A stretch of DNA of 64,000 nucleotides, taken from positions 1 through 64,000 of the forward strand of contig QPGO01000114.1 of assembly GCA_008632985.1 (NCBI GenBank), read 5' to 3'. The position numbers were made by a program, and so were the translations under genes. This DNA comes from Psammoneis japonica. Taxonomy: Eukaryota. Under the pieces are notes generated by a model. It had not been told where the DNA came from, did not search any database, and worked only from the letters and a program-made list of their open reading frames with translations. Positions within the stretch are counted from its first letter, which is position 1; every line of letters starts with the position of its first letter. Shown here one piece after another: positions 1 through 64,000 of the stretch.

Positions 1-36
1 CGGGGAGGCTATGTACTGTAGCAAATATACGAGGAC

Positions 37-1335
37 GTGTATTGGAATTCGATGGTGGGCTACTGGAGACAAATTCGTCTATCGGAAGAACGCAGTCACA
101 AGGACAGCACCGTGGTGATGGTACAGAATGAAGAAGCATGGCGAGATAGTTTGGATACACCAGAAGAAACACGCGGAGGCATGCTCACAGAGGCATGCTC
201 ACATCTCTCATTGAGGCTCAGTCTGTTTTTCCAGGAGGTTGAAGAAAGCGCGAAGAAAGAATCTACCTCAACAAGGCAAGCGAGCACGTTGACGAACCAT
301 CAGCACGAACTCAAGTCTCGGTTGCGAAAAATGGACTCAAAGGGTAAAGGCATCATTGCAGAGCTCGAGGGGGGCGGAATCGAAGGCGGCTAGTGCGTGG
401 GGTAAGTCCAATGGATGCATTGTTGGTTCACAAGTCTTTTTCGCCCTTGTCACCAACCTTCTTATGAAACAATAATTTTGCCATAGACTTTTTTGATAGA
501 GTTTACGGCGAGGCGTTGATTTAGCCTTCAACCGCTCGCACTCCAGAAAGGAAATTAATACCTCCCACGTTCCCTGGCGATCCCCACGCGTCTCTTGGGA
601 TGGCGATGTCAGCGTGATCTGCGGTTGGCAGGGATGCGTTATTACAGTCCGAGGTATGGAACAAAGCGTCACCGGAATTGCTGCGTCTTGACAATTCAAT
701 CTCGGCGAATGAAGTGGATCGTCAAAGCAAACTGCAAGATTTTGCTCTTGGAGTATTTGCTTCAACAGGTAGACCTTTTGTCGGGTTTCGAGTCTTTGAA
801 TCCCCCCGTATTGCAAGAGTTGGTGGAGCGACAAATGGATAAGAAAGTCGATACACATATTCAAGAAAACAGTTCAAAAGCATTCACAGCGAGTACAATG
901 AAGGAAGCGCAGCACAAATCCTCCATCCTCAATCGATCTCGACGAACGTTCATTCCACCAGAAGTAATGGACCTTGAAGCGCTCGAGTCGCCACTAACGA
1001 ATTATTTTTTCTCCATGAAAGTTGTGGAGCAATGAAAGCTAAACAAGGCATGGCAAATGGGATTGGCCATTGTGACTGTGGATTCCTATTTGCACATGTT
1101 CGAAATGCCACAATCGCTACCAGACTCGATTACGGCAGTGGAGGTCTTTCATAAGCTAGATCCAGCACCCATTTCTGACATTAACGATTTGCTACCTAAA
1201 GCAGAGAAGGACAAGCTAAAAGGACGTGACTCCATTGGTATCAGTGTTGCTATCAAGATGCTCCATTGTCGTATCGAAAGAGGACGATCGTGGAACGTCT
1301 CGCTACCATTACAAAAGCCGTTGCCTCTGTATTGA
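37..1335 (+). pseudogene. Fragmented gene remnant, possibly a coiled-coil/BAR plus PH-like protein
   Basis: Three consecutive + ORFs (37-393, 595-1035, 1057-1335). Helical segments are followed by LAIVTVDSYLHMFE, weakly reminiscent of a PH-domain strand. Family not firmly recognised. Confidence 0.25.
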
Positions 1336-1368
1336 ATATTACATAATTGACCTTGATGACTAGGCCCT

Positions 1369-2383
1369 ATGCCTCGCGGAACGAACCCGTTTGAGGACTC
1401 GTTCGATGACGATCCAGCAGCGGCAAGTCCTAATGTATCTGCGACGCCCATGATGCAGTCTGACAACAAACCCTTTGCAGCAGCAACGACAAATCCATTA
1501 GAGACCGACAGAGACGATTGCTACCGAGAAAGGAAAGACGATTGCGACGTACCAGATGACGACAAGGAGGTGGATCTGGGTGAAACAATGCAGGATGACA
1601 TTCCCGTTGAGGCTTCGTGGCAGCATGCACCTGGACATTTGCCGCACCGCCGGGTCCCTATTTGCTCCAACATTAGCTGGAACGACCGCGAAAACAGAGA
1701 GCAAGCGAATGATAAGGAAGTACAAGAGCACGACGATAGGATTATGGGCTCTCTCAACAACGGATTGGCTGCCTTTCCTCCCTCTTTTGTCAGTCAGCTT
1801 TGTGCATCGTTCCGTTGAACATTACAACTACGACCAAAGTGGCTGGTTGTCCTCATGGTGATCCGACATGTGCCATGACTATCCCGCTTCTAGGTGCAGA
1901 TACCACCACGCGTGCCATGGGCTTGTGCTGAATTACACATTGATGCCAATGCCGGTTATAAGGCACAAGTCGAATTTCCTCCGAGCGAACTGTCGGAAAA
2001 GAGTGTGCTGGCGTCCAATGTGTTGGCTCTTGGCTTTACCGACCGAATGACCGTTGTCGTGTTGGTGCGTGATTCACCTTTCTACGTTGTTTCCTTCCGG
2101 GAACAAGGGTGGAGGCACCGAGTTGCTTCAGGCATGTGTGTACGATGGTGGAGCCGCTGTGTTGGTAACGTCAACGCAGTGCGCCCTTGTCGAACAGTTC
2201 GACGACCACGATGTCAGCCACGCAGAGAGCGCCAATGTGGCTACTCGAAAGATTATCTCGAATGCTGCAGGTGGTGCGGTCTTAGATGACGAAACGTTTG
2301 GTGGCGCATCCAGTCAAACTTACACTCTGCCCCCGCATTGTGCTATTGTCATACCCTTGAAGACGGCGGCTCATGCAAGGTAA
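1369..2383 (+). pseudogene. VPS16: Truncated, frameshifted N-terminal fragment of Vps16 (HOPS/CORVET subunit)
   Basis: ASWQ..LPHRRVPICSNISW resembles Vps16 W.plg..fYRk.elYsm.W. KVAGCPHGDP (~1838-1867, other frame) resembles VAAAPYGGP. LALGFTDRMTVVVLVRD resembles the mgW..e.lvvv.dG segment. Stops and frameshifts present; no C-terminal half. Confidence 0.6.
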
Positions 2384-2977
2384 AGCTTGTGGCCATTTGT
2401 TCGTGTGTGCTCTGTTGTCGTCAATGTGCTTGGACTGAACGCGTTGCCCTCTTTCTAAACAATTCTCGTTCTAGTGTGAATAGCTAGTCTTATGTCGCCT
2501 TGGCCGTCTTACCCCGATTTTACACAAACTCCCGACACCCTGAGATCTTTTTTTTAACACTCTCAGAATGGATATCGTTCACGTGGATTGCCGTCCAACA
2601 TTGACAATCGTGTCATGGTGACTTTTGTTGAGTTTTACGAAACGCTCTAGAGTTTTGTTCGCAATAAGCTCCACAGTCATATTGGAGTGCGACACCCTCA
2701 ACTCTCTCACGAATGCGCTAGACTCGGCCGGATCCGGCAATTTCAGTATGGTTATTATTCGTTGTCGTTTGCCCTCGGGTTCGGAAGTCGTCGACGTTAC
2801 GTCACCGCAACCATCCTTTTGTTCGGGCAAAACGTATGTTGTTCATTTTGGAGCATCGGGCAATGTCAGCACAGTGATTTGTCATCGTTTGCCCTCGGGG
2901 TTTGAAGCCGTCGACGTTACGTTGCCCAGCCGTGTTGTTTGGAACGAGATTCTTCTGTTGTTTTGTTGAAACGATTA

Positions 2978-4047
2978 GTATTCGGTGCCAGCCCATCATC
3001 TTTTCCAACGCACGAAGCGGATACTCTTCTAGGCCTCAATGACGGTGCAGGTATGGGCGCTATGGATTCAGACTTTGGAGACGATGGCAAATACCGCGAC
3101 TTTGGAGGTTTTGACGATGACGGTGGCGACGTGGGCAATGCGGGTACTCATACCACAGATCTTTCATGATAGGCCTGTGTTTCTTTGTTGGAAGAACCAC
3201 AGGTGGCACGGAGATAATATTTGCCACCGTACGCCTTCTGATACAAAACGAGAGGAGGAATCGCAATAGAAATGTTAGCAAGACACGCATCAACATTTCA
3301 CGCTACAGACGCCATCATAATCCCTTGGACACGGAATTGAATACAACCCCAATGACCATGTCAAGTGGGACATACGTTCTAGACAAAAAGCATAGTAAGT
3401 AATAATGTCGATAGTCTCGACGCTACCGGTATACACATGCATATTCTCGCCTACTCGGAAGCAATCATCTCGAATCCGTTAGTCATTTAGCGATTGAATC
3501 TACGGCCGCCTCTTCCTACTCCTGCCGACCCTCAGCCAATGAGGCCTTGCCCTATCTTGAGATCGCATTCGGTGCCAACCCAGGATCTTTTCCAATGCAT
3601 GAAGCGGACACTCTTCCAGGCCTCGATGACGATGCAGGTGTGGGCGCTGTGGATTCCGACTTTGGAGGCGATGGCAACGACCGCGACTTTATTAGAGGTT
3701 TTGGCGATGACGGTGGCGACGTGAGCAATGCGGGTGTTCACACCACGGATCTTTCACGACAGGCCTGTGTTTCTTTGTCGGAAGAATCACCAGCGGCACG
3801 TGGATAATATTTGACCACCCTGCGCTTTCTGATACAAAACGAGAGGAGGCACCTGTGATGGAATCGCAATGTAAACGGCAGCATGACACGCATCAACATT
3901 TCACGCTACAGACGCCATCACAATCACTTGGGCACGGAATTGAATACAACCCCAATGACCCTGTCAAGTGGGACACATGTTCTAGACAAAAAGCATGGTG
4001 TCTAATAATCCGTTAGTCCTTTAGCGATTGAATCTACGACCGCCTCT
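2978..4047 (+). repeat. Tandem segmental duplication: copy 1 ~2978-3512, copy 2 ~3565-4047
   Basis: Direct alignment, e.g. ttcggtgcca, gactttgga, gatgacggtggcgacgtg, ctgatacaaaacgagaggagg, ttctagacaaaaagcat and aatccgttagtc occur in both copies. Confidence 0.95.
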
Positions 4048-4100
4048 CGTGTCCTTTCTTGAGATCCTGAATTGACAGTCGATTTCGAGAGTTCCCTTCA

Positions 4101-5982
4101 TCAACAAAGAAAAGATCTTTCCCGTTTCGTTTTGGAGTCGTCGCTCGCATCCGTTGCCTCCATCACGGCGGCATTTGCACTCTCCGTTTCGGTGGTTGTG
4201 ACGCCTTCAAGGGGGCGTTTCTTTCTCGTGTCGCCTTTCGCATCGTCCCCAGTGATTGCAGTTGTCTCCACAAATGGTTTTGCACGAGAGTGAGATCCGC
4301 TTCTACGTGCGGTGTGTTTGTCAATTCTACATTCGGTGGCATCCTCGGTTACAGCACGAGGTGTTACCAAGGAACCTCGGTCTTGTTTGTCAGGTCCTTG
4401 CTTGGCAGACGGCGCTTCCAAGGGAACTCGGCCCCACTCGCTTCTGCCCTGCTTGGTCGCCACGACAATCTTACTAGTCCTTGCGGCGTCGATTGCTCCA
4501 CCATCGAAGTTGCTCCTGGTTTCGGGGTTTGCGTGAGCGACCTTGTCACCAGTCACTGTTTCGACGATTTCTCTTTCGTCGGTGCTCAATTCTGACAAAA
4601 CCGATTCGTTGGTGTTCTCATCTCCGGGCTCATCACGAGCGACCGCCCCAACAGCCGTCGCAGCCACCAGCTCATCAGCACCAACAGTGGTGGCGGCTGA
4701 CGCTACATTGGTGGTAGCTAAGGTCACATCTTGGAAACAATGAATCGTCCGCCGTTTGGTGCTTTGACCATCCTCCTTCCTCCGGTGCCCGCCTCTCTTT
4801 TTCCCCTGAGAGATGAAAATGCACAAATACAATGAGGCAACAGCATCCTTGAAATGAAACAAGCATCCGAGAAATCGTCTTACATTTTCTTTCGGGTCGT
4901 CGATTTCGTTGCCCAAAATATTCTTTATTGTTTCCGCCATCTCCTGGAAGGATTTAATCCTCCGAGGACTGACCCGCTTTCCGGACTCCTTCACCTTCAT
5001 CAGCCGGCGCACAAGCAGTTCTACTGCTAGCACTATCCGCTTCCCAGTCTGCACTTTAGGCTGGGCAAGAGCCGCCTCCCAACTCTCATGGCCTTTTTTC
5101 ATCCCTTCAACGAATTCAAGGCAAGCAACAACCTTCTCGACTGTAAAACTAGCGATTGTCTTAGGATATTCGTCATCTTGTTTCTTCATCTCTTGAAGCT
5201 TCTCCCGCTGCTGCTCCTCTGGTTCCTCCGAGTATCCAGCTCGAATCCTCTGGAGTTCGTAGGATTTGCCGTAGTTAACGAACAATTCCTCAGGATTGTT
5301 AAACGGTATCTTGAACCCCCTCCTTGATTTCCCCTCCACCAACTTCAAACCAAGAAAGTAGTGTACCAGGCCGCTCGTGGTGTCCAAAGCCTGAATTGTC
5401 GGGATTTCTGTCGATTTGCATTCATTCGCATAAGGCAGTATATTTCCTCGCGCCCTGTCGTGAAGTTCTCCAGTGAGATCATTGGTTATGTCATACGTAA
5501 AGTCTTGATTTTTGGCATCAAAAACACAATTGCATCAAAAATGTTTAGAAAAACAAAAACACCTTTAAGAAAAGATCACACGACGGCTTCTCATCTGTCG
5601 ACTTACTGTCACAGCACTCGAAATCGTATTGATCGGGTCTTGATTCATGGTGTATCCAGCTCTTGAATCTGCCTACAAAAACTGACTTCTTGTCCTTCTT
5701 TTCTGCATATGCGCCCAAATCCACTAGTTCGCCTGGATTCAGCTCAAAGGTCTCTCGTCCCGTGGGTTCAATTTCTTCGGCCCTCAAAAAGAGACCATAT
5801 CCTGCTTTAGGTATTGTCGATTCTCGAGCGTAAAAGATCAAACGAGCGTTAAGGCTTCTGAAGGTGAGTTTCTTTTGTGGAAGCAATACGCCATTGACTT
5901 CCACGATTTCCGCTATTGTGGAATCAGGGCTGATGCAAGTTTCAAATTCTTCAAAAGTCATTGTTGATGTCGACTCGTCCAT
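4101..5982 (-). CDS. SET-domain-like protein with a long low-complexity C-terminus; probable intron or frameshift near 5500-5575
   Basis: YARESTIPKAGYGLF (SET N-terminal motif) in ORF 5545-6012. The downstream frame reads NILPYANE...EELFVNYGKSY (SET C-terminal ELxxxYG motif) and continues as ORF 4101-5387. ATG at 5982. Splice sites not confirmed. Confidence 0.55.
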
Positions 5983-6989
5983 TGAATTTCCCTGCGATTC
6001 CACACAATACAAAGAACAAAAGATTTATTAGGTAAGGATAATACAAGCAACGACAGGCAGGAACGGGACGAAGCTGCAAGGAGGAGCAACACTTACACTC
6101 GACAAAGGAGCAACAACAACTAAACACGGCGAAATTTTCTTGCAGTGAGAAACATGAGGCGAGCGTTTCTATCTTGAAAGGGTGACGGGTGAATGAAGGC
6201 AATTCGATCTTTTTCCAACGAACGCTGGGACGTCACGCATTTAGGGATGACGACATAATTTAATTATCTGAACTCGTATAAAATATCATAAAAATGGAGG
6301 AAACGGTCAGGAACCTATCAGTTATCGGACTGACATTATTGTTCGTAGCGCTGTGTAGACTGTGTATGGAAACTCGAGTCATTATGACCGAGACTATTTT
6401 GGCGGTTGTGTAGAGCCTACGTGGGAACTTGGTACACGGGTGGGAACCGATATTTGAATTTTGTCTCATTCCAACCGTCGGAACCAGCGCCACGATGCTT
6501 ATTTTCCATACGCGCGAGGCGACACAGTGTGGTTCAGCCCATAACCTCAAAAATGTGACTGGACTCGTGCGAATGAACTCGTGCGAATGAAACTCATTCA
6601 TCCGAGAAAAACACCATGGCGGCACGGCTCCGTTCATGAATACACTGTCACTGGGACAATGTCACAGGGGTAAGAGCATTGGTACAAGGTAATTCGAATA
6701 TGGCGAGTATGATGGTGTTTTGTTTTTGTTGGTATCTTCAAAAGCTTTTGAGTTTCTTTTGCGTTTGTGTGGGCAGGGTGGTGGTTGTTTTCTCCGCAAC
6801 TTGGCTCTATTCATTAATCGGCCATCAGTGGGACGATATTTTGGCGTCAATAGTATTGGTAAAAGGTAATTCGAATACTCTGAGTTTGGCGGTGTAGTTG
6901 TTTTGTTGGCATCTTCTAAAGGTTTCGTGTTTCTTTGGCATTTAGATGGACATGGAGGTTTTTTTGTTTTCTCCGGTCGTTGGTTGCCG

Positions 6990-7530
6990 GTTGCTTGTGG
7001 GGCTAGAAACGATGTAGCAAACTGTAAAAGGGCATCCAGTGTTGCTTTTGGCTGTCATGACGAGATATATGCTTGAGCCATTGCAACATGCAGTCTTGGT
7101 GGTGCAGTAAGAGGCCGGAACACAACTTTTTTTTTCGCTCTTTGGTTCTCGGTCGGCAGTTGCCGGACGCTTGTGGGGCTAGAAACGATGCAGGATGACA
7201 AAACAGGGTGTCAATCATCACTTTGTGTCGTTATGACAAGATAAACGTGCAATCTACTGCAGTTTGCGGTCTTGGAGCTATGGCAAGAGGCCGGAACACT
7301 GCAGGTTTTGTGCACACTTGGTCGTTGTTGCAGGAGGTGGCGGGTCGCTCGTGGGGCTAGAAACGATACAGAATGTCATAACAGGGTATCCATCATTGCT
7401 TTGGATCGTTATGACGACATACACATTCGATCTTCTGCAATTTGCAGTCTTGGAGGTACAGCAAGAGGCTGCAACACTGTACATTTTGGACGCGCTCGGT
7501 CGTTGATGTCGGAGGTGGCGGGTCGCTCCC
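6990..7530. repeat. Degenerate tandem repeat, ~176-bp unit, 3 copies
   Basis: gtggggctagaaacgat at ~6997, ~7173 and ~7351, each followed by gc(a/g)gtcttgg...aagaggc. Confidence 0.8.
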
Positions 7531-9888
7531 AGTGTCTAAGGAAATTGTAAACACAGCATGGCATAGTTTTCATTGCATAGATAATTGAAATGTTGTTTAT
7601 AGCAAATGTTACAGCTAATTAGTCACAAAGAAAGCAATGGGAATGACTCACTGGCGGTCTTTCTCTGCTGACGGTTCTGCTGTTTCCTTGTCTGCAGGAG
7701 TCTTCAACAGAGAAATAGAAGATGCATTATTTACATCTCTAAGGAGTCGGCTGAATGCCTTCCTTCCTCTTGTTTCTGGCACAGCTGTGGCCTTGATGGA
7801 TTAATGGGATCTCCTTTGAGCAAGTCACGACAGTGTGGCGCGGTGGAGGTGTCACCATGCCCAGAGTCTTGGTGGCTCAAAGCTTTACTGTAACAAATTT
7901 CCATTGGCCAATGGGCCTCGTTTCCAACTCATAGAAAGGGAAGTAAAGGAGATTCATCTATTTCTGCTCATATTCCAGCATCATACCGTCTTCCGCAACG
8001 CCGACTTGATTGAGAAGATGAGAGGCGCCAGAGCACTCGTCTCGAGCTTTTTCACCAGTGTTGAGACTAGGAACCACTTCTTTCCCACCTGAAATGTTGT
8101 ATGACGATTAGTTTCTTGGACGTGATTGACAAAGACTCGAATGCGGTGTTAATATCCCTTTTGAGGGCTTCCAGGTTATTGTTGGCGGCTGCCTTCGGAG
8201 CTGCTGGGATGCCCAAAGTGGAGTTGTCATTTCCCGTCTCCTGCATAATGTGATGGCGATGTTTTTGCACACATTGTTGGTAATGGCATATAACAGCAAT
8301 AATGCGCCGAAACATCGGCGTTGAACACATTACTTTCGACAAACGACATCGTCAACAGCAGCGGCACTCACCATTTTGTTTTGTCGCGGTGAAAGTGTGG
8401 AAAAATTAGTTTTTTGCGTTGGCCTGCAGCAGTGATATACAACATATGTACATTGATATCTGTGGTATAACGTTAATATTTCTACGCTACTATGTCGCCG
8501 AAATAAGCACCGTGGCGCAGGCGATTTTGACAAATTCGGCCGATTCCCGACGTAGAGCCACGCAGGCATGTGCCAGTGTTCCGGGAACCGGCCGTCGCGT
8601 TCCCGGAGTGAGCGATGGAGCGATGCACATGACATGGCACTGGAGGGTCATTTCTGGCTTGTAGAAATCTACACGTTGTCTGGCATTGAAATTCAAAAAG
8701 TAATGTTGAACCAACAGCGTTCCCGATCCATTCAAAAACACCGAAACATCACTCCCTCATTCATTTCGTTCGTCAAGACATGGAGAGTGTGCGGCATGGA
8801 ACCATTTCCAAACAAGCTACATTCTGTTCTTCTGTCTCTTCTCACTTGAAAGGCATGTTTACATCGAAAGCAGTGTTGATGCATCATGCATTTGCAGCAC
8901 CAGTGTGAGGATTTTTAACCTGACAATGTCATTCTCCATCTCCATCTTTCCCATGCAGACATGCAGTGCTGCACCTCAAGACACACAGCACCTCAAGAGA
9001 CTCCACAAAGTGTGTTGTGGGTTTTGTTTCTTGTTGCCTTCTGATCTGCAAATGAGGTTTGAGACACAACCTGAACAATTTTGGGTCGTGGTTGTCGGGA
9101 ACGACTTGCACCTCATCAATTTGGGGCTGTCGTCAGAAGACCGCACACTTTGTGGTGACGAGGTGTCAACGAGTTTTGCAAACTCAAGACGTGCAGCACA
9201 GTGCCTCAAGAAATGCAGCACCTCAAGACACCATCACGGAACACAGCACATTGCACCTCAAGTTCGTCTCATTTCTTGTCAAGTGGTGCATGACTGTCCT
9301 CTCTGTGCTGCAGCAAGGTTGCGGTGTGCGCTGGATGAGTTGAGACAGTGTCTCAAGAAACACAGTGCCTCAAGACACCATCACGGAGCATGGTGCATTG
9401 CACTGCGAGAAGCAAAACCATTCATTTCGTTCGTTGACGACAATGTGTTGGTGTGACCTGTTGAGTTCTCGCAATCTTTTTTAGAGCAAGTGGCACTCAT
9501 CCATGACACTGTCTGCTGAGTGTCACAGGACTGTCCGACGCGTTCCAGCCCCAGGTGGGACTCCTTGTGACATTGGGCCCGTAGAATTCTACGTGCGAGC
9601 TCCGTAGTGCGAGAATTTAATCAATGGACACATTTATCTTCAACATCAAATAAACGGCCAAGTTTGTGGTGCAATTGTGCCTCTTGCCACTCGACGTTTT
9701 TGCAACTTCGCCTGCCCCACGCGATTCTTAAGACATTGTAGAATCGCGCTGCAACAAAAAATGTCAAAAGTTGTTGGACGGATCGCTCAACAAGTGCACC
9801 GTAAAATGACACAAAATGTCGAAAAAATCACGCAGAAATCTACGTGCGCGACATGCGACGAGACTCAAAAAACTGTCGATGTCACAGT

Positions 9889-12188
9889 TCAGCAGCACGA
9901 GGTCCCACCTAGACCTGGAACGCGTCGTCCTTTGTTTTGCATGTTGAGTTCCTCGATCACCTGCTTCCGAATCGTCGCTCGCTCTTTCTCGCGACGGCCT
10001 TGCTCCAATTCTGATTCAAGTGCTTTCACCTTCTTGCTGTCTTCATCCGTCTCGCTGCGGACTTGATCCAATTCCTTTGTGACGTTGTTCAATTTTGTGC
10101 GTTCTTCTTCATGCATGACCTTGCACTCACTCTTGCNNNNNNNNNNNNNNNNNNNNNNNNNNNNNNNNNNNNNNNNNNNNNNNNNNNNNNNNNNNNNNNN
10201 NNNNNNNNNNNNNNNNNNNNNNNNNNNNNNNNNNNNNNNNNNNNNNNNNNNNNNNNNNNNNNNNNNNNNNNNNNNNNNNNNNNNNNNNNNNNNNNNNNNN
10301 NNNNNNNNNNNNNNNNNNNNNNNNNNNNNNNNNNNNNNNNNNNNNNNNNNNNNNNNNNNNNNNNNNNNNNNNNNNNNNNNNNNNNNNNNNNNNNNNNNNN
10401 NNNNNNNNNNNNNNNNNNNNNNNNGAATGTCCGCATTGAGCTTGGCAATCTCGACCTGATGGCGCTGCTGCAATTCCGAGGAAACTGCTTCAAAGGTTTC
10501 AGAAGCTTGCACTGTGCGGTTGGTGGATTGCTGGACAGGCGGAAAAGACTTGTGCGGCAGAGCTGGGTTTGTGTCCGAAAGACGTCGGCGTTTTGCTGTG
10601 TCAGTGGGTCGGCGGTCCACAGCATCCAATGCGGCAATGGCTTCATTGCCCATGTCTGAAGAAAGCCTTTTGTGTGGGTCTTGACTCTTTGTGTTCTTGT
10701 GTCGAGCACGACGAAGGCGTTCGGGGGTTAACACCTTCGCGGCCATCATGAGCGAAATGCCGCATGCGCGATTGCCATGGTTGGTGCACTGTTTCCAGTC
10801 CTTGAATTCGCACAACTGTGCAATGTGCTTCACACTCCGATGGCAGTCTTTCCCAATGGCTTGTTTGGGTTGAACTTGCAGGGCAGGTTTTTGAGATCCC
10901 ATTCGCGCTTCTGCACCTTGCTCAGCGGGCCGCAGAAAACGCGAACTTGATCAGGATGCGACCACTTCCGCAACTGATCAAAAATCTTGACAATGCAAAC
11001 AGGGTCATGGGGGTTCTCAACACATTCAATGAGCCCCTCTTTCTCGGTGCGTCCTTTCAGATTTGACAATGACAACTGGTGTGTCTTGTCGATGTCAATC
11101 ACAGAGTTGAGTCGCTGCATGCCAAAGAACTCGGATTGCTCATCATCAACAACGTCTTGATGGAATTGGTCCCACACAGCTTCGGAGACCTCTGCCACTC
11201 CACGAAAAAGGAAGCCATGAGCAAACCAAAACGCAAGCATCTCTTGACAGTGAGAGGGATCCTTGCAGGGCTTGAGCCCACCTTCCACAACTTTCACCCA
11301 AAGCTTTTTGTCGCCCTTCCAATCAAATTTTGCAGCGTTCTTCCCAACTCCAAAGGTGGGATCGCTTTCTCGCAATTCCTTCCATCTCTTCTTGCAGTTG
11401 TCGGCAAACTCTCCTTTCCCATTGAAGTCTTTCTTGAAGTCACACTTTGTGCATTTGCGATGGAAGGTTCCAAAAAGCGTCTTCATGCATTGCCCAAAAG
11501 CAGATGGTTCAAGGGCTTCTCCGGTGGGTGGGTTTTTCCAAGAGAAGAACACCAAGTCGCAACATTTCATCAGCACAAGGCGTTTCGGCTCACTCTTCTC
11601 TCCGCCAACCTCATTGTAGAATCGAAAATCCACGAGGAGACTGTCGCTCATTTCCGTCGGCACTTGCTCCAGAAGGCATTGCATCTTGTTTCCGCCTTTC
11701 TCTCGAATGGCATTGAAAAAGCGCATCTCGAGGTTGCAGGATTTTCGTTGGTGAGTCGTTTCTTGGCCTGCAGCAGCTTCCATCAATTTGCGATCCTCAT
11801 CCGAAACATTGAGGACGCTCTTGTCCTTGGCAATGACAGCTGTGGCAAGGGCGAGAGTCTGTCTGCTGGCTGTTGGCGAGGTCGTTGGAACAGTGGTTGT
11901 GCCCGAATTTGCTGCTGCGCCAGGATTGAACATTGCGGCCTCGGTGGGGTTTGCTGTGTGTGGCTGTCGGTTGACACCGACAGCAAGGTGGGCTTGCGGC
12001 TCCATCTCCACGGAAGCATTTTCTTGAGCCGCCCCCCCAAACAATTGAAACAATGCACTGGCTGCATCCAATGCATTCTGTGTCAGCACAAAGTCAACCT
12101 CTTCACCCTGTGAAAATGCGTCGTCCAAGTTTCGGCGCTCCGAAGGCGCAGTGCTTGAAGCAACAGAAATGTCGTCTCGTGTGTCCAT
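9889..12188 (-). mobile_element. Degenerate tyrosine-recombinase gene, Crypton-like DNA transposon; frameshift near 10835, crosses an assembly gap
   Basis: Catalytic-motif order: FLFRG..E (Arg I), DKT, ENPHDPVC, KPLGKTAI, TNHGNRA (HxxR), ARHKN..SQDPH (His/Tyr box with His at the expected Tyr). Confidence 0.7.
10137..10424. other. Assembly gap (288 N)
   Basis: Run of n. Confidence 1.
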
Positions 12189-12750
12189 GATGATGTTGAG
12201 TCATGATTGGAGACATCTTCAGACGTTCCGCAGGATGTGATGGAAAACAAAACAACAAAAATTAGATTGCACATTACAAAAGCGGTGCAAATCGTCTCTT
12301 CATGTTGTCGTCCTTTAACTGATGGGTTCCTGTGGAAACCGATCATTCACATGGACGCGTCCTCACCTTTGGGTGCGCCTCGGCGTCGGTCGAGCTGTGG
12401 CGCGGAAATCGCTTTGCAATTTCCACACCTTGCGATTTCCACACCACAGCTTGCCCTCCGCCTCGGCGCACCCTCAGGTTTGGCCGCTCCGGCCTCCGTG
12501 GAATTTGTGCGGGAGAACCGGTGCTCAGCCTGCCGGCTTTGCACCGGTTCCGATGACCTCAGCTGACGCTTCGGTCATTCCCGTGCAAATTCCGCGTCGG
12601 CCGGCCAGTGACTGAATGGTTTCCATGCAAAACTCATCTGCGCAGGGCCCGCGCACGCGAAATAAAAAGCAAGACCGTCCGTCACATGCACGCTGATTTG
12701 CAAATTGACACCTCGCTCTGCATCCTGCATCCGACACAAAAAGACAGAAG

Positions 12751-15700
12751 ACACACCGCACCATGGTGCACAAAATTCGGAGGCCCACCACTTTGAGTTG
12801 GCCAGGGTGGGGCTGGTTGGTCACGCACGTTTTGGTTGGATGTGATGAGCAACTGGCCATGCCCTGCAGGAAAAGCTGTTTGGTGGCGTGTGATCAAGCA
12901 GAAGCAGCCAACTTGCAGCCAAAAAGCAAAAAACACGGAGTGGGTCAAGATGTGGCAAAGTGGCATGACAACAAGCAACGAGAAGAAACCCAACTTGACT
13001 CATGAATGTGGCGCACAAATGTTGTCCAATGGCTTTGATCCTGTCTGGAAAAGCCAGCTGGTTGACAAGTGAACGGCGTTCACGTTGCTCGCCATGGTGT
13101 TGTTGTGCATCATGGTGCCGCTGTCATTGCGCGGGAAGGACTGGGATCCATTTTACCCACAGTGACTCTGTTTGTCAACAGTGTGCATTTTGCTGCATGA
13201 AGTCTGAAGACATTCTGAGAAGTGCTTCAGGCGGGTGACCCTGTTCGCACCGTCAAACAGCAATTTTTTAACTCAGATTCCACAGTTCTTTGGGGGTGTT
13301 CTGCACTTTTTTGAGTTCATCTGTGCCTCAAGCTGGAAAGAGAATCATCCATGAAGTGCCGCAAGGAAGTCAACCAGACATGGGAAGGCATCTCAAGGAT
13401 TGACTCCTGTGACCTGCAAGCAGCACTTGATGTGGACTGTGGTCTGCATGATCCCCTTTGACCCACAAGCAGCATGGCACTTTTTGCTTGAGTTCATCAT
13501 CCACAGAAGGATGTTCCTTTGCAAACAACTCAAGAGATTTGTTGAACAAGGCCTGTTTCATGTAAAACCAGAGGATTTGGGAGAGGCTGTCGACAAACGA
13601 CATGCTTCGAAAAGGGCTGCAACAGATGCAAGAAGGGCCCGCCCTTCAATTTTGCTCTTGGCATTTGTCCTCTTGACCAACAACATTCCACATTTGGGTT
13701 GGATGCAGAAGTTGTGATGGCATCAAGGATGATGCCCTTGCAGCTGCTTCTCTGCACAGGCACCGCCACGAGCAAACAGCGCCGCATCTCTGGGCAACTC
13801 ATGGCTTGAGGGAATCATTTCTCTGAAATGCTGAGTGCAACCTGCACATCCTTGGCATCCAACAACTTGTCTGTGGTGCTCAGCACGGTGTCCTCTTTTT
13901 TATCTTGATTGGAAGAGAAGCAAGAATGAGTGCCATCCATTCCTGTGCAACTTGATGCTGTGGCCACAGCACTGCTGCTTCAATCCCTGTTGAATCCCAA
14001 CCAGCAAGCACAGACAAACTCCGGCAATTGTGCCATGCTCAACCTCCAACACCTGGATCAAACCAAAGGCACCAGGACATGTCACAATGCAGCTTGCATC
14101 CCAAAGAGAAATGAACAACAAACCAAGAGGGAAGAACAAAGACAATTGACTCAAAACTGGCAATGACAAACCTGCCAATCTCAAAGTGACACCCGCTTGA
14201 AGAGAAAAGATGCTTTGACTGAAAGTGTGGCTTTCGTGCCCAGCCACCAGCCCTGAAACCAAATTGCTTGTTTCCAGCATTTGCAGCACCCGATTGTGCT
14301 GCAGGTTGGTGGCAGCTTCTTGAGATCCAATTCAACAGCTGCAACATCCAAGCCACTGGAAACAGCACCCACACGACACCACTTGGGAGGTTGGCTGTTG
14401 GAAGCAGGATCCATCGCAGTTCTGCAGCTTGAGCAACAGATGTGTTTGCCATCAAGACTGGCACAGAACAATGTCAGAGCAAAGCATGCAGACAACACCG
14501 CCATGTGTCACAATGATCTGACAAGCACATGGTTCAACAACACCCCAGCAATGCCCAGCAACCAAAATGTCTGCTGTGACTCAACAAGAGAAGCAGCATT
14601 TTTGTCGTCCATGTCAACGCACATCAGTTTGAAACCCAATGGCCTGGGGAACCAGCAAATGAATGCCAAGTCTCCACCCACCATGGTTGCAGGCAGGCCT
14701 TGAACCCAATGCATGAGCTGTGCTTTGCCAATCAGAATTAGACCGCATCCCAACAATGTTGCAGAAAGCCCCAACCTCACAGTGACAGTTGCCAGCAGTT
14801 CATCATTGGCATGACCACTGTTCATGCAGTGCTGGGCAATGGTCCAAGCCATTTGTGACAAAAACATGAGACCCTCATCTTGCGCTTGTCCCATGGCTGG
14901 CAAGAGGCAAAGTCAACAGAAATGACAAACAAACTTGATGAACCATGCCCGATCCAATTGTGAGCTTGGTTGAACTTGGCCATGTGCAGAGCAAAGCTGG
15001 GGTCTCAATGCACGCACAATGTGTGGGGAAGCCCAAATTGGACTCAGCTCCTTTTGCTTCAATGCATGTTTTTGTCAGCGTTGCTCCGTCTCCGCCATCC
15101 CTCAACAAGCTGAGAAGAAGGCACAGGTTCATTGTTCACAATGGCGCTGCAATTGTCCTTTTCTCCCCTGAGCAGTTGCATGGGCTCCTCCACCAGATGG
15201 TCAACAATTTCAGCTTCTGAAGAGAAAATTGCAGAGCAGCCCAACAAACCAAGTTTGTGGTTGCTTGGCAAGAGCAATGCACTTGGTTGTGGCAGCAAAG
15301 GCATCAATGTTGATGGTGTGTCTTCATGCAATGTCAGCCCAGAGCAGCTCTTTCTGTTGCAACAAACACTCACAATGTTCATCTTGTTTAGATCTCTCTC
15401 CCAGCATTGTGTCTTCTTCAATTTCTTCTTCTCAAAATCACTGTGCTGTCTTTGAGACTGACAAAGTCTTGATTTTCAGATCCATGATTTTGAAATTCTC
15501 CAAACAGCCAGTTGTGTCACTGAAGAACCCTGCTTTGAGATTGTGGAGTGAACCATCCACAATGATTTTGGGTCATTCAAATCAAGCTTCAACAGCTTTG
15601 ATTGAACTTCAGCAGAGTGGCAGAACAAAATTCAATGTGAAATTCCTCCAACACTTTGACGGCACTGTCCACAACAATGTTCCATCACAAATCAAACTTG

Positions 15701-15809
15701 GAAGTGATGAACAAGTTCTTTGGTGGATGCAGACATGGCATTGCTTGTCAAATTGTTGTGGCCACATGGTGGCAGGCCTCCAAATTTTACACACCATGGC
15801 GTGGTGTGT
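12751..15809. mobile_element. ~3.06-kb element bounded by 41-bp inverted repeats (possibly Tc1/mariner-like, heavily decayed)
   Basis: 12751-12791 acacaccgcaccatggtgcacaaaattcggaggcccaccac vs reverse complement of 15769-15809 acacaccacgccatggtgtgtaaaatttggaggcctgccac; 33/41 identical. No transposase recognised inside. Confidence 0.7.
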
Positions 15810-16364
15810 TTTTTTGGATCTCTCCCTCTAGCGGGAATCAGACAAAACCAAAAAAGTCTGAAAAACCATTTGCATGTAAGAGGCATTGCTTCTCAATCAA
15901 AGTTCAATCTTTTGAATGATCAACAAATTTTTCATTTGTCAAAAATGAGCACATGAACATTCATCATCAGAGCATTCAACAAGACCATCATTTCTGTGTG
16001 AGTGGTGTTGAACTCAGGTTGACAAAGTGGACATCACAGACAATGCAGTCGAGCAAACAGGGGGCAGCTGTCATGCTTCAAGTTGACTTTAGTGCCGTGT
16101 CCAACATGTGGCCAGGCGTGGCATCAATGGTTGCTGTGGACAGTTGGTTTGCATGCTGTCTGGGCAGGTGGAGGTTGATTGAATCGGGGGTCCTTTGGTG
16201 TTTGCAAAGGAGCAGACCTGTGCCATCTTCCCACTGGGGTTGCCTGGAGCTGATTTGAGAGGCGGGAATGCAGGATCCCTGGAGACAACGGTGGGTTGCC
16301 CGAACTGTGGCGACACTCATCCTTGCATTCATTGGCAATTTTGGTGGGAAAAAAGTGTGCATTG

Positions 16365-16740
16365 TCCTGATTGTCACAGAAAATCTGTGTCAATTTGAAA
16401 ATCTGTGAGATTGTTTCAGGGACCGAATGAAATCTGCAAGATTTTAGAACGGAAAATCTGGAATCTGCCCCGTCTGTCTTCCCCCCTCAGTTGCACAAAT
16501 GTGCACAGGGTGCACGTGTGCCGTGCCGGGAGGACCACTTTTGCTGCGCTGGGCCTTCAGAGGGGTTCTTCAAAGATTGCATGATTTGACAAATTTTGGA
16601 AAAAACTGGCTCCAGTTTTAGCAGAACAATTGAAAATCTGTGCTTTTTGAAAATCTGCAACTGTTTCTGAGGACCCCTTGAAAATCTGCAAGAAATCTGA
16701 ATCCCAAATCTGTGCCACAGATTTTCTGTGACAATCAGGG
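16365..16740. mobile_element. MITE (~376 bp) with 24-bp perfect TIR and internal aaatctg repeats
   Basis: cctgattgtcacagaaaatctgtg (16366-16389) is the reverse complement of 16716-16739. Flanked by TG on the left and CA on the right, compatible with a mutated TA target-site duplication. Confidence 0.75.
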
Positions 16741-19303
16741 CAAATGTTTGACAACAACATCAATGCATCCTCGTGAAAACACTTTTCTGCTTTCACTTGC
16801 AGTGTGGTCCAAGAGTGATTCCCGCTGTGGGGATGGATCATTTTCTTTTGTGTGGCCTGGGTGACAAGTGGCAAGAGTGACAATTTTCAAATCTCCGCAT
16901 GACAGACGGACACACTTGTTGTAGAAGACATGGCCTGCCTGCCTGTCTGCCCACCTTTGTGTCTCAGATGTCTGCATGAGCCAGGGGTCATCACACACTC
17001 AGCCCTGGATGCACTTGAGCCGCTGGCCTGAAATGTTGATGTCATGCGCACATTTTGATCCAGCCGCTGTGAAAAGCCAATGACTCCGGCAGCAACAAGC
17101 AAGTTTGTTCTCAACAGGACATTGCAGCACTCTCATGTGTTCTTTCCTTCATTGTGACATGCAACTTTTTTGTTTGAAATCAATCCAAAACATCTTGTTT
17201 TCCACTTGCAAATGTGCAGGACCATTGCAGAATCCCACATGTTGCCAGTCCAAGTTGCAACTCATTCGAAGTTTCAGTTGCCCAAACATCCCCATTTCAA
17301 CGGATTTGGGTCAAGGTGAAGTTGTTCAATTGTTTTGAAAAGAAGTGCAGCAAAATTGGGACAAGAGCACTGCTGTTGATGCCTCCGATCATTGGATGGA
17401 TGCCGGAACATTCATTGTGAGGTGAGCACTCGAGGGCAAGTTTCGCGGCATTTTCTTTTGTTTTGCTCTCAAAACAAATTGTTCTCAACATCTTTGTTGT
17501 TGGGGTGAAGTTTTCTTGCCTGTTCTTTTGGAAAGAATGAGAATCAGAAGAGCAGCAAAGCGCAGACAAAAATTTTGTTGTGCAAATCAAACGTCTGAGG
17601 AGCCACTCCCCACCAGCAAGTGGCACCACTTTCTAAGACAGACCAACACAAGAGCCCTGGACAACCAGTTCGGATGTGTGTTGCATTGACAACAGATCTC
17701 TAAGAGGCACTGCATGCCTTGGAGACTTTCTTCTGCTGCTTTGGCTGGACAAGCACTGTCCGTCGTGACCTCCAGCCCAACAGCTTCCGGCATCTCAAGC
17801 ACTTGTTGCACTGTGCTTCCAGCTCCAATCACCCACAATCATTAAAATTTGGGACTCATGACAAGACACAGTGAATTTGATGACAACATGTGACAAATCT
17901 TCTTGCAGCAGTCCAAGTGGATTTGGTTGTCAAGATGAGCAGCTTGCAAACAACTTGAAGGCGGGTCTGTGTTTGTTTCTGTTCACATGAAAGCACCCAT
18001 GCAAAAGCACCCTAAAAAGCCAGACACCTCAGCCCATCATCTTCCATGAACACACAAGTGAACAGATGTGATTGCATCCAATGCACTTGGACTTGAACAT
18101 TGGAAATGGCGTTGCCGGTTGATGCACCTGTGGCAGAAATTTTGGCGGAGAGCAAAAAAGTGTCAGCAAAAGTGCGACAACTGACAGTTCGAGCGGCAAT
18201 CGCCTGATGACATCCTTCCCACAGGATCAATCAAGACATTCCTTGTGGGCTCACCAATCAAATTAAAACATTGACGAAGTTGCAACCGAGCAACCAACAT
18301 TGTCCACTGCATGTTCTTGCCACAGAAAAGCATGAAGCAAGGCGGTGCTTGACCAACCAGCACGAATGTCAGGTGACTTCATTCACACCAAATCTTTCAT
18401 TGAATTGTTCAATGAATGTGTGGACCTTTCATGAACTTCAGCTGCAGAGGCATTTGCAACCTTCAATTGGGATGGAGGCAACAACAGCAAAAATGCACGA
18501 GAAACAGTGATGTGAAAAATAAAAGCATCTGAAGGAAAAATTCGAGTGGCAATCGCTGCGCCACATGATGCTTTCAATGGGGTTTAGAAAGACTCTGCAG
18601 ATGCAATTGCCACTTGATTGTCAACATTGATGCCACCACAAACAATTTGCTCACCTTGGTTGAAGTCTTTTTTCTCGTGCAAAAAGCATGAGAATTGTGG
18701 GGTGGCAGACAAACGTGCAAAAAAATGTTTCAGTCAAACATGGCATCTTTTGATTGAATGTCTCCGGCCATTTGCCCAACTCAGACAGCTTTGCTTAAAG
18801 CTGGACTGTCTGAGTTGGGCACACAGGGACATTGAACCACCACACTTGGTTTTGTGACTGACTTTTAAGCTGCTTGTGAGTTGAAACAAGTGCAAGATTT
18901 GGCGGGTGACATCACTCCCTCCACGAGGAGGCAGCACGTTGCAGGCGTTGTTGTCATCATTTTTTTCATGCTCTGCACTTGCTGGCAACTGCATTTCCAT
19001 GCAATGCAATGTCTTGCAATGACAAGGAAAATGCCCCGATTGCTTGTTGAGCTGGCAAGTTTTTCTTTTTTGGTGTGTGCCACGTTTCAACCAGCAACAG
19101 CACTCAGTTGCAACAGTCTGTTGCACACATGATTGTGCTGTTCTTGTGCTCCACTGTCTTTGCTTTTTTGGCATCAGACGACCCAAAAAGTTCTCATGTT
19201 GAAGTGCTGGAAGATGAGCATCCCCCAAAAGAGGTGAAAGTGGAAAAAAGACTTGTGGTGATGGCAAGGCTTTTCATGCTGGCAGACTGGGTGCCATTTT
19301 CTG

Positions 19304-22300
19304 TTGTTGCATGCCGTGCTTGCACTTGCATCATTCAGTGACCACGCTCCCCTTGCCATTGTGGTGCAGCAGCTGGTGCAAAAGTGGAAAAAAACTTGCA
19401 ATGATGGCAAAGTGATGAGACTTTTGCACAAAGAGCATGCAGAAAAAAGACTGGATGTGTCAAAGCCCCCCATCATGACCACCGTGATGATGAAGCAACT
19501 CCTGGGGCTGTTTCCCAATGTTCCTCTCCCCTGCACTGCTGCTGCGATGCTTGAGTGCAACAATCCAACACAGCAACAGAAGGATGGGCCAAAATGTCAT
19601 CGCTGCCCACCTTTCCCAGTTTGCAGTTTCACTGAGACCCTGCAGGATCTCTTCACCAAGCCAGTGTTCTGTGATCTTTCCAAGTTGCAGGTCAATCCGA
19701 GTGACATTTGGTCACCTCATGTGCCACCCCCCACTGACGGTTGTTTGGATTCCAGTGCTGGCTGGGCCAAGGATGTTGAGATGTCATTCCCGGATTGTCC
19801 TGGTGACTGGCAATTGTCCACTCAAAGTCAAGACATGGGTGATGGCAAGTGGCAACAATGTTGCTCCAATGCCAACAAAACAGCCTCTGATTTTCATGTT
19901 CACCTTGTCAATCACTCGGACAAGACCAGAACCAATGCGGTCAATCCTCATGGGATGGAGCCTGCCAATGTGCTCACTTGCCATGATTCAAGAGAATGCA
20001 CACTGTGGCTGTTGTTGTTGTTGTTGTTGGCATCCACTTGGATTCACACCCAATTTGGACAAGAAAGACAAGCTTGGGCACCTTGTTGTTGACAACTGTC
20101 GCCGCATTCTCAAGGAGGTTCTCCGTGGTCTGCTTCATTGCCAGGCAAATCCACCCATTGTTTGTGCAACAATGGGCACTCAATGCCACCATGTCAGAGC
20201 CACAACACATTGCAACTCCCTGTTGGGGGTCATCCTCAATCAAGAATGCATTTGTGGAAGAGTCATGAGCCAAAGCAAGACCAAGAGGTTGTCTCACAAC
20301 TGCCATGTGCCCTCCCACCTGTCTGATGATCCCCTCCATGTCTGCCAATTCTTTGGCCAAGCTTTCATTGAGTTGCTCACTGTTGATGCATTGGGTCTGG
20401 ATCCAGAGGATGACAACAGCGAAAAAAAGGCTGAGACTGAGCCAGCTTCCTCCCTCATTCGCCGAATGACCACATGCTCCAAAACATTGAGGAAAGTGTT
20501 TGGACAGCATGCGGTGGACAATGCTTGCTTTCCACTTGACATGGGTGACAACCCACGCGGTGCATTCGGCATGACCATTGCTGATGTGATGCAGGTGTTG
20601 GAGGTGGGTGTTGTCCCTCAAATGATGGAGGTGACAATGGGAGAGATGTCCGCCAAACAGAAAGAGGAACACGACCGGATTGCATCTGAATTGTTCTGCA
20701 CATCCCATTGTCGTCCAGGTCAGAGACGTGACCATTCACAAATTCGAGTCAATGGGGGACTTTTCACACTCAGTCAACTTGCGTGTGATGAGAAGATGGG
20801 CAAGCTTCTTGCACTTGCAGTCATTGGCCACACACATGCTGGCAGAAAACTGCTGGAAAAAAGGTGCAATCCATCCTTTGACAGCAAAAAGAAAAAGACG
20901 GCTGATGGCTTTAAAGGAAAGAAGCAACAAGAAGAACAGTTCGCCAAATCATCAGAAAGTGAACCCAATGATGAGGACCCTGATCCTGCTGAACCATCAA
21001 ATGAACCAACTGGCAAAACAAACACAACCCCAGTTGATGAGAATGCACCTGTTGCATTTCCTAAAGAGGCATGGTGTGATGTCACCTGCGATCCATCCGA
21101 TTTCCATCACCGCAACCATGTGATGCAACAGATGCATCATCACAGCCTTTCTGAATTTTGGGAACCATTTCCAATCAACTGGATGACCGCTGCTTTTTGT
21201 CATGCCAGAAGATTGCATGGGATGAAACCAAGTCATTGAAGATGGAAACAACACGCTGTTGAGACTTCACCTGATCAATTGTTGATGCCCGGACTGCATG
21301 GTCTTGTCGCTGGTTTGGTGGATGATTGGAACAACTTTGCAAGGTGTGCGGACAGACGGCCCTTTCTTCTCACAAAGACAAAATTGCCAAGCACTGTCAT
21401 TCATGCTGAAACAGAAAACAAACTTCCGGAATCCTTCATGAAGATCACAGATGATGAAATGACAGCCAAAAAATCCGTCGATTGTGGAGTTGATGAGTTG
21501 CTGGACTTGTTGCATCACATGCTGCTTTTTCATTCATTTTGTCTCCATGGCAAGGGACTCTGTGGAAAAACAGGAAAGGTGGATTTCAAGTGCCGCGTCA
21601 TTCTGCTCATGTTCAAGATCAATTCATGCCTTCGTCACGCAAGGAACACTTGCTTGTTCCGAGCCGCCAAGTTCCACTCTGTGCTGCATCTCATTGTCAA
21701 CTCTTTCCTTTGTGGCCAGATTGCAAATTTCTCTGCCATGATTGGAGAGAGTCACCTGAAGTTCTGGGCCAAGCTTCTGGCAAAAACTTGCCAGGTTGCA
21801 TTGGGTGCAGACAATTGCTTGGACCAACTTGTTGTTTGTTTGCATGACATGGCAGTTCTTGAGAAGGCACACAGCCTTCTCATCCCTCCCACTGTTGGTC
21901 AGGTGAGCGTCTTCCTCTGAAGAAAAATTGATGCACCCCTTGTTTGTTGTGAACAGAACTGCCTGAACTTGCTGCCAGTGTTCAGGTGGCAACAAGGTCC
22001 TGGTCGTCCCAGAAACTGCAGAGTTGGACTCTGCCCTGCTGCAGAACTGTCCGCCAAGCACAATGAAGTTGTTGTTTGCTTGGAGTTTGCCACACCAGAG
22101 AAGGGGATCTTACAACAACAACAGGTTGCGGTGTGACACACCCAGGGTCTTGTACGAAGAGGGAGCTGGTCAGAAGAAAAGGCACCCTTTTTTGCTCCGT
22201 GGTTTTGTGTCAGCTGATGATGAAACAACGCCACTTGCCGCAGGACAGTGATGCAAGGAACAGACAAAGATGTTGTGTGACATGTCTTCCAACAGTGTGG

Positions 22301-22520
22301 TCAAGTGCTGGGAACTTGAAACAACAACTGTTGGTCGTGGCAGAGATTCTCAGACGATCCCAAAATTTTGGCATGCCAGCAGAGATGCAATTGCAGCGGG
22401 GGGGTTTCTGTCCTGGTTCCTGACAACTGCAATGGAGACAACGTTGAAGTGGTGAGATGCTCTGTCTCATTGTTGTTTGTTGCAGACAGACACAATGACT
22501 GGCCAAATCATTTCCTGTCC
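19304..22520 (+). mobile_element. Degenerate Plavaka-type (CACTA/CMC-related) transposase, several frameshifts
   Basis: Motifs HSDKT...MEP; VDNACFPLDMGDNPRG..G...DVMQ...VG; AKFHSVLH.....CGQIANFSAMIGESHLKFWAK.LAKTCQ; C-terminal FVADRHNDWPNHF. These resemble Plavaka transposase motifs as I recall them (KfH..H...fG...N....gE..lK..aK). Confidence 0.65.
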
Positions 22521-22669
22521 AACAAAGTGCTCCAGCTTCACTCAGACAAATGCAGGAAGCAAGAAAAAGGTGAACGACAACGCACCTTGGGAAAAAGGAA
22601 ATGTTCGCAAATGTTTTTTAAGCATTGTGAGTGCTCCAATGAGCCAGCTGCAATGGCATGTCAACCCAT

Positions 22670-24900
22670 CTAAAAGCATCTGTTGGATCCACTCCTTGTT
22701 GCTCCTTCTGTCAGCAACTGGAGCGAGCAGCAAAAAATTGCCAACTTGTCTAAAAGCGCTGGTTGGTCCTGCTCAGTGTTGATTCTTGAAATTTGAACAA
22801 ACCCCCTCTGCTTCGTCAAGTCATGCTTTGACTTGCCACAAGAGCAAACATCGACATGAGTTGACAAATCACACCATTGATTGCCAATGAAATGTCCAAT
22901 CCTGTGCTCCAATTTGTCAGGCCACAAACCACTTGTCGACTTGTTCGAATGCTCCAAAGAGCAAATGGGTGACACACCATGCTCGCTGGATGCAAGGCAG
23001 CATGGATCCTTGTGCAACATGTTGTTCATTGATCGATGTTCCCTGCAGCCTGGTTGGCCACATTTGGCCCAAGTTGGTCTTCTGCCATTTTTTCTTGCAA
23101 CTTCAATTGCATTTTGAACAACTTCCCTTGCCTTCAATGAGGAGATCCATTTGCCTCTTGTGTGTGCTTCCTTCCCCACAACACACATGTTGACAAAGAG
23201 ACAAAATCCAGAATTGCCCTTGGATGTGTGCGCCTCTGCGGCATTTCAAGGGGAGGGTTTGTCCCATCATGGAAGCCAATTGCCTGACCTTGTGCTCGGC
23301 AACCACTGCTTGGGCAAGTTGTTCTTCCTGGCTTTGCAACAAAACAAAAGTTCCCTGGCAGATTTGTGACTTCCATCAGAACATCAAATTGACTGGAAAT
23401 GAGTGCACAGCAGATTTGCATCTCCTTCATGTTGGTCAATGAAGGATCCATGCGTTGAAATCTCTGTAATGTCAAGCATGTCATTCCGCTCACATCGCCG
23501 TTGTTCTTCAATCATCACTTCATCATCAACACCAACTGGTGACGCAACAATCCCATTTCATTTTTCTGCAACAAAGTCTTCACAGATTCTTGGTTTTTGG
23601 GTTTCACAGATTCCCTCAATGCAGCCAGAGCAACAAGAGGTGCACCGTTGAATTCCACACCCACAAATGCAGCAAATTTGTCTCCGTGGTGGAAAGCAAT
23701 GCATCCCTCGCAGTGAAGCATGAAATTGAACCAGCTGTGGAAAATTGATCCCAGGAGAAGGTCTCTGTCTGAGCCTTTGTCAACAAGCAATCATGACATG
23801 CCCTTGTGATTGCCGCTGTCAAATTGCTGAAGGTGACCCCCAACACATTGGGCAGCGCACTGAATGTCATCTTTGTTCTCCATTGTGGAAAGGTTGAAGC
23901 TGTCTGTCTGTGATTCCAGTTGTTCCAACAGGGCATTTGCATGTTCACAATCCGTCTTGAACAGTGGCTTTCGCAACTGGATTCCGACAATCTCTCTGTT
24001 GCATGACAGATGGTCAAAAGCTGTGATTGTGATGGGCACAGAATGCCTTTTCAGCTCATCCACCAAATCATTGCCAATGTTGTAATCCCGCCAATCATCA
24101 ATGAACATGACACCATTGCTGACATCATCCAAGAGGAGTTCCCACTTGTTTTTCAAGTCAAAGTGTTTTGGAGGGAAGCTGGTCATGTGAGATCCTGCCT
24201 CATTGAGTTTTTTAGCACACCTTGCAATTGTTCTGGGCAACCCAACCAGGCTTGGCATTTCTCAGACAACCTTTGTCTTTCTTCCAGCATTTCTCCTTGG
24301 GGAGACCTTTGTGTTCCCTGCAAAGCTTTTTGGCACACAATGTGAACCAAAATCACGGTCAGTTGCAAAATCCACTGTCTGCGCCAGGCAGAGAGATCTT
24401 TTTCCTTTTCTGTTGATCCAGGCTTTGCAACACCTGATCCACCATTGCGGCTCCAACCTTGAGCAATCACTCCATTCACACCAAAATCTTTGGCAACAGT
24501 CCCTCGAAATGAACGGTCAAACTTTGCAGAAAGTAAAAACTCTTGTGCCAACCCACTGCTCAGCCCCTGTTCAACAATCTTTCTGAGCTGCATCAACAAA
24601 CCCAATCCAAGAATTCTTTTGTCAAACTTGCGTGACCTGAACATGCAATTGTTGGCAATTCCTTCCATTGTGTCAAGGTGTTCAAAACAAATGGATGAGT
24701 TGGATCGCCTGCCTGGTGTGGGTGATTGGCGTCCGAACGCAGAATCTCTGCCTTGCATTGAAGGTGCCCACACATTTGCTCCAAAGCATTTGGACCCATT
24801 GCACCATGTGCTGTTGCACACAGCTTGAATTGGATGACAAGGGAACACCTCATTCCCTCCCTGCCTGGTTTTTCAACAAAAAGAATTTCATTGTCAAGTG
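22670..24900 (-). pseudogene. Decayed unknown coding sequence
   Basis: Chain of protein-like minus-strand ORF pieces (24183-24848, 23791-24258, 23134-23511, 22670-23188). No family recognised. Confidence 0.3.
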
Positions 24901-24999
24901 CATCAGACAGCTTGTTGGACTTCCGGCGAGGTTGTTTCAGGCAGAATTTTTGCTTGACTTCTCTTTCATTGTTCAAATGTTGCCAATGCTTTTGGGGCG

Positions 25000-26620
25000 T
25001 GTTGACAACAACCCGAGTTCTTGCCTCCCACCCCGTGTGGTTGGTCCTTCTTCCTCCAACAACTGACAAGATTGGCGCTGCACTGTTTGATTTCCTGGAG
25101 GAAAGATTCTTCCTGGGTTTTCTTGCTGTTTTTTCTTCCACATGCAGAGTCAGGCATGTCGTTGCAGTCAAGATCAGACTGCACAGCCTTTCGGATGGGA
25201 ACCTGCCTGCAACATGGGCATCACAGAAAATGCTTGTGTCTCTTGAGACTGCATGTTGGACAATGCACACAGTTGTCACCGGTGAAAACTGGAACACAGC
25301 AAGGGCCCTTTCTTTGTCCAGCCAATCCGACAAATTTGACTGGACCTCCAAAATCTGGAAAACACGCCAATGCAGCTTCATCTGTTTGTGCAAGAGATGT
25401 TTCACCTCTTCCTGTTTTAAGGATGGATCTACGTGCTGCGGTCTAATTTGAAATGGCTTGCATTTCCCGCACTTCACCGTGTTGTTTTGACCTGCCTCGG
25501 AAAACCCTCGAACACTCATGCGTTTGTCAAACCCTCACAGGGGCTGTCAGATGGCTTTAAGAGCTGAACATTTGGCGCTCAAAATGCCACTTGTTGACCC
25601 ATGCCCTGTTGTCAGGTCGGAAAAACCGCTGATTTTTGCTAAAAATGGGCTTCTTGTGGCAGATTGGCGGTGACTTTCTGGGAAATGCCGACAAGTGGCA
25701 TTTGACTGGCTGTTGACATGTCTGCAGTCGTCAAGGTAAAACTCGTGCATGGCCATGCCTGTTGTTTAAGCATTCTGGCAGAGGGTGTCTGGCAAACGGA
25801 CAAAGTTTGACCCATCGCTGAATTTTTTTGCGAATGTGTGCGCATTTGCTGCGATGCATCCGGGTTGTTTGTGCAAAAATTGCGAGCTCCCAAAAAACAG
25901 ACTGCAGCATGTAGATCCATCCTCAACTCATGATCCTTTGTGTGCTCTTCCCTTGTGCAAAACTTTCCATGGGCAGAGATGTCTGCTTGTGCCTCGTCTT
26001 GAAGGAAGGGGGCCTTGTCGTGTGCTCACTCTTCATGCAAGAAGCAAACAATGCACTCTTCCAACACATGTTGTTTCTTCCATTTGACCCAAAACTCTGA
26101 AAAAGCAAGACTGCACACAGGCAAGAAGAAAATCCCAGTTTCTGTCAGCAACAGCAGCAGCTCCCTGAGTGCATCTTGGAAAAAAGGTCCCTTCAGAGCT
26201 GAAGCCGAGAGAGATGCGCCGGGTTTGAACACACGCAGTCAAAGCAAATGTGATCAAGCTTCGCCTCTTTGGACAATCTCTTCCACTCTGCTGATCTGTG
26301 CAAACTTGGAACATTGCACTCTGTGTGCTTTGGTGAGGAAGCACAGCACATCCTCTCATCAATTGTGCAAACGTTGCACACAAGTTCCTGCGGGCGTTGA
26401 GTTTGAATGCTGTCACGTGCATCTTTGTCACTTCCATTTAAATTGCCACTGACTTCCATGCCAGTTGCCAACAATCTGCTGGCATCATGGAACACTGCTT
26501 CACTCTCTGCCCCAGCTCAGATTTTGTGTTTGTCATCCATGTCATCCGTCTCCGCCCAAGCTGTGTTGTTGTTGCAGTCATGGGTGGCCTCCTTGCTGGA
26601 GTCGATGCCAGCGGCAATCA
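25000..26620 (-). pseudogene. Decayed gene, possibly a Rossmann-fold methyltransferase-like protein, interrupted by a MITE
   Basis: LDHICFDCVCSNPAH (back-mutates to LDHIYFDYVYSNPAY) followed by FFQDALRELLLLLTETGIFFLP, resembling the fD.i..D and L..gG.i.l strands of SAM-dependent MTases. Weak. Confidence 0.3.
25421..25922. mobile_element. 502-bp MITE, GG...CC termini, TTAA target-site duplication (Kolobok-like signature)
   Basis: ggatggatctacgtgctgcggtct (25421-25444) vs agactgcagcatgtagatccatcc (25899-25922): inverted, 2 mismatches, both CpG transitions. Flanks are TTAA (25417-20) and TCAA (25923-26). Confidence 0.8.
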
Positions 26621-27509
26621 TTTGACTTTGAGCTTGGCTTTCATTCTAGGAGACATCAACATGGATTTTGTCAGGCAAGGAACAGATGGGAAATGGAAGC
26701 AGCACGCTCAATGCAATCCCTCACCTCAACAGCCACAGATCTTTTGCATTTTTTGGTTTGGAAGTGGCGCACATTGATCATTTTTCTGCGTGCCTTTTTT
26801 TCTTTTGTTGAGCCAGCTCCAGGAGGGCTGCCTCCTTGAAAGCCAATCTGGCACAGCTTGGATCTGCTGGCCACTTTGCAAAGTCACCGAGGTGGTTTGG
26901 ATTGTGTGCATTGCTCTTCCCACTGCTCTCGAACATGAAGATTTTTGCATCAAACATCATCAGCATGATGCCACGGATGAAGTGGTCTGTCAAACCCCCT
27001 TTTTAAGTGACAAATGAAGGTGACCGCGTTTGTTCACCCAATGTGTGGGAGAATGACACAGCCTCAATTTTGTGTCAAGGCTGTTCTCCACACTGAACGG
27101 GGCCAGATGCACTGGGGGGGGGGGGGGGCAACGGCCAGATGGAATGTTGGCCAATGCTGTTTTGTGACATGGCAGCGGCAAAGCAATGCCAGGTTGAGTC
27201 AGGTGGAATGTCATCAGGAAAGAAGTGTGATGTGTTGGACTGAAATGAGATTCGTCTGTTCCATTTTGGTGATGTGGCATGACAGGCAAGGGATTGGGCA
27301 GCATTCTGTGGGGTGGGATCATGTTGAGGTTGTTGTTTCACACAGGGAATGACATGGCTGCAGAGGACAAGAGATGGCGTCACCCCAACATCATCCGTTC
27401 ACTGCTCAACATGTGTTGATCAGCAACTTGGACCAGATTTGGGAGACTGTGGTTTGCTGCGGGAGATGTGCTTCATGTCACAACAATGTGCAGGCTTTTG
27501 TTCAGTGCA

Positions 27510-27742
27510 TTGACAAAAAAGTGACACCAAATTGATCTGTCAACAGATGGTGCATCAACAAAAAAGCAATGCCAAATTGTTCTTTTGACACAGACATGTG
27601 CAACAACAAAAAAGTGATGCCAAATTGATCTGTCAACAGACAGGCGCATCAATGAAAAAGTGATGCCAGGTTGATCTGTCAACATGTGGGTGTGCAACAA
27701 AAAAGTGATGCCAAATTGATCTGTTGACAGATGGGTGCATCA
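27510..27742. repeat. Tandem repeat, ~45-bp unit, ~5 copies
   Basis: aaaaaagtgatgccaaattgatctgtcaacaga-like unit recurs at ~27515, 27560, 27608, 27655 and 27699. Confidence 0.85.
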
Positions 27743-28123
27743 TTTGCAGTTGTTTGTCATGTGCATTGATCTCAAAGAGATTGTTTTTGATGCAGAATGA
27801 ACGGTGGATGGTGGCTGTTCCTTTGTTTCAGCGGCGGCGTCAACATGAAAACATCACACAACAACCCTGACAAGATGGTGTGCAAGCAAGTTGTTTTCTG
27901 TGCTTTGAGACAGCTGGGATGACCCATTCAATGAAGTCATGCAGCAAACTGGATGGACAAAGATCATGTCACAAGGGGCCATTTGCAAAAAAAAGTCCAC
28001 CGTGCACCCGACAGATGCTGTTGGCAACACAGCAATGGATGCGGACTTTCGCTGAATTGGGTGAAATCTGCTTAAAAAAAGACCAGGTTCCATTTGATTT
28101 GGTGGAGCCAGCATGTTCAGAGA

Positions 28124-28886
28124 ATGGCGCAAAAGTGCTCTGTTGACGGATGCCGGAAATTTGCCCGTTGGCCAACAACGTCATGTCAGAAACATGGCAA
28201 GTCACCAACACACCCGGGTGAAGTGAAATCTTGTGTCGTCAAGAGCAATGTGGCCAGGTGCAAAGAAAGAGTGCACCAGGAAGGGAAAAAAGGCTGCTTG
28301 CAAAAATTCAAAACACCACAACCCCTGCTCAACAAGATCACAACCCTGGCAAACAAGGCACCAAGCAGCAAGCAAAAGAAGGAAAGACACCGTTTTGTTG
28401 GTGAGTTTGCCATTGACAAAAAGGACAAGGCGGAAGGCATTGAGTTGGCAGAAAAAATGTTGGAGTTAATTCCTGGCTTTCCCCTGGCAGATGATTTGGG
28501 CAGAAAGATGTCTCGGTGCACTCACTCCTGCTTCAAGTTCAAGATCAAACTTCTGGCAAAAGGGGGAAATTCATCACAATTGCATGGAAATGGAGCCATT
28601 TCCTGGTGACAAAATTTTCACCATGTCTCCATTCCTTGATGACACAATGGAAGACAATGGCACACTTGAGATGTGGCTGGACAGTTGTGAGGCAACATCA
28701 AATGAGAAGGAACATGAAAGACACTTGGTCAGGTTGGGTTTGGAAAAACAATCGCTGGTTGGAGAAGCAGGCACTGCATTTGTTTTTGATGCAAGAATGT
28801 TGCACCAAGCTTTGCCCAACAAAACAAATTTGGGTCGAAGGAACATGGCATGTCTGGCCCACAATTTTGACACAGCAAGTGTGTGA
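28124..28886 (+). pseudogene. Decayed gene: CxxxGC...C.KHG zinc-finger-like N-terminus plus PhyH-like 2OG-Fe(II) dioxygenase domain
   Basis: CSVDGCRKFARWPTTSCQKHG, then (frameshifted) FLDDTMEDNGTLEMWLDS...GEAGTAFVFDARMLHQALPNKTNLGRR, matching the PhyH pattern dd....nG.l....gS...aG.vvfd..l.H...N.s..R. Confidence 0.6.
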
Positions 28887-30699
28887 ACAAGCAGTCGTTG
28901 GAATGCAAAACTGGCCAAGTGGTGAGTTGGCAAAGGCAAAAAGTGAGTTTGTGCAAATGGCCAATTGACAATGCATTGCTTGCATGGAAGAAAGTCACCT
29001 AAAAAAAGGGAAAGTGCGAAGTTGCCCACTTTTGGCAGGCTTGAATTTTTGTTTGATGTCAGTCCCTGGGTTGTTCCCAGCGGAATGCATTGGCTCCACT
29101 GTGCTGTCTCTTTTCTTGGTGTGCTCATGAAGCAGGTGCCTGTCAACACCACCTCCCCATGACAGATCATCTGGACAGGCAGGAACAGAGAATGCTTCAT
29201 GCCTCCATTTGTGGGCACACACACAAAACATCATGTCCAGCAAAATGACAATGGCGCCTTCAGGACACTCATTGGACAGCATCTCCTCAAGTTGGTTCTG
29301 TGTTGCATTGTCGTCAAAAAGCATTCACCCATTGCAGTTGTTGAAGAAAATTTTTAAGTTGTTCTGATGGTGCAGCCTGCACACAGCATCATCTTCAGAG
29401 AGGAAGTCCTCATTGATCAGGGTGGGACAATGACCGGTGGGGTTGGGCCAGATGGCGTTGCACCACTGAGAGCCCAAATCATGATGGGTGGTGGAGCTCA
29501 ATGCTGTGGGCATTGCAGGAAGGAACAAGCAAATGACAGGCAATCACAAAACCAGCACAACCACTGCCAATGTCAAGGAAATAAAAAGAGCTGCGAGTGT
29601 GGGCCGCAAGGAGAGCGGGGTTGCAAATGACTTCGGCAAAGAAGGCAAAGCTTGCCATGCCACCATGTGATTCCACACCATCACCAGCAAAATGACCCAT
29701 TTGATCATCAATTGGTGGCATGTCATTGCAGTGGAGGGAACACATGTTCCTGCAACAGGAACGACTCACAACAACCATGTCTCAGTGGCAACAAGATGCT
29801 TTGGCAGCCATTGGAGGACCAAAAGGGAATGCGCTAAATTGTGGACAGATGCTTTTGCTGATGTGCACACGCTCAACAACAATTGGAAGTGGGTTGGATG
29901 GTTTGGGTGACCAAGAGAGCAATTGGAGAGATGTGGTGTTGGGGAAGTGGAGAGAATGACCGACCAAGACAGGGACAAATTGACAAGAGACAATGCGTGA
30001 TGTGGATTTGTGTGAACAAACAGGGGGTTTGACACAACTTTTAAAACCCAACGAAACTGATGTTGCATCAGGAAGCAGGTGCAATGCACACATTCATGTA
30101 AGAACATAAAATGTGTTGTTTGACATTGATTCGAATGATGTTGCAATCTTCACTGAGGCACTGGGTTGGCTGGCAAAGGCTCACAATTCAAAACAGTGGA
30201 AGGTTGACAGAAATTCAAACATGGGGTTGGGAATGAGCACTCAAAAATGATGCAAACACCTGTTTGAATTGAGAGAGGACACACGAGCAATGACAAAACA
30301 GAGAAAATCACATGCAAAGTGCGCCCACTTTGCAACTCACCTGCTCACAAAGCAACAGGAAAGGACAGCAGTTCCAAATGAGAGGAAGCCATTGGGGAGG
30401 TAAAAAAATGGAGGAGATGGTTCTCACAGGAGCAACAGAGGGAGGAAGTGTGACTTCAAGCTGTGAGCAAGGTTGAGAAAGGACATGACAAAGAGTTGCT
30501 GATGAACCAACAGAGCTGGATTTGCCTGTGTGGTGTCACGTGAAGTCACCATGAGCCCTGCGGTGGTGGCCTTGTTGAGCACACAAAGAAATGAACATGA
30601 GGAGCTGAACAGATTCCAGTGCACAGGTGGGGATTCGAGTTTGGTGTGGTGACTCCCTCAGAGGGATGTCTTGTGTTGGATCGTGCACCAGCGGTGGGC

Positions 30700-31600
30700 A
30701 AGAAATTGACAGCATCAATGCTGACAAAGGCAATCAATGAAAGTGTTTGACTGCATTGCAAGTTCACAATCTTCCATCGAGAACTTGCCGCAGGAGGAGA
30801 TTGCATGAAATTGGTTCTGCAGGAGTTGAGGAGCATGGTGTCTTCACTGGAGGTGTTCTGGGAAGAATGCAAAGAGGTGTTCAGAGCCAAACTCAGCCGA
30901 AAGAGGAACAATGTGCAGGACAATGTTGGGAGGAGAATGACAGGCAAGCAGATGTGTGCGTGCCTTTGATTGTGTTGGAGGTGATTGTCCAACAAGATGA
31001 GTGTCGCTTCCTTTGATTTTGTCTGTGCAGTTGCTGCTTTAGAGGGATCACTGGTGGATTGCAAAGATTTGATGAAGGGAAGAAATGACAAGGACACACA
31101 CATGTGGTTCTTGGAAACTGTGGCGCCGATGGTGGTGGGACAAGCGCAGTTTGGCAGAAGCACAACCGACATGCTTCAGGAGTGGCTTTCCATTTCGTTG
31201 GACGCACTTGCTCTGCTGGCGCACTTGAGCTGCTGCAACAAGGTGAAGGACATGGCAGAGAAATTGGAAAAGGAAGAAAACATTGCAAGAAGAAGAAAGC
31301 TGACAGTGAAAGACGCTGCTCCTGCAAAGTGCACAGTGTGGGCAGTGGGAGAATTGGCAAAGCAGAGCCAAGGATGGAGCAAGGATGGGATCAAGAAGCA
31401 CAATGATCTGTGTCAGTGGGTGGTGAAAGACAGAGAGAACAACCAGGGATTTGGTGCATGGTTCAAGGAGAGAAGGCAAGAGAAGACAAACTTGTCCAGG
31501 GAGGAAAACGAGAAACGCAAAAGAGAGGAAAGGAGAAAGGAGAGAGAGGAAGGATGGGTGGCGCCAATGGGGGAGAAGACCTGCCATTGCAGGCGGTGGC
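30700..31600 (+). pseudogene. Decayed transposon-associated accessory ORF (GWS..GI..N.L...V..DR type)
   Basis: SISLDALALLAH...AKCT...QGWSKDGIKKHNDLCQWVVKDRE. I recall this motif from proteins found beside Plavaka/CACTA-type transposases; KCT and KHN would derive from KYT and KYN. Confidence 0.5.
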
Positions 31601-34090
31601 TGCAGGCAACGGAGCGGCAGCAAATGCCACAATGGCGACCAACCAAACTGGTGCGTAAACACAAATTGAAGCAAACAACAAAATCCAAAAAAGCAAAAAC
31701 AAAAAAACTTTCTGCAAAGCGGTTTGGATGCAAGAACGTGTGGCAGTTGGAAATTTGGATTTGAAAGCAACATGGCAAAGAGACAAAATGTAGGATGAGT
31801 TGGTGGACAATGAGGGTGGATCACAAGCAGCAACATTTGTGTCAAAAGAACAAGAAACCGCAAATGTCAATTGGGGCGCAGGCCACCATTGTGTGAAAAG
31901 ATTGATCATGCTTAAAAGTGGGAAGCGATTTGGGTTTTAGAAGCTCACAAACTTGTGCAGCTCTCATGTTGCATTTAAGGAGAGACTTGGCTCATGAGTT
32001 GACAACAATCTGGCATTGAAGTCAACAAACACCCAGATTGCAGCAGACAGTCAGAACCAGATTGTTGGCATCCCAGATGGTGCAATTTCTTGACACTCTT
32101 CCTTGAAAGCACCGGACAAATTGGGAACTTCAAAACCTCCTGTCAACATGTCAGCCACATTTGTCTGTTGTCTGTGCATCCCAACAGGAGAAGGAGGTGG
32201 TGGGAGGGAGTGTGTCTCTCCCCTGCCCTGACCCTGAACAGAGTGGAGAAAGATGGGTGAGACAAAGTCGGGGTGCCGCGGGTTTGGGGGTTTGGGGGGG
32301 GGGGGGCAACCACTTTCAAAATGACCAAATGTGCAAGCAGTCTTGCACACAAAACAGAGTGCAATCACTTTTGCATGGTTTGGGGATTCATGAAAATCAC
32401 TTTATTTGCTCGCACAAAACATTCCAAATTTTGCATTGCCTCGGTCATTTTTGGGTTGGGATGCCATTGACTCCTGGCCAATTGATTGGTCATTTTTCCA
32501 TTTTGAGGCTGTTGATGTAAAACATTTGAGTGCCAGTTGCTTTTGTCTTTCTTTGCGCCCTTGACAACATGTGCACGTGACAAAGCCCTTTTTTCCATTG
32601 AGATGATGGATGTGGTGATTTTGTGCTTTTTGTGTGCTCGCTTGCTTTCAAACCAGAGATCATGAGGCAGCACAAACAACTCATTCAACACCCTTGTTTC
32701 TGCACCTGACAAGGACAACCACATGATGCAAGCCTGGATTGTTGATGAATTGTTGGTCAAAAGTCATTGTCTGACAATTGCAGTCTTCAGCTGCAAATGC
32801 CTTGCACACAGTCATTTGCAGCACCAGAGGAGCCTGACAGCCTTCTTGGAACCCTCTCTTGGGATCAATTCAAACTGTGAGTTTTTGCAAAATGAGTTGC
32901 TCTGTGTCACATCAGACTGTGCACCTTTTGGGGCTCTGGCTTTGTTGTTCGCACCCCGGTGTTCGAACTCTGCATGCTTGTCATCGACAAACTTGCGCTG
33001 CATTGATTCAAAGCAATGGCGAGTGCGCGAGTGCACATTGGTGGTTTGCAAGCTGTGGCATCGCTGTGATCATGCACAGTCCTTCTTGTTGAGGGTGCGG
33101 TCTCTTCCACAAATTGCGCGGGGCCCTGCAGCAATGGACTGGGCTTCGAATGAACAAAGCAGCTCAACACATTGGGTTGATTGCTCAGGCGCTCAAAGAC
33201 ACGTGACCACAAAGCGCGAGGCAGCCCTGCAATGTTTGTTTTGCAGACTTGGATGCGACCAACTCGATGATGTTGTCTGTGTCATTGTCACACACACCTT
33301 TGCACCTTGCTTGCTGCTTGCACAGAAACAACCAAGCAAGAGAGTCAGTGAGCAGTGAGCATCCCAATTCCCAAATGCCGGTGGCAAGAGGAGGAGTCGT
33401 CGTCACGAGCAGCGTCCGACGTTGGCTTCGAAGCGACTGCGAATTGCAGCCAGCGGCAGCAATCATTGTACAGGTGTCTTGTGCATGTAGAAATTATGAT
33501 GCCGATGTGTTAAAAGATATTTCGTTTGGGTGCTTGTGCTTTTTCTGTTTCCATTTCGCGCGCATTTTCGCACTCTATCTCCAGCTAGGGCCCTGCCGGA
33601 GGCACGGCATGTGAACAGTGGCGAACTTTTTTTCAGGATCGCCTCACAGACCCCAAGACCCATATATCGGTGGAAAGCTCTCGACGAGCTGAACAAGGTC
33701 AAACGCATGTTGCATCGGTCGGAGTGAGCGGAAAGCGAATGTTTGTCGTTGAAAATTTGGTACTTATTTAAAGAAAAATAACGGTTATATTCGCCTTTTT
33801 GTAATTGATTTTTATATTTATATCCAAACATTAATCGTATCATAAATTTGACATTTAATCCGGAGTTCCGAAATCTCATGCAGGATTGTATACTATATAA
33901 ATTACTTATGGGACACCTTGTTTCTATACTTTGCTCTTGCTCTACAGCTCTTACAACTGAAGATATCGAAAAAAGGCTTTCGTCAGTTGCTGCAACTGGG
34001 TGTGTTTTAGTGACTGACGAAAGCCGATTTTCGATAAGTATTTTTGGTGTCGAGATTTTTCAATAGCAAAAATAACTTCGCCACTATTTA

Positions 34091-34452
34091 TGGGGACATC
34101 CCGAATAAATTTAGCCAGTGGCTAAAAACCTCCTGTAGAATTATACGCATTTCTCCTGGTATGCGATTTATTTAATGATAACGCCTTTTAACGCCACCCC
34201 ATTGTTTTCTTTTATATACATAAAATTATTTGTAGTTTTTTGTTTTTGTATTTATTTTTAGAGGCTTAAAAGCTAAAGGTTTTATATTAACGAACGTTAT
34301 AGTTAGCAGCAAACCGTTACAGATATGACATTTATAGGTTCAGTAAAGTGCATAGTAAATATTTTCTGTGTAGAAAATATACTAGCGTACAAACCTGGTA
34401 TGTGTCTACACAAGATTTTAGCCACTGGCTAAAATCATTCGGTATGTCCCCA
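34091..34452. mobile_element. AT-rich MITE (~362 bp), ~37-bp TIRs with an internal palindrome, flanked by TA; not TpA-depleted
   Basis: tggggacatcccgaataaatttagccagtggctaaaa (from 34091) vs reverse complement from 34452 tggggacataccgaatgattttagccagtggctaaaa. TA at 34089-90 and 34453-54. Confidence 0.8.
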
Positions 34453-35294
34453 TACATACCTCCGGTACTCGACGACTCCTCCTCACCTCTTGCCTGCCCA
34501 CCGTCACATTTTTTCTCACAAAAGCGAAAAGCGCCGCTGTCTCATCACTACAAGAAAACACGTTTGCAATTTGCAACATCATGTCGGAAGAAGAAATGTA
34601 AGTAAAGAAAAATGCTTCGGTGAATTTCTTCCTTGCATGACACCACTGCTGTCTGCCGGCTGCCTGCAGTCAATTCCATTGCTCCCCCCAAACGCGGCAT
34701 GCGGCGCGGCCTTGACGTGGTGGATCGAATCGTTTCTCCCAGTGTCATTCGATGCAAAACCGATTTTGTTTGCACAAACGAAATAATTTTTAGTTTCTAC
34801 TGGTTGAGATGACCTACAAAACGTGTTGGGTGGATTTTATGACAAGCCGGGTGTTTGATCAGGCAACGCGGGAACGCGTTGTGTTTGTTCGTCTTTCGCT
34901 TCTTGACCACGAGACTATTGTTCCAACATGCGTTGATCTACAGCATGTCCAACCAGTACGTTTCAATCGCTAAATAATATCGCAACGTTACCCTCTTGTA
35001 CGAGGAAACGCAGACGACGACTGCTCCATGGTACTGTACTTCTGCCTTTTCCAGCCATTGCGTCGTTGACCCCCACGTTTCTTGCATTTTCGAATTTTCA
35101 CGCCATCCATGACGTCATGTGTGTAGATTCTACGTCAGCTTGTACGGCGCACTTGTCTCGCGATCTTGCATTTTCAAAAGGATTCTGTGTGTCGCGCGGA
35201 GACCATATATCTTTTCGCAGTGTGTCACACACATCACTCTCTCTTTTATTCAATAAAATTAATTGGAAAACATACAACATACATGCACCTCACC

Positions 35295-36462
35295 ATGTTG
35301 TTGTTATCGGCTCTTCGTTCTTCCGCCAGCAAACGTCTTTACTCGACCGGAGCCATTGCCGAGTCTCTCAAGGGAATGGTCGGACGGAACTTTATTTCCA
35401 TTGATGAACTCAGGTATGTGAATTATTTTGTTCTTTGAAATCAGAACATACAGTATGATGAAAGAATTACGTGTTGCTGCCGCAGAATCTTACAGTATGA
35501 TTTGCTTGTGTGTCCATGATTTCCAACTACTACTACTTCTATATTGTAATAGCAACGACGAAATGCGTGGTTTGTTGGATTTGAGCAAACACTACAAGGC
35601 CACGTACGGCAAGGATTCGACGGTGGATCCGCAAACGGCACCTCGTCCGCTCTTGGGCAAGACGGTCAGCATGATTTTCCAAAAGCGCTCGACGCGTACT
35701 CGCGTGTCGACGGAAACGGGCATGTTTCACTTGGGAGGACACGCTCTCTTTTTGGGACCCTCCGACATTCAATTGGGTGTCAACGAAAGCATGAAGGATA
35801 CGTCGTTGGTATTGAGTCGATTTAATGACTTGATTTTGGCTCGTGTCTATGGACACAAGGACATTTTGGAATTGGCAGAGCATTCCACGGTTCCTGTCAT
35901 TAACGCATTGTCGGATTTGCATCATCCACTCCAAACTCTAGCGGACTATATGGCGTTGGAGCAACACTTTGGTTCCCTCCAAGGTAAAACCGTGGCATGG
36001 GTCGGTGATGGCAACAACGTTTTGCACGATTTGATGTTGGGAGCACCCAAGGTGGGCATGAATGTACACTACGCCACTCCCAAAGGATATGAACCCAACG
36101 AAACAATCGTTCAAAAGACTAAGGACCTTTTGGCCGAAAATGGTTGCAAGGAACTATTCGCCACCAACGATGCCTCCCTTGCCGTGACAGGTGCCGATGT
36201 CATTGTCACTGACACGTGGGTCAGCATGGGACAAGAAGAAGAGTATCAGAAGCGTCTTGCCGAATTTGACGGATACCAAGTCAACGCGGGCCTCATGGCC
36301 AAGGCCAATGATGGGGCCGTCTTTTTGCATTGTTTGCCCCGTCATCCGGAAGAAGTTTCCGATGAAGTGTTTTATTCGGATGCCTCCTTGATTTTCCCAG
36401 AAGCGGAGAACCGCAAATGGACAGTCATGGCTGTCATGGCGGCTCAACTTGGAAAGATATAA
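35295..36462 (+). CDS. OTC: Ornithine carbamoyltransferase, probably mitochondrial (urea cycle); exons 35295-35413 and 35553-36462, 342 aa
   Basis: KRSTRT carbamoyl-phosphate motif, HPLQ, WVGDGNNV, DTWVSMG, FLHCLP, EAENR. A GT...AG intron at 35414-35552 joins RNFISIDEL-S-NDEM in frame. N-terminus MLLLSALRSSASKRLYS resembles a mitochondrial presequence. Confidence 0.95.
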
Positions 36463-37068
36463 AAAAATACCGGAAACGAAAAATGAGCGTAGACGTAGTG
36501 GTGGGAGAAATTGTGTTTAATTAGATGGACGTGCATACCATTGCTACTCTGTTGTGTTGGAGTAATGATACGTACTGTAGTCGGTAGCATGGTGGTTATG
36601 GCTCATGTTGTTTCGTTTTTTCTGTCACCACATTGAACTATTCCATATTGATACATACGTTTTCGCCAAACGGCTCAAGCTCCTACCAACTCGGTTCTCT
36701 CAGGTACAGTACGCAACATTGACTCGGCGTTTGCACCACAGTAGTGCCTAGATACGTTCTTACCTTACATTTTTTTCATTTTTCAGGACGCAATCTTGAC
36801 TCGACGATATTTCTTTAGCGCGACAGACCTGGTGATATAAGAGAGATGCGTCGCACGTTTCCCAGTGCAACTCAGGCATTGATGAATCCGTCTGGTCCAG
36901 TTGATGCTTGGGGAACGGATTGTAGAGCCAACGATACCTCGCCTCCCTCTACTCTCTAGAGTACTTCTAGCTACTCGTAGTTAGTAGTCGTACAAAAATC
37001 CAAGGACGTCACTTTTCGCAAAGATGAAAAGAATATGAAAATGGTCTAAATTTTATTTTGAGTGAATC

Positions 37069-37941
37069 TTACGGAGCATAGTTTTCTCCTCGCTGTGGCT
37101 TGAGCTCCTCGACAGCAACTGTGAATGCGTTGACAATCGCCATTTGCAACTCTTCCATATCATGATGAAGAGAATCAAAGGGGAAAGCCGCTTGAAATTG
37201 CTCTTCGTTCCCGACAAAGCTCAGTAGCATATGAATCCCTGCAGGACCCACGGCCAATATTCTAGCCTTGTCTACATTGCGCTGCGACGCAAACGTGGCC
37301 AGAGCCTTTACATCGGAGGCATAGTCCTCTTGATCAAGAAGCTTCACCAGATCATTACAGGACTCGGCAATCGAGTAGTCCGGAACTACCCACCAGTTAG
37401 GCAGTGCGACTGGCTCGTTCAGGTGCAATTTGTCTTGAAGTACGTGTTCTAGATCCGTATCTGACTTCGCTTCTGCTGCTTGCTGATCAAGTAGCTGAAT
37501 GTTATCAATCACACACTCCTCCTCTACCTTGTCACACGGATGCGGGAACTGAAGCGGAACCATAAGTGTCACACAGCCATCGTCCTCGCACACGACTGCT
37601 TGAACATCCATGTGATTCGAGTCTATTCCGATAATCTCCACGTGCTCTACATCTTTTAGCTTGAGAGGAGACTCGGAAAAAGCAACAGCTAAGCGAGCCA
37701 ACTGAGACACGTAATCTCCGAACGAGTCCAACAAGGTCGGAGTAGAAGTGCCCAAGTACGAGTCGGAAAAGACTTCATGATGGGACGAAGAGGCAGCAGA
37801 CTCCTCTTCGGCGTATGGGGACCACAAAAACGCAGGTGCAGGAGCACGAAGTCTGCTCCCACTGATTGGAGAAAAGCACAGTACCTCTTTGAATCCATTT
37901 GCCAGCAGCAGGGTAAGCGCCGCTGTCCGTCGCCCCATCAT
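37069..37941 (-). CDS. Uncharacterised, probably plastid-targeted protein (DUF2470-like segments), ~290 aa
   Basis: Intact ORF with normal composition. MMGRRTAALTLLLANGFKEVLC-FSP resembles a signal peptide plus Phe at +1 (diatom ASAFAP-type). GIDSNHMDV...VPLQFPHPC resembles DUF2470. Confidence 0.7.
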   Translation of the reverse strand: MMGRRTAALTLLLANGFKEVLCFSPISGSRLRAPAPAFLWSPYAEEESAASSSHHEVFSDSYLGTSTPTLLDSFGDYVSQLARLAVAFSESPLKLKDVEHVEIIGIDSNHMDVQAVVCEDDGCVTLMVPLQFPHPCDKVEEECVIDNIQLLDQQAAEAKSDTDLEHVLQDKLHLNEPVALPNWWVVPDYSIAESCNDLVKLLDQEDYASDVKALATFASQRNVDKARILAVGPAGIHMLLSFVGNEEQFQAAFPFDSLHHDMEELQMAIVNAFTVAVEELKPQRGENYAP

Positions 37942-39399
37942 TTTCTCCTCCAACGTTTGATGCAAAAGTGCGCCTTTATCACAACCGAACTTATTTTTTC
38001 TGCCAATACAAATAACCTTACTTACGCTATGAACAGTTCCAGAATTTGCAGATTTCCAGATTGGATGGCAGTTGGCGCGAAAAACGAGACCAATCGTTAT
38101 GTATATCTTCATTAACTTATACAAATCAATGTTTCCTTCACTTGAAGTATGTCAAGGTTTCCGCCGACGTCAGCTTTCGTTTCTCATTTATTTCCGGGTC
38201 TGGGAACAAAACTTCGCTCCGACAGGTTGCCGTTGCTCATCCACCAACACGTGCGTTTGCCATGGCGCGGGCGACGACTTTGCGCTACTGTATTTCTTCT
38301 CGTCTGAGCCAACCCAATGAAGCGTAAGCAAATCATTTCATGAAGCGCAAGGTTAACTTTGAGTTGCAGCCGCAAGGATCAAGTGACAAGGCTTGATTGG
38401 CTCAAAGCAATGTAAGTCAGAGGGAACCACCAAGAAGTGGTCACCAAGTCGTACAACGAGAAGGCCCTCATTGGAGGATGTACTACCGAGACAGAAACAC
38501 AATGTCGCCTGCTAATGATACCTACTTTATAGGAGCTTGCAAGATGTCACGGTTGGCTTACGATCGTTCCTGAAGGTGGAACCTCAATTTCAAATGAAAA
38601 CAAGTCGGCATGCACTCCCACGAGACACGCAGCCACCTCTCTCTCTCTCTCTCTCTCGAACGAACGAACGAACATCCCTCGATGGATCGATCGCATTTCG
38701 CCCATTGGTGTGCGAGGACAGGATGCAATGACGACGACTCCATCAAGCACGTGTCATCTTCCAGCTCGTCCCACACACCCCTCATGCGAAACTTTGGTGC
38801 ATCATCCGCGGATCCTTTTGCCATTTCGCCACTGCAGTTCGGCGGATTTTTTCAACAGCTGACTCTTCAGTCATGATCCGTTTGCATGACAACGGACCAG
38901 CAGCAGTTGGGCAAACGCAGCAGTTGTTCCCGCCCGTGGAAAACAGTGCATCAAGCATGAAACAAGAAACGCAACACCAGTGCAAAATGTTTGCGGTCAA
39001 GAATTCAGAACAAGAGGCAGAATCCTCGGCTGAAGAAGAAGAAGACCAGGTCTTCAGATGAAGAGCTCTTTCAATTAAAGCACCCTCATCAAAAGAGCAA
39101 GACTGAGTCGACTCGAGCAATCCTGAAGCAGCAACAACGACACTCCTCCAACTCCATCAGGCATCCTTCTGGCTCCGACAACGATGAACTCATCTTTCTT
39201 CTGTTGCCCGCAGCAACAATGATGTGTCCGCTTTCCAGTTGAGATGACCACGCCACTGCGCAAAGGTCACTCAACGCAAGCAAGCTCCACCCATTGTGAG
39301 TCACAGTCCTTCCACACGTGCACACCACGCTCATGAAGCTGCGGCTGCTCGACACTGCAGCAGGAATCGGGTGAACACTGAAAGCATTGGTTGTTCAAT

Positions 39400-39520
39400 C
39401 CATCAACCCCACAATGGCGTCAAGGATTTCATCACGAGTTTTGTTGCTCTTGTTGCGCTCAAAGGGTGTCTTGCCCAAGACGAGTTCCAAGGTGAGCACG
39501 CCGAGCGACTGCAAATTCCT
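39400..39520 (-). pseudogene. Short protein-kinase fragment (subdomain IX-like)
   Basis: NLQSLGVLTLELVLGKTPFE resembles DlWslGvl.yEl..G..PF. Confidence 0.5.
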
Positions 39521-39929
39521 TGCAGCGAGCATTTGGAGACTTGTTGGTGGTGTTCGACATCGCATTCCAAGACGAGATGGAGGTGGGTCGAATCCTGAAA
39601 GCAACCACAACAATCCAGAATGAGCGGATGATTGAGACTGCATGTTCAATGCAGCAGCAGAAGAGGGGGGTGGGGGACACGACAGGAGTGAGGAAGAAGG
39701 CATTCTGCAACTACACTGCCCTCCACAATGGCTCCGGGACAAACACCAAGTTTCGTAGTTTCGTGACGACGGTGACGACGACACTCACCGACAATGAATT
39801 TCCATTTCCTGCATGGAATTGCGGGTCATTTATGAGCAGCTTTTGTTTGCAGAGTTGCTTGGTGGCAACCGCTTGGTGACGTTGGAGATCGTGCCGCAAG
39901 TGTGGACTTCCCCTTGCCATGGAAACTAA

Positions 39930-40470
39930 GCCGAGCAGGAATCAGAGGACCCCTTTTTCAGTCAAGCTGACTTCATCACACCCAAAGGATGCAATGATCA
40001 CTTGGGTGTGCTTGCCGTGTCTTGCTTTGGTTGTGAAGAACTAGCTGCAATGTACAAAGCCGAGAAAGACGATTGTTCCAAACTCATGTGTCAAACCGTT
40101 TTGTCGGAGTCTTTGCGGAGTGCTTGCACCGACAGATGCGTGTCGATTTGTGGGGTCATGCCAAGGACGAAAAGCTTGACGAGGTGGACTTGTTGAAGAT
40201 CACACACGACGGGATTGTCCTGCTCCAGGACACCAGTCACAACAGGATCACACGGAAAACACAACAATGTGGAACACGATTAAGGCGAAGGAGTTGGCGG
40301 GCATTGAATTGAGCGAATCTCTCAGCATGATGCAAGCAAGTCCTGTGTCGGCCTTAGCATTTGCCCACCCTGAATCTCAGTGCTTTGCGGTAGGACAGGT
40401 TTTGGCAAGGATCAAGTCGAAAGCCACTCAAAGAGGAAGGGTCTTGAGCTCGGCGTTACCGAAAGATGGC
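39930..40470 (+). pseudogene. METH: Fragment of cobalamin-dependent methionine synthase (C-terminal activation domain), frameshifted
   Basis: SQADFI...HLGVLAVSCFG...DDCSKLM; FAECLHRQMRVDLWGH; HDGI.PAPGHQSQQDHTE; GIELSESLSMMQASPVSAL.FAHPESQCFAVG; GKDQVESH. These correspond to MetH DDYS, LWGY, GIRPAPGYPSQPDHTEK, LTES.AM.PA..VS and YFAVG. Confidence 0.9.
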
Positions 40471-40499
40471 TGTCTCCAGCATTGAACTACCGGGTGCGA

Positions 40500-42417
40500 A
40501 CGTGCTACAGTAGACTGCGCAGAAAATAGACTTGTGAACACATTCTTTGAACTCTTCATCTGTTTGATGCTGTCCATCATGCTCGACTCAAGGAAACGCC
40601 AGAATGCATTTTCTAAAAATGCAAGCTGTGCGAATGTTGTGTTCGTGAATCCGACAAAGCATGAAAGCATGGCAGCCACCAATTTGGCGTTCATCTTCGG
40701 GAGCCAGAACAGTCTTCAAAGAACAATGGGAACACTCACAGACTTTCCTGCGTGCAATTTGCAACAGAGATTGGTTCCCTCAATGCACTCCTCTTGATTG
40801 ATGTCTTCGGTGTCACCATTGTCATGTTCAGCGTGATGCATGGGCGATCCAGGTGGCTTCGTTCTTCGTCATGCATTTGACGACACCATCACAAGAAACT
40901 TTTTTGAAGCACTTGGAAAATGGGACATTCGCCATGGGTTTCTCATCCGTGTCTTTGGCTGGCATCTTGACCACCGCCATTCTCGGAACCATCAGGAGCA
41001 GAGAGTGAAGTCTCCGTCTTCGCCGAGTCGGGTTTCTGAATCGGGTTTTTGGCTGGCATCTTGCCACCGCCATTTTTGGAAACGTCAGGGGCAGAGAGTA
41101 AAGTCTCCGTCTTCACCGAGTCGGATTTCTGAATCGGGTTTTTGGCTGGCATCTTGCCACCGCCATTCTCGGAACCGTCAGGAGTGGAGAGCAAAGTCTC
41201 CGTCTTCGCCGACTCGGGTCTCTGAATCGGGTTTTTGGCTGGCATCTTGCCACCGGAACCGTCAGGAGTGGAGAGCAAAGTCTCCGTCTTTGCCATGGGT
41301 TTCTCATCCGTGTCTTTGGCTGGCATCTTGCCACTGCCATTCTTGGAACCGTCAGGAGCAGAGAGCAAAGTCTCCGTCTTTGCCATGGGTTTCTCATCCG
41401 TGTCTTTGGCTGACATCTTGCCACCGCCATTCTCGGAACCGTCAGGAGTGGAGAGCAAAGTCTCCATCTTTGCCGAGTCGGGTTTCTGATTCGGGTCTTT
41501 GGCTGACATCTTGCCACCGCCATTCTCGGAACCGTCAGGAGCAGAGAGCAAAGTCTCTGTCTTCGCCATGGGTTTCTCATCCGTGTTTTTGGCTGGCATC
41601 TTGCCGCCACCATTCTCGGAACCGTCAGGAGCAGAGAGTGAAGTCTCCGTCTTTGCCATGGGTTTCTCATCTGTGCTTTTGGCTGACATCTTGCCACCGC
41701 CATTCTCGGAACCGTCAGGAGCAGAGAGCAAAGTCTCCGTCTTCGCCGAGTGGGTTTTTGATTCGGGTCTTTGGCTGACATCTTGCCACCACCATTCTTG
41801 GAACCGTCAGGAGCAGAGAGTGAAGTCTCCGTCTTCGCCATGGGTTTCTCATCCGTGTTTTTGGCTGACATCTTGCCACCGCCATTCTCGGAACCGTCAG
41901 GAGCAGAGAGCAAAGTCTCCATCTTCGCCGAGTCGGGTTTTTGATTTGGGTCTTTGGCTGGAGTCTCGCCACCGCTGTTCTCGGAACCGTCAGGAGTGGA
42001 GAGCAAAGTCTCCGTCTTTGCCATGGGTTTCTCATCCGTGTCTGTGGCAGGCATCTTGCCACCGCCATTCTCGGAACCGTCAGGAGCAGAGAGCAAAGTC
42101 TCCATCTTTGCCATGGGTTTCTCATCCGTGTCTTTGGCTGACATCTTGCCACTGCCATTCTCGGAACCGTCAGGAGTGGACAGCAAAGTCTCCGTCTTCG
42201 CCAAGTCGGGTTTCTGATTGGGGTCTTTGGCTGGAGTCTCGCCACCACCATTCTCGGGACCGTCAGGACTGGAGAGCAGTCCACACTCACTCGGGCTTGG
42301 AGGAGGAGAAGGAGAAGTCACCGTCTTCATCGAATCGTGAGTTCCATTCAGCGATGCTTCCGATGACGTGTCCTTCGCACGCTTTGATGCATCAGGGTTT
42401 CGATTTTCACTGCCCAA
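40500..42417 (-). pseudogene. Decayed gene with coding tandem repeats and a Tudor-like segment
   Basis: ORFs 41113-42417 and 40943-41731 (frameshift near 41755) encode ETLLSAPDGSENGGGKM repeats. Downstream FSKCFKKVSCDGVVK...EHDNGDTEDINQEE resembles K.F....y.G.V...YeDGD.Ed Tudor-like domains. Confidence 0.5.
40930..42282. repeat. Tandem array of 15 units of mostly 90/93 bp (two subtypes)
   Basis: ggaaccgtcagga core at ~40985, 41078, 41171, 41254, 41345, 41435, 41528, 41618, 41708, 41800, 41890, 41983, 42073, 42163 and 42256. Confidence 0.95.
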
Positions 42418-43295
42418 CGCAGGACCTTTCTTGGCTTCAGAGAGGCCCTGTCTGATGTGGCTGCCTCCATCCGGTCCATGCAGTGGAGAGAGGTGAAAAA
42501 AAGCAATGAACGAGTTAGGAAGATGATGCGGAAAGAAAAGGAGTGGAGATTGTTTGACTCACAATGGGATGAACGGACGATTTTTTGACATGATCTTCGG
42601 ATCCGGTCTGCATTGCATGGAGACGAGAATGCAAGCATTGAAAGAATGAGAAACATGACACAAAGAGAAAAGGAGTGGACGTGATTTTTGTTGAAAAGTC
42701 CGTCACTCACGATGGGATGGATTCACGAATTTCCGTCGAGACCGGCGCCTTGTTGTTTTCTTCGTGTGAAAGCTTCATTGCAGTGAGATGCAGTCTCTTG
42801 TGCAATGGGGTGCACAAAGATGTCGGAGGTTGGCAGCAACATCAACAGCAACAGAGACAAACAGACTTGTCAAAGTCATTCTCTTGAGATTGTGGCAAAA
42901 GTTCGTTGGTGATTTTGAAAAAGCAACTTGTTTTCGGCTAAATGAATCAACGAGTCTGGGTTGTGGTCGTGTTCTGTCTGCAACCAAATGGCGTTGAATC
43001 GTGACTGTCATGACCCAACAAGAGTTCTTGCAAATCACATGGGAAATGTTGCAAGACTGAAGCCTGTGCAATGGAAAGGAAAATTGTGACCTGCTTTTCG
43101 AGGAGTCGAGGCGCATTGCGTCAATCAGAGGTCCGCAACATGACTGGCTGAGACGACGTGTCGAAATGCTGCGAAGAGGGAACAATGAGGAAGAGCTCAA
43201 TCGGTTGGCAGTCGAGTTGATGGGCTTGTCACATGAATCCGGAGTCCCCTGCGCCAGAGTGCATGACTCCTCGAACTTCGTAAGACGAGTTTACA

Positions 43296-43470
43296 GTGAG
43301 TGGTCCCGACGATGTCCCCGCAGCTCACCCCGAAGTCATTGATCTCACGGGAACCGACAACAAAGTCATTGATCTCACCGAAGCCGACAACGAGGTTGCT
43401 GATCTCACCGAAAGCGATGACCAAGAGGATGAAAGAGAACAAGAAGCGACGGAAACCAGACAAATGACAT
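43296..43470 (+). pseudogene. Coding fragment with three tandem SUMO-interacting-like motifs
   Basis: VIDLT, VIDLT and VADLT at 30-bp spacing, followed by an acidic tract. Confidence 0.4.
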
Positions 43471-44949
43471 CAGTTCTCTCCACTGGAGTGTTTGTTGCAA
43501 TCTGTGCCAACTTTCATTGTGGACAGTTTTTGTTGTGTGGAGTGGCGGTTTTACATCCTTTTTGCCATGCGAAGTGGGCTCTCTTGTGCTCCAATGTCAT
43601 TGCGCATTCCGTGGCGTCTGGCAACAACTGTCAGGACCGGGGTTTTACACCGGTGTTGCAGCCGACCACCCGAGTCCAAAATTGGTTGACATGAGTGTTC
43701 ATCATTTGTCATTCCATCCGGATCTCTAGGGCCGCTGCCAGTTTGAATGCCTTGGCCGGGACACAAACATCTCTGTGGGATCTAGGCCATTGCAGAGAGA
43801 TCTGAGCAGCAGCCACAGCCAACATTGGCCATTGTAGATCATCAGCGATGAGGTTGAGAGTTCAAGTCATTGGAATCGGTGGCCACTCCATCCCCGTCGA
43901 TCCACATTGTCACCGTCGTGCTCAGTCATTTGATCCAGTGGGTCAATGGTCCACTCTTGGTCTGACTCAATGCTTTCACTGTCACGGACCGGATTGACAA
44001 ATTCACCTTCCTCTGTCCCTTTGCCTGATCTCCAACCTGCGCCACTCTCGTCAGACAAGGATCCGCCTTCAACCGGTGGACGACCTTTTTCTTTTCCACC
44101 AAAACTAAAAAAATGTTGCTTCCGTGAAATAAAAGTTCAATGAAAAGTGCTTGCGAGGACATCACTGTTGGACAAGGGGCATTCGATGCCTTCGTGGTGG
44201 TGATTCAAGACGCACCTTTTTTGTTTTCGACCAACGTGCTCCTGGGTTTTGCCCGTCTGCTGATGAGCGGTCGCTGCGGTGAAGTTGTCGAACCACCAGC
44301 AGCATTGCAACTGCCACGACAGACAAGACTGTCGCTGCAACATGCAGTGCCCAATCAATGTTGCCCTTTCCACCACCTTTGCTGCAGACCGGCGCTGTGA
44401 AGGAATCAATGTCTTTGGAAAGCTCTTGAATGTATGAGCCGTGCTGTTCTTTCAGGGACAGCTCAATCGCCATTTTTCAATGCGTTGAAAGCATCGATTG
44501 TTTCTCCCTGGACTCTGATCTTGACATGCAGAGCCGCTTGGGACAGGTGTCGGAACGACAAGTGCACAATGCCATCACTTTCACTGTCTGGCTCATGCAG
44601 AAACTGCGAAACGACAAGAACGTCGTGAATGACGTGTGCCTCCACCGGCAACTGCCGGTTCAAGACGGTCTTGGCAGCATGGTCAAAAGCTGCCTTGTCG
44701 GTTGAATCAGTCAGCTTTGTAAGAATGTCCGCAAAGAGGAGTGTCAAGTCGACAGATGCCTCATGAAATTCTGCAGAATTGGCTTTGGTTGGGCTGGGAA
44801 TGCTTTGCTTGGGATGGAGCGGGTGTCAAGGGGGCTGTTGAAATTGTTGTTTGGTGGGTGAAGACGGATGCAGGCTGGGTGCTGCAGATGGATTCGACAA
44901 ATGGCCTTCCTCACTGGCGCTTGGTGCTGAAGAAACAGTCTCAACTCCA

Positions 44950-45990
44950 GAAGGCGCGTTTGAAGAACCCGCAGTGTGCATGATGCTGACGGTTGGTTGA
45001 GGATTGGCAGATGGAAAAGCACTTGGTGAAAGCTCATCGTCGGAGAAGCACTGAATGATGGAAAACCACTGGGTGCCGGGCTGCTCGATGGAGCTTGTGT
45101 TGCGACATGGTTGCCTGCCCACAGCATCCATTTTGTCGACCCAATTGCGTTGGAGGGCGCCACACATGTGAGACACTGGCCATTGGCTTTGCTTTTTCTC
45201 CCAAAAACAGGTTCGTAACATCCAACAGGACAAGCAATGCCCTCACACCCACAGCGATTCGGTTCAAGCCCAATGATGCTGAGCACAGCACACAATGCCG
45301 GCAGAATTTCACCCACAAGACCAACGCCCAAGACTCGGAGAACTTCCAACGGAAATGCACCGAAGCATTGAGGAATCTCGCCATTGATGGATGTGTTTCC
45401 CGAAATGTCAAATGCAAGGAGCTTCGTTGGTTCAGGAATGAGAGAACGTCGGGAATTGAACCGGAGAAGTTGCTTGCTGCCGATTCCAGATGAGTTCTTG
45501 CTCCCAGGATGAGGTCGGAAGGATCCCTGAAAGCCTCTTGTTAGAAAGATCAATGCTGGTGATAAAACTGTTTGCATCACAGACAACACCTGTGAAATCA
45601 CAGCAATTGTCAATGGCGGGCCATTTGTGAAAGCTCTTAGACTGGTGGTGTCCCACATTGTTGGAGTCATCAAGGGCATTTGGGGCCTCAATTTGGTCGA
45701 GTTCCTCGGGAGTCCAGGTTGCAGTCGTCGTGGGTGCCAGAAGACTCTGTGCTGCACTCGGCATCAGAGCTTGCGGGAGTGGCAGTGGCTCGCACACATC
45801 ACCTTCGCAGCAGACTGCTGAAAGCAAGCCGGCCTCAACCTCAGTCAAATTGGCATCAACCAAGGGGTCAGCAGGCGGTGCAATTGGGGCATGTTCCGAA
45901 AATGTGCCATGCCAACATCCAGTGGGATCATCCATCCATTCTGTTGTCTGTGGCTTCGCGAAGCGCAGATCCGCCTTTTCCATGTCTCAA
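44950..45990 (-). pseudogene. Decayed leucine-rich-repeat receptor-like gene
   Basis: CDFTGVVCDANSFITSIDLSNKRLSGILP; FDISGNTSINGEIP; GLVGEILPALC; GCEGIACPVGCY. Frameshifted. Confidence 0.7.
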
Positions 45991-46986
45991 GAGAATTCCC
46001 ATGACTTTGATTGCACCAGGCCTGCCGAGTGTCAGGGCATTTCAGCTTGAATGCATTCAGTCTGGTGCTTCTAATCCGGGTCTGACTACAAGCACTTCCA
46101 CCATGTTGAGCGTGCGCGTTGGAGGGAGTTTTTCCAAATCAAACTGTCGCAGAAGTCTACGTCTTTTTCGCACTGTGCTGACCAGTCGAATCATCATTCA
46201 GCAATTGCAGCAAACCACCAAAATGGCATGGGTTCAATCGCTGAGAGCCTGTTGACTGCTGCATCGTTCTTCCACCTGAGTGAACGAGGCGCAGATGTCA
46301 TCAGTGAAGTCCGTGCGGGTGCTGCTTCCTTTCTGATGCTGAGCTGTCGGCTCTGTTGCTGGCACACCTGCGGATTGTGGCTGAAGCTGGTGTTGATCAC
46401 GATGACGCAGTCTTTTGCTGTGGCACTTTCGGCTGGAGCCGCTTGTTTTACTTTTGGATTTTTAGGAACCTCCCCTTTGCCTTTGTGCTCCGGGAATTGG
46501 TCTCAGCGCTTTTCTAACTTGTGGACTGGTCCAAACCAATGACTTCACACTTGAACAGGCACATGATCAATTTGGCAGTGGTCGGGAATTCTCCTTGCGA
46601 CAACTGCTCTTGTGGGCATCACTGATGAAAATTTGTCCCAGAAGCGATCAAGCACGCAAGCGTTGTTGACTTGATTGGCGTTGCAGCAATGCCTCGAACG
46701 ATTCTAGCCGTGTGCAGCATGAAATCGAAGATGACAGCGTTGGCGATGAGGAACTTTGTGACTGTGACGGCCACAACGATGTCTGGGCCATGCCGAACAA
46801 GGACGGCAAGTCGAGCAAAGATGACAACAGGGTGAGTGAGTCAGCTGCTGTGACTGTCAGACACGACAAAGAGAGCAACACAAATGCTCAGGAAATCAAG
46901 AGAAAAGAGCTCAAGCTGGGCTTCGATCATTCCCCAAAGCCGGATGATGTGACCCCGGACTCTCCTGCTGCCCGTTTTGCTGCTTT

Positions 46987-47634
46987 GGTTGGCACTCCAT
47001 GGGGCCAGTGACGCATTGACATTAGATCGGGAAATTGCATTGAAAAGCATCAAGTGGGATTGGCAATCACTCAAGTCTTCCCCAGATCAATTCAAGTGTC
47101 AAACAGGACAAATTCAGGTTTGTGGATGACTCCTGGAAGACGAATCGACTCATTGTGCTAGAAGCAGTGAAATGGCATTGGAAATTTGCTTCACAGCGCT
47201 TCGCATCCAGTGAGGGCTGACCACGAGATTGTCTTGGAGGCAGTCAAATTGAACAGGATGCATTTGGCGTGCGCCTCAACAGAACTTTGGGCCAGTGCTG
47301 ACATTGTTGTGGAAGGGGTCCGTCAAAATGTGAAAGCTTTTGAGTTTGCTGCGGAGCATCTGAGAGGCAGCCGAGATGTTGTTTTGTCTTCTGTCAAGCA
47401 TGTCCTCGGTCCAGCTTGCCTTGACCCTCATGTGCTTGCCTCCACCATGCGGACGTCCAAACACTTCACACTTCCCAAAGAAACCGAAAGACTGATTTCG
47501 ACTGTCACTGCTGGCATCTGGTGGCAGCATCATGATCGAGATGGGGTTGGAGCCTTCACTTTCTGCTGTGCAGCCAAAGCAGACAAAGAAACCGCTGCAC
47601 AAAACTGCATGGAACGAGTGTGGAAGCATGACCT
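46987..47634 (+). pseudogene. Hypermutated partial copy of the DUF4116-repeat gene (homologous to 62192-62885)
   Basis: Direct nucleotide alignment, e.g. tgagggctgaccacgagattgtcttggaggcagtcaaattgaac is identical in both. Two internal deletions. Confidence 0.95.
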
Positions 47635-47635
47635 T

Positions 47636-47937
47636 GGGAAGCCATCTCATTGCCAAAGCAGGGAGGGACTCGAACATGCAGCACATGCACAACAAACACT
47701 TTGGTGAAGGAAGAAATGGCACAGCACATTTTGGATGAAAATCCTTTCATGAATCTTTTTCTTGTCAAGTCTGGTGTGTGCCCACCTGGACTTCAAAGGG
47801 CAGGACTCGATGGTGTTGAAAGAACAATGGTGCGGAGGTTTGAGTCCAAGTGATGAGGCAGCAGACCCCATGGAATTTTTCATTGCTTTTCATCACCAAG
47901 TTCCGCAAGACCTGGCTTCCTTGCCTTGACAATGCTT
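47636..47937 (+). pseudogene. Hypermutated C-terminal fragment of an NSUN/Nop2-family RNA m5C methyltransferase (homologous to 52632-52892)
   Basis: GGTRTCSTCTTN..EE vs EGTLTYSTCTIN..ENEE; aligns at nucleotide level to the 52.6-kb copy. Confidence 0.85.
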
Positions 47938-48005
47938 CAGTTTTTATGCCAAACAAGAACTGGCACATTGTGCTGCTGGAAGATGTCAACCTGCACAATT
48001 CTTCC

Positions 48006-49350
48006 ATGGAGCATTCGGTGGTGACTCGGTCTCAGTGGACCCATCGCAACGCACTCATGGCTGGAATCATTGTGGTGGTTTTGTGTGTCATCATCATCAC
48101 CATTGCTGTCTTGGTTCCGGGTGGTTCTTTGAATGGCAACAGAGCCGCGCTCACAGACAATGGTGTGCTCAAGGTGGAGCTGATCAATGCGCATGATCAC
48201 TCCGATTTTCACTCACTTGACAAGAATCAACTCGATGTGAAGGATTCTCCGCAGAACAAGGCGTTTGAATGGCTTCGCTGGCATCCCAAGCACAATTCGT
48301 TGACGCACGCGAAAAAGTTGCAACTGTTTGCTCTGGCTGCTTTTTGCTGCTCGACGAACGGTGTCAAAATGGCACACAGCAAAGATGGGCCCTCCTGGAA
48401 GAATGCTCGTGATTGGCTCTTGTGCAATGAAACCAAGTGCATTTGGCCAGGATTGTTGTGCAACGACGAGGAAGAAATTGCCAAGATTTCTCTACAAGAC
48501 AATGACTTGATGAGACGATTTCCACCCGAAATGATTTGGTTGACTGAGTTGAAGTGCATCGATGTCACCACCAACAAGTTGTGTTTGGAAGGACCCAACG
48601 CACTCAATGTGCTGGGTGTTTTCAAAAACTTGCATGCCCTTCAAGCCGATGACAACTGCATTGTCACCAATGGTGGTTTGCCTGAGAGTTTGGGAAACTT
48701 GGTTGAGCTAAAAAAGTTAGTCTCATCATGCAACCTCATGTCGGGACCACTCAACAATGGCGTTCTGGAAAACTTGGGCAAACTGACGCACTCGGAAATC
48801 GAGTCCAACTTTTTGACGGGAGCCTTTCCGGCCATGATGGGAGAGTGGGACAATTTGGGTGAGTTTTTTGTTTTTGGTTTCTGTTGAAATTGCCATGGGT
48901 TTCATGCTGAACAAGAGCCAATGCATTGCACCGTTCTACTCTCACCACAGTTTGTCTCTGCATGAGGCAAAACGCCCTCACCATGGATTTGAGTTGGTTA
49001 AAAACGCATGAGATGGGGAATCTCTTTGCACTTTGGTTGGGTTCCAGCAATGTCAAAGGAGGAATTCCCACCAAAATTGGACAATTGACGGAATTGGCAT
49101 CCCCTTTGCTTGCCCATGTGGGTTTGGGTGGGGTGTTGCTGTCCAAGATTGGCAATTTGACGGGTTTGCGGCATTTCTGGATTTACACCAATGGCATTGG
49201 CAGAACCGTTCCCAAGGAAATTGGGATTTGAAGCAATTGGAGAATTTTGAAACCCATGACAATGCATTTTGACAAAAAAAATCGCTCACTGCGGATTGCA
49301 AAGAGGCGACGTGTCCCACGGACACGTGCTGCACAGAGTGTTGGCAAACT
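48006..49350 (+). pseudogene. Decayed diatom-type transmembrane LRR protein gene
   Basis: TM helix, SPQNKAFEWL, LQLFALAAFCCSTNG..W (from ALA.fYYsTnG), C.WPGLLC, LRRs (LPESLGNLVELKKL, IPTKIGQLTEL). Probable intron near 48860-48950; later stops. Confidence 0.75.
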
Positions 49351-49859
49351 GCTGCAGTGGTGGAGTCGGAGCTGCGCAATGTTGTTTTAGAAGAAGGATG
49401 CACAATGCTTGCAAATCATCTTGCTTTCAGAAATGCACTCAAACTGACAATGAAGAGAGCGCATGGTTCTGCACCCTTTTGCAGTCAGACTGCGGCACTT
49501 GCAATCTGCTCCCAGTGCACCACCAGCTTCACATGTGCTGCTCCACAAAGTGGGCGAAGTGATGTGTGCTGCCCAGTGCGACACCCCAGCCAGAGAGCTG
49601 CAGCAACTGTCATTGCATGCTGATCAAGCCCTTGCATTGGAAGAGTTGGCACAAAAACCCCACAGCAGTCTTTTTGTTGTGCTTGAGCACTGCAGCACTT
49701 TCTCTCTGACAGATTTGCTCAAGGCTTCTCTTGGGGAGCTGAGACTTGATCTCAAGCTGTGATGCAATCCAGAGAGTGGCATGCTCCTGAGCTGCTTCTT
49801 GCTCTTTCCTCCTTTCATGCAAGGCTTGTCTGGCACAGCTTTGCCCCCCAGTCACTTCA

Positions 49860-51200
49860 TCCCCATGCCAGGAGATGAGAGTTGAAGCTCCCAACTCCAG
49901 AGTGAAGGGACACCATGATGCCACCAATCAACACAACAAATGCAGGCTGAGGGCATTTTGGCTCTCTGATGGGGCCAAGGGAGCACTTTGAGAATGGTGG
50001 CTGCATGTTCCACAACTTGTGTGGTGCAGTTGTGGCTCCCACAGTTGCTTCATCTACATGTCAGAGTGAGAGCTGACACAAGGCTCCCAACTTGAGAGTG
50101 AAAGAGAACACCCTGACACCAACAACCAACAGAGCAGCTTCAGGTTGAGGGCACTGCAGGTTGCTGGTGAAATCCAGGGAACAATTTGAGGGTGGTGTGT
50201 TGCAAGGCTTGTCTGATGCAGTTTGGCTCCCAGCCACTTTTTCCCCATGCCAGGATGAGAGTTGAGGTCCCAGCTCCAGAGTGAAAGGACACCAGGGAAC
50301 ACTTTGAGGGCAGTGACTGAGTGTTGCAAGGCTCATCTGGTGTGCAGTTTGGCTCCCAGTCTTTTTTCCATGCCAGCATGAGAGTTGAGGTCCCAGCTCC
50401 TGAGCAAAAGGACACAGTTGTGTCACCATCCAACACAACAATTGCAGGCTGAGGGCATCAAAGGTCCATGGGGTGGAGCCCAGGGAGCACTTTGAGAAGA
50501 ATGGTGTTTGAGTGTTGCAAGGCTCATCTGGCACACTTGTGGTCCCCAGCCACTGGATCCACACCAGAATGAGAGCTGAAATTCCCATCTCTGGGATGAA
50601 AGGACACCCTGGGATGTGACCAACCAACACAAGCTGGGGGCACTGCAAGGGTCTCTTGTGAAGCCAGAGGCACACTTTGAGTTTTGTGGTTGAGAGTTTC
50701 AAAGTCCATCTGGTGCAGCTGCAGCCCCAGTCTCTTCATCCACACCAGCAGAATGAGGAGAGCTTGAGTTCTCACCAACTCCAGAGTGAAAGAACACCTT
50801 GATGCTGCCAGCCAACACAACAAATGCAGACAGAGGACATTGAGGATGTCTGGTGGAGCACAGAGAAGAACACTTTGAGAACAGCAGCCAAGTGTTGCAA
50901 GGCTCATCTGGAACAGCTGTTGCTCCCAGTTGCTTCATCCCCACCAGAATGAGAGCTGAAAAAGCTCCCAACTCTGGAGTGCGAAAATGCCCTGGTGCCA
51001 CCAACCAACACAAAAACTGCAGGCTGAGGGCATTGAGGGTCTCTGGCAAAGCCCAGGGAACACTTTGAGAATGCTTGCTGAGTGTTGCAAAACTCCAATG
51101 GATGAGTGATCCAAAAGGCTCCTCCTTCCAGTGCAGGTGTGCCCCCAACAGGCGCTTCATGCACACCAGGATGAGACTTGGAGCTCCCGCAACAACCTCC
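49860..51200. repeat. Degenerate tandem array, ~190-bp unit, ~8 copies; one inverted copy at ~56270-56420
   Basis: Recurrent tgagag(t/c)tga...ccagagtgaa...caacacaa...gctgagggca...cactttgag...gtgttgcaaggctcatctgg. The segment ccagatgagccttgcaacactcaa at ~56287 is its reverse complement. Confidence 0.85.
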
Positions 51201-52594
51201 AGATTTAAATGGCAGCCCAATTTCGCTGCCTCAGACACCAACTTTGTGCAGCTCCAGCTCATCAAAATTCTTGTGGAGCTTGATTTAAGGTCATTGAGCA
51301 GCATGGGAGGAGGGGGGGGTGTCTCAGTGTGGTCAACCACTTTGAGCATGGACTCAGAGGTTGGTCTGTTGCTTGAGAGCAAGGCTGCACTGCCTTTTGG
51401 ACCCAGACTTTGCACAGCCCCAGCATCAGAAGCCATGGCTTGGAGCCAAGCTTGCACAGCTTGGGGGAGGGTTGCACTGCCTTTTGGACCCAGACTTTGC
51501 ACAGCATCAAAAGCCATGCTTCCTGGGGGGGGAGTTGAGGACACAAAAGCAGTCTGGCCCACTTTTTGATCTGGTCTTGTTGAAAGTTGAATGCAGCCAA
51601 TTTGAGCCCAGGTGCACATGAAAAAAGCATGGGTGTGTCTTTTGAAACACATGGCAACATTGTTGGGGGACAGAGATCCAGCATCAAAGAGAGAGTGCAA
51701 GAAAGACACATCCAAACAGACTCAGGCTGGTGGTCTCCTTGCCAAGTGCAAGGGTGAGCAGCCTCACTGCAGCCAGAGCATTGAGAGAGCAAACAACAGC
51801 AAAAGAGCTCTCAACTGACACAAGGAGCTCCGGCTTCATCTCAAAAAGATCCAAGACAAAGTCAACAGCTGCAGCCAAAAGCCACGTGTGACACCTTGCA
51901 CTCATGTCAAGGTGCAGGATGAGGAGCAAAGGTGCAGCGGGCAGATTGCATCTGCCTGTCTTGATGCGATTTCATTTCAAGAAATTCTCTTTCCGAGCTG
52001 ACCAAGACTGATGGAGGGCAGACGCATCCCCTGAGAAAGCTCCAAAAAATGAAAATGGTGGGGAGACCGCTGAATAACGGGACAAAAGAGACCGAGACAA
52101 CGGAAAAGGCCAACCCTGCTGACCGACACTTGAACCTGTGTGTGCTGCACAGCTTCCCTTGGCTGCTGCTCATGCCATTTTATTCCCAGTTCTTGAGCCA
52201 GCCAACCGCATCCGCGTCAGCGTTTGGTTTCATGATGTTGTGTCACCCAAAACGATGTTGGGTGGACGCGACTGTCGTGCTGTGAGACGTCTTCGGATAT
52301 TTTTGTTTAGGCTATTGTGAGTTACACAAATTGGTGGATAAATACAGGTCATAAGTACTACAAAAAATCATTTGCTGCCGTCAATAGAAATCATGTAACT
52401 CGGCTACCTACTGTGAGTGTTGGGAGGTTGGGCATAAACGAGGAATGACTGTGGCAATAGTCAATACTCTTGATCCGTTGCTAGGTATGTGCTCTATTCC
52501 TCGAAGTGGGATTGTCGTAGACAAGAGTATGATGTATGTATTCTTGTTGAAACGACTCTCGACTCTCGACAAACTGTTCTTACTGGCTACTCGT

Positions 52595-52892
52595 TTTTCT
52601 AAGCATTCAAACTACCAAAGGCGTTTTGTTAGGGAAGCCGTCTCATTGCTAAAGCAGGAAGGGACTCTAACATACAGCACATGCACAATAAACACTTTGG
52701 AGAACGAAGAAATGGCACGGCACATTTTGGATGAATATCCTTTTATGAATCTTTTCCTAATCGAGTCTGGCGTGTGCCTACCCGGACTTCAAAGGGCAGG
52801 ACGACTCGACGGTGTTGAAAGAACAATGGTGCGATGGGATTTGTCGTCGCCAAGTTCCACATGACCTGACTTCCTTGCCTTGACAATGCTTC
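52595..52892 (+). pseudogene. Unmutated C-terminal fragment of an NSUN/Nop2-family RNA methyltransferase
   Basis: YQRRFVREAVSLLKQEGTLTYSTCTINTLENEEM (motif VI, YSTC). No N-terminal part; internal deletion relative to the 47.6-kb copy. Confidence 0.8.
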
Positions 52893-53604
52893 GCGTCGAG
52901 AGGCTTCTTCGGATACTATCTTTTAAGTGCACAAGCGACATGAAGCCGCACTGCCAAGGAAAAGTCTGTTTACATGTTTCTCTACCTAGGAGAAGAAGTG
53001 ATTTCGGTGCGACTTATGATCTGCAACAAGCCAATAAGAACGACGTGGGAGGGAGAGACTCAAAATCGTCGAGAGACTAGGCCTAGCGTTTTGTTGGGCG
53101 GCTTCAATTACTGCTTTTAAGAGAATGTGTTCGTATGCCGTTCTTTGACATTTCGATATGGCTGATATTGTAAAGATGGTGCCTTGTTTGTTGTAAAGGT
53201 GCAAGAGACAGGCCTATCTAAGCCCTCTCCACCAGAGAGTGAAGATCCTCATTCGCCCGAAGTTAGAGTCATTGGATGCGGTTTGTAGAAGGTCTATAAA
53301 AGAGGCGTGAATCCGCATGCGAGCATGGAGTGTAGGTAAACGTTACAAATTCTCTTGCACTCTCTCTGTACTGCCTCTAGAGGGAGATGTACTCTCTTGA
53401 TAGTGTTAGCAGTAGGGAGTAGCAAGCGAGTCTTCTGGTTCCAGTGTAGTGCTGCTGGGTTCCGTCCCGGGGCTGCAGATAGAATAGATAGAATAGAATA
53501 GAAGTAACTCTACGCACGAGCACCATAGCAAGATAGAGAGCAGGCGGGTTTGGCGCCACGACCATAAACGAAAAGTGCAGGATTTCTTCAGGTGCTAAGT
53601 ACAG

Positions 53605-56570
53605 CACATGGTGGAAACAACCCTTCACTCCACCTGCCCCTCAGCACACTCTTCATGTCCCAAAAAACAACCGCAAAGTGTTGAGCACAGTTTGGGTTGC
53701 TTGCTCTCCTTGACTGCAGTTGTGGCAGCAGAGCAGCAGCTGGTTGTGTGCAGAAACCCCTGCGCAGCAGGCAAAGTGTCAACCGACATCACAAATCATT
53801 TCTGCACAATTGCTTGCACTGTCAGCTTCTGAGCACACCCTTCATGTCCCAAGAAACAACCTCAAAGTTTTGAGTGCAGTTTGGGCTGCTTGCTCCTTGA
53901 CTGCAATTGTGGTGGTGGCAGCAGAGCAGCGACTGCTGGGTGTGCAGAAGCCCCCGAAGCGCAGGCAAAGTGTCAACCCACAGAAAAAGTCACTTCTGCC
54001 AAATTGTTTGCACTTTCAGCTTCTGAGCACACTCTTCATGTCTCAAGAAACAACCTCAAAGGGTTGTGCACAGTCATTTGGCTTGCTTGCTTGACTGCAA
54101 ATGTGGCAACAAAGCAGCACTTGGGTGGGCAGAAATCCCTGCAGGCAAAGTGTCATCCCACAGAAAAGTCACTTCTGCCAAATTGTTTGCACTTTCAGCT
54201 TCTGAGCACACTCTTCATGTCTCAAGAAACAACCTCAAAGGGTTGTGCACAGTCATTTGGCTTGCTTGCTTGACTGCAAATGTGGCAGCAAAGCAGCATT
54301 TGGGTGGGCAGAAATCCCTGCAGGCAAAGTGTCATCCCAAAGAAAAAGTCACTTCTGTCAAAAGGTTTGCTGCATTGGCTTCTGTGCACCTGGGTTTGGG
54401 CAGAAATCCCTGGAGCAGGTGTAAAGTGTCAACCCACAGAAAAAGTCACTTCTGCTGAAAGAGTGTTTGCAGCCTTGGCTTCTGAGCATGCTTTCAATGT
54501 CCCAGGAAACAGCCTCAAAGGGTTCTTGGGCACAGTTTGGGTTTCTTGCTTGTCTGCAAATGTGGTGGCAGAGCAAAATCTGGTCAAGAGCAAGAGAGAG
54601 GCCTGGTGGAAAAAGTGTCAGCAGTGTCAGCAGATGAGCCACCTTTGCCAAATTGTCTGCACTCTCAGATTTTGAGCACACTCTTCATGTGACAAGAAAC
54701 AACCTCAAAGTGTTGAGCACAGTTTGGGTTGATTGCTCTTCTTGACTGCAGTTGTGGTGGCAGAGCAGCAGCTGGGTTTGCAGGAACCCCCGCAGCAGGC
54801 AAAATGTCAGCCCACAGCAAAAGTCACTTCTGCCAAATTGTTTGCACTTGCAGCTTTTGTGCAAACTTTTCATGTCCCAAGAAACAACCTCAAAGAGTTG
54901 GGAACAGTTTGGGCAGCTTGTTTGACTGCAAATGTGGCAGCAGAGCAAAAGCTGGGCAGGAGCAAGAGAGGCCTGGCTGGTGGAAAAGGTGCCGGCAAGC
55001 AGAAAATGTTGCTTCTGCCAAATTGTTTGCACTGTCACTTTCTGAGCATGCTCTGCATGTCCCAAGAAATGACCTCAAAGTGTTGAGCATAGTTTGGGTG
55101 GTTTGCCAGTCTGCAGCTGTTGTGTCACATCAGCAGCCTCTGCTGGGTGGGCAGAAATCCATGCAGGCAAAGTGCCCACCCATGGAAAAAAATCATTTTT
55201 GCCAAATTGTTTGCAGCCTTGGCATCTGAGCACAATCTTCATGTTCCAAGAAACATCCTCAAAGTGCCGAGCACAGTTTGGGTGGCTTGCTTCACTTCAG
55301 TTGTTGTGGTGGCAGCTCAACTTCTTTGCAGAGCCCAGAAAAACCTTTTGGCAAAGTGCCAGCCAGCAGAAAAATCACTTCCACAAATTGCCCACACTCT
55401 CAGCAGCTTCTCATCACACTCTTCATGCTGAGTTGTTTTTTTTTTGTTCCACCAAATCACGATTTTTTTTGCTGCCGGCCCTGCCACCAAGAGTGCTCTG
55501 CACATTTTGCACAAAATGGCAGCCACATGCCATCACACTCACAAGCCCCACACAAATTCAATCTGAATTTTGCCATTGGTGCACTGCAGCTGGAAACCAC
55601 AGGGAGGAAGCAACCACCTCACCATGATGACAGCTCTGTGATGGTTGCCATTTTCACAATGGCATCACCACCTTGAAGAGAGCCACAACAACCGACAGTG
55701 TGTCGTGTCTCATGTGGGCCAATGTGCAGCACAATTGACATGTGAAAGTGCACAGGCTTGTTGTTGACTTGTGCAGTCAAAAAGCAACCATGAAGGGCAA
55801 AAAATTGAATGTTTCAGCTTTTTGCACTGTGGTCAATCAACTCCAAAGCAGAGCGAGGCGCGTGCCTGTGAAATTGATGACACGAACTGTTGACATGTGT
55901 CAGTGTGATGGTGAGTTTGCGGTGATCATTGATGGAGCACATTGCGTTTTTGGTTGCTGTTTTTATTGTGTTTTCACAAGTCAGGAAAAATTTGAAATGT
56001 CAAACACTGGTGTTTGGAGTTGTGCTGCAATTGTGCACAGGCTCTTCACACACTCTCAACAGTGTTTTGTGTGCAGAGTGCTCACATTTTCACACACGGC
56101 AATTCAATGAATGAACAACACATTGGCATTGATTCATGAAAACAACATGCATTGATGTCCACATGCAAACACTGGGCTTGTGGCCAGAAAAAAATTGATT
56201 TTCAGCAAAAAAAAAATGGGCAGGGCTTCAGCTTTTGTTCTGGTGCCCGTGGCATGAATGAAGTGAGGCTGTGGTCCACAGCTGTGCCAGATGAGCCTTG
56301 CAACACTCAACCACTGTTCTCAAAGTTCTCCCCAAGTTCCACCCCAGACCCTCAATGTCCTCATCCTGCAGCAGTTGTTGCACTGGTTGGTCGCACCAGG
56401 GGGGTTGTGCTGCTCGCTGGGGGCACTCAACAGAGTCCAAACATGCACCTCACACAAAGCCAGTCTTTTCACAAATGATGCTCACTGCTGAACACACAGC
56501 AACCAAAAGGGTTCTTTGTGTCACATCATGGATGGCAGCCATCACACTTTAGAAAGGTCTTGCTGGATGG
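53605..56570. other. TpA-depleted domain 3
   Basis: TA is dense up to 53600, almost absent until ~56550, and normal from ~56655. Confidence 0.85.
53640..55400. repeat. Tandem array, ~180-190-bp unit, ~9 copies
   Basis: cttcatgtc(c/t)caagaaacaacctcaaag-like core at ~53652, 53841, 54034, 54213, 54493, 54683, 54869, 55054 and 55237. Two adjacent 179-bp units are nearly identical. Confidence 0.9.
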
Positions 56571-56944
56571 CTAAGACATCAGCGAAAACAGCAAAGCATG
56601 CAACAGGAGACAGGCGCCGCCGCGCCGGTTGATCGGTTTGATCTGTTTTCTTTCGTAGGAATGGCACAAATCCCACGCATTGGTGTCATAAATGCGTACG
56701 ATCGTACGGTTTTGTTGGTCCGTCCATCGAACGATTTTCGATTTCGGCTCTGGCACTTTTTTTCCCGCGAAAGTGGTGGCGTCTACGTACACTTCTACGT
56801 AATACATACTAGAAATTGATGCCAACAAATCACTTTTAGAGAAACGCTCCATGGCGTTGTCAACCCCTGCTCCTGCCTCACGCTGAAGTTTTCCTGCCTA
56901 TCCTTGGCATTGCAGCTCTTCTTTTTATTGTAATAGTCATCAAT

Positions 56945-57997
56945 ATGAGTGGGTATGAAGAAGAAAGGGAGCCATTTGGGGAAGAAGACCTAGAGCCGCT
57001 TGAGCGCAATGAGGCGCTGCCGCCAAGCATGATAGAACCGAAATATTTGAAGGTCGCCCGACACCACAAGATATTTTATACGGAGGCTGATATACCGGAC
57101 GCTCTAAAGGATATGAATGCTGCTGAGTGGAAGAATCAGAAATTTTTGCGAGAGAGCTTCAAAGTGCCAAAGAGCGGAAGGCAGCGGAAAGATCAACAAA
57201 CGCATTATGCTTTTCCGATTTGCCTTATTTTGTTTGGTCCGGCAAGCTCAGACTTGTACCATCGAATGATAGTAGTAAATTGGTGGTTGAATCTATCGAA
57301 AGAAGAGCAAAAGGAAGCTTGGGAAAGGTTGAGGAAGCAGTTTGTAACTCCTTTCGACTCAGATGACCTTCGAAAGAGGAAAGTTGAAGAATCCAGATCG
57401 TATGAGAAGCTTCATGGAACAGCAAAGCGTTCTAAACATTCTGATATGCCCAGATCCAACGCGCAGCTTCGAGATCAAGCTGTACGATACCCAGAGGCTT
57501 TGGCTTGTCATCACCTAAAGGTCGCCATGGATCGTTCTCAAGTCACTGCCGAGAATGAATCATTGATTGACGGTAGGTATGAACTGTGCATGATGACATA
57601 CTCAACTGTGCATACCCCTGAAAAGTCTGGAAGGCCGCGCTTGAACAAACGTTCCATCCCAAAAGTTAGTCTCCGCTCTCGTGATCGCGATGCTTTGGTT
57701 GCGCAGTTTGGGCAGGTAGTCGCGGCGTTGAAAAACAATGGTTCAGTTCAAAGCATAGATGATCTTACTCCAGATTTGATTGTTGAGAGCCTTGAAGAAT
57801 CACAGAACTGCAAACTCAGCTACGTATCGGATGCTAAGAATTGGACCCCCAACCTCTACCTGGATGAGCAACGTTCCCGTCGCAAGTCGCTACAGGAGAA
57901 AAGGGTGCTCCCTTCAGCATCTGACGGCAGTGGCACTACTACCATCTTTGAAGATGATGAATCTGGTAGTGATGATGATGGTTGTGATTTGCATTGA
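56945..57997 (+). CDS. Uncharacterised 350-aa protein inside the TIR element
   Basis: Uninterrupted ATG-to-stop ORF with normal composition and an acidic tail. No family recognised. Confidence 0.65.
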   Translation: MSGYEEEREPFGEEDLEPLERNEALPPSMIEPKYLKVARHHKIFYTEADIPDALKDMNAAEWKNQKFLRESFKVPKSGRQRKDQQTHYAFPICLILFGPASSDLYHRMIVVNWWLNLSKEEQKEAWERLRKQFVTPFDSDDLRKRKVEESRSYEKLHGTAKRSKHSDMPRSNAQLRDQAVRYPEALACHHLKVAMDRSQVTAENESLIDGRYELCMMTYSTVHTPEKSGRPRLNKRSIPKVSLRSRDRDALVAQFGQVVAALKNNGSVQSIDDLTPDLIVESLEESQNCKLSYVSDAKNWTPNLYLDEQRSRRKSLQEKRVLPSASDGSGTTTIFEDDESGSDDDGCDLH

Positions 57998-58374
57998 TTT
58001 GCACAACCAACTCAACAATTGAAATTCTGGTGCCTTGCAACGACCTACATCTGTGGTGTGACGAATGCCCACCGCCAGTTCCGGTAGGCCCTAGTAGAAG
58101 TGGAGACCAGACCGTTGGCGCTTGTGTATTTTGGCGCTTTGTATCAATACTACTACATCTATCAATTGGCTATTCTGTTGTTCCCGTGAGTAGCGTAAAC
58201 ATTGCTAGTAACAAAAGTCGAGGTATGACCTAATCTTGTAATGTGCATCTATTATAGTTCTTTTCTATAACCCGTGAGCGCAATATTGTTGACATTAGTC
58301 GAATAGAATGACCGATCTAGCTCAGCTGAACGCTCCTCAACTGAGGTCTTCCCCCCCGGAGCACTCAAAACACA

Positions 58375-59250
58375 TCATCTTCCTTGAATTCTATACAACC
58401 CTCCTGCATCTTTAGCATGTGTTATTTTCAATTCTGCATTATCGGCTGTCAGCATAACCCCATCTTTAGGCACCAATTTTGCCTTGGGTTCAAGGCAGGC
58501 TGTAGTGTATTCAGAAGCCTTTGCAATGCCGGTGGCCGACGCAGATGTTGTTACTTTGAAATTGGCAAGAGTATCTCCAACGACAGAATCTCTCGAGTTA
58601 TGAAAACATTGGACACACATTTGATTGCGGGACCCACCTCATTTTGACTTGAAACTCTCATAATTAAATCCGTTATCATTCCCACAGCCAATACCGATGA
58701 GTCGCCTCGTCTCCCGTGCTTCTTCATCGTCTCCACAAAAGCGTTCATGTCAGTGCTATTGGTAGCGAAAGCAAAATAGATAGAAGCATGGCCGTACTGT
58801 TTTCTTCCGACATGAGGTGTTTGAATACATTTTTTGAGCTCATCGGCTCAGCCCTATTTCCTGTCGTAGCCGTAGGCAAGAGCACGGACGACATGTTCTT
58901 GAATATTTTCGCGACGGCAAGTTTGGTTTGATTTTCATTTGCAGCGATGTCTCCTTTTCTATTGACTGCTGCAAATCCAACTGGGGTGTGTAGTATTTTG
59001 CCATCCCCATCTATTTCAACTACCGCTTGCTCCGTAAGTAGTAGGCCATCCGTTCCGATTATTCTTGATGCGGTGCCGTCGCTTTGTTTCTCCCGAAGGA
59101 ACTCCAATATTCGTGACTTGGTGGGGTTCCTCTTTTCTTTTTCTTGACAGGAGCTGGGTATTCAAACTCGACTTCACTTTTTTCCGACTCACGATTTCTC
59201 TTTTGGATGGTACGAACTGTCTTGTGGCTGGTAACGCGTTGATCACAATG
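58375..59250 (-). pseudogene. Frameshifted, truncated ORF; possible Academ-like transposase fragment
   Basis: Chained pieces 59016-59246, 58745-59107, 58551-58748 and 58375-58620. SVVGDTLANFKVTTS...GVMLTADNAE loosely resembles the lid.L..lg.siS...aDNiD region of Academ transposases. Confidence 0.35.
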
Positions 59251-59641
59251 CAATAGGCTCTAGGATGTCTTTTCCGCTAGCAAACGAACCATGCAGTGAA
59301 GACAAATTTTGCAGCCACAAGGAGACAGAGTGACGATACACTCCTCCTCTTGCTCCTCATTACATTCAACACATACAAGCGACATTTTCAATTGTCGTCG
59401 TTGTTATCGTAATCCGCAGGAGTAGCAACGAGATGGTGCAGGGGAAGAAAGAGTGGTTTCACTTTTGCCCTCACGAATTTGAAAATTTGATTTTGGTATG
59501 TTTTTACGTACAAGTCTACAGGATATCTATGCAAGTTGAAGTTCGACCACGCAAGCCAGCGAAATCGAAAATCGTTCGATGGACGGACCAACAAAACCGT
59601 ACGATCGTACTGTACGCATTTATGACACCAGCATGTACGTA

Positions 59642-61352
59642 CTTCCTCCGGTAAGCGATAATTGTCCACGAGGAAACACCGTGTTATTCTTTTTGGGCCG
59701 TACATCGTAGTACTGCTTCTACTCAAAATGGCTCGGAGGGAAAAGCATCCACGACCCACGTCAAAGCATCACATCACATGGAAGCGCTGCAGCGACGATG
59801 ATCGCTCGTGCCGTCAACCACTACTTCGCATAACGACGATACCCTATATCATGGACCCTCCTCCACTTAGTCCAAGCGTCCACTCAGTTGGTGCATTGGT
59901 GCAGGTGCCGCCGGAACACCGCACGGGACGACCGACAGCACCGTAGTGAAGGTGGAACAGGCTTCGTCACGGGTTTCAACGCTGCCGATGGCCGAGTGAA
60001 TGTGCGGTATACAGTCAACAACAGACTCAGTATGGATGTTTTTCCAAGTAGACTCTCTCCAACATCATTAGCTGTTGATGAGGTCTTGGGGATTTGTGAC
60101 AGTAGCGTTTGCTCGTACCGAAAACGATTCTCAGAGAGGGGGGCGCACGTACAAGGTCGATTGTGCTCGTGCCGGTGGAAAGGTGAAGGCGAAGAAGGAT
60201 TCGTATCGCCGTGTATGTGGGGCTATCAGAACATTCCACTATCCAAAGATCCCAGAGAATTTGTTGCGTCACAAAGGCGAGGATTATTTTCAGAATTGGA
60301 GGTTACACTATCGAATTCGGGGACGGAACGAAATCCGCGTGGGATTATATCCATATCATTCTGTTGGCAAAGATGGAAGCAGTTGCTCAGAGGGGAAACA
60401 ACGATAAGGGGAAAGCGAGTACATCTTTTGTTCCAGTGGGATAATGCAACACCGCATATTGATTCGGTTCTCGTGGCCGGTGTGATGGTGAATTCGCTCA
60501 ACGCGGTTGGGAGCTTGCACCGCAACCGCCAAACTCCCCACCTGTATTTCTTTCCAGCAATGGCTAAGAGGGTCACTGTAGACCAAGGGCTTGAAAATGG
60601 TGGTCGATATTTGCAGGGGGGGGGGCAGCTGTGGGCATCCTTTCGTCGCGTTTATGATCGCTATCCCGAGGGGACCATCTCCCGGTCGTTGGTGTACCAC
60701 AGTCAAGTGGTGAACGCTGTTTTTGAGTGTGATGGGAGTGATGATTTCGAAATGGATTCGCAATCACTTCACTGTGGAATTCGGAAGTTTTTCTAGTGTG
60801 TTTATGACTCGGAAGAGACGCAGAATCCCACCGGAGTTGAGGTGACTGAGCACCTGGATCCGGTGGAACAGAACCTGCGGTGCACGACGCCGGATGTCAT
60901 TCGGGATGGGTACAATCCGGCAGATTTCTTGAGTGAGAATGAACTTTCAATGTTGGTGAATAATATGGACTAATCATGGAAGGATACTGAAGTGTATCCC
61001 ATGGCGGAGCTAGAACAGAATCGGGAGCTATTCGATGCCGAGGCGCACTTGGAGCAGGCACTGGCAGTGCTGTTTTGGAAGGTGAAATCTCTAGAGAATT
61101 GATAGCATACACTTAGAATCGGTACTAGAGTATCTATATTATCCTACTATTGCATCAAATTGGTATTTTATACAGTAGTCGGGCGAAAAGAAGCGATTCA
61201 ATAGAGCGAACTCTACTCTATAGAGAGAAGGTTTTAGTGGTTGCGCGAAGTCGCGCGTAAACAAAAAATATGTAGAAGCAGTACCATGATGTACGGCCCA
61301 AAAAGAATAACACGGTGTTTCCTCGTGGACAATTATCGCTTACCGGAGGAAG
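59642..61352 (+). mobile_element. Internally deleted Tc1/mariner element (1,711 bp), 81-bp TIRs, TA TSD, transposase remnant ~59890-60800
   Basis: TA|CTTCCTCCGG...CCGGAGGAAG|TA (Stowaway/plant-mariner-like terminus). TIRs 59642-59722 and 61272-61352 have 2 mismatches. QWDNATPH and LYFFPAM motifs; frameshifted. Confidence 0.9.
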
Positions 61353-61482
61353 TACAAATCTACTTGGGCATCGTCGGCACACCGCACAGCCATGAGGCAG
61401 CACAAGAAGTGGCTTAGCTTTCAAAACAACAACAGAAACACTCCAACACCGCAAATTCAATTTAGCAAGCGTCCTCAAAACA

Positions 61483-63114
61483 ATGTCTGACAGCGATACT
61501 AACCGCAGCAACAAGCGAGCCAACAGCGGAACGGAAGGAGATGATCATTCCAACAAGCGACAGCAACCAAGTCGCGAAGACCAAGACGCATCACAACCCA
61601 GCGATCGCGGGCGGAACAGCGAAGTAATTGATCGCTTATTTCGCATGGTGTTGGAAAGGGGTTGGGCTTGGACACTGGAGCACCATCAACGATCCCTTCA
61701 AGATGTTGAGGAGATTGTCATGATGGCCGTCAAAGCGGAAGGAAGAGCTCTGCAGTTTGCTTCCAATCGACTCAAGAATGACAAAACGATTGTCACAGCC
61801 GCCGTGCAAAAGGACCCATTCGCGCTCGAGCATGCTTCCCCAAGACTCCAAGATGATCCCGAGATTGTCCTCAAGGCTGTGGAATGTGACGGAATTGCGT
61901 TCAAACACGCTTCGGACCGACTTCGAAACGACCGAGAAACCATCAAGCGGGCTGTCCAACTCGACCGTCTAGCTTTTTACTATGCCTCGCAGGAAGTCTT
62001 GTTGGCCGATGAAGACTTTTTAGTGGAACTTGTTATTCTGTGTATTAGAGGGTCTCGCCCTCTAGAATCGGAACTGCTCACAAAGGAGATTGCCCTGAAA
62101 GTGGTCAAAAGAGACAGTGCCAACCTTTTCTACCTATCCGAGGCTTTTCAGGGTGATCGTGGATTTGTGTTGGAAGCTGTGAAACATTCTGGGTTGGCAC
62201 TCTGCGCGGCCAGCGACGCATTGAAAGTCGATCGGGAAATTGTATTCGAAGCCGTCAAGCAGGATTGGCAAGCACTCAAGCATGCCCCAGATCAATTCAA
62301 GAGTGACCGAGAGATCGTTGTAGAAGCTGTGAAACAGGACAAATTCATGTTTTTGGATGACTCCTGGAAGATGAACCGACTCATTGTGCTAGAAGCAGTG
62401 AAACGTCATGGAAATTTACTTCACAGCGCTTTGCATCCACTGAGGGCTGACCACGAGATTGTCTTGGAGGCAGTCAAATTGAACGGGACGCAACTGGCAT
62501 ACGCATCGACGGAACTTCGGGCCAATGCTGACATTGTTGTGGAAGCGGTCCGTCAAAATGGGAACGCTCTTGAGTTTGCTGCGGAGCGTCTGAGAGGCAG
62601 CCGAGATGTTGTTTTGTCTGCTGTCCAGAATGAGGGTGAGGCAATCAAATATGCCCTCGATCCGGCTCGACTTGATCCTCATGTGCTTGCCGCCACTATC
62701 CGGTCGTCCGAACGCTTCACGCTTCCGAAAGAAACCGAACGACTGCTTTCGACCGTCATTGCTGGTATTCGGTGGCAGCATCATGTCGGGGGTGGGGGAA
62801 GAGCCGTCAGTTTCCACGATGCGGCCTACGAAAACGAAGGAACCGCTGCTAGAAAGTACGCAGAACAAGTGTGGAAGCATGGCCTCTACAAAAAAATCTG
62901 GTCATTGAAGCAGAGAGTCCGAAATACAGGAGTGGATGACTACATTACGGGATCTATCCTGGAGTGTGCAGTCAAGGAAGAGTTTCACCTTGCCAATGAG
63001 CTCGTTCGTCTTTCTCCTATTTTTGCGGCGTTCGCGCACCGAGGAATCAACTGGGACGGGATTCTCTTTGCGTTGGAGATGCTCGAGGAAGGTGTGTTCT
63101 ATGTTCGATTATAA
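61483..63114 (+). CDS. DUF4116-repeat protein, 543 aa
   Basis: Intact ORF with many D.eiVl.AVkq.g.aL..As..Lr.D repeats typical of DUF4116. Confidence 0.9.
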   Translation: MSDSDTNRSNKRANSGTEGDDHSNKRQQPSREDQDASQPSDRGRNSEVIDRLFRMVLERGWAWTLEHHQRSLQDVEEIVMMAVKAEGRALQFASNRLKNDKTIVTAAVQKDPFALEHASPRLQDDPEIVLKAVECDGIAFKHASDRLRNDRETIKRAVQLDRLAFYYASQEVLLADEDFLVELVILCIRGSRPLESELLTKEIALKVVKRDSANLFYLSEAFQGDRGFVLEAVKHSGLALCAASDALKVDREIVFEAVKQDWQALKHAPDQFKSDREIVVEAVKQDKFMFLDDSWKMNRLIVLEAVKRHGNLLHSALHPLRADHEIVLEAVKLNGTQLAYASTELRANADIVVEAVRQNGNALEFAAERLRGSRDVVLSAVQNEGEAIKYALDPARLDPHVLAATIRSSERFTLPKETERLLSTVIAGIRWQHHVGGGGRAVSFHDAAYENEGTAARKYAEQVWKHGLYKKIWSLKQRVRNTGVDDYITGSILECAVKEEFHLANELVRLSPIFAAFAHRGINWDGILFALEMLEEGVFYVRL

Positions 63115-64000
63115 TGGAACAGCAGAAGTGGACGCCAGATCGTATGTGCAAGCGTCCACCGGGTTTGCCCAGGGGATGAATTGGTCATTGTATTTTTTTT
63201 CAACAAGACATTGATCATCAGGAAACCATAAGAAAGAGCATTTTGGGTAATTTATAGATTATACAATAAAGGCCAAAATATGGCGACACTACTCATTCAG
63301 TAGTAGGTACCGGTAGCACCATTTCCAGGTACTGTAGCACCATTTCCAGGGAGCAGGGAGCGACGAGTTCACCATCCATAACCCTGAAATTCGGCCCCGC
63401 CGAAAAAGTACAGAATCAGCTCCCCTGGAAGCTCATGATTTCGATGATAATATCCAAATCGCCCTCAAGAAACTTGATTTATTGATTCAATGGTGGCGAC
63501 CACTTGGGGGGCAAGACAGCTCGTCGAAGCAAGCGTAAAAATAAGTCAAGCTGGTCGTCGTGCGCGAGAGCATTGGAATGTATCAAGTGCGGAGCTCGTC
63601 GGCCTTCCACTCGACTCGACTGTGTCTGTACTACCGCATTGTCCGGCTCGTCAAAGCATTTGACAATCTCTGTCAGGTTCAGACCTTCCGTGCCTTTTTC
63701 TAACTCATCTTTGCACCGGATCACGGCCGGGATTGAACATAACACACGCGAACATAGGAAGAACAGGGTCCAACAAACACTCGCTTGCAACGAAGCCACC
63801 CATAAGAATTCCCCAAGTCTTCAAGGGAACTTTGGGCATACACGGCACCTCCAGTCTGCGAGACCAAGCCAAGAAATGACGACGCTTGCTGCGACGTCGT
63901 GTCGGAGGCTGGTTCAATACCGGGTCTGTACACCACGAGTTGCGATGGGTACTAGCCCCAGAAAGTCCTGCCACATTCTGTAGGAGCGGGCTCAAATCAA

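What the first reader, a model, noticed from the sequence alone, without database searches (positions are those of the whole stretch)
2978..4047. Tandem duplication with one-sided TA loss
At least 12 TA sites of copy 1 are CA or TG in copy 2: gtatt/gcatt, gatac/gacac, tctag/tccag, ggtat/ggtgt, gctat/gctgt, ggtac/ggtgt, catac/cacac, gatag/gacag, cgtac/cctgc, cataa/cacaa, catac/cacat, catag/catgg. I saw no clean reverse case. CpG transitions occur in both copies, and several TA sites survive in both. One copy was therefore partially edited, on both strands, while its neighbour ~590 bp away was spared.
Basis: seen in the sequence. Interest (0 to 1): 0.85.

Follow-up and report, generated by a model that had tools for sequence, protein, structure and literature searches.

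The report
TA-erasing hypermutation in a diatom
One of two adjacent repeat copies in a diatom has turned about half of its TA steps into CA or TG, and the same window holds 40 kb of DNA almost wholly stripped of TA, the footprint of a TA-specific hypermutation so far reported only in one unrelated alga.

Summary
The two copies (2978-3564, 3565-4047) align over 436 columns with 52 mismatches. At 14 sites copy 1 has TA where copy 2 has CA (7) or TG (7). The one reverse case sits beside an indel (binomial p about 0.001). All other transitions are balanced, 11:10.

The window is from a diatom, and 40.3 of its 64 kb are almost free of TA: 125 TA against about 1,600 expected, rho(TA) 0.047 against 0.61 elsewhere, with matching CA/TG excess.

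In those domains the direction is TA to CA/TG. Conserved tyrosines (TAY) read His or Cys in a methionine-synthase fragment (5 of 5) and a transposase relic (2 of 2). Tandem-array copies carry CA or TG at the same column. Paralogues that straddle domain borders differ 11:0.

This matches the TpA-to-TpG/CpA hypermutation seen live in Bigelowiella natans (bioRxiv 2026). My seven literature searches found no diatom report.

Copy 2 is therefore most likely a lightly edited patch. Its polarity is inferred from this context, because I could not obtain an outgroup for the locus. The enzyme is unknown.

The parts
2978..3564 (.). Copy 1 of the tandem duplication. It is TA-rich (rho TA 0.80-0.89) and lies just after the stop (2967-2969) of a + strand ORF. 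A contig of run X2 covers 2707-3328 exactly.
3565..4047 (.). Copy 2 of the tandem duplication. It has 14 (15 with the edge site) TA-to-CA/TG differences from copy 1, rho TA 0.42-0.48, rho CA/TG 1.33-1.41 and normal CpG. I read it as a lightly edited patch.
8917..33468 (.). TA-free domain 1. It is interrupted by a TA-normal MITE-like island (9482-9910) and an N run (10137-10424). It holds 68 TA in 23 kb from 10425 on. CpG is near normal up to about 13 kb and depleted beyond.
9536..9927 (.). MITE-like element with 26-nt terminal inverted repeats. It is TA-normal inside the TA-free domain, and the summed k-mer depth of its bin in run X1 is about 139,000 against about 60 for single-copy DNA.
19494..21236 (+). 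Tyr-free relic of a transposase-like ORF (0 Y, 31 H and 34 C in 581 aa). It has 286 homologues, and some homologues give weak Plavaka-transposase matches. Two of 2 conserved-Tyr columns read C or H here.
38560..52074 (.). TA-free domain 2, with 54 TA in 13.5 kb.
40037..40482 (+). Frameshifted fragment of the B12-dependent methionine synthase activation domain, closest to diatom MetH. Five of 5 Tyr conserved in at least 7 of 8 diatom MetH read His (3) or Cys (2).
41254..42268 (.). 90-bp tandem array (11 copies) inside TA-free DNA, with columns that are dimorphic CA/TG and hold no CG or TA.
46987..47938 (+). Decayed chimeric copy of part of the DUF4116 gene (partner 62192-62885) and of 52632-52892. 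The partners' TA read CA/TG here at 11 sites, with 0 in reverse. The partners' CG read CA/TG at 27 sites, with 5 in reverse.
53601..56549 (.). TA-free domain 3 (3 TA in 2.9 kb, CpG almost gone), including a 179-185-bp tandem array at 53643-55340 with CA/TG-dimorphic columns.

Best explanation
The window comes from a diatom whose genome carries a regional, TpA-specific hypermutation. In targeted stretches TA becomes TG or CA, that is A-to-G on one strand or the other, until TA is almost extinct. Gene-bearing DNA next to these stretches keeps a normal TA content.

After the ~590-bp tandem duplication at 2978-4047 arose, copy 2 took a light dose of this process: 14-15 of about 24-26 TA were converted, in both directions. 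Copy 1 lost none or one.

Three things are shown. The one-sided, TA-specific, two-strand pattern at the locus is real. TA-free domains exist in the same window. In those domains the direction is TA loss.

Three things are inferred. One is that copy 2, and not copy 1, is the changed copy. Another is that the same process did it. The third is the chemistry, which by analogy with the proposal for Bigelowiella natans is most simply deamination of adenine after T in DNA (A to inosine, read as G) by an ADAT2/TadA-like enzyme directed to silenced chromatin.
For: At the locus:
- The TA(copy 1)/CA-TG(copy 2) split is 14:1, p = 0.00098. The other transitions are 11:10.
- The products are 7 CA and 7 TG, interleaved. 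Both strands were therefore hit at the DNA level.
- Copy 2 gained 13 CA+TG while losing 12 TA.
- Copy 1's TA density matches its non-coding surroundings, with 8-13 TA per 200 bp across 3001-3600. Copy 2 is a local dip, with 2 TA in 3601-3800.

Context in the window:
- 40.3 kb hold 125 TA. Rho TA is 0.047 against 0.61, rho CA/TG 1.65 against 1.16, and CA (4122) equals TG (4200).
- The distribution of rho TA is bimodal.
- By hand, the deficits of about 1,500 TA and about 1,340 CG compare with an excess of about 2,490 CA+TG.

Direction inside the TA-free domains:
- Five of 5 Tyr conserved in at least 7 of 8 diatom MetH are His or Cys in the fragment 40037-40482. Against human and E. coli MetH it is 2 of 3.
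- Two of 2 conserved-Tyr columns of the transposase family are C or H. The ORF has 0 Tyr in 581 aa against a median of 2.66% in 150 homologues.
- Array copies are CA or TG at the same column with no CG (3 column pairs of the 90-bp array, 8 of the 185-bp array). The change therefore happened independently in each copy after amplification.
- Paralogues across domain borders differ 11:0.

Not an assembly artefact: contigs of run X1 at k-mer depth 58-74 match 13078-16242, 16704-17516 and 18894-19451 with 0 differences.

Same signature in independent public data: the Tyr-free protein P0199 has H (4) or C (1) at all 5 Tyr of a 69-70% identical metagenome relative.

Precedent: in B. natans mutation-accumulation lines, 230 of the 231 mutations in two regions were A-to-G or T-to-C, and all of these fell on TpA. 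The process was episodic and had sharp regional limits (preprint 10.64898/2026.01.13.699255; Results and Discussion read).
Against: - There is no outgroup for the locus itself, so TA gain in copy 1 is not excluded by direct evidence.
- Copy 2's rho TA (0.42-0.48) lies within the range of ordinary coding DNA in the normal domains, for example the OTCase gene at 0.41-0.44. Copy 1's value (0.8-0.9) is at the high end.
- The patch is about 0.5 kb, far smaller than the TA-free domains (2.9-24.6 kb), and lies 5 kb from the nearest one.
- Copy 2 shows no CpG loss, although many TA-free stretches do.
- The tetranucleotide context of lost and kept TA in copy 2 does not reproduce the context bias of surviving TA in the TA-free domains. 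Losses were 6/9 for RTAY, 6/11 for mixed and 2/3 for YTAR. The numbers are too small to count either way.
- The pattern was picked post hoc by a reader scanning 64 kb.
- Nothing in the window identifies an enzyme or a targeting signal.
Confidence: 0.66

Rival explanations
1. The direction is RIP-like. Copy 1 gained TA through C-to-T changes at CpA/TpG (cytosine deamination, as in fungal repeat-induced point mutation), and copy 2 keeps the ancestral CA/TG.
For: The same 14:1 pattern fits formally. Under this reading 14 of 78 CA/TG sites changed, against 11 of 151 other C/G sites (my arithmetic). C-to-T is the commonest spontaneous change. RID-related DNMT4 genes are widespread in diatoms and their function is unknown (PMC9998398, passages read).
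Against: Nothing in the window shows TA enrichment or CA/TG depletion. Normal domains have rho TA 0.61 and rho CA/TG 1.16, and copy 1 fails the classical RIP indices (TpA/ApT 0.67-0.70). The only regional process documented here runs the other way. RIP normally hits both copies (textbook knowledge, not from a call). CpG-type changes are not in excess in copy 1 (3:6).
Confidence: 0.12
2. Copy 2 was not edited in place. It was overwritten by gene conversion from, or inserted as, a copy of the same repeat family that had been partly TA-edited elsewhere in the genome.
For: Summed contig depth over 2669-4669 in run X1 is 220-409, against about 60 for single-copy stretches. This hints at further copies of the unit in the genome. 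Such an origin would explain why a 0.5-kb patch differs from its surroundings.
Against: Part of that depth is cross-laying of the two copies at the 85% threshold, plus overlapping contigs. No third copy lies in the window. The two copies are co-linear, with shared tail and spacer, as expected of a simple local duplication.
Confidence: 0.1
3. The asymmetry is chance or ordinary constraint. It is a sampling accident among 36 transitions, or copy 2 is under selection (for example as coding sequence) that disfavours TA.
For: The pattern was found post hoc. Both copies keep one reading frame open for about 62 codons, and two of the three indels are multiples of three. Coding DNA in this window has low TA.
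Against: The binomial p is 0.001, and the bias is confined to the TA context (Fisher p = 0.011). In that frame I count by hand 5 synonymous against 16 non-synonymous differences, which is neutral. The low-TA coding stretch next door (4001-5000) has no CA/TG excess (rho 1.07), whereas copy 2 has one (1.33-1.41).
Confidence: 0.08
4. It is a sequencing or assembly artefact. A modified base at TA in some chromatin is misread as C or G, so the TA-free DNA and copy 2's states do not exist as sequence.
For: The run libraries are not on record, and X1 may be the very data the assembly was made from.
Against: Exact 31-mer contigs at depth 58-74 reproduce the TA-free DNA. A strand-wise misreading would give strand-coherent runs of all-TG or all-CA, or leave about a quarter of sites as TA and a quarter as CG. 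Instead CA and TG alternate within a few bases and CG is not raised. Paralogues differ at many non-TA sites too. A Tyr-free relative exists in unrelated public data.
Confidence: 0.03

Closest known systems
TpA-targeted hypermutation of integrated giant-virus and virophage DNA in the chlorarachniophyte Bigelowiella natans (Mettrop et al., bioRxiv 10.64898/2026.01.13.699255, April 2026; abstract, Results and Discussion read)
   Same: Both show only TpA-to-TpG/CpA changes on both strands, regional confinement with sharp limits, and long-term TpA depletion coupled to CpA+TpG enrichment. In both, the affected sequences are degraded and mostly unannotatable, with DDE-transposase and reverse-transcriptase signatures. 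Partial states exist in B. natans too (its NCLDV region has rho TpA 0.45, like copy 2 here).
   Different: The host here is a diatom (Stramenopila, not Rhizaria). Depletion is near saturation (rho 0.01-0.1 over 40 of 64 kb, against a 5% cut-off of 0.43 there). The recognisable content is a transposase relic, tandem arrays and fragments of host genes (MetH, DUF4116, PhyH), and I found no viral hallmark gene. Much of the edited DNA has also lost CpG. No live mutation data exist here. A sub-kilobase patch that separates two adjacent repeat copies is not described there.
Repeat-induced point mutation (RIP) of ascomycete fungi
   Same: Both are dinucleotide-specific transition hypermutation of non-genic or repeated DNA. 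Both act on both strands, destroy reading frames and leave compositionally distinct domains beside normal genes.
   Different: The chemistry and direction are opposite: RIP turns CpA into TpA and enriches TA. RIP is triggered by duplication and hits both copies. Here a ~2,300-fold-depth MITE, a 98% inverted repeat and a 178-bp array are unedited, and only one of the two tandem copies changed.
ADAR A-to-I hyperediting of double-stranded RNA, and APOBEC editing of retroelements in animals
   Same: The editing is deaminase-type and leaves clustered transitions. ADAR prefers a 5' U, that is the UA step (as stated in the preprint's Discussion).
   Different: Those systems act on RNA or on single-stranded cDNA, and reach the genome only through retro-copies, marking one strand. 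Here CA and TG products are interleaved and equal in number (4122 against 4200). Tandem arrays and a local duplication are affected.
Methylation-driven CpG decay in transposons (5mC deamination)
   Same: It also feeds the CA/TG pool. It is present in part of the TA-free DNA (rho CG 0.2-0.45).
   Different: It cannot remove TA. TA-free stretches with near-normal CpG exist (10.4-13 kb and 41-46 kb), and copy 2 has rho CG of about 1.0.

Membership tests
TpA-to-TpG/CpA regional hypermutation (B. natans type) | Changes are A-to-G / T-to-C transitions falling on TpA, giving TpG and CpA | tested here: met
   At the locus, 14 TA/CA-TG sites against 1, with other transitions 11:10. In the domains, conserved Tyr reads His or Cys at 5/5 and 2/2 columns, arrays show CA/TG dimorphic columns and paralogues differ 11:0. 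Polarity at the locus itself is inferred.
TpA-to-TpG/CpA regional hypermutation (B. natans type) | [quoted passage not shown] | tested here: met
   By my count from the table, 30 of 64 windows pass both cut-offs, in three runs (13-33 kb, 45-52 kb, 54-57 kb). My rho formula may differ slightly from theirs. Copy 2 alone gives rho TA 0.42 and CA/TG 1.41. It meets the first cut-off only.
TpA-to-TpG/CpA regional hypermutation (B. natans type) | Confined to defined regions, with the neighbouring genome normal | tested here: met
   Rho TA is bimodal. Borders lie at about 8917, 33469, 38560, 52075, 53601 and 56550. The OTCase and DUF4116 genes lie in TA-normal DNA.
TpA-to-TpG/CpA regional hypermutation (B. 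natans type) | Targets are of viral or other foreign origin | tested here: inconclusive
   There is a Plavaka-like transposase relic, but the homologues' Pfam matches are below the curated cut-off and occur in 3 of 15. Pfam over 59 + 150 ORFs otherwise finds only host-type fragments (MetH, DUF4116, PhyH, weak LRR) and no viral hallmark.
TpA-to-TpG/CpA regional hypermutation (B. natans type) | Measured de novo rate about 1000-fold above background, in only some lineages | not testable with these tools
   This needs mutation-accumulation or population data for this diatom.
TpA-to-TpG/CpA regional hypermutation (B. natans type) | An ADAT2/TadA-like DNA adenine deaminase as agent (a hypothesis in the preprint too) | not testable with these tools
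   No whole genome is held for the window, and I saw no deaminase gene in the window.
Fungal RIP | C-to-T at CpA, giving TpA enrichment and CpA/TpG depletion | tested here: not met
   The edited domains show the opposite (rho TA 0.047, rho CA/TG 1.65). Copy 1 has TpA/ApT 0.67-0.70, below the usual RIP threshold of 0.89. That threshold is recalled, not from a call.
Fungal RIP | Triggered by sequence duplication; both copies mutated | tested here: not met
   The split is one-sided, 14:1. A highly repeated MITE and other repeats in the window are unedited.
ADAR-type RNA hyperediting fixed through retro-copies | A-to-G clusters on one strand of a retro-copied sequence | tested here: not met
   The 7 CA and 7 TG products are interleaved at the locus. 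CA is 4122 and TG 4200 in the domains. Tandem arrays are affected copy by copy.

The most novel reading that the evidence does not exclude
Diatoms share with chlorarachniophytes a chromatin-directed DNA-editing defence that removes TpA (probably adenine deamination after T). It would then be old within the SAR eukaryotes and could shape a large part of some diatom genomes. It can be aimed with sub-kilobase precision, here at the one copy of a tandem duplicate that lies between the 3' ends of two convergent genes. That would point to guidance by transcription or small RNA, and not by repetition as such.
Probability: 0.3. Interest if true: 0.9.

Novelty: new member of a known kind. Interest (0 to 1): 0.75.

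Why it matters
TpA-specific DNA hypermutation is known from a single 2026 preprint on a single species, and its enzyme and targeting are unknown.

A second, unrelated host would show that the process is not a curiosity of one alga, all the more because here it has run to near completion over most of a 64-kb window. It offers end-state and intermediate-state material for working out the rules, such as borders, context and the relation to CpG methylation.

It also matters for diatom genomics. TA-free DNA has no TAA or TAG stops and no Tyr codons, so it throws up long false ORFs and hides the origin of transposons and pseudogenes.

Diatoms include transformable model species. If they share the system, the hypothesised DNA adenine deaminase becomes testable. 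A natural DNA adenine deaminase would also interest the base-editing field.

Tried and rejected
Outgroup for the locus:
- No whole genome is held.
- nhmmer and sensitive blastn of both copies against the window found no third copy.
- An exact or degenerate 30-mer from the best-conserved core found 0 matches in metagenome contigs.
- Read laying shows extra summed depth over the locus, but the other contigs' sequences are not given.
- Polarity at the locus therefore stays inferred.

Coding constraint: rejected. By hand I count 5 synonymous against 16 non-synonymous differences in the shared frame.

Base-modification or assembly artefact: rejected (see the rivals).

A strand rule, 'the A followed by a pyrimidine is the one edited', is not supported:
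- In CpG-normal TA-free DNA the two product classes gain equally (+5.6 against +5.1 per kb).
- Only 2 of 5 informative paralogue events fit.
- By my own count from the table, 3 of the 6 mixed-context sites at the locus fit.
- The apparent bias came from the CpG-poor stretches.

Linking the locus to the domains by NTAN context gave numbers too small to use.

Polarity from the DUF4116 motif is ambiguous. F, H and Y all occur at that position in the intact gene.

Origin of the TA-free DNA:
- ORF 10833-12200 has no homologues.
- The protein atlas gave no usable hit for 19494-21236.
- Rfam gave 0 hits in the window.
- The first MetH sub-fragment gave no PDB hit.

Fetching DNA of the Tyr-free public relatives:
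- The search with P0199 returned two 69%-identical relatives that are not TA-free (rho 0.34-0.38), not P0199's own contig.

Expression:
- No RNA holder is listed.
- Run X2 behaves like cDNA, with GT..AG joints at 400-486 and 2377-2473.
- X2 gave no cover over copy 2 and little over TA-free DNA. This is not evidence of silence.

Earlier notes of this scan hold nothing on this genome. The one 'TpA depletion' note concerns a phage and did not bear on this case.

They list the B. natans clusters and do not affect the claims made here.

Full report
THE OBSERVATION

The tandem duplication is real. The repeat finder reports five co-linear direct-repeat families offset by 587-603 nt and one by 534 nt. 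A gapped local alignment pairs 2980-3416 with 3567-4018.

Over 436 aligned columns there are 52 mismatches (88.1% identity), 36 transitions and 16 transversions.

In the strict alignment 14 TA of copy 1 are CA (7) or TG (7) in copy 2, 9 TA are shared and 1 changed by transversions. A further TA/CA pair sits at the very edge of the homology. The only reverse case (3104/3694) touches the 3-bp indel and depends on how the gap is placed.

The 14:1 split gives p = 0.00098. All remaining transitions are balanced 11:10, and CpG-type differences are 3:6. The asymmetry is therefore real, confined to the TA step, and involves both strands.

THE ORGANISM

No whole genome is held for the window.

An intact ornithine carbamoyltransferase gene (35428-36462) is 71-80% identical to 120 listed homologues. 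Every named one is from a diatom. A DUF4116-repeat gene (61483-63114) is present. A methionine-synthase fragment is closest to Cyclotella, Skeletonema, Mediolabrus, Thalassiosira, Corethron and Phaeodactylum proteins.

I take the organism to be a diatom that is not itself in the protein collection.

The window as a whole has rho(TA) of only 0.26, and the reason is regional.

Three domains, 8917-33468, 38560-52074 and 53601-56549, make up 40.3 kb once a small island and an N run are excluded. Together they hold 125 TA. Rho TA is 0.047, rho CA/TG 1.65 and rho CG 0.45. The other 23.0 kb have rho TA 0.61, rho CA/TG 1.16 and rho CG 1.00.

One stretch of 2,046 bp has no TA at all. The distribution of rho TA in 500-bp windows is bimodal, and the intermediates lie mostly at borders or in coding DNA.

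By hand, about 1,500 TA and about 1,340 CG are missing and about 2,490 CA+TG are in excess. CA (4122) equals TG (4200). TA-free stretches with near-normal CpG exist (10.4-13 kb and 41-46 kb). TA loss and CpG loss are therefore separate processes.

IS THE TA-FREE DNA REAL SEQUENCE?

Contigs of public run X1, at 31-mer depth 58-74, match 13078-14748, 14729-16242, 16704-17516 and 18894-19451 without a single difference.

The run may be the assembly's own source, so this is not independent of the sample. It does rule out a polishing or consensus artefact.

A strand-wise misreading of a modified base would give strand-coherent blocks, or leave TA and create CG. Instead CA and TG alternate within a few bases.

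An unrelated public protein, P0199, has no Tyr. At all 5 Tyr of a 69-70% identical metagenome relative it reads His (4) or Cys (1).

DIRECTION IN THE TA-FREE DOMAINS

Four independent lines say that TA was lost.

- Methionine synthase. A frameshifted fragment at 40037-40482 (Pfam E = 8e-16) was aligned with eight diatom methionine synthases. It reads His (3) or Cys (2) at all 5 positions in the well-aligned blocks where at least 7 of 8 have Tyr. It also shows Ile-to-Thr (ACA), Ile-to-Met (ATG) and Val-to-Ala (GCA) changes of the kind expected from ATA and GTA. Against human and E. coli enzymes 2 of 3 shared Tyr are His or Cys.
- Transposase relic. ORF 19494-21236 has 286 homologues at E <= 0.001. 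Three of 15 tested homologues give weak Plavaka-transposase matches below Pfam's cut-off. The 150 listed homologues have a median of 2.66% Tyr. The ORF itself has 0 Tyr, 31 His and 34 Cys in 581 residues. At both columns where at least 60% of 17 homologues have Tyr it reads Cys or His.
- Tandem arrays. In the 90-bp array (11 copies) and the 179-185-bp array (8 copies), 3 and 8 column pairs respectively are CA in some copies and TG in others, with no CG or TA. That pattern needs an ancestral TA converted independently in each copy after the array grew.
- Paralogues. Where a sequence has one copy in TA-free DNA and one in normal DNA, the normal copy's TA is CA/TG in the other at 11 sites, with 0 in reverse. 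Its CG is CA/TG at 27 sites, with 5 in reverse.

WHAT IS TARGETED

Pfam over 59 ORFs of at least 150 aa and 150 ORFs of 90-149 aa finds only a few things in TA-free DNA: the MetH fragment, a DUF4116 remnant, a PhyH fragment and a weak LRR match. I found no viral hallmark gene.

The content is thus a transposon relic, tandem arrays and decayed pieces of host genes. Many diverged copies exist elsewhere in the genome, because 4,360 X1 contigs laid on the first 20 kb, most at 85-99% likeness.

Repetition as such is not the trigger:
- A MITE-like element (9536-9927, 26-nt terminal inverted repeats, bin depth about 139,000) sits TA-normal inside a TA-free domain.
- The 178-bp array at 6.6-7.5 kb is unedited.
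- The 98% inverted repeat at 59.6/61.3 kb lies in TA-normal DNA.

Surviving TA are strongly biased in context. Of 125, 67 are YTAR and 3 are RTAY, against 165 and 301 of 980 in normal DNA. This means either a context preference of the process or later re-creation of TA. A simple per-strand rule did not hold.

WHAT IS KNOWN

Seven full-text searches found one matching report, bioRxiv 10.64898/2026.01.13.699255. I read its abstract, Results and Discussion.

In mutation-accumulation lines of the chlorarachniophyte Bigelowiella natans, 231 of 302 nuclear mutations fell in an integrated giant-virus region and a virophage region. 230 of these were A-to-G or T-to-C, and all of those were on TpA. The rate was about 6e-7 per site per generation, and only some lines were affected. 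[quoted passage not shown] The authors propose an ADAT2-like adenine deaminase. The paper does not mention diatoms.

Applying its window cut-offs to the table, I count 30 of the 64 one-kb windows here as passing, in three runs. Values (rho TA 0.01-0.1) are far beyond its 5% cut-off of 0.43.

Fungal RIP is the nearest textbook analogue but runs the opposite way. RID-related DNMT4 genes are widespread in diatoms with unknown function (PMC9998398, passages read). That is a lead for the rival reading only.

BACK TO THE FINDING

The locus lies in TA-normal DNA, 5 kb from the nearest TA-free domain.

Copy 1 follows the stop of a + strand ORF (2967-2969), and a contig of run X2 covers 2707-3328 exactly. 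X2 shows GT..AG joints and so behaves like cDNA. Copy 2 lies between that point and the end (4101) of a 428-codon ORF on the other strand.

Copy 1's TA density matches its non-coding neighbourhood. Copy 2 is a local dip with a matching CA/TG gain. The low-TA coding stretch to its right has no CA/TG gain.

A TA-specific, two-strand, regionally limited TA-to-CA/TG process is demonstrably at work in this genome, and I saw no sign of a TA-creating one. The most economical reading is therefore that copy 2 received a light dose of it: about 55-60% of its TA, against 95% or more in the domains at a similar background divergence of about 10%.

I put this at about two in three. The remainder is divided among TA gain in copy 1, import of an already edited copy, chance and artefact. 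The decisive test, an outgroup for the locus, could not be run with what is held.

VERDICT

The larger finding is that a diatom genome carries extensive, near-saturated TpA-erasing hypermutation. I found only one earlier report of this kind of process, in one unrelated alga. That makes it a new member of a very recently described kind. The mechanism is still open.

Noticed in passing
window 8917-33468, 38560-52074, 53601-56549: These 40.3 kb are almost free of TA (125 TA, rho 0.047) with CA/TG excess. The borders against TA-normal gene-bearing DNA are sharp. This became the core of the report.
   Followed up: yes
window 9536-9927: A MITE-like element with 26-nt terminal inverted repeats. It is TA-normal although embedded in TA-free DNA. 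The summed k-mer depth of its bin in run X1 is about 139,000 against about 60 for single-copy DNA. The tiny run X3 covers only this stretch.
   Followed up: partly
window 13001-33468, 49000-52074, 53601-56549: Part of the TA-free DNA has also lost CpG (rho 0.01-0.5). ACG and TCG are more depleted (0.23 and 0.21 of normal) than GCG and CCG (0.40 and 0.35). Other TA-free stretches (10.4-13 kb, 41-46 kb) keep near-normal CpG.
   Followed up: partly
TA-free domains, all 125 surviving TA: Surviving TA are biased to YTAR contexts. TTAA is 6.5-fold and CTAA/TTAG 3.2-fold over their share in normal DNA. ATAT is 0 and ATAC/GTAT 0.05. This could be a context preference of the process or later re-creation of TA. 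It is unresolved.
   Followed up: partly
window 19494-21236 (+): A long open frame with no tyrosine and with many relatives in public data. It is probably a Plavaka/KDZ-type DNA-transposon transposase relic. TA-free DNA lacks TAA and TAG stops, so long overlapping false ORFs abound on both strands.
   Followed up: yes
proteins P0199 (JGI), P0270 and its cluster (ENA/NCBI, 1 Tyr in 1200 aa): Relatives of that transposase in unrelated public metagenome assemblies are also almost Tyr-free. P0199 shows Tyr-to-His/Cys and Arg-to-Cys/His against a 69-70% identical relative. The same editing signature therefore seems to exist in other organisms or samples.
   Followed up: partly
window 40037-40482 (+) and 28470-28883 (+): Decayed fragments of host-type genes lie inside TA-poor DNA. 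One is the methionine synthase activation domain, with a frameshift. The other is a phytanoyl-CoA dioxygenase-like piece (E = 1e-4).
   Followed up: partly
window 46987-47938 vs 62192-62885 and 52632-52892: The TA-free copy is a chimera of two sequences that lie 10 kb apart in TA-normal DNA (part of the DUF4116 gene and a stretch near an RsmB-like fragment). This suggests gene-fragment capture by a mobile element.
   Followed up: no
window 59639-59722 / 61272-61355: An 84-nt inverted repeat, 98% complementary with arms 1,549 nt apart, lies in TA-normal DNA. Its right arm ends 128 nt upstream of the DUF4116 gene's start.
   Followed up: no
window 2757-2802 / 2877-2922; 6563-7528; 27505-27742; 40928-42278: Further tandem repeats are present: a 120-nt-spaced pair just upstream of copy 1, a 178-bp array in normal DNA, a 45/91-bp array, and a 90-bp array (higher-order 273/455 bp) in TA-free DNA.
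   Followed up: partly
window 10137-10424: A run of 288 N. It is either an assembly gap or withheld sequence.
   Followed up: no
runs X1-X3, window 400-486 and 2377-2473: Run X2 is labelled 'DNA?' but shows GT..AG joints (85 and 95 nt skipped) that X1 lacks, so it behaves like cDNA. It implies a + strand gene with short introns running through 1-3328.
   Followed up: no

What the first reader, a model, noticed from the sequence alone, without database searches (positions are those of the whole stretch)
2978..4047. Tandem duplication with one-sided TA loss
At least 12 TA sites of copy 1 are CA or TG in copy 2: gtatt/gcatt, gatac/gacac, tctag/tccag, ggtat/ggtgt, gctat/gctgt, ggtac/ggtgt, catac/cacac, gatag/gacag, cgtac/cctgc, cataa/cacaa, catac/cacat, catag/catgg. 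I saw no clean reverse case. CpG transitions occur in both copies, and several TA sites survive in both. One copy was therefore partially edited, on both strands, while its neighbour ~590 bp away was spared.
Basis: seen in the sequence. Interest (0 to 1): 0.85.

Follow-up and report, generated by a model that had tools for sequence, protein, structure and literature searches.

The report
One-sided TpA erasure in diatom repeat
Two neighbouring copies of a 0.5-kb repeat in a diatom genome differ because one copy has had most of its TA dinucleotides turned into CA or TG, and the same TA-erasing process has wiped almost every TA from about two thirds of the surrounding 64 kb, a kind of targeted hypermutation so far reported only in one unrelated alga.

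Summary
Units 2975-3557 and 3558-4066 are a tandem pair, 384 of 436 aligned positions identical. That gives 15 sites with TA in copy 1 and CA/TG in copy 2, against 1 reverse case (14:1 inside the local alignment, binomial p=0.001).

The pair is a small sample of a much larger feature. About 41 of the 64 kb lie in three sharply bounded blocks with TA observed/expected 0.05 and CA/TG 1.65, against 0.61 and about 1.16 in the gene-bearing blocks. The loss of TA and CG is balanced by the gain in CA+TG.

Polarity is shown for the blocks. A Plavaka-like transposase relic has 0 Tyr in 581 residues and Cys(TGT) at a Tyr invariant in 24 of 24 homologues. Copies of local genes lying in a TA-free block show TA to CA/TG 13:0.

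For the pair itself polarity is inferred only. Copy 2's head is a compositional outlier, copy 1 is ordinary, and the unique flank to the right of copy 2 is also TA-poor.

The closest known case is TpA-only A:T>G:C hypermutation of integrated viral DNA in Bigelowiella natans (2026 preprint). My searches found no report of it in diatoms. A RIP-like gain of TA in copy 1 is the main rival.

The parts
2975..3557 (.). Tandem unit 1 (copy 1), with ordinary TA content
   Evidence: TA o/e is 0.84 over 2975-3404, the 90th percentile of TA-normal-domain windows; the head is 0.70, the 72nd percentile.
3558..4066 (.). Tandem unit 2 (copy 2), with partial TA loss
   Evidence: 14 to 15 sites that are TA in copy 1 read CA or TG here. 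TA o/e is 0.36, the 8th percentile.
3558..3804 (.). Head of copy 2, where every aligned TA of copy 1 has been changed
   Evidence: 8 of 8 sites are converted to CA/TG (plus 1 changed to GA), against 7 of 16 further on; Fisher p=0.0095. The last TA before it is at 3553 and the first converted site is 3566, so the boundary sits at the unit junction. The only TAs in this stretch (3690, 3693) are specific to copy 2: one lies in a 3-bp insertion and one is a G>A change.
3393..3461 (.). Segment present only in copy 1 (69-75 bp)
   Evidence: Alignment gap. One contig of run X1 joins 3392 to 3462, probably copy 2 laid on copy 1. The segment is TA-rich: 8 TA in 3398-3472.
4036..4703 (.). Unique right flank with two TA-free gaps (4036-4303 and 4476-4703)
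   Evidence: Gaps of 269 and 229 bp. Only 5 gaps of 150 bp or more occur in 22.9 kb of TA-normal domains, and about 0.01 gaps of 269 bp or more are expected at the domain's TA density.
8917..33468 (.). TA-free domain 1 (24.6 kb)
   Evidence: TA o/e is 0.00-0.12 per kb and CA/TG is 1.4-2.3. It contains an N run at 10137-10424 and a TA-normal MITE-like insert at 9536-9927.
19494..21236 (+). Relic of a Plavaka-like transposase gene with all TA removed
   Evidence: 40% identical over 344 aa to P0122. The family has 1128 members and weak Plavaka Pfam hits in 2 of the 8 members scanned. The relic has 0 Tyr in 581 aa. A Tyr invariant in 24 of 24 homologues reads Cys TGT here, and a column that is 70% Tyr reads His CAT.
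38560..52074 (.). TA-free domain 2 (13.5 kb)
46987..47938 (+). Mosaic of degenerate copies of two nearby genes, lying inside TA-free domain 2
   Evidence: 46987-47665 is a copy of 62192-62917 (567 of 675 identical; TA>CA/TG 8 vs 0; CG>CA/TG 20 vs 4). 47636-47938 is a copy of 52632-52892 (232 of 258 identical; 5 vs 0; 8 vs 1).
53601..56549 (.). TA-free domain 3 (2.9 kb), largely a tandem array of about 185 bp
61483..63114 (+). Intact DUF4116 gene in a TA-normal domain; it serves as the reference for the purged copy at 47 kb
   Evidence: Pfam DUF4116 at 1.1e-91; translation.

Best explanation
Copy 2 of the tandem pair, together with about 650 bp of unique DNA to its right, has been hit by a hypermutation process specific to TpA. 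The process changes A:T to G:C at TA dinucleotides on either strand (TA>TG or TA>CA). Copy 1 lay outside the affected patch.

The same process has run to near saturation in about 64% of this window. There it has turned a transposase gene, tandem arrays and stray copies of host genes into TA-free, CA/TG-rich DNA. Gene-bearing islands are spared, and the borders between the two states are sharp.

What is shown: the one-sided asymmetry in the pair, the domain structure, the mass balance, and the polarity inside the TA-free domains. What is inferred: that copy 2 was changed in place by that process; that targeting follows position or chromatin state and not sequence homology; and that the chemistry is enzymatic deamination of adenine preceded by T (A>I>G), as proposed for Bigelowiella natans.
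For: (1) The pair shows TA in copy 1 against CA/TG in copy 2 at 14 sites, with 1 reverse, p=0.00098. The products split 7 CA to 7 TG, so both strands are involved. The remaining transitions do not lean the same way.

(2) Copy 2 is the compositional outlier and copy 1 is not. Conversion is 8 of 8 in copy 2's head against 7 of 16 later on.

(3) Two of the five largest TA gaps in all the TA-normal DNA lie directly to the right of copy 2.

(4) At window scale, TA o/e is 0.05 over 39.6 kb against 0.61 over 22.9 kb. As fractions of all dinucleotides, TA falls from 0.0426 to 0.0031 and CG from 0.0559 to 0.0261, while CA+TG rises from 0.1444 to 0.2071. Total YR is 0.243 against 0.236. The borders are sharp.

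(5) Polarity inside the TA-free domains is shown two ways. The transposase relic has 0 Tyr in 581 aa against 3.0% in its family, and the Tyr invariant in 24 of 24 homologues reads Cys TGT. Copies of genes from TA-normal domains show TA>CA/TG 8:0 and 5:0.

(6) Contigs of the public runs reproduce TA-free stretches: 10426-10887 with 1 other letter and 12097-12400 with 0.

(7) There is a precedent. Mutation-accumulation lines of B. natans show hypermutation only at TpA, giving TpG or CpA, confined to particular regions (10.64898/2026.01.13.699255; abstract, Results and Discussion read).
Against: No outgroup was available for the pair, so its polarity is indirect.

The CpG differences run 6:3, with copy 2 keeping more CG. 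That is the direction expected if copy 1 had suffered extra C>T, although 6:3 is not significant.

Copy 1's second half and its private 75-bp segment are rather TA-rich (o/e 0.93 and 1.43).

The right flank is TA-poor but not enriched in CA/TG (1.14).

The TA-loss boundary falls exactly on the unit junction. That fits import of a ready-edited unit as well as it fits editing in place.

A MITE-like element of very high copy number inside TA-free domain 1 keeps normal TA density. The process is therefore not acting on everything in a domain, or the insert is young.

The enzyme is unknown, and no whole genome was held in which to look for one.
Confidence: 0.62

Rival explanations
1. RIP-like direction. 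The ancestral unit looked like copy 2, and copy 1 gained TA through C>T at CpA (and at CpG), by a repeat-triggered cytosine deamination like that of fungi.
For: C>T is the commonest spontaneous change (general knowledge). CpA>TpA is the RIP signature (RIPCAL paper PMC2621366, abstract seen in the listing). Copy 2 keeps CG at 6 sites where copy 1 has TG/CA, against 3 the other way. Copy 1's second half and its private segment are TA-rich. Diatoms encode DNMT4 enzymes that may be related to fungal RID; their function is unknown (PMC9998398, passages read).
Against: No 430-bp stretch of the window exceeds TA o/e 1.14, so nothing here looks RIP-mutated. Copy 1's head is compositionally ordinary, at the 72nd percentile. 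This reading needs an ancestral head with no TA in about 240 bp, which is the 1st-2nd percentile for TA-normal DNA. RIP mutates both copies (PMC2621366 abstract), whereas here the split is 14:1. Wherever the TA/CA-TG exchange in this window could be polarised, it runs the other way.
Confidence: 0.15
2. TA loss did happen, but not in place. Copy 2 came from a paralogue that had already been TA-purged elsewhere and was joined next to copy 1 by unequal recombination or gene conversion. On this reading the 'one-sided editing of neighbours' is only apparent.
For: The TA-loss boundary lies within 13 bp of the unit junction: last TA at 3553, first converted site at 3566. Summed contig depth over 2500-4485 is 188-569, against about 58 for unique DNA next door, so related sequence probably exists elsewhere in the genome. 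The 47-kb mosaic shows that gene fragments do get moved around in this region.
Against: The unique right flank is also TA-poor, which fits a local patch. Copy 2's tail keeps all its TA (4003-4035), so the unit is not uniformly purged. Cross-laying of the two copies on each other at 80% likeness may account for much of the extra depth.
Confidence: 0.15
3. Chance. The two copies drifted apart under ordinary neutral mutation, and the 14:1 split is a post-hoc pick.
For: TA/CA-TG differences are common between repeat units in this genome even in TA-normal DNA.
Against: Binomial p=0.00098. The four control pairs are symmetric. Conversions cluster by position (Fisher p=0.0095). The adjoining flank has extreme TA gaps.
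Confidence: 0.04
4. Artefact. The TA-free sequence comes from base-calling or assembly errors at modified bases, not from real DNA sequence.
For: All three runs found come from one sample, which may be the assembly's own source, so there is no independent confirmation.
Against: Exact or near-exact contigs at normal depth cover copy 2 and the TA-free stretches. A per-position miscall of a palindromic TA should leave TA in place and create CG, whereas both are depleted (inference). The transposase relic and the gene-fragment copies also carry ordinary divergence, including about 40% transversions.
Confidence: 0.03

Closest known systems
TpA-targeted hypermutation of integrated viral regions in the chlorarachniophyte Bigelowiella natans (Mettrop et al., bioRxiv 10.64898/2026.01.13.699255, April 2026; abstract, Results and Discussion read)
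   Same: The changes are A>G/T>C only at TpA and give TpG or CpA depending on the strand. They are confined to particular regions while the rest of the genome is normal. The long-term trace is TpA depletion with CpA+TpG enrichment, in clusters of adjacent 1-kb windows. TpA-depleted coding sequences are enriched in transposon domains. The single-copy state of the main target argues against homology triggering.
   Different: The lineage differs: a diatom here (stramenopile), a rhizarian there. The degree differs: TA o/e is 0.05 over 40 kb here, against Rho_TpA 0.45 for the NCLDV region and a cluster cut-off of 0.43 there. The targets seen here are a DNA-transposon relic, tandem arrays and host-gene fragments, with no recognisable viral genes. 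Here the purge goes with CpG decay in part of the blocks; CpG is not mentioned in that paper (0 occurrences). Here there is only the sequence trace, with no measured mutation rate.
Repeat-induced point mutation (RIP) of ascomycete fungi
   Same: Both are context-specific transition hypermutation that disables repeats and transposons. A tandem duplication of 0.5 kb at 88% identity is the classic substrate.
   Different: RIP runs in the opposite chemical direction (C>T at CpA creates TA). RIP hits both copies. It depends on homology, whereas here a very high-copy MITE-like element keeps its TA and low-copy DNA is purged.
CpG decay through deamination of 5-methylcytosine in methylated transposons
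   Same: CG>TG/CA is seen in the TA-free blocks (CG o/e 0.44; 20:4 and 8:1 in polarised pairs). The end products (CA/TG) are the same.
   Different: It cannot remove TA. TA loss and CpG loss can also be separated: at 10.7-13 kb and 39-47 kb CG o/e stays at 0.6-1.2 while TA is at or below about 0.17, and copy 2 has lost TA but not CG.
ADAR-type A-to-I hyperediting of double-stranded RNA (metazoa)
   Same: A>G on both strands with a preference for U/T on the 5' side (as summarised in the Discussion of the B. natans preprint).
   Different: It acts on RNA. Fixing the changes in DNA would need retro-copying, which does not fit contiguous blocks of 3-25 kb or a tandem pair. ADARs are described in metazoan lineages (same source).

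Membership tests
TpA-targeted A:T>G:C hypermutation (B. natans type) | Changes confined to TpA, giving TpG or CpA | tested here: met
   In the pair, 14 of 15 changed TA sites of copy 1 read CA (7) or TG (7) in copy 2; the other transitions show no matching bias. In the gene copies, 13 of 18 aligned TA are converted to CA/TG with 0 reverse.
TpA-targeted A:T>G:C hypermutation (B. natans type) | Direction is A/T to G/C (TA is ancestral) | tested here: met
   Met for the TA-free domains: the Tyr invariant in 24 of 24 homologues reads Cys TGT, the relic has 0 Tyr in 581 aa, and degenerate copies of intact genes lose TA. For the tandem pair itself the direction is only inferred from composition.
TpA-targeted A:T>G:C hypermutation (B. 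natans type) | Regional confinement, with the rest of the genome normal | tested here: met
   Three blocks with TA o/e about 0.05 against four blocks with about 0.61. The borders resolve to under about 0.6 kb.
TpA-targeted A:T>G:C hypermutation (B. natans type) | TpA depletion coupled to CpA+TpG enrichment | tested here: met
   CA o/e 1.67 and TG 1.64 against 1.19 and 1.13. The dinucleotide mass balance closes: 0.0693 lost against 0.0627 gained.
TpA-targeted A:T>G:C hypermutation (B. natans type) | Targets are foreign or selfish DNA | tested here: inconclusive
   One Plavaka-like transposase relic and several tandem arrays were found. Most ORFs in the blocks have no Pfam hit: 62 ORFs from the whole window were scanned, and among those in the TA-free blocks only the DUF4116 copy and a weak LRR match scored. 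No viral genes were recognised.
TpA-targeted A:T>G:C hypermutation (B. natans type) | De novo mutation rate raised about 1000-fold in the regions | not testable with these tools
   This needs mutation-accumulation lines or population resequencing.
Fungal RIP | C>T at CpA, creating an excess of TpA | tested here: not met
   The highest TA o/e of any 430-bp stretch is 1.14. Polarised changes run TA>CA/TG.
Fungal RIP | Both copies of a duplication are mutated | tested here: not met
   The split is 14:1, one-sided.
Fungal RIP | Triggered by sequence duplication or homology | tested here: not met
   The MITE-like element, with word depth above 100,000 against about 58 for unique DNA, keeps normal TA density. 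Purged DNA at 10.4-12.4 kb has a depth of only 82-220.
Fungal RIP | RID/DNMT4-type enzyme present | not testable with these tools
   No whole genome is held for this window.
5mC-driven CpG decay | CG>TG/CA with CpG depletion | tested here: met
   CG o/e is 0.44 in the TA-free blocks; polarised pairs give 20:4 and 8:1. This explains the CpG loss only, not the TA loss.

The most novel reading that the evidence does not exclude
Diatoms possess a genome-defence hypermutation that erases TpA (A>I>G on either strand) from silenced DNA. It is aimed by chromosomal position or chromatin state, not by homology, and in this species it has run to completion over most non-genic DNA. The tandem pair catches its edge: two units 88% alike that sit side by side, one edited and one untouched. 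Together with Bigelowiella this would make TpA editing an old, widespread immune-like system of the SAR supergroup, a mirror image of fungal RIP.
Probability: 0.4. Interest if true: 0.85.

Novelty: new member of a known kind. Interest (0 to 1): 0.72.

Why it matters
TpA-specific hypermutation of invading DNA has been described once, in a 2026 preprint on a chlorarachniophyte, and its enzyme is unknown. A second, far more saturated case in a diatom would show that the process is not an oddity of one alga.

It would also supply abundant natural substrate for working out the rules. The window offers sharp borders, partly edited patches, residual-TA contexts and a tandem pair with one edited unit.

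It points to an experimentally tractable, ecologically dominant group in which to find the deaminase. In addition, it would explain why large parts of such genomes yield long spurious ORFs (no TAA or TAG) and unannotatable transposon relics.

Tried and rejected
Outgroup for the pair:
- No whole genome is held for this window.
- No third copy lies in the window (blastn with word size 9).
- A degenerate 40-nt pattern, built from the stretch identical in both copies, found 0 stretches in metagenome contigs.
- Read laying printed only 40 of 683 'other letter' rows, and none fell on a diagnostic site. The further copies hinted at by depth could therefore not be read.

Sequencing runs: 3 runs from one sample and one study were listed, and no RNA holder was listed. 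Nothing can be said about expression.

ORF 4104-5534(-), next to copy 2: no Pfam hit and no homologue at E<=0.001 among proteins of 262-835 residues. Whether the TA-poor right flank is coding stays open.

The DUF4116 repeat's Tyr position was tried as a way to polarise changes. The position varies (Y/F/H/A) among the gene's own repeats, so it is not decisive. The transposase alignment was used instead.

Earlier scan notes: none exist for this genome, and none were alike by sequence.

Literature: seven full-text searches returned no report of TA-loss hypermutation in diatoms. One search found the B. natans preprint.

Ideas considered and set aside:
- Pol-eta/WA-type error-prone repair. AA is not depleted; its o/e is 1.28.
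- GC-biased gene conversion. Base composition is unchanged and the effect is specific to one dinucleotide.
- Selection for long ORFs. The longest ORF is 581 aa and TGA stops are abundant.
Full report
**What is at the coordinates**

The region 2975-4066 is a head-to-tail duplication. The repeat finder gives five collinear segment pairs at 87-95% identity, spaced 534-603 bp apart. A local alignment of 2980-3416 with 3567-4018 has 384 of 436 aligned positions identical. A global alignment of the whole units has 430 matches and 56 mismatches.

The units differ by several indels:
- a 3-bp and a 1-bp insertion in copy 2;
- a 12-bp insertion in copy 2;
- a 69-75-bp segment found only in copy 1 (about 3393-3472).

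The junction is at 3557/3558, and a short motif closes both units. blastn finds no third copy in the window.

All 12 listed site pairs exist, and there are three more, at 3267, 3276 and 3396. Copy 1 has 24 TA in the aligned part. Their states in copy 2 are:

| State in copy 2 | Sites |
|---|---|
| TA (kept) | 9 |
| CA | 7 |
| TG | 7 |
| other | 1 |

Of the 12 TA in copy 2, 9 are shared with copy 1. Two are other.

The 14:1 split has a two-sided binomial p of 0.00098. With 2979/3566, which lies just outside the local alignment, the split is 15:1.

The asymmetry is specific to TA. CpG-type differences run 3:6, and the remaining transitions do not lean toward G/C in copy 2. Four control comparisons between units of the 178-bp array in the same domain are symmetric, at 2:3, 0:3, 3:4 and 2:3.

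**The organism**

The window is eukaryotic. It holds an intron-less ornithine carbamoyltransferase gene (35428-36462; Pfam 2.9e-52 and 5.6e-40). Its best matches are diatom proteins at 71-80% identity, and none is close to 100%. A DUF4116 repeat protein (61483-63114, 1.1e-91) fits a diatom. No whole genome is held.

**The larger feature**

The window as a whole has only 1120 TA, an o/e of 0.26. The TA are not spread evenly.

| Domain type | Coordinates | TA o/e | CA o/e | TG o/e | CG o/e |
|---|---|---|---|---|---|
| TA-normal (22.9 kb analysed) | 1-8916, 33469-38559, 52075-53600, 56550-64000 | 0.61 | 1.19 | 1.13 | 1.00 |
| TA-free (39.6 kb analysed, 124 TA) | 8917-33468, 38560-52074, 53601-56549 | 0.05 | 1.67 | 1.64 | 0.44 |

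The three TA-free blocks add up to about 41 kb, or 64% of the window (values).

As fractions of all dinucleotides:

| Dinucleotide class | TA-normal | TA-free |
|---|---|---|
| TA | 0.0426 | 0.0031 |
| CG | 0.0559 | 0.0261 |
| CA+TG | 0.1444 | 0.2071 |
| All YR | 0.243 | 0.236 |

Base composition is unchanged between the two states. The TA-free DNA is therefore what TA-normal DNA becomes if about 93% of TA and about half of CG are converted by single transitions into CA or TG.

TA loss and CpG loss can be separated. The stretches 10.7-13 kb and 39-47 kb keep CG o/e at 0.6-1.2 while TA stays at or below about 0.17.

All the recognisable conserved genes lie in the TA-normal islands.

**Polarity in the TA-free domains**

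First, ORF 19494-21236 is 40% identical over 344 residues to P0122. P0122 belongs to a family of 1128 proteins, and 2 of the 8 members scanned give weak Plavaka-transposase Pfam hits. I aligned the ORF with 24 family members. The results were:
- Tyr: 0 of the ORF's 581 residues, against 3.0% in the family.
- The one Tyr invariant in all 24 homologues reads Cys (TGT) in the ORF.
- A column that is 70% Tyr reads His (CAT).
- His, Cys and Met are raised: 5.3%, 5.9% and 4.5% against 3.1%, 2.1% and 2.3%.

These are the products expected from TAY>CAY/TGY and ATA>ATG.

Second, 46987-47665 is a degenerate, frame-broken copy of part of the intact DUF4116 gene. TA in the gene reads CA/TG in the copy at 8 sites, with 0 reverse. 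CG>CA/TG runs 20:4.

Third, 47636-47938 copies 52632-52892, with 5:0 for TA and 8:1 for CG.

Inside arrays that lie in TA-free DNA, units often differ by CA against TG at the same dinucleotide. That is expected if an ancestral palindromic TA or CG was resolved independently in each unit after amplification.

**Is the sequence real?**

Contigs of public run X1 match copy 2 exactly (3535-3914) and match TA-free stretches (10426-10887 with 1 other letter; 12097-12400 with 0). A contig of X2 matches copy 1 exactly (2707-3328). All the runs are from one sample, which may be the assembly's source, so this is read-level support and not independent support.

**Back to the pair: which copy changed?**

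No outgroup could be obtained. Four indirect lines point to loss in copy 2.

(i) Composition:

| Stretch | TA o/e | Percentile among windows of TA-normal DNA |
|---|---|---|
| Copy 2 head (3562-3801) | 0.17 | 1.8th (240-bp windows) |
| Copy 1 head | 0.70 | 72nd (240-bp windows) |
| Copy 2 whole | 0.36 | 8th (430-bp windows) |
| Copy 1 whole | 0.84 | 90th (430-bp windows) |

(ii) Conversion depends on position. It is 8 of 8 sites in the head and 7 of 16 later on (Fisher p=0.0095). That is a patch, not a sprinkling.

(iii) The patch continues into unique DNA. The TA gaps 4035-4304 and 4475-4704 are two of only five gaps of 150 bp or more in all 22.9 kb of TA-normal DNA. About 0.01 gaps of 269 bp or more are expected at that TA density.

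(iv) The only process in this window that exchanges TA with CA/TG, and that could be polarised, removes TA.

Four points cut the other way:
- Copy 2 keeps more CpG (6:3).
- Copy 1's second half and its private segment are TA-rich (o/e 0.93 and 1.43).
- The right flank is not enriched in CA/TG.
- The left edge of the patch sits on the unit junction, between 3553 and 3566. That would also be expected if unit 2 had arrived already edited from a paralogue. Summed contig depth of 188-569 over 2500-4485, against about 58 for adjacent unique DNA, hints at further copies elsewhere, although cross-laying of the two units on each other explains part of it.

**How it probably works**

What is shown is a TA-specific A:T>G:C transition process that is symmetric between strands, limited to regions, and spares gene islands.

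Three steps are inferred.

1. Targeting follows position or chromatin, not homology. One of two units 88% alike is hit and the other is not. Low-copy DNA is purged (depth 82-220 at 10.4-12.4 kb). A 392-bp MITE-like element (26-nt inverted ends at 9536-9561 and 9902-9927) keeps normal TA density inside a TA-free block, although its word depth is above 100,000.

2. The chemistry is deamination of an adenine that follows T. Inosine is read as G, so the outcome is TA>TG on the edited strand and TA>CA on the other. This is the proposal made for B. natans, where an ADAT2-like candidate was named. Because TA is a palindrome, T>C through a modified thymine gives the same outcome and cannot be told apart here.

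3. CpG decay in the same blocks is ordinary 5mC deamination in methylated repeats.

Residual TA in the purged blocks are biased by context. TTAA is retained at 0.47 of the normal density, CTAA at 0.27, TTAG at 0.22 and GTAA at 0.16. ATAT, ATAC and CTAT are at 0. This may reflect an enzyme preference or re-creation of TA from the abundant CAA/TTG, and it remains unexplained.

**Comparison with what is known**

The closest case is the April 2026 preprint on Bigelowiella natans (10.64898/2026.01.13.699255; abstract, Results and Discussion read). In mutation-accumulation lines, 231 of 302 nuclear single-nucleotide mutations fell in two integrated viral regions. Almost all were A>G/T>C, and all of those fell on TpA. 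The rates were about 1000 times background. The genome carries clusters of windows that are TpA-poor and CpA+TpG-rich.

That text has no occurrence of 'diatom', 'stramenopile' or 'CpG'. Seven further full-text searches returned no report of such a process in diatoms.

Fungal RIP is the functional analogue, but it runs the opposite way, hits both copies and depends on homology. The membership rows give the tests. Diatom DNMT4 enzymes, possibly related to RID, have no known function (PMC9998398, passages read). They keep the RIP-like rival alive at low odds.

**Verdict**

The finding's real value is that it led to a diatom genome region in which TpA erasure has gone almost to completion. I rate it a new member of a kind described only once. 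Interest is 0.72.

Noticed in passing
window 9536-9927: A MITE-like element of 392 bp with 26-nt inverted ends (88% complementary). Summed word depth in run X1 is about 108,000-175,000, against about 58 for unique DNA, so it has thousands of copies. It keeps normal TA density although it sits inside TA-free domain 1.
   Followed up: partly
window 10137-10424: A run of 288 N (an assembly gap or a withheld stretch). It distorts the composition figures for 10-11 kb.
   Followed up: no
window 9198-9256 vs 9345-9403; 53610-55380; 41296-42323: Repeat units inside TA-free DNA often differ by CA against TG at the same dinucleotide (1-5 such flips per pair). This is the footprint of an ancestral TA or CG resolved independently in each unit.
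   Followed up: partly
window 46987-47938: Fragments of two different nearby genes lie side by side as a mosaic in TA-free DNA: the DUF4116 gene at 62 kb and an RsmB/F-like methyltransferase fragment at 52.6 kb. This points to local shuffling of gene pieces.
   Followed up: partly
window 59639-59722 and 61272-61355: Inverted repeats of 84 nt, 98% complementary and 1549 bp apart, enclose ORF 59834-60793 (no Pfam hit). It looks like a young DNA transposon in TA-normal DNA.
   Followed up: no
window 12097-12400: Two contigs of run X1 cover this TA-free stretch. One is exact (depth 47) and one has 29 differences in 304 bp (depth 63). The second may be the other haplotype or a paralogue. Its differences were not shown.
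   Followed up: no
TA-free domains (10730-33450, 38600-52050, 53620-56540): The 124 residual TA are biased by context. TTAA is kept at 0.47 of normal density, CTAA at 0.27, TTAG at 0.22 and GTAA at 0.16. ATAT, ATAC and CTAT are at 0. The cause could be an enzyme preference or re-creation from CAA/TTG, and it is unresolved.
   Followed up: partly
window 10.7-13 kb and 39-47 kb versus 13-33 kb, 47-52 kb and 54-56 kb: Some TA-free stretches keep CpG (o/e 0.6-1.2) and others have lost it (0.01-0.5). TA loss therefore comes before CpG loss or is independent of it.
   Followed up: partly
window 6626-7514: A tandem array of about 178 bp in TA-normal DNA, with summed depth of up to about 1660 in X1. 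Its units differ at most TA sites in both directions, which suggests milder TA loss in all units.
   Followed up: partly
window 40939-42323: An array with a period of about 90 bp and no TA for 1417 bp (41099-42516). Long ORFs overlap on both strands there, a by-product of the absence of TAA/TAG stops.
   Followed up: no

Follow-up and report, generated by a model that had tools for sequence, protein, structure and literature searches.

Near-complete regional loss of TpA in three sharply bounded domains of a Psammoneis japonica contig

The window analyzed here, the whole 64,000-nt stretch of the Psammoneis japonica contig QPGO01000114.1, contains three multi-kb domains in which about 93% of TA dinucleotides have been lost and TG and CA are in excess. 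In our judgment, it is very likely that a real TpA-specific process targeted to particular regions, like the one described in the chlorarachniophyte Bigelowiella natans, lies behind this. As the best explanation of the whole, we consider likely an in-place TpA transition acting on silent blocks, with a candidate adenine deaminase and a separate CpG decay; adenine deamination as the chemistry of the TpA process has, taken by itself, about an even chance. The domains and the islands between them are as follows (O/E, observed/expected; all unstranded).

8917–33468: TA-depleted domain 1 (TA O/E 0.05, CG O/E 0.41, TG/CA O/E 1.7)
18867–20911: longest TA-free stretch (2046-base gap, TA at 18866 to TA at 20912)
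33469–38559: normal-composition gene island (TA O/E 0.67, CG O/E 1.09)
38560–52074: TA-depleted domain 2 (TA O/E 0.07, CG O/E 0.58; edges 38559 and 52075)
52075–53600: normal-composition island of 1.5 kb separating domain 2 from domain 3 (TA O/E 0.72)
53601–56549: TA-depleted domain 3 (TA O/E 0.02, CG O/E 0.14; mostly tandem array)

The multi-kb TpA depletion reported in an earlier note on this DNA, including its three TA-poor and TG/CA-rich domains, is confirmed by domain totals and sliding 1-kb windows (TA O/E of 0.05 at 8870–33300, 0.07 at 38600–51900, and 0.02 at 53600–56400). The four gene-bearing stretches of the same window have a TA O/E of 0.56–0.72 (domain totals), in line with the normal TA content that the note had claimed for neighboring genes, and their TG and CA O/E is 1.0–1.24 vs. 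1.5–1.9 in the depleted domains. Within the window, no equally strong depletion was found outside the domains, either in the neighboring genes or in the intergenic stretch at 33501–34500 (TA O/E 0.95, 1-kb windows). The domain edges are abrupt, sharp to tens of bases: TA occurs every 5–60 bases up to 33469, 38559, 53600, and 56550 and is then missing for 500–950 bases, with the right edge of domain 1 lying between the TA at 32518 and that at 33469. The absence of TA claimed at 18868–20911 also stands, and a 2046-base TA-free gap has a chance of 9e-39 if TA occurs 42.8 times per kb, as in normal DNA. The depleted sequence is complex, with no microsatellite character, and CpG is depleted too (O/E 0.41, 0.58, and 0.14 in domains 1, 2, and 3), its subregions differing greatly. 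Domain 1 also contains a run of N at 10137–10424 and a small pocket with TA at 9482–9739.

Logan-built contigs of a public run (X1) match the TA-free stretches with zero differences, e.g., at 18524–19451 (including 18894–19451) and 29509–30145, at a word depth of about 60-fold, and the depletion is therefore present in reads and was not put in by the assembler. X1 may be the source sample of the assembly, and no library type is recorded for it, so the match does not amount to independent confirmation on two platforms; as to whether reads carry TA where the assembly has TG or CA, the agreement is that of one sample. The single supporting sample, possibly the assembly's own source, is what favors a reading with no mutation process at all, whereby the pattern would stem from a sequencing or assembly artefact, from incoming DNA that was intrinsically TA-poor, or from selection against TA (some viruses show selective TA suppression). 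We hold this to be very unlikely. The separately built contigs are identical at that depth, host-gene fragments (MetH and DUF4116, below) have lost TAs relative to intact copies within the window, and the paralogs described below keep 17/56 CpGs and carry transversions and indels alongside, like genuine old divergence. Selection, for its part, would have to yield an O/E of 0.02–0.07 in decayed, frameshifted DNA with no plausible selective agent.

The genes, gene fragments, and transposon relic bearing on the argument are the following.

19494–21236, forward strand: Plavaka/KDZ-like DNA transposase relic (581-codon open frame, 0 Tyr, 34 Cys, 31 His)
28470–28883, forward strand: PhyH (phytanoyl-CoA dioxygenase) gene fragment in domain 1 (PF05721, E 1.1e-4, 23.0 bits vs. 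cut-off 22)
35428–36462, forward strand: OTCase gene inside the normal island (Pfam match)
37069–38124, reverse strand: DUF2470 protein gene inside the normal island (Pfam match)
40037–40482, forward strand: frameshifted B12-dependent methionine synthase pseudogene fragment, activation domain (PF02965, two frames)
46987–47634, forward strand: DUF4116 gene fragment (PF13475), mutated paralog of 62192–62885
47636–47834, forward strand: fragment, paralog of 52632–52833 in the normal island (89% identity)
61483–63114, forward strand: intact DUF4116 gene (PF13475, E 1.1e-91), the unmutated reference for polarisation

Judged by sequence similarity, the flanking genes assign the window to a diatom: among 120 matches listed for OTCase, 10/10 organism-named rows are diatoms, at 76–78% identity. 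X1 contigs show joints with GT..AG ends in the gene island at 34597–35330 and 35411–35551. The DNA that was hit consists of a Plavaka-like DNA transposon, now dead, together with satellite arrays and fragments captured from host genes; no viral genes were found in the window, and domain searches of its 199 open frames returned no reverse transcriptase or integrase. The transposase relic, whose 581 codons would lack TGA with a probability of 2.7e-7, is 40% identical to protein P0001, a member of a family of 1128 representatives, of which 20 were scanned against Pfam; 11 match PF18759 Plavaka at E ≤ 1e-3, seven of these exceeding the gathering score. Compared to 25 relatives, the relic has 0 Tyr (median 2.7%) and 5.9% Cys (1.9%), and Tyr of P0001 pairs with Cys or His in the relic frame. 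Only four Tyr-majority family columns were scored, where the relic has C, H, V, and W, two of the four not being predicted products. In the methionine synthase fragment (PF02965, E 1.4e-8 and 7.9e-16), four Tyr positions common to human and E. coli MetH are His or Cys, while the intact DUF4116 frame (543 a.a.) has 10 Tyr.

Two depleted/normal paralog pairs give the direction of change. The DUF4116 fragment aligns to 62192–62885 at 78.6% identity over 695 columns (self-comparison), and the adjacent fragment at 47636–47834 keeps 0/8 TAs of its normal copy, with five of the eight being CA or TG. Over both pairs, 12 of the 18 TAs in the normal copies correspond to CA or TG, one is kept, and five are otherwise changed, a direct nucleotide polarisation that covers 18 TA sites only and takes the normal paralog as a proxy for the ancestor; TG is retained at 62/69 sites and CA at 53/60. 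The TA to TG/CA direction proposed earlier is thus borne out by these paralogs, as well as by array units and outgroup proteins. Counted per strand, A→G occurred at 12/36 sites after T, whereas the counts after A, C, and G were 6/126, 8/126, and 5/120, respectively (Fisher p = 1.5e-6), i.e., in excess over the 4–6% of other A:T→G:C transitions, and C→T at CpG reached 28/111 vs. 4–8% elsewhere. These counts speak against error-prone patch repair of heterochromatin by a Y-family polymerase. At WA motifs, of which TA is a hot member, polymerase eta produces A→G errors, and it had been put forward as a candidate. The candidate fails, and we give it very little credence, as A after A is not raised (6/126 vs. 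12/36 after T), AA is enriched in the domains rather than depleted (O/E 1.19–1.40), and no transversion excess is seen at TA, although such polymerases also make transversions.

Three tandem arrays (unstranded) lie in the domains.

40928–42278: 90-base tandem array, about 14 units (TRF); TA lost, CpG mostly kept
49818–51094: degenerate tandem array (self-BLAST; CG O/E 0.00–0.06, TA O/E 0.02–0.04)
53640–55427: tandem array in domain 3, unit about 180–190 bases (TRF and self-BLAST)

In the 90-base array (TA O/E 0.00–0.02, CG O/E 0.74–0.83), one column of the unit alignment has TA in one unit, TG in three, and CA in ten, and a second has CA in nine and TG in five. The units thus appear to have been resolved individually, which argues for action in place, after duplication. 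For dispersed elements, mutation may have preceded insertion, a sequence of events excluded for the arrays only. Among internal paralogs, CA↔TG accounts for 232/729 adjacent double differences (next class, 39), a count that reuses the same array and paralog units repeatedly and does not represent independent events. Tandem duplications of the normal flank retain TA, and of the pair 47636–47834 and 52632–52833 the mutated copy is only the one inside a domain; location or chromatin state therefore fits better than duplication. Of the earlier note's "repeats or heterochromatin", the second half fares better, whereas its "repeat-targeted" is too specific.

Both strands are affected equally, site by site, with 2483 TG and 2399 CA in domain 1, 1287 TG and 1259 CA in domain 2, and runs-test z values of 0.16 and 0.64, respectively. 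Loss follows a 3′-neighbor hierarchy, TAT > TAC > TAG > TAA, with per-strand survival factors of 0.05, 0.18, 0.32, and 0.73 in that order, from 125 remaining TAs, some of which may have arisen anew instead of having survived. A model with one factor per strand fits the ten NTAN classes (chi2 4.0 on 6 df), while uniform survival gives 225 on 9 df.

This context can be set against polynucleotide adenine deaminases of the ADAR, ADAT, and TadA kind. U33-A34 of tRNA and the U-A-C-G loop of TadA exemplify a U or T directly 5′ of the target A, as seen here, although the natural substrate of these enzymes is RNA. ADAR favors a 3′ G, unlike the 3′ order of T > C > G > A found here, in which the U-A-C site of TadA ranks second only. 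Hyperedited retroelements are known in animals, and A-to-I editing of repeat transcripts by an ADAR- or ADAT-like enzyme could be fixed via reverse transcription and re-insertion. The 5′ U that ADARs typically favor, according to the Discussion of the B. natans preprint (10.64898/2026.01.13.699255), agrees with such a route. We nevertheless find it highly improbable: the identifiable element is the relic of a DNA transposon, with no reverse transcriptase or integrase among the 199 open frames, array units were resolved independently in place, the strands are equal with no runs, satellites and pseudogene fragments are affected alike, and the 3′ order differs.

As TA is its own reverse complement, all of these results fit T→C before A equally, which makes thymine modification the chief, if improbable, alternative to an adenine deaminase. 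A TET/JBP-type dioxygenase or other T-modifying enzyme would mark TpA of silenced repeats, e.g., as 5-hydroxymethyluracil (5hmU), and mispairing with G or glycosylase processing would fix T→C, leaving CpA or TpG. However, T-derived 5hmU normally pairs with A, and we know of no established strong T→C outcome from it. In dinoflagellates, a SAR lineage, 5hmU is enriched in repeats, helps silence transposons, and is reported to prefer TA and TC (PMC11572971), a likeness in both target and lineage. It is an epigenetic mark, not known to be mutagenic, and the domains show no shortage of TC (O/E 1.02, 1.14, and 0.90 vs. 1.01–1.12 in normal DNA). The sole study with de novo data also leans to adenine deamination, as a hypothesis (10.64898/2026.01.13.699255).

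Mutagenic turnover of N6-methyladenine (6mA) at heterochromatic TpA, the adenine analogue of 5mC decay, predicts A→G confined to one dinucleotide, in a regional pattern that involves both strands, as observed, and would parallel the CpG decay of the same domains. The known eukaryotic 6mA motifs are ApT rather than TpA, however, and AT falls only a little short (O/E 0.85 in both domain 1 and domain 2 vs. 0.83–0.98 in normal DNA); to our knowledge, no established pathway deaminates 6mA to hypoxanthine in DNA. We therefore rate this route as unlikely, below thymine modification.

A separate process affects CpG. Y-R steps per kb are nearly conserved between normal and depleted DNA (242.7 vs. 236.1), with changes of −39.6 for TA, −30.2 for CG, and +63.3 for TG plus CA, and about 43% of the TG/CA excess is CpG→TpG/CpA decay. 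Over 37 windows of 1 kb, TA O/E ranges from 0.00 to 0.23 and CG O/E from 0.00 to 0.89 (Spearman 0.36); TpA loss is faster than CpG decay and largely uncoupled from it. The earlier statement that neither fungal RIP nor 5mC decay explains the TA loss holds insofar as the TpA process is distinct, and needs amending in that CpG decay adds to the TG/CA excess. Decay of 5mC in methylated transposons accounts for the CG→TG/CA component but is unable to remove TA, and CpG loss is patchy where TA loss is uniformly deep. Diatom transposable elements are methylated by DNMT5a, and many diatoms have the RID-related DNMT4 (PMC9998398). RIP in ascomycete fungi shares with the present case permanent dinucleotide-specific transitions, repeat or foreign DNA as the target, sharp edges, and a plausible role in genome defence. 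In contrast, RIP makes TpA from CpA, creates stop codons, which TpA loss cannot, and mutates both duplicates rather than the in-domain copy only, and its cytosine methyltransferase-like RID offers no explanation for A:T→G:C.

In the mechanism that we favor, a TpA-specific transition would act at the DNA level and in place on three bounded non-genic blocks, converting TpA to TpG or CpA with equal probability, at single sites and on either strand, until most TA is gone. The adenine of 5′-T-A-3′ would be deaminated to hypoxanthine and then read as G by a candidate polynucleotide adenine deaminase, of the ADAT2/TadA kind or other, recruited to silent or foreign chromatin and preferring T > C > G > A on the 3′ side. 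A slower, patchier CpG→TpG/CpA decay runs on the same DNA, as expected of 5mC on diatom transposons. Because no sense codon becomes a stop through TA→TG/CA, inactivation would come by blanket missense: every Tyr disappears, codons for Ile (ATA), Leu, and Val are shifted, and long hollow reading frames remain.

The belief that no such process had been published is outdated: Mettrop et al. (2026 preprint, bioRxiv 10.64898/2026.01.13.699255) report that, in mutation-accumulation lines of B. natans, integrated viruses are hypermutated at TpA only, with A:T→G:C changes arising de novo in the viral DNA at a rate of about 6e-7 per site and generation, name an ADAT2-like candidate, and cite DNA activity of amphioxus ADAT2. 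The process appears to be of the same kind; it was observed live there, while the window holds its accumulated signature. The host lineages differ (a diatom, Stramenopila, vs. a chlorarachniophyte, Rhizaria), as do the targets (a DNA-transposon relic, satellites, and host-gene fragments vs. integrated viruses) and the depth, TA O/E being 0.02–0.07 over about 41 kb here, near saturation, vs. 0.45 in the NCLDV region of B. natans, where the cluster threshold is 0.43. The 3′-neighbor hierarchy and strand independence were measured here, and CpG decay runs alongside as a separate process; the main text of the preprint contains neither "CpG" nor "trinucleotide". With this precedent, the window represents a far more saturated case of the same kind. 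That TpA loss also occurs in an unrelated major lineage suggests that a genome-defence chemistry, with a putative enzyme behind it, is widespread.

Three blocks of the window are almost devoid of the TA dinucleotide. Their observed/expected ratios (O/E), computed from domain totals and 1-kb sliding windows, are as follows:

Domain 1, 8917–33468: TA-depleted block, TA O/E 0.05 (over 8870–33300)
Domain 2, 38560–52074: TA-depleted block, TA O/E 0.07 (over 38600–51900)
Domain 3, 53601–56549: TA-depleted block, TA O/E 0.02 (over 53600–56400)

Four gene-bearing stretches, taken here as normal DNA, have TA O/E of 0.56–0.72, and TG and CA O/E are 1.5–1.9 in the domains vs. 1.0–1.24 in these stretches. 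TpA depletion is thus clustered together with CpA/TpG enrichment, with TA O/E at or below 0.23 in all 37 of the 37 1-kb domain windows. The longest TA-free gap (2046 bases, between TAs at 18866 and 20912) is complex sequence in which simple repeats are absent; with 42.8 TA per kb as the density of normal DNA, such a gap has a chance of 9e-39. The domain edges are abrupt: TAs are spaced 5–60 bases apart until 33469, 38559, 53600, and 56550, and the next 500–950 bases carry none. Given that the AT-rich intergenic DNA adjoining domain 1 (33501–34500) has a TA O/E of 0.95, depletion is not a general trait of non-coding DNA. We did note two TA-keeping pockets inside the domains, at 9482–9739 (9 TAs in 260 bases) and at 40457–40527 (5 TAs in 71 bases, beside a MetH fragment), which may have been inserted more recently or been shielded locally.

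The TA-free parts are matched with 0 differences by Logan contigs built from a public sequencing run, X1 (e.g., 18524–18922, 18894–19451, 22577–22869, 29509–30145, and 32832–33650). These exact contigs have a word depth of 60–69, similar to that of a gene-island contig (59.6), indicating that the pattern was not made by the window's assembler or polisher; the accuracy of the X1 reads is supported by a longest contig of 315 kb. X1 comes from the single public sample listed as containing the stretch, is possibly the window's own source, and has an unrecorded library type, and so does not amount to independent two-platform proof. Aligned to a 20-kb stretch were 3668 X1 contigs of mixed likeness (581 at 99% or above, 781 at 95–99%, 1360 at 90–95%, and 946 below 90%), so X1 contains many diverged look-alikes of domain 1 sequence. 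Where they depart from the window, transitions predominate (A>G 251, C>T 231, G>A 213, T>C 231; 29–53 for each transversion class). Summed word depth in domain 1 is ~200–4000 vs. ~60 in the gene island, values that do not measure copy number. The exact X1 contigs, together with the mutated host-gene fragments described below, contradict an artefact, a foreign composition, or selection as the cause, and the TA depletion reported in the earlier note is real (domain TA O/E 0.02–0.07 vs. 0.56–0.72).

A second public run, X2 (recorded as 'DNA?'), covers 33342–38000 and leaves 18001–33341 almost uncovered, the uncovered part being no evidence on domain silence. No RNA sample is listed for this stretch. 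X2 contigs skip 34597–35330 and 35411–35551 with GT..AG ends, which resembles spliced RNA and indicates two introns, upstream of the OTCase gene or in its 5′ part. Among the 120 OTCase matches listed, all 10 of the 10 organism-named rows, at 76–78% identity, are diatoms (Thalassiosira, Dactyliosolen, Ditylum, Odontella, Helicotheca, Discostella in two rows, T. pseudonana, Eucampia, and Nitzschia). This supports the diatom origin assumed in the earlier note and sets the window apart from Bigelowiella.

The direction of change was polarised with two paralog pairs from self-BLAST, namely 46987–47634 and 47636–47834 in domain 2 against, respectively, 62192–62885 (within an intact DUF4116 gene) and 52632–52833. 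The normal copies contain 18 TAs, of which the depleted copies show 12 as CA (8) or TG (4), keep 1, and have other bases at 5; of 56 CGs, 26 became CA or TG and 17 are kept, while TG and CA themselves are largely retained (62/69 and 53/60). Counted per strand, A-to-G change affects 12/36 adenines preceded by T; for those preceded by A, C, and G, the counts are 6/126, 8/126, and 5/120, or 19/372 pooled (Fisher p = 1.5e-6). The excess at TpA on which the earlier note had staked its reading is therefore present, and the change is not general A:T-to-G:C drift. C-to-T change is found at 28/111 cytosines before G (CpG), at 4–8% in other contexts, and at 5/128 in CpA. Mutagenesis at the WA hotspot of Pol-eta, a candidate proposed earlier, is contradicted by the gap between AA (6/126) and TA (12/36) and by an AA O/E of 1.19–1.40. 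GC-biased gene conversion would not be TA-specific, and AA/TT is not depleted. A UV photoproduct at TA was set aside on mutation type, given that the mutations it causes are mainly transversions.

Fungal RIP runs in the opposite direction: in the window, TA is lost and CA/TG gained, with the few C-to-T changes at CpA counted above. RIP also mutates both copies of a duplicate, whereas here 62192–62885 and 52632–52833 keep the TA and CG that their domain 2 paralogs have lost, a comparison to which selection on the intact DUF4116 gene could contribute. The proposal of a TpA-specific, regional process opposite in direction to RIP was right in substance. We did note that TA O/E is rather low around this DUF4116 gene (0.26–0.37 in 61501–62500; CpG 0.90–0.94, TG/CA mildly raised at 1.20–1.22), which may reflect codon usage in repeat domains, or slight action of the TpA process on a multi-copy family.

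The same polarity is visible in protein sequence. In a frameshifted MetH fragment (40037–40482), four tyrosines conserved in human and E. coli MetH are replaced by His or Cys (PAPGY to PAPGH, KY[FY]AV to QCFAV, W[AG]Y to WGH, and [RN]Y[KQ]GI to THDGI), all of them TAY-to-CAY or TAY-to-TGY changes. The 581-codon frame at 19494–21236 (+) encodes 0 Tyr, 34 Cys, and 31 His, compared to medians of 2.7% Tyr, 1.9% Cys, and 3.2% His in 25 relatives. Its closest relative, P0001, has tyrosines aligned with Cys or His of the window frame (NYHRIL/NCRRIL, FSYQR/CHHVR). In the family as a whole, only four Tyr-majority columns could be scored; the window carries C, H, V, and W there, with 0 retained and two of the four not being predicted products.

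This frame is a real coding sequence, given a chance of 2.7e-7 for such a TGA-free run. P0001 is its single relative in 90% clusters (40% identity) and itself has 1128 relatives (E ≤ 1e-3) among 1.84 billion representatives. Of 20 of these scanned, 11 match PF18759 (Plavaka transposase) at E ≤ 1e-3, 7 above and 4 below the gathering score, while no Pfam match was found for the window frame, P0001, or the other 9. We therefore regard the frame as the probable relic of a Plavaka/KDZ-like DNA transposon, a membership assigned through its relatives. The P0001 family is large and largely missed by Pfam, many members being 1000–1400 a.a. long and distant to the Plavaka model. The Protein Atlas gave no usable match for the 581-a.a. 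product and only sub-threshold matches, with no lead on lineage, for a flank protein. A metagenome scan for transposase relatives gave 441 pattern matches with 0 confirmed, and thus no DNA copy of the element in unmutated form.

CpG loss forms a separate component of the domains. Y-R steps are about as frequent in depleted as in normal DNA (236.1 vs. 242.7 per kb), and the mass balance from normal to depleted DNA is −39.6 TA, −30.2 CG, and +63.3 TG+CA per kb, which places the origin of ~57% of the TG/CA excess in TA and ~43% in CG. Across the 37 windows, TA O/E stays low throughout (median 0.04, range 0.00–0.23) while CG O/E varies from 0.00 to 0.89 (Spearman 0.36, p = 0.03); at 41001–42500, TA O/E is 0.00–0.02 with CG at 0.74–0.83, and at 49501–51000 both are near zero. 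TA loss is therefore faster than CpG decay and not its by-product. 5mC-driven CpG decay would leave other dinucleotides untouched; a CG component of that kind is present (the 28/111 noted for CpG), yet the TA loss is the larger (39.6 vs. 30.2 per kb) and largely uncoupled from it. The CpG decay itself would be expected from CG methylation of diatom transposons; in P. tricornutum, transposon CG methylation is maintained by DNMT5a, and the RID-related DNMT4 is present in 31 of 60 diatoms (PMC9998398).

Tandem arrays reveal how the changes were laid down. In the 14 units of a 90-base array (40928–42278), one column has 1 TA, 3 TG, and 10 CA, and another has 9 CA and 5 TG and lacks an intermediate, while CpG columns still have CG in most units. 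Such mixed columns indicate an ancestral TA resolved to either product independently after unit duplication, i.e., in place and on DNA. Likewise, CA<->TG exchanges account for 232 of 729 adjacent double differences in domain-internal paralog alignments (39 HSPs, 17,845 distinct aligned column pairs; units are reused, so that the doubles are not independent events), with the next class at 39. Between the window and other X1 contigs, 3 such doubles were seen among the 40 difference rows listed. TG and CA counts are balanced in domains 1, 2, and 3 (2483/2399, 1287/1259, and 323/361), and the two follow one another at random along each domain (runs-test z of 0.16, 0.64, and −1.30), so both strands were hit equally and neighbouring sites resolved independently; the runs tests gave no sign of long single-strand tracts across the three domains. 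RNA editing of the ADAR type, fixed via a retro-copied RNA intermediate, is contradicted by this in-place resolution, by the DNA-transposon content, and by strand symmetry without clustering.

The 125 TAs that survive in 39.2 kb of domains, a non-random sample of which part may be new arrivals, reveal a strong dependence on neighbouring bases. With normal DNA as the reference, survival reaches 0.48 for TTAA, 0.24 for CTAA/TTAG, 0.135 for GTAA/TTAC, 0.084 for CTAG, and 0.069 for CTAC/GTAG, falling to 0.043 for ATAA/TTAT, 0.017 for GTAC, 0.011 for ATAG/CTAT, 0.004 for ATAC/GTAT, and 0/79 for ATAT. A model with a separate survival factor for the 5′-T-A-N-3′ of each strand (TAA 0.73, TAG 0.32, TAC 0.18, TAT 0.05) fits the ten classes (chi2 4.0 on 6 df), as opposed to uniform survival (chi2 225 on 9 df), and implies loss rates of ~1 : 3.5 : 5.4 : 9.6 for 3′ A, G, C, and T. 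The abundances of CAN and NTG precursors differ less than 2-fold, too little to account for 10–100-fold differences in survival.

Because TA is palindromic, adenine and thymine are inseparable from sequence as the altered base; read as T-to-C change, the same data rank the 5′ neighbours as A>G>C>T. The chemistry we favour is one in which adenine at 5′-TA-3′ would be deaminated enzymatically in the DNA of silent chromatin, and we hold its chances to be roughly even. The main rival, in which the thymine of TpA would be modified and this modification would prove mutagenic, we consider improbable. In dinoflagellates, 5hmU marks repeats with a reported preference for TA and TC (PMC11572971), but TC is not depleted in the domains. 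Turnover of 6mA we rate lower again, as very unlikely.

The sequences hit are of several kinds. Pfam searches of the 199 stop-to-stop domain frames of at least 90 codons identified only host-gene fragments, with no reverse transcriptase, integrase, transposase, or viral domains. Besides one Plavaka-like relic, a candidate of foreign origin, the mutated content comprises satellites (three tandem arrays) and host-gene fragments of MetH, DUF4116, PhyH, and LRR. At 46987–47834 in domain 2, two fragments lie end to end whose intact parents (62192–62885 and 52632–52833) are 10 kb apart in opposite order, which suggests that a mobile element captured the fragments, or that they were shuffled locally, ahead of hypermutation. 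Tandem duplications in the normal flank, at 2980–4018 (85% identity) and 6626–7528 (~72%), have TA O/E of 0.55–0.69. Together with the intact paralogs outside the domains, they indicate that duplication alone is insufficient for targeting. The earlier description of the process as repeat-targeted therefore holds for its regional character and not for repeats as such, and 'domain-targeted' fits better. Separately, windows across 6501–9000 show raised TG/CA (1.30–1.42), with CG at 0.70–0.94.

The changes have distinctive consequences for coding. Under the genetic code, TA-to-TG/CA change never makes a stop from a sense codon; TAG becomes TGG or CAG, and TAA becomes TGA or CAA. Removal of TAA and TAG leaves TGA as the sole stop, so frames stay open, and the domains hold 199 of the 276 frames of at least 90 codons in the window. 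Inactivation is thus by saturating missense change, unlike in RIP. The 90-base (30-codon) array carries long frames on both strands within 40837–42558:

40837–41775 (+): frame of 313 codons
41116–42558 (−): frame of 481 codons

No convincing Pfam match was found for these frames, which are most likely artefacts of periodicity and TAA/TAG loss that gene predictors could call. TA-depleted domains inflate ORF predictions, hide transposons from homology searches, and bias composition-based analyses of algal genomes.

While the earlier note knew of no published description, this has been superseded by a 2026 preprint on the chlorarachniophyte B. natans (Mettrop et al., bioRxiv 10.64898/2026.01.13.699255), the sole account of a TpA-specific process, and none in diatoms, in a literature search whose full-text part covered journals other than subscription titles. 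According to that preprint, 231 of 302 nuclear point mutations in mutation-accumulation lines fell in integrated giant-virus (186-kb) and virophage (25-kb) regions, at a viral-region rate of ~6e-7 per site per generation and with only some lines affected; 230 of the 231 were A-to-G or T-to-C, all 230 at TpA, and an ADAT2-like protein was proposed as the candidate enzyme. The terms 'CpG', 'trinucleotide', and 'diatom' are absent from its main text. The process in the window is of the same kind: A:T-to-G:C change at TpA on both strands, with clustered TpA loss and CpA+TpG gain, here seen as accumulated signature only. It differs in lying on a different supergroup branch, in being nearer saturation (TA O/E 0.02–0.07 vs. 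0.45 for the B. natans virus), and in its targets, which are transposon relics, satellites, and gene fragments with CpG decay alongside.

What is new here is the set of constraints on the mechanism of a very recently described process. Any candidate enzyme has to act on DNA in place and on the strands independently, with a 3′ order of T>C>G>A, no dependence on CpG decay, and boundaries that are sharp on a scale of tens of bases. That a diatom, from a second major lineage and one of great ecological weight, carries this signature at saturation argues that the process is widespread and not a curiosity. TpA editing may be an old, chromatin-targeted genome defence common to SAR algae and perhaps wider, a mirror image of RIP, in which a nuclear-DNA enzyme (either an adenine deaminase that naturally acts on DNA or a thymine modifier with mutagenic effect) would act, irrespective of strand, at 5′-T-A-[T>C>G>A]-3′. 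In diatoms, it would have gone to saturation across stretches of dead transposons, satellites, and captured pieces of genes, disabling elements by missense change with frames left open, so that TA-free algal 'genes' would be its fossils; we place this picture midway between doubt and acceptance. A natural nuclear A:T-to-G:C DNA editor would be of interest for genome defence, the evolution of mutation rates, and base-editing technology.

Follow-up and report, generated by a model that had tools for sequence, protein, structure and literature searches.

In ascomycetes, RIP acts as a genome defence by dinucleotide-specific hypermutation of repeats and changes CpA to TpA. The process described here is likewise dinucleotide-specific and strikes repeats, but RIP runs in the opposite direction. 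A recent study by Mettrop et al. on Bigelowiella natans measured de novo TpA>TpG/CpA hypermutation in NCLDV and virophage sequences integrated into the genome, reported that TpA-poor genes are enriched in transposon domains and proposed an ADAT-like deaminase (bioRxiv 10.64898/2026.01.13.699255). TpA hypermutation itself is already published, for B. natans, and in our literature search this preprint was the single match on the subject. None of the matches listed dealt with TpA erasure in diatoms or with the loss of Tyr codons as a defence, and the main text of the preprint does not contain the words tyrosine, codon, diatom, pyrimidine or context. The new contribution of our study is that the nucleophile of a transposon recombinase was lost independently on several environmental branches.

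For the element itself, Cryptons are the system to compare; their hallmarks include short (4-6 bp) terminal direct repeats without TIRs and several dispersed copies. Kojima and Jurka derived DUF3504 from Crypton recombinases (2011, PMC3212892). The CryptonS elements of oomycetes and Phaeodactylum (PMC3212892) share with our locus a single tyrosine recombinase with the R-H-R-Y tetrad, the likeness to DUF3504/Phage_integrase, the eukaryotic repeat context and an apparently low copy number. This comparison was made by description only. CryptonS are characterised by terminal 5-6-bp direct repeats, TATGG ends, a conserved C-terminal region and a stramenopile host. In the window, which here means the whole stretch of 64,000 nucleotides of Psammoneis japonica DNA that was analysed, no TATGG was found within 8.4-13.6 kb, but TA is erased there; terminal direct repeats of 5-6 bp were not found around the recombinase either, and TA editing would erase such ends. 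Moreover, the window copy is dead, and no GCR1_C or C48 peptidase domain was matched.

An earlier note on this DNA had recognised, in the region 9889-12188 (minus strand), a Crypton-like tyrosine recombinase with the motif order R...HxxR...H/Y and had suggested profile searches against integrase families. A Pfam search with the pieces of the window recombinase gave no informative match. Two word-based searches led to five relatives with about 30-35% identity, and with a profile of these five, 1,265 proteins scored E<=0.001; the analysis continued with the best 150. The closest relative of the window protein among those found has 36% identity, and no close intact one is among them. A profile of 37 relatives that was built without the window protein matched the read-through of the region with E=5e-108, so that the motif far exceeds chance expectation. 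DUF3504 was matched by 28 and Phage_integrase by 9 of the 64 family members (E<=0.01), most members scoring below the Pfam cut-offs. Against the PDB, a profile of 7 sequences found no match; the 64-member alignment matched archaeal XerA/XerC-like proteins, XerD and integrases (best E 4.8e-6), with the family Tyr aligned onto the catalytic Tyr. Similar results were obtained with the AlphaFold model of a relative, P0021 (pLDDT >90 over 348 residues), which in Foldseek resembled Tre/Cre and XerA at E 1e-5 and also QRICH1. The nearest Atlas clusters of P0021 are eukaryotic DUF3504/integrase (Phage_integrase) proteins. The window protein, which is linked to this modelled relative by the profile match given above, is predicted to have the Cre/Xer/Int catalytic fold. 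Since DUF3504 derives from Crypton recombinases, the label Crypton-like is a fair one, and the enzyme belongs to the Crypton/DUF3504 type.

This DUF3504-related recombinase is the sole transposition enzyme found at the locus. No reverse transcriptase or other Pfam match was obtained in the flanking ORFs, in which editing lowers sensitivity, and no RusA resolvase was found beside the recombinase among 67 + 58 flanking ORFs (window, L001/L004/L005/L006/L008), from which edited or short ORFs could escape. A viral origin received no support, as no relative was among the pattern matches from viral contigs (177) and prokaryote genomes (149) and a viral fold library gave generic integrase matches only, with 9-15% identity.

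Table 1. Coordinates of the recombinase locus, its catalytic residues and its surroundings in the window.
Feature	Position	Strand	Remarks
TA-erased tract containing the recombinase	8921..33400	.	~24 kb, sharply bounded
392-bp segment with 26-bp inverted repeats (88%)	9536..9927	.	TC on both flanks
Frame 2 of the recombinase	9889..10830	-	HxxR, RH, nucleophile helix, then low-complexity/coiled-coil tail
Nucleophile codon CAC (His)	10672..10674	-	Tyr in relatives; preceding base A gives RTAY context, the most completely erased class
His-III (H/W position), CAC, intact	10699..10701	-	His in 57/66 relatives
His-II-x-x-Arg-II, intact	10768..10779	-	CAT 10779-10777 and CGC 10770-10768; His in 61/73, Arg in 71/73 relatives
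Frameshift in catalytic domain, between Lys and His-II	10830..10835	-	
Recombinase pseudogene, frame 1	10833..12188	-	452 codons; low-complexity N-terminus, DNA-binding part, first half of catalytic domain; 1 Tyr left
Catalytic Lys, AAG, intact	11085..11087	-	Lys in 95/95 relatives
Arg-I, CGT, intact	11202..11204	-	Arg in 104/109 relatives
Upstream multi-copy segment	12284..12695	.	summed contig depth 170-546 versus about 66

The recombinase region consists of two reading frames and not of one ORF (Table 1), which the earlier note had not mentioned. Frame 1 starts at 12188, includes Arg-I and the catalytic Lys and stops at a TGA (10832-10830). The read-through at the frameshift is about two residues shorter than the relatives. 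In the tail of frame 2 there is an unreadable 288-nt run of N, and the final codons and the stop of this frame fall within the 392-bp segment with inverted repeats. In run X1 one contig covers 10430-10887 without a gap and with a single differing letter (10513). Because this contig spans both the CAC and the frame break, both are present in the reads, and an assembly error is ruled out for either of them. X1 is possibly the source sample, so that it excludes an assembly slip yet does not provide independent evidence. An intron was also rejected as the cause of the frame break, as it would measure 5-8 nt or delete conserved residues.

The 392-bp segment retains 11 TA (o/e 0.43) between TA-free flanks and is probably a later MITE-like insertion into the 3' end of the recombinase. 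Alternatively, it could be the element's own end. In L004, an environmental relative, 36-bp imperfect inverted repeats (169-204 and 3100-3135) flank the recombinase ORF, and it is the recurrence of their 7-base core at window positions 9588 and 9839 that suggests this reading. On the other side of the gene, the multi-copy segment contains an imperfect palindrome with 56-bp arms (12357-12487) and two 16-bp direct repeats, and it may represent the 5' end or a recombination site. The segment is common to the window and to a sister copy up to about 12414. In run X1 this sister, a paralogue or an allele, is represented by a second sequence whose identity over 10.7-12.4 kb is ~90-93%, with 18 differences counted in 243 nt and 31 in 318 nt. 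The CA at 11279-11280 of the window is matched by TG in the sister sequence; a single TA edited independently in the two copies, or a single decayed CG, would give such a pair. Two repeats were observed nearby. A very high-copy repeat lies at 12799-13107 (summed depth 3,100-4,900 versus about 66), other copies of which are seen as loose ends with TA where the window shows TG/CA. Downstream of the recombinase, at 8957-9403, a short CCTCAAGA-centred motif occurs five times, possibly as a binding-site array at an element end.

Of the six catalytic positions, the window copy has preserved five, the nucleophile being the exception, and the R-K-H-R-H/W pentad is complete but divided over two frames. 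The nucleophile had been expected at the CAC at 10674-10672 of the minus strand. These coordinates proved to be right, and the His aligns with the Tyr column of the family. This column is covered by 69 of 154 relatives (65 Tyr, three Cys and one His), and all four relatives without Tyr are Tyr-depleted proteins. Nine proteins with <1.2% Tyr were set aside before counting, and eight cluster mates were added to them later; the set-aside proteins have Cys at the nucleophile in P0071, P0122 and P0130, His in P0073 and Tyr in P0009. In the remaining 145 relatives, Tyr was found in 64/64 that cover the column. The earlier note had held that intact homologues with His at this position would speak against a conversion, and such His was found in 0/64 of these relatives of normal Tyr content. 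With a His instead of the Tyr nucleophile and a frameshift instead of an unbroken ORF, the window copy is a pseudogene of the tyrosine recombinase superfamily.

The nucleophile is only one of many TA steps that were lost. The recombinase gene contains 2 TA in 1,764 nt, whereas 56-70 are expected from four unedited ORFs, which amounts to a loss of about 55 TA steps (~96%), the nucleophile His among them. At the protein level, 1 Tyr is left in 395 core residues versus 15.5 expected (P=3e-6). Six Cys/His of the window protein stand at columns with at least 20% Tyr, and the frequency of Cys/His at Tyr columns is 1.5 per 100 residues; across 92 relatives the median is 0.24, and a single relative had a higher value. 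The TA o/e is 0.02 in the gene and 0.04 at 13.5-33.4 kb, compared to 0.49-0.76 in unedited genes and TIR elements. Over 38.7 kb of the window's edited DNA, the remaining TA comprise 3 RTAY, 55 mixed and 67 YTAR (n=125), versus 297 RTAY, 494 mixed and 163 YTAR in 22.4 kb of unedited DNA (n=954). With ~96% of the TA of the gene gone and only 3 RTAY left in the edited DNA, a TAC at the nucleophile position would almost surely be edited. TA editing is therefore the likely cause of the change from TAC to CAC, as the earlier note had suggested. Copy pairs also show T>C transitions outside TA and the gene has other lesions, which would suit an ordinary neutral Tyr>His substitution that arose in the decaying gene independently of TA editing; against the near-complete erasure we consider this highly improbable.

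Altogether, the locus very probably holds a dead recombinase gene of the Crypton type that lost its nucleophile to regional editing of TpA. A Crypton-type DNA transposon with a Cre/Xer-fold tyrosine recombinase would have inserted here and then died. A regional mutator would then have changed nearly all TpA of the tract through A:T>G:C transitions that could strike the A on either strand, producing TA>TG on the struck strand and TA>CA on the opposite strand, and would have acted faster where a pyrimidine comes after that A. At the nucleophile, TAC would have turned into CAC via conversion of the A on the opposite strand. We infer both the ancestral TAC of this copy and the order of frameshift and editing.

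Similar to what was reported for B. natans, the change and the dinucleotide are the same, the process is regional, and foreign or mobile DNA is affected while genes are spared; in our data the tracts are sharp, and the TA depletion of L004 is limited to the recombinase ORF. The depletion described for B. natans is mild (Rho 0.45), whereas it is near-complete here (0.02-0.04), with transposon-like tracts and a 3' pyrimidine bias.

Several other parts of the window were noted in this context. TA-free tandem arrays with units of about 90 bp and about 185 bp occupy 40936-42278, 49818-51101 and 53610-55427, and the arrays with 185-bp units are also almost without CG. Within the edited tract, a Tyr-free fragment at 28470-28883 (plus strand) matches PhyH dioxygenase (E 1e-4). 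An element at 56696-59610 with perfect 51-bp terminal inverted repeats and a TA o/e of 0.64 seems young and unedited; it has a 385-codon ORF without a Pfam match. It adjoins a second unedited element at 59639-61355, which has 84-bp inverted repeats (98%) and a 320-codon ORF, again without a Pfam match.

The direction of the change is given by pairs of copies. In three in-window pairs, 26/41 TA of the TA-rich copy are CA/TG in the partner, and in the reverse direction this applies to 1/193 CA/TG. As the TA-rich copy of one pair sits in an intact 572-codon ORF, the direction can be read as TA to CA/TG. TA is the most changed dinucleotide in the copy pairs, which thus show the A:T>G:C transitions at TpA known from B. 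natans; it is not the exclusive target, as old copies also show CpG decay. At 46987-47834 there are TA-erased partial copies of a DUF4116 ORF (62192-62885) and of 52632-52833, which argues that editing also strikes duplicated gene fragments. A tandem 430-bp duplication at 2980-4009 lies in otherwise unedited DNA, and 14/23 TA are changed to CA/TG in one of its copies. In the microbial-mat relatives L002 and L004 (91% identical), 47/72 TA of L002 became CA/TG in L004, 22 were unchanged and the reverse direction accounted for 7/30. Since L002 itself is partly edited and dead, the two do not form a clean before/after pair.

A metagenome scan yielded 8 loci of recombinase relatives (the L series). 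The environmental relatives were taken from ENA, JGI, Logan and MGnify records and are only ~33% identical to the window protein. The 801-codon ORF of L001 is unbroken and encodes the nucleophile as TAT. L002, L004 and L005, which share 91-99% identity, form a single lineage in which His occupies this position; further lesions are a stop and the loss of His-III in L002, the loss of Arg-I in L004 and a stop in L005. In a tree of 62 sequences, Tyr-depleted members were found on five branches (window; P0073; L002/4/5; P0161; P0009), and the four environmental ones each adjoin Tyr-bearing relatives. Because of this scattered distribution, His or Cys at the nucleophile is not a subfamily trait. Seven edited lineages extend over the site, and in four of them (window, P0071, P0122/P0161 and P0130) no catalytic residue other than Tyr was lost. 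P0161, a protein of 832 aa, has every catalytic residue intact except the Tyr. P0073 and the L002 lineage have lost more catalytic residues than the Tyr, and P0009 is heavily edited yet has kept its Tyr nucleophile. The neighbouring ORFs of environmental recombinases, a metallophosphoesterase and a ligand-gated ion channel (L005:4592-5422, L006:1484-3625), have retained Tyr. P0070, P0071, P0073, P0117 and P0130 are database entries of 190-380 residues that contain no Tyr at all. Edited pseudogenes are thus annotated as proteins, and zero-Tyr entries could be mined as a marker of TA editing.

These relatives also bear on whether the window copy is a domesticated, catalytically dead DUF3504-like host gene or belongs to a subfamily that naturally has His. 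Kojima and Jurka reported that Tyr is lost in all domesticated DUF3504 genes (PMC3212892), and KCTD1, ZMYM2-4, QRICH1 and WOC resemble our protein in having the recombinase fold without the catalytic Tyr. The fold match to QRICH1 and the DUF3504 Atlas clusters fit this, as does L004, which has an unbroken 754-codon ORF with His at the nucleophile. However, the domesticated genes are described as intact, conserved and expressed and have lost Arg-II too, whereas the window copy keeps Arg-II and has a frameshift in the catalytic domain. Its probable 3' insert, the gene-wide TA loss and the diverged sister copy also argue against an intact host gene. In addition, the scattered carriers of His or Cys are all Tyr-depleted, and L004 is without Arg-I as well and has 2 core Tyr. 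It is therefore very unlikely that either domestication or a natural His explains the locus.

Returning to removal of the nucleophile by TpA editing, the sequence context gives some indication of the mutator. In the L002/L004 pair the edited A was found in TAY in 42/76 and in TAR in 11/84 cases (p=1e-8); the three window pairs showed no TAY bias (17/45 with pyrimidine versus 9/25 with purine). The preferred target TAY is the Tyr codon. Native TadA is described as depending on UACG (PMC12296453), and on this ground an inherited preference of a deaminase would be a simple source of the TAY bias. For evolved TadA variants, editing of dA has been reported to be almost independent of context (PMC10085711). 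The chances that an adenine deaminase related to TadA/ADAT acts as the mutator are about even, and the mutator may serve as a host defence. The same history could also have been brought about by a mutator other than a deaminase, such as error-prone repair or replication, or the decay of an adenine/thymine modification on silent chromatin. The B. natans preprint goes no further than offering ADAT2 as a candidate. Over much of our tract CpG decay accompanies the TA loss (CG o/e 0.32 at 13.5-33.4 kb), which points to methylated chromatin. However, the two losses are uncoupled in the recombinase gene (TA 0.02, CG 0.77), and the strict restriction to TpA together with the 3' pyrimidine bias fits a base-reading enzyme. 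A non-deaminase mutator is thus a real possibility, although a somewhat doubtful one.

The earlier note had further argued that this mutation type removes every Tyr, would reliably inactivate tyrosine recombinases and other Tyr-dependent enzymes of mobile elements, and thereby offers a functional rationale for a defence role. The first part is true for complete TA editing. The second part stands in that complete editing kills such enzymes and recombination should end, but DNA cleavage may persist. According to its title, cited in the reference list of PMC4499138, Wittschieben 1998 found that exchanging the Tyr of vaccinia topoisomerase for Glu, Cys or His results in a site-specific endonuclease. 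His and Cys are exactly the two TA-editing products of a Tyr codon, but the precedent concerns a type IB topoisomerase and engineered variants (Tyr274 to His/Cys/Glu). By this analogy, the loss of Tyr would end recombination and perhaps not all DNA cleavage.

The rationale itself found no support. Complete editing of the intact L001 would alter about 51/801 residues, of which 22 are Tyr. In a simulation, all 16 dinucleotide-specific transition mutators were applied to five genes, and 13/16 left one or more amino acids without any codon. GA contexts eliminate Asp/Glu, and CA contexts eliminate His/Gln, with stops. T[A>G] had the fewest targets in 5/5 genes (41-80 per kb versus 88-167) and produced zero stops, whereas the RIP-type change [C>T]A gave 9-17% nonsense changes. 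A mutator of AA would strike the invariant Lys, and one of GA would reach the acidic residues in DDE and RT enzymes. Between L002 and L004, moreover, Tyr codons were not edited significantly more often, with 14/17 edited (8 Cys, 6 His; one Tyr>Phe omitted) versus 23/34 other TA (p=0.33). Two partly edited lineages have lost the catalytic Tyr and one has retained it, which is too few to say that this residue is struck early. Besides, the window copy is dead through its frameshift regardless.

It might still be argued that TA (TAY) became the target through selection, because editing there deprives tyrosine recombinases, and other enzymes of mobile elements that depend on Tyr, of their nucleophile. 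The identity of TAY with the Tyr codon would be in line with this, and so would the lineages in which Tyr is the sole catalytic loss, the survival of three CpG-containing Arg codons in the window copy, and the absence of a Tyr nucleophile already in L002 and P0161, both of which are partly edited. On the other hand, all repeat DNA is edited, coding or not and on both strands, most dinucleotide mutators erase some amino acid, P0009 kept its nucleophile under heavy editing, and a TadA-like preference for UACG (PMC12296453) accounts for TAY without codons. We therefore regard such a selection as decidedly improbable. An extended version would be that, in several protist genomes, transposons are targeted by a natural DNA adenine editor that reads TAY, and that full-length, DNA-binding, cleavage-dead recombinases poison active tetramers in trans or feed DUF3504-like domestication, the loss of Tyr being selected. 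Since the editor makes no stops and always turns Tyr into Cys or His, it would leave full-length cleavage-dead proteins such as P0161; we nevertheless consider this scenario improbable. The loss of Tyr is a reliable by-product of the sequence preference of the enzyme rather than its demonstrated purpose.

The idea of TA as a target chosen for the removal of tyrosines can be tested but is at present unsupported. At the level of single residues, the locus illustrates clearly that an enzyme of a transposon can be inactivated by TpA editing. As the same editing and TAY bias strike the family on several independent branches, TA editing is probably not peculiar to one genome. This widens the search space for an enzyme converting A to G in genomic DNA, and Tyr-free, Cys/His-rich transposon proteins offer a cheap protein-level marker with which databases can be screened for hosts.

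Follow-up and report, generated by a model that had tools for sequence, protein, structure and literature searches.

The window analyzed here, a 64,000-nt stretch of DNA from the diatom Psammoneis japonica (contig C116 of a 91.4-Mb genome), contains a segment, 17600..18900, that has lost most of its TA dinucleotides, and it raises the question of why the few TA sites left there are nearly all of the form YTAR. An earlier note had listed nine such sites, eight of them CTAA, TTAA, or TTAG, and had read them as the residue of a process that prefers TAY and acts more slowly on TAR. The count proved exact: the segment includes CTAA at 17634, 17701, and 18013, TTAA at 17843, 18264, 18796, and 18866, TTAG at 18585, and ATAA at 18520, and no other TA, against 94.9 expected from base composition (for CG, 23 observed and 67.9 expected). 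At least eight YTAR of nine would occur by chance with a probability of 4.8e-6 at the YTAR share of normal DNA (0.168), and the segment is a rather strong example of the bias, since the probability is only 0.013 even at the share characteristic of depleted domains (0.47). All nine sites carry T at -2 or A at +2. No differences from 17776-18287 and 16704-17516 were found in matching contigs assembled from short reads of one run, which probably derives from the same sample.

The window was partitioned by a two-state HMM into three TA-erased domains and normal DNA, and the following features are referred to below.

8702..33468: TA-erased domain 1, which contains 17600..18900 (TA observed/expected 0.051, CG 0.42; two-state HMM)
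38560..52297: TA-erased domain 2 (TA 0.067, CG 0.58; two-state HMM)
53601..56549: TA-erased domain 3 (TA 0.015, CG 0.135; two-state HMM)
9537..9926: young 390-bp MITE with terminal inverted repeats and a 4-bp target duplication (about 1500 candidates in the genome at first look)
17070..18740: old dispersed non-coding repeat with 45 genome matches, the best paralogues being 72-82% identical
19262..21920, + strand: decayed ORF pieces, including a 573-aa frame with 0 Tyr, 31 His, and 33 Cys
35428..36462, + strand: ornithine carbamoyltransferase gene in normal DNA, a control with TA and Tyr intact

Normal DNA of the window has a TA observed/expected ratio of 0.56-0.83 and includes ordinary genes, and its long frames contain 10-12 Tyr, vs. 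0-1 in erased DNA. The absence of Tyr from the 573-aa frame and its abundance of His and Cys are explained by the conversion of Tyr codons (TAY) to His (CAY) and Cys (TGY) codons. Pfam and homologue searches with the ORF pieces of 19262..21920 returned no match, a search with the 573-aa frame found no homologue, and an atlas search with a 262-aa frame was likewise without a match; the resemblance of the piece at 21279-21917 to Plavaka (CACTA-like) transposase clusters is a lead only. Erasure has sharp boundaries: it is limited to domains of foreign or transposon DNA and spares genes, although edited duplicates of host genes also occur. In domain 2, host-like genes are present as edited duplicates, and the paralogues of these genes at other loci are unedited (41751-43904 vs. 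locus L015, 92% identity; 43907-45941 vs. L016-L022, 82-87%). Among 25 ten-kb stretches of the genome picked without a hit nearby, TA-erased DNA accounts for 0.53 of bases; stretch L130, called depleted, is partly N. Some domains are already TA-erased while their CG is still largely intact. Other features of the window include a DUF4116 repeat protein gene in normal DNA (61483-63114), with a partial TA-erased paralogue near 46629-47254 and in L014, a tandem array of ~93-bp units (31-aa repeats) at 40928-42278, whose paralogue is unedited in L015 and edited in L014, and a run of 288 N within domain 1 (10137-10424).

The bias toward YTAR is found elsewhere, as the earlier note had also observed within the domains. 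The depleted domains of the window retain 142 TA (72 YTAR, 37 RTAR, 30 YTAY, and 3 RTAY), vs. 164, 233, 276, and 299, respectively, in its normal DNA. Outside the window (207 kb of depleted and 161 kb of normal DNA, both strands), YTAR constitutes 854 of 1802 surviving TA and 2276 of 13,576 normal TA; RTAR, YTAY, and RTAY contribute 430, 430, and 88 survivors vs. 3646, 3646, and 4008 normal sites. Survival there depends on context, the ratio of depleted to normal DNA falling in the order TTAA (0.44), CTAA (0.30), GTAA (0.15), CTAG (0.14), CTAC (0.11), ATAA (0.058), CTAT (0.042), GTAC (0.038), ATAC (0.011), and ATAT (0.005). T at -2 or A at +2 is present at 838 of 1043 survivors, compared with 4196 of 8714 normal TA. 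Base effects near survivors are strong up to ±5 and mostly absent farther out, except for offset ±14, which departs from the background (p=2.7e-4). CpG is enriched 1.2-1.6 at most offsets, which we take as a confounding effect of domain age. Runs of five or more A or T persist, as also claimed, at 4.23 per kb in depleted vs. 3.55 in normal DNA.

The direction of change was established from repeat copies; all polarized cases are repeats by construction. The repeat at 17070..18740 retains 7 TA in the window, vs. 57 in the unedited copy on contig C72 (L007), and at the TA positions of the latter the other copies mostly have CA or TG, at similar frequencies. In L007 (1-4120), a TA-erased ORF fragment (1-800) runs into the unedited copy, which lies just upstream of a DUF4954 gene, so that protection by an adjoining active promoter is possible. 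The MITE at 9537-9926 differs from its unedited copy L052 by 18 substitutions, 11 TA>CA and 7 TA>TG, and by no other change, with 11 TA left and CG untouched; 18 TA edits and 0 other changes fit a very high rate. Most of the 53 collected copies of this family (L038-L099) are located in TA-erased flanks, and several of them retain all 29 TA; the MITE is therefore a natural clock of the process. In 51 copies (two were too diverged and were dropped), TA>G affected 340 of 2955 sites (11.5%), compared with 6/3517 for AA>G, 4/4380 for CA>G, and 2/2491 for GA>G (0.08-0.17%), and the A of TA underwent 8 other changes vs. 340 A>G; CG>T and CA>T amounted to 34/2950 and 19/4380. Twenty-nine copies of the end piece of an LTR element, compared with a natural copy, gave 910/3483 for TA>G and 24/2787 for AA>G, and 40 further pairs of intact and edited copies gave 476/745 and 81/2454. 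In the MITE and LTR sets the frequency of AA>AG is thus 30 to 50 times below that of TA>TG, in line with the earlier argument against a general WA signature. Of the two outcomes that would have spoken against the earlier note, context-independent survival of NTAN and AA>AG as frequent as TA>TG, neither was observed. Copies share ancestry, and some MITE pairs are identical at every shared edited site. In three LTR element copies (L162, L168, and L169), the interior is heavily edited and much of the terminal part is not; the LTR may be protected, or that part may have arisen more recently. A second MITE family, also very young, is represented by L132:4760-5136 and 39 further places (377 bp, 98-100% identical, ~1300 candidates); it entered the kinetic set only via copies within other loci.

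The context of editing was quantified with a competing-risk model of 87 sites and 1526 observations in 17 MITE and 18 LTR copies; the rate model omits MITE copies with fewer than 7 edits, MITE site 338 (inherited), and, among the 31 LTR copies, the 13 with light editing. A second, independent set comprised 438 further sites, with one pair omitted. In the 87-site model, the relative rates for the edited A were 7.5 for T, 6.7 for C, 2.1 for G, and 1 for A at +1; 1 for A, 0.57 for G, 0.38 for T, and 0.33 for C at -1; and 3.7 for C, 2.7 for T, 2.0 for G, and 1 for A at +2, T at -2 giving 0.35. The consensus of fast sites is VRTAYB, and T at -2 or A at +2 marks slow sites. At asymmetric steps, with TAY on one strand opposite TAR, the adenine of TAY received 530 edits vs. 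261 and was favored at 171 sites vs. 66. The proposed preference for TAY over TAR is therefore real, yet the one-strand model behind it is incomplete, the effect being mostly symmetric. The suggestion that a TAC preference echoes the UACG substrate of TadA is not supported: TAC and TAT are not separable by kinetics (P=0.69) and survival favors TAT, the edited share of TACG (0.42) is within the range of TACC, TACA, and TACT (0.41-0.54), and TACG survives 2-3 times better (0.093) than TACC (0.041) or TACT (0.033).

Most of the context effect is strand-symmetric. At 87 sites, cross-validation favored a model with symmetric terms from ±1 to ±3 and a single antisymmetric term, that at ±1, and a one-strand motif restricted to the 3' side predicts held-out data worse (1425) than the symmetric model (1351); the same order was obtained for the 438 further sites (604.5 vs. 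595.3). At ±2, the symmetric part is 0.7-1.2 log units in the first set, with antisymmetric terms of 0.00, -0.04, and -0.03 and intervals spanning 0; in the second, the symmetric terms are 0.77, 0.28, and 0.50 and the antisymmetric ones 0.13, 0.08, and -0.10, zero within error. The 438-site set is less decisive, as its cross-validation does not prefer the symmetric over the one-sided ±2 model (597.1 vs. 594.3) and one of its antisymmetric terms, at ±3, has an interval clear of 0. Survival rises with the number of slow ±2 flanks (0.19, 0.32, and 0.61 for none, one, and two), and edits at sites with such flanks split 321:279 between the strands (0.535), vs. 0.79 (0.74-0.84) in simulations of a one-strand enzyme on the 87-site set. 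A preference for palindromes or hairpins was rejected, given that the self-complementary TTAA and CTAG are slow. The pattern suggests that the property read may be the ease of opening the duplex TpA step, because the psoralen signature has the same ATAT optimum.

Edits are present on both strands of every copy, and the two strands are independent, without concordance. No same-strand clustering was detected in any of the 14 distance bins tested (p_hi 0.098 or more), and processive strand clusters were rejected on this ground. AA/TT steps around survivors (about 700 independent sites) oscillate with a period of 9.6 bp and peak ~6 bp away, half a turn out of phase. When the data were split into two separate halves (428 and 326 deduplicated sites), the amplitude was 0.075 (p=0.002) and 0.088 (0/1000 draws), compared with 0.012 in normal DNA. 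The same phase lowers the edit rate in intact/edited pairs (-0.178 per SD, 0/200 permutations), with phase constants derived from survivors that partly overlap the edited copies; both the LTR piece and the remaining pairs show the effect, and the MITE alone lacks it (-0.036, 29 sites). A/T-rich steps mark minor-groove-in positions in nucleosomes, according to the available text of PMC8228248, and survivors, being off the AA/TT phase, would therefore face minor-groove-out. Either the writer needs an exposed major groove or exposed lesions are repaired; bases facing minor-groove-in are described as mutating more because of poor repair access (PMC10281986, available text).

The 13 lightly edited LTR copies bear on the spread of the process. 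In their last 160 bp, edits decrease as the TA content of the flank increases (rho -0.77, p=0.002), and the end adjoining the TA-erased flank is edited first; edits thus seem to spread inward from erased flanks. Unedited and fully edited copies coexist (L015 at 92%, L016-L022, and L007). Together with the flank dependence, this points to chromatin position, rather than copy pairing, as the probable determinant, although the unedited state of L015 beside edited copies could equally reflect selection on functional copies or young age.

The reading that we favor, at about even confidence, is that an enzyme recruited to heterochromatin attacks TpA in nucleosomal duplex DNA, probably by deaminating A. 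A host enzyme would be recruited to silenced, transposon-rich, and probably CG-methylated chromatin and would attack TpA steps of double-stranded, nucleosome-wrapped DNA, engaging the step as a duplex unit over ~12 bp. Its best target would be an easily opened step, i.e., alternating R-T-A-Y with neither T at -2 nor A at +2. One of the two adenines would be converted, most likely to inosine, with a 2:1 advantage for the adenine before a pyrimidine, and replication would fix A:T>G:C; each site would be hit once, because fixation destroys the TpA. Such events would be single, fall on either strand, accumulate over many generations, and creep inward from erased flanks. The survivors would comprise YTAR sites, sites with stiff T-tract or A-tract flanks, and sites with the minor groove away from the histones, either least hit or best repaired. 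The adenine lesion, the enzyme itself, the nucleosomes behind the period, and the recruitment by heterochromatin are what we infer from these patterns. We know of no natural adenine deaminase acting on double-stranded DNA. None acting on single-stranded DNA is known either, according to the available text of a review (PMC10960570).

Several other explanations were weighed against this mechanism. A lesion on A and a lesion on T leave an identical sequence record, A>G being indistinguishable from T>C on the other strand, and the T of TpA might, in the same chromatin, be either modified (oxidized or alkylated) so as to pair with G or aminated to 5-methylcytosine in a reversal of RIP. C5-methyltransferases flip pyrimidines, and the genome has 27 C5-methyltransferase-like matches; of these, five intact methylases were inspected and keep the ordinary PC motif, and three further copies (L187-L189 on C301 and C297) are TA-erased pseudogenes. 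No amination of T in DNA is known to us. A genome search for Tet/JBP had no match, which weighs little, as the control gave no match anywhere. We found an ATAT optimum at TpA in just one other signature, that of psoralen, which is thymine-directed according to the available text of PMC10632143, and on balance we regard a thymine lesion as unlikely. In another scenario, which appears quite unlikely, the writer is specific for TpA but blind to context, and the pattern arises from better repair at YTAR and at solvent-exposed positions. Minor-groove-out survivors are indeed the pattern described for repair-limited lesions (PMC10281986, available text). Repair of one damaged strand would not obviously produce exact ±2 symmetry. 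Inosine is removed from DNA by the AAG/MPG glycosylase family, for which the genome search gave no match, with a control detected in only 4 of 14 cases, so that absence is not proven. Improbable, in our judgment, is a model that builds on the TadA suggestion of the earlier note, a TadA- or ADAT2-type enzyme reading T-A-C(-G) in single-stranded DNA or hairpin loops. The strict 5' T and the favorable C at +1 agree with it, as does the reported requirement of wild-type TadA for UACG and the preference of TadA-8e for UA in hairpin loops (PMC12296453, available text). Single-strand reading is at odds with the ±2 symmetry and the helical period (the 438-site set being less decisive), the lack of strand clusters, the poorer fit of one-sided models, the slowness of TTAA and CTAG, and the indifference to TACG. 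Deaminase searches of the genome (PF00383, PF14437, and PF02137) identified ordinary dCMP, guanine-type, RibD, TadA, and ADAT2 enzymes without expansion, and ADAT3 was not seen in them. The single ADAT2 match is ordinary, with HxE/PCxxC and the Asn stressed in the available text of Mettrop et al.; this Asn is no mark of a DNA editor, because it occurs in all four solved ADAT2 chains aligned. Two genes with ADAT1/ADAR-like deaminase domains are also present (L179 on C40 and L180/L181 on C79), the latter with 317 relatives, the named ones in diatoms, and with no dsRNA-binding domain in the two scanned.

The remaining three explanations carry far less weight. Pol eta makes A>G at TA, and an error-prone polymerase of this kind (WA>WG) copying repeat DNA would account for the change at TA; AA>AG is at background (6/3517 vs. 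340/2955 for TA>G; 81/2454 vs. 476/745) and strand-coordinated tracts are absent, which refutes canonical Pol eta and makes a polymerase of this kind very improbable. Damage to TpA by a small photoreactive, psoralen-like intercalator would agree with the action of psoralen chiefly at ApTpApT, with effects over ±2 bp (PMC10632143, available text), and with the ratio of 0.005 for ATAT. The excess of transitions (340 vs. 8 other changes) and the sharp boundaries of the domains render it extremely unlikely; the spectrum refutes it unless repair leads exclusively to T>C. Finally, the bias might reflect how new TA arise (CA>TA and TG>TA) and not how old TA are removed. Comparison with paralogues shows that the unedited copy L007 has TA at 17634 and 17701, and that several further copies have it at 18264 and 18585; two of the seven alignable sites, 17843 and 18013, appear to be of new origin, 18520 falls within an indel-prone A run, and 18796 and 18866 have no aligned paralogous copy. 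A part of the nine sites is, judged from this alignment, not composed of old survivors. Nonetheless, the survival of TA present in unedited copies follows the same order (227/405 for YTAR, 292/1083 with one slow flank, and 56/649 for RTAY), and the formation of new TA is refuted as the main cause and hardly credible as the source of the bias, although in old domains it may contribute to the tail.

The surviving contexts thus suggest a mutator of double-stranded, nucleosome-wrapped DNA, unlike the tRNA editor TadA. More broadly, and with somewhat less than even confidence, we propose that adenine is deaminated (or thymine rewritten) directly in double-stranded nucleosomal DNA by a natural enzyme that reads the TpA step symmetrically across one turn of the helix and that spreads together with heterochromatin. 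It would be a GC-directed counterpart of RIP, common to diatoms and Rhizaria, and would have rewritten roughly half of the 91-Mb genome. If true, this would be a new class of eukaryotic genome defense that raises GC in silenced DNA. It would also be an activity that base-editing work lacks, the natural A-to-G editing of double strands, and would supply a dsDNA A-to-G editor ready for use, whose predicted specificity is VRTAYB (fast) and TYTARA (slow). The extended context is a fingerprint of the writer and provides an in vitro and in vivo test for any candidate (library NNNTANNN); it speaks against the current proposal of single-strand action by TadA/ADAT2 and would place the event on duplex chromatin DNA.

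Among known systems, RIP of ascomycetes is likewise a dinucleotide-specific transition hypermutation of repeats, which inactivates transposons. It is triggered by homology, affects both copies, depends on the RID methyltransferase at a premeiotic stage, and makes TpA from CpA. Its chemistry is the opposite of that in the diatom, where CA>T at CpA/TpG is found at 19/4380 and TA is destroyed instead of made, and RIP was ruled out on this ground. Retroelement hypermutation of the ADAR/APOBEC type was rejected as well, as there are no one-strand clusters, both strands are edited, and a DNA MITE is hit. TadA and ADAT2-ADAT3 share with the diatom process the required 5' U/T and a chemistry (A>I) that would give A>G; TadA is described as reading UACG in single strands or hairpin loops, and the diatom process has no preference for TACG, is strand-symmetric, and is helically phased. 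The psoralen (PUVA) signature, as given in the available text of PMC10632143, has in common with it the TpA target, an ATAT optimum (survival ratio 0.005 here), and context effects 2 bp to either side; it differs in being chemical and genome-wide and in including transversions (T>A and T>G besides T>C). Both probably share the physics of opening the TpA step in duplex DNA.

The most similar system was described in Bigelowiella natans (Mettrop et al., bioRxiv 10.64898/2026.01.13.699255), whose integrated viral DNA and other foreign DNA undergo TpA hypermutation. The available preprint text describes A:T>G:C transitions at TpA only, on both strands, localized to silent foreign or transposon DNA, with long-term loss of TpA and gain of CpA/TpG, a ~1000-fold rate per generation that varies between lines, and ADAT2 as the proposed enzyme. 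TpA hypermutation as such is thus already known, and the words diatom, context, flank, and trinucleotide are absent from that text (Table S2 of the preprint could show context). The ranks of flanking bases, the duplex symmetry, the helical phase, and the spreading are described here and not in the available text. Literature searches for diatom TpA depletion, TA dinucleotide, RIP, and adenine deaminase returned no report on diatoms, most subscription papers being outside their scope. The diatom represents another lineage and a larger scale (0.53 of bases in the 25 stretches). Common to both organisms are changes that are nearly all transitions, the restriction to TpA, and the targeting of foreign or transposon domains. 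The diatom process is not RIP, Pol eta, ADAR-type editing, or canonical TadA reading; it works like that of B. natans, all three testable features of which are found here.

Follow-up and report, generated by a model that had tools for sequence, protein, structure and literature searches.

Across 41 of the 64 kb of the window, by which we mean the whole stretch of diatom DNA that was analyzed (64,000 nucleotides), the dinucleotide TpA is depleted to an observed/expected ratio (O/E) of 0.02–0.07, and a dead fragment of the METH gene lying in this DNA has lost most of its TpA sites to TG and CA. At a probability of roughly 0.6, we attribute this loss to a DNA adenine deaminase that is targeted to chromatin domains, with the METH fragment as a bystander. 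The fragment itself is the following.

39928..40605, plus strand: METH pseudogene fragment of G000:C59 origin, comprising the C-terminal AdoMet activation domain and some 110 bp of flanking DNA on its 3' side.

The alignment to the 3' end of the parent METH on G000:C59 (86% identity over 695 columns), together with PF02965 (activation domain) matches above the cut-off in three frames, bears out the initial annotation of this locus as a MetH fragment. METH homology begins at 39928, the upstream domains are absent, and no intact functional frame was found. The fragment is frameshifted by a 10-bp deletion after 40094, a 1-bp deletion after 40216, two additional bases at 40400-40401 and a 4-bp indel after 40492, and is therefore a pseudogene; it is functionless, and its worth is that of a polarized witness with built-in controls. 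A PF02965 search of the same genome gave 13 matches, of which the one on C59 is the sole stop-free, full-length one; fragments elsewhere lie on C116 (two places), C81 (two), C205, C22, C47 and C55. Against methionine synthases in the PDB, the C59 exon scores E 1e-65; of 2807 homologues, the best 120 share 78–87% identity with it, and one of these is labelled Thalassiosira oceanica. The 5' part of the parent consists of about three tandem 2.26-kb units (G000:C59:132312-138975; L028 2312-8975), which are 94–96% identical, have long open frames and represent either a genuine amplification within the gene or a feature of the assembly. A TA- and CG-poor domain starts about 250–300 bases 3' of the intact METH stop (G000:C59:128728-129900; L008 1-1200), and this essential gene thus sits directly at a domain edge on C59.

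The signature was first visible in the protein. The initial annotation had listed six conserved tyrosines of the activation domain as turned to Cys or His, and all six changes were found, with Tyr in the parent at each position.

40074 TAT>TGT, 40157 TAT>CAT and 40205 TAC>CAC, plus strand: first three of these Tyr changes, from the parent alignment.
40231 TAC>CAC, 40381 TAC>TGC and 40425 TAC>CAC, plus strand: remaining three, from the parent alignment.
39990..40427, plus strand: eight TA-hit Tyr codons, now Cys (39990, 40074, 40121, 40381) or His (40157, 40205, 40231, 40425).

The one Tyr that had been reported to survive is indeed retained, at 40053; a second lies at 40488, just beyond the annotated range, and further changes were Tyr>Cys at 39990 and 40121 and Tyr>Phe at 39954. 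The 11 Tyr codons of the parent have become four Cys, four His, one Phe and two Tyr in the window. Counted by codon class, an amino-acid change is seen at 9 of the 11 Tyr codons, compared with 22 of the 167 codons that have no internal TA (Fisher p=2e-6), and replacement by Cys or His occurs at 8 of 11 Tyr codons in the window against 0 of 22 in two other METH copies on C81, C81a and C81b (p=1e-5). Among the best 120 of 2807 homologues, Tyr occupies 40157, 40205, 40231, 40381 and 40425 in 120 of 120, and 40074 in 101 of 120, with Phe in the remainder. The parent does not carry the Cys/His residues of the fragment; since parent, two control copies and 120 homologues retain Tyr, the direction TAY>TGY/CAY had been read correctly. 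The annotation had fixed that direction by a deeply conserved outgroup, a procedure that gave the right outcome here, although a distant outgroup alone can mislead, and the in-genome parent is therefore the proper reference; residue 24 of the parent is His where two aligned PDB chains have Tyr. The emphasis on tyrosine also held in part. The loss of Tyr is real, but the target is TpA, and Tyr is merely its visible readout, because TA across codon boundaries and in non-coding DNA has been lost too; a protein-level or Tyr-specific cause was rejected on the same grounds. Tyr codons are worst affected, partly because RTAY contexts are lost fastest.

TpA loss is organized in domains whose edges are sharp within a few hundred bases.

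38561..52070, no strand assigned: TpA-depleted domain holding the METH fragment, with 54 TA in 13.5 kb (O/E 0.066) against O/E values of 0.68 and 0.75 in the flanks.

Two other TA-poor domains occupy 8920-33460 (TpA O/E 0.049) and 53601-56549 (0.015), and the islands between and around the domains have a TpA O/E of 0.56–0.75. CpG loss is deeper in these two domains (CpG O/E 0.42 and 0.14, respectively), which are presumably older. At 10000-32000, 58 of the 66 remaining TA stand in a TAA/TTA context. The TA-normal islands, 33461-38560 and 52071-53600, hold an ornithine carbamoyltransferase-type gene (35422-36462), a DUF2470 gene (37069-38151) and an RsmB/NSUN-type methyltransferase piece (52388-52864). 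A terminal-inverted-repeat element was considered as the nature of the domain and rejected, as no such repeats were found at the ends among the 25 longest of 73 inverted pairs. The following pieces were recognized within the domain besides METH.

38707..39878, no strand assigned: two host-gene scraps with TA-normal sources on C216 (67–85% identical) and on C146/C104 (68–97% identical); by eye, we take the source ORF on C146/C104 to resemble a protein kinase.
40928..42278, minus strand: tandem repeat of about 90–93-bp units within a gene, compared with its C81 copy.
43907..45941, minus strand: gene-family fragment, LRR-like by eye, with TA-normal copies on C84, C421 and C66.
46987..47634, plus strand: DUF4116 gene copy with a TA-richer source at window 62192-62885.
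47974..49269, plus strand: LRR-type gene copy with its source at C116:98371-99664; 30 of 36 source TA are now TG or CA.

The domain is thus a mosaic of METH, the repeat-bearing gene, two LRR-type genes, the DUF4116 gene and others. Origin tracing covered the domain from 38561 to 49300; for every traced scrap, a TA-richer source was located in this genome, and most of the source TA has been lost from the scrap; in the fragment at 43907..45941, 46 of 61 source TA have become TG or CA and 4 are kept. A foreign or viral origin of the target was not found: the victim is a host METH copy, and the neighboring scraps trace back to TA-normal host loci. A mobile element may have carried these host-gene scraps. 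At its end, the C81 copy of the repeat-bearing gene resembles a PTM/DIR17-like Tudor domain, but the match is weak and falls short of the Pfam cut-off.

Copies of the METH sequence inside and outside TA-poor DNA were compared using the following two alignments.

38858..47254, plus strand: segment with a second copy, duplicated at G000:C116:113825-121665 (C116b), 75 kb away and 89–92% identical.
39930..43904, plus strand: block polarized by a largely unmutated sister, G000:C81:91241-94426 (C81b), which served as outgroup with 97 TA sites.

Inside TA-poor domains, TG or CA has replaced parental TA at 15 of 27 sites in the window and at 8 of 10 in the C22 copy, and C116b has lost 23 of 26 in this way and kept none; in TA-normal DNA, the corresponding figures are 1 of 27 (C81a), 1 of 28 (C81b) and 0 of 7 (C205). 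The window differs from the pooled controls at p=4e-8. Ordinary pseudogene decay was rejected as a cause, given that C81a and C81b carry stops and frameshifts, yet keep their TA. These two copies are 88–93% identical to the parent, and C81b, a dead 2-kb METH copy, holds the METH piece together with the next 3.3 kb of the window, largely unmutated. It is partly affected, with 21–30 TA per kb at C81:92-94 kb and a few sites at which TG stands against CA.

The spared copies bear directly on a homology-sensing defence of the RIP type with reversed polarity, in which paired duplicates would be recognized and mutated. The domain is built of duplicated gene scraps, a chromodomain-linked C5 methyltransferase locus is present in the genome, and diatom DNMT4 enzymes may group with RID, according to the accessible part of PMC9998398; however, TA is kept at 71 of 80 sites in C81b and 86 of 99 in C81a, the tandem 2.2-kb units of the parent share TA at 160 of the 188 positions where either has one, and single-copy DNA at the domain edge (see below) is mutated as well. 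This explanation is largely refuted and appears very improbable to us. Neither repetition nor pseudogene status can be enough for mutation, since METH copies outside the domains are spared, and targeting therefore follows location. That only in-domain copies are mutated speaks in favor of targeting guided by chromatin, and against a mechanism that recognizes foreign DNA or homology; the mutator seems to follow chromosomal position rather than foreign origin or repetition. The locus amounts to a natural experiment, in which the same host sequence exists in several dead copies and has been mutated only in certain domains. The contrast holds within single duplicated segments too: the collinear duplicates on C22 and C55 diverge by 3.3% (158 of 4845 positions) in their TA-poor part and by 0.4% (7 of 1601) in the TA-normal flank (p=9e-13). 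Three collinear 7–9-kb copies, 92–97% identical, were seen in all (G000:C22:115664-125000, C47:260001-267742 and C55:5003-14139); each includes 212 bp of METH within a domain poor in TA and CG, and they vary mostly by CG versus CA/TG.

The duplicate and the outgroup made it possible to polarize individual changes. At the 97 outgroup TA sites, the window copy has 35 TG, 40 CA, 19 kept and 3 other outcomes, all three of the latter (3/97) being common to C116b, which has 35 TG, 52 CA, 3 CG, 3 kept and 4 other. Both strands are affected alike, the TG:CA ratio being 35:40 in the window (p=0.64) and 35:52 in C116b (p=0.09). The direction agrees between the two copies at 52 of 70 sites (p=6e-5), and 18 sites were resolved oppositely; some hits therefore predate the duplication, and many came after it. 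If chance agreements are taken to equal disagreements, we infer that about 56 sites were open at the duplication, of which about 66% have since been lost in the window and about 95% in C116b. One new TA was gained in the window copy over about 3000 columns. Loss in the window copy was highest in RTAY (26 of 27) and lowest in YTAR (5 of 13); the effect of the 3' base is significant in this copy (p=0.005) and not in the near-saturated C116b (p=0.22), and a test of direction at mixed sites was not significant (26:18 and 28:23).

Private changes since the duplication were counted with both neighbors fixed and with the tandem-repeat zone 40921-42280 excluded. C>T at CpG occurred at 20 of 192 and 16 of 187 sites (36/379 together), A>G outside TpA at 8 of 931 and 14 of 937 (22/1868 together), C>T outside CpG at 1 of 699 and 2 of 702, and transversions at 2 of 1827 and 3 of 1846. 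Relative to non-CpG C>T, A>G outside TpA is raised (22/1868 against 3/1401; p=0.002). Seeming A>G and C>T changes at CpA in a first count were rejected as mostly CA/TG double differences. As rough estimates, the post-duplication rate is 0.5–1.5 per A at TpA, 0.009–0.015 for other A>G, and 0.001–0.003 for non-CpG C>T or transversions; TpA thus mutates, again roughly, 60–100 times faster than other A, 5–16 times faster than CpG and 400–500 times faster than other C.

This spectrum can be set against error-prone repair, in which T:G mismatches from deaminated 5mC in methylated domains would be re-synthesized by a Y-family polymerase of the pol eta type that misreads A:T at WA. Pol eta also yields many transversions, and these were not raised in our counts. 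It would explain why CpG decay and TA loss coincide in the same domains, and WA is described as a known non-AID hotspot of somatic hypermutation in the accessible part of PMC6423074. Nevertheless, AA is not favored (9/647 against 13/1221 for CA and GA; p=0.51), TA stands 60–100-fold above other A, and TA loss exceeds the triggering CpG events by about 5–16 times, so that we consider such repair quite unlikely.

A further rival is ADAR-type RNA editing followed by reverse transcription and reinsertion. The 5' U preference of ADAR, given in the accessible part of the Bigelowiella natans preprint (10.64898/2026.01.13.699255), and a second PF02137 gene besides the ADAT1-like one would suit this idea; against it, both directions are equally frequent within one copy, mutation continued after the DNA duplication (the 18 opposite-direction sites), and the alignment of the C81b precursor to the genomic parent runs without a break for 2 kb. 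In addition, the 68- and 87-bp gaps relative to the LRR-like source correspond to coding sequence that lacks GT-AG ends, not to introns, and on this basis retroposition was rejected for that piece as well. The RNA route, which we give next to no credence, is refuted; the action of an ADAR fold on DNA in R-loops belongs to the deaminase reading.

Evidence of recent activity came from the domain edge.

38413..38530, no strand assigned: single-copy DNA just outside the edge, where an X1 contig has six further TA>CA/TG changes.

The region 38059-38625 has one match in the assembly. The X1 contig over it shows nine differences, and among the eight listed, six are TA>CA/TG and two are not at TA. Of the 10 TA closest to the edge, 6 are changed, against 0 of the 12 farther out (p=0.003), and X1 contigs over the flank 37500-38088 show no difference. 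This evidence consists of one contig from the public run X1, which is possibly the assembly's own source, and it suggests that the contig is an allele whose domain edge has moved by about 150 bases and that the process is recent. Activity without a second copy was thus found, in single-copy edge DNA of one run. Among the listed X1/X2 differences, 37 distinct positions were checked; 25 of them carry the C116b, C81 or parent letter and were set aside as possible cross-mapping. The pair 39658-39659 (CA>TG) in X1/X2 contigs matches no compared copy; it may represent an allele or else a mosaic within the contig.

The runs also speak to a base-calling or assembly artefact at modified bases. Miscalls on two strands could give symmetric TG/CA, and X1 may have been the very source of the assembly; yet word-based X1 contigs reproduce the window letters where C116b differs (0 differences over 39005-39216 and 1 over 39880-40046, with C116b differing at 4–5 sites in each), and the 52 of 70 shared directions fit inheritance rather than random miscalls. 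An artefact is scarcely credible.

Returning to the domain-targeted deaminase, we see the following course. The comparisons show that the 3' piece of METH was copied as DNA, first to a place beside the repeat-bearing gene (the state on C81) and then into a junk domain on C116, which was later duplicated. They also show that, within such domains, A:T in 5'-TA-3' changes to G:C on either strand, almost only by transitions, with RTAY hit most readily and YTAR least; a site is normally hit once, because a hit on one strand destroys TA on both. Indirectly, they show that CpG decays in the same domains about 5–16 times more slowly and that homologues outside are largely spared. The targeting cue may, most simply, be a silenced, CpG-methylated chromatin state; CpG decay in the domains and, by analogy, the DNMT5 methylation of transposons in P. 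tricornutum point to such a state, and the edge of silenced chromatin could creep into adjoining unique DNA. A TadA/ADAT- or ADAR-fold enzyme recruited there would convert adenine to hypoxanthine in DNA, to be read as G at replication. Raised A>G outside TpA would be expected, because an A-directed enzyme with a strong 5'-T preference should leak. As TA is palindromic, A>G and T>C chemistry are inseparable from sequence alone. The outcome would be irreversible inactivation of any sequence in the domain, with Tyr and many Leu, Val and Ile codons changed and TAA/TAG stops erased.

Searches with PF00383, PF14437, PF02137 and PF00145 returned an ordinary-looking deaminase set, without a telling fusion or a standout mutator; in the exons scanned, the deaminases showed no expansion and no chromatin-reader domain. 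The genome encodes dCMP deaminase-like, TadA-like, ADAT2-like and RibD-like genes and two PF02137 genes, where labels finer than the Pfam family are presumptive and were assigned by eye. The ADAT2-like gene lies on C26 and the ADAT1-like PF02137 gene on C40. The second (editase) gene, at G000:C79:344171-345900 (L044, L068), directly adjoins a TA-poor domain, and in the Atlas the C79 exon matched only A_deamin clusters. A further frame on G000:C79 (L037 313-1785, minus strand) joins a deaminase domain with DIOX_N and a 2OG-Fe(II) oxygenase and probably serves nucleobase metabolism. C5 methyltransferase-like (PF00145) matches numbered 27 (L076-L089), on C43, C10, C59, C78, C27, C301, C297, C34, C1 and C109. 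The C34 locus (L084) has a weak chromodomain match upstream of its DNA_methylase domain, and three related copies (L081-L083) themselves lie within TA-poor DNA.

This enlarged set of C5 methyltransferase-like genes lends plausibility to an unusual base modification, and with it to the explanation that a modified base at TpA in silenced chromatin is itself the lesion, either a G-pairing thymine modification or N6-methyladenine that is then deaminated. Mutation would in that case be a by-product of a silencing mark, and strand symmetry, sharp edges and the edge shift would fit equally well. A strict TpA mark would not, however, be expected to raise A>G outside TpA, and we regard this explanation as unlikely, if still deserving attention.

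Taking the deaminase reading further, we put forward tentatively, at somewhat less than even odds, that a natural DNA adenine base editor guided by heterochromatin operates in diatoms; this deaminase, drawn to chromatin domains that are silenced and spread, would drive TA to TG/CA near saturation, be active now, and act irrespective of foreign origin or homology. If true, it would be shared with the rhizarian B. natans and form a second, A-directed mutational defence of eukaryotes beside RIP and APOBEC. Diatoms make the question testable, since gene knockout is standard practice in their model species, and a DNA adenine deaminase from nature would be important to base editing. In such domains, runs of Tyr>Cys/His and erased TAA/TAG stops produce false open frames and bias the molecular dating of diatom repeats.

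Established mutational genome defences, namely RIP and AID/APOBEC, act on cytosine. RIP, which depends on RID/DNMT4 and on the sexual cycle, strikes both homologous copies. It resembles the process described here in being a context-specific transition hypermutation on both strands that permanently kills repeats and pseudogenes; unlike it, RIP changes C>T, mostly CpA>TpA, and so creates TpA, whereas here TpA is destroyed, and homologous copies outside the domains are spared, while RIP of ascomycetes is triggered by homology, as stated in the accessible part of the B. natans preprint (10.64898/2026.01.13.699255). Among the off-targets of ABE8e, a TadA-derived base editor, 94% are A>G/T>C, preferentially at TA, according to the accessible part of PMC13225742, and the present spectrum is compatible with such changes, although ABE8e is an engineered enzyme for which that part describes no regional targeting. 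Diatom DNMT5 provides CpG methylation of transposons in P. tricornutum (Hoguin et al., PMC9998398, accessible part), an established silencing mark that might delimit the domains and underlie their CpG>TpG/CpA decay; as far as that part goes, it accounts for C>T only, not for TpA loss. The mutation bias of P. tricornutum is the ordinary GC>AT (PMC6604790, accessible part), and the accessible part of the Prasinoderma paper (PMC11884799) has no bearing on TpA hypermutation. Our literature search found no diatom report of TpA hypermutation and, for TpA hypermutation in general, the B. natans preprint only, most subscription papers being outside its reach.

That preprint on a rhizarian alga, in its accessible part, is the one direct report so far of an adenine-directed DNA defence, and it mentions diatoms 0 times. 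It describes TpA hypermutation of integrated NCLDV and virophage DNA (Mettrop et al., 10.64898/2026.01.13.699255), with the signature measured directly in mutation-accumulation lines (230 of 231 changes A/T>G/C, all at TpA), between which the activity switches on and off, in a region described as silent; TpA-poor genes of likely host origin are noted too, and an ADAT2-type deaminase is proposed, unproven. Judged by what is accessible of it, the likeness is close. Both systems show TpA>TpG/CpA transitions on both strands (here 75 of 97 sites, 35:40), confinement to regions at hundreds of times over background (here an O/E of 0.066 against 0.68 and 0.75) and an ability to affect single-copy DNA. 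On the same footing, the present case differs in that the host is a diatom, the affected DNA consists of host-gene scraps, a housekeeping gene among them, and O/E falls to 0.02–0.07 against 0.45 in the B. natans NCLDV region. A neighbor-base bias and an apparent edge shift are seen here, and TpA is not the exclusive target, as shown by 36/379 CpG C>T and 22/1868 non-TpA A>G changes, which may reflect a longer time span than that of a mutation-accumulation experiment. Beyond the B. natans system, this locus contributes a polarity set by the parent gene, controls for location and the moved edge. Together, our results are evidence for the same chemistry signature as in B. natans, with a new lineage, near saturation, host-derived victims and a location-based, spreading targeting.
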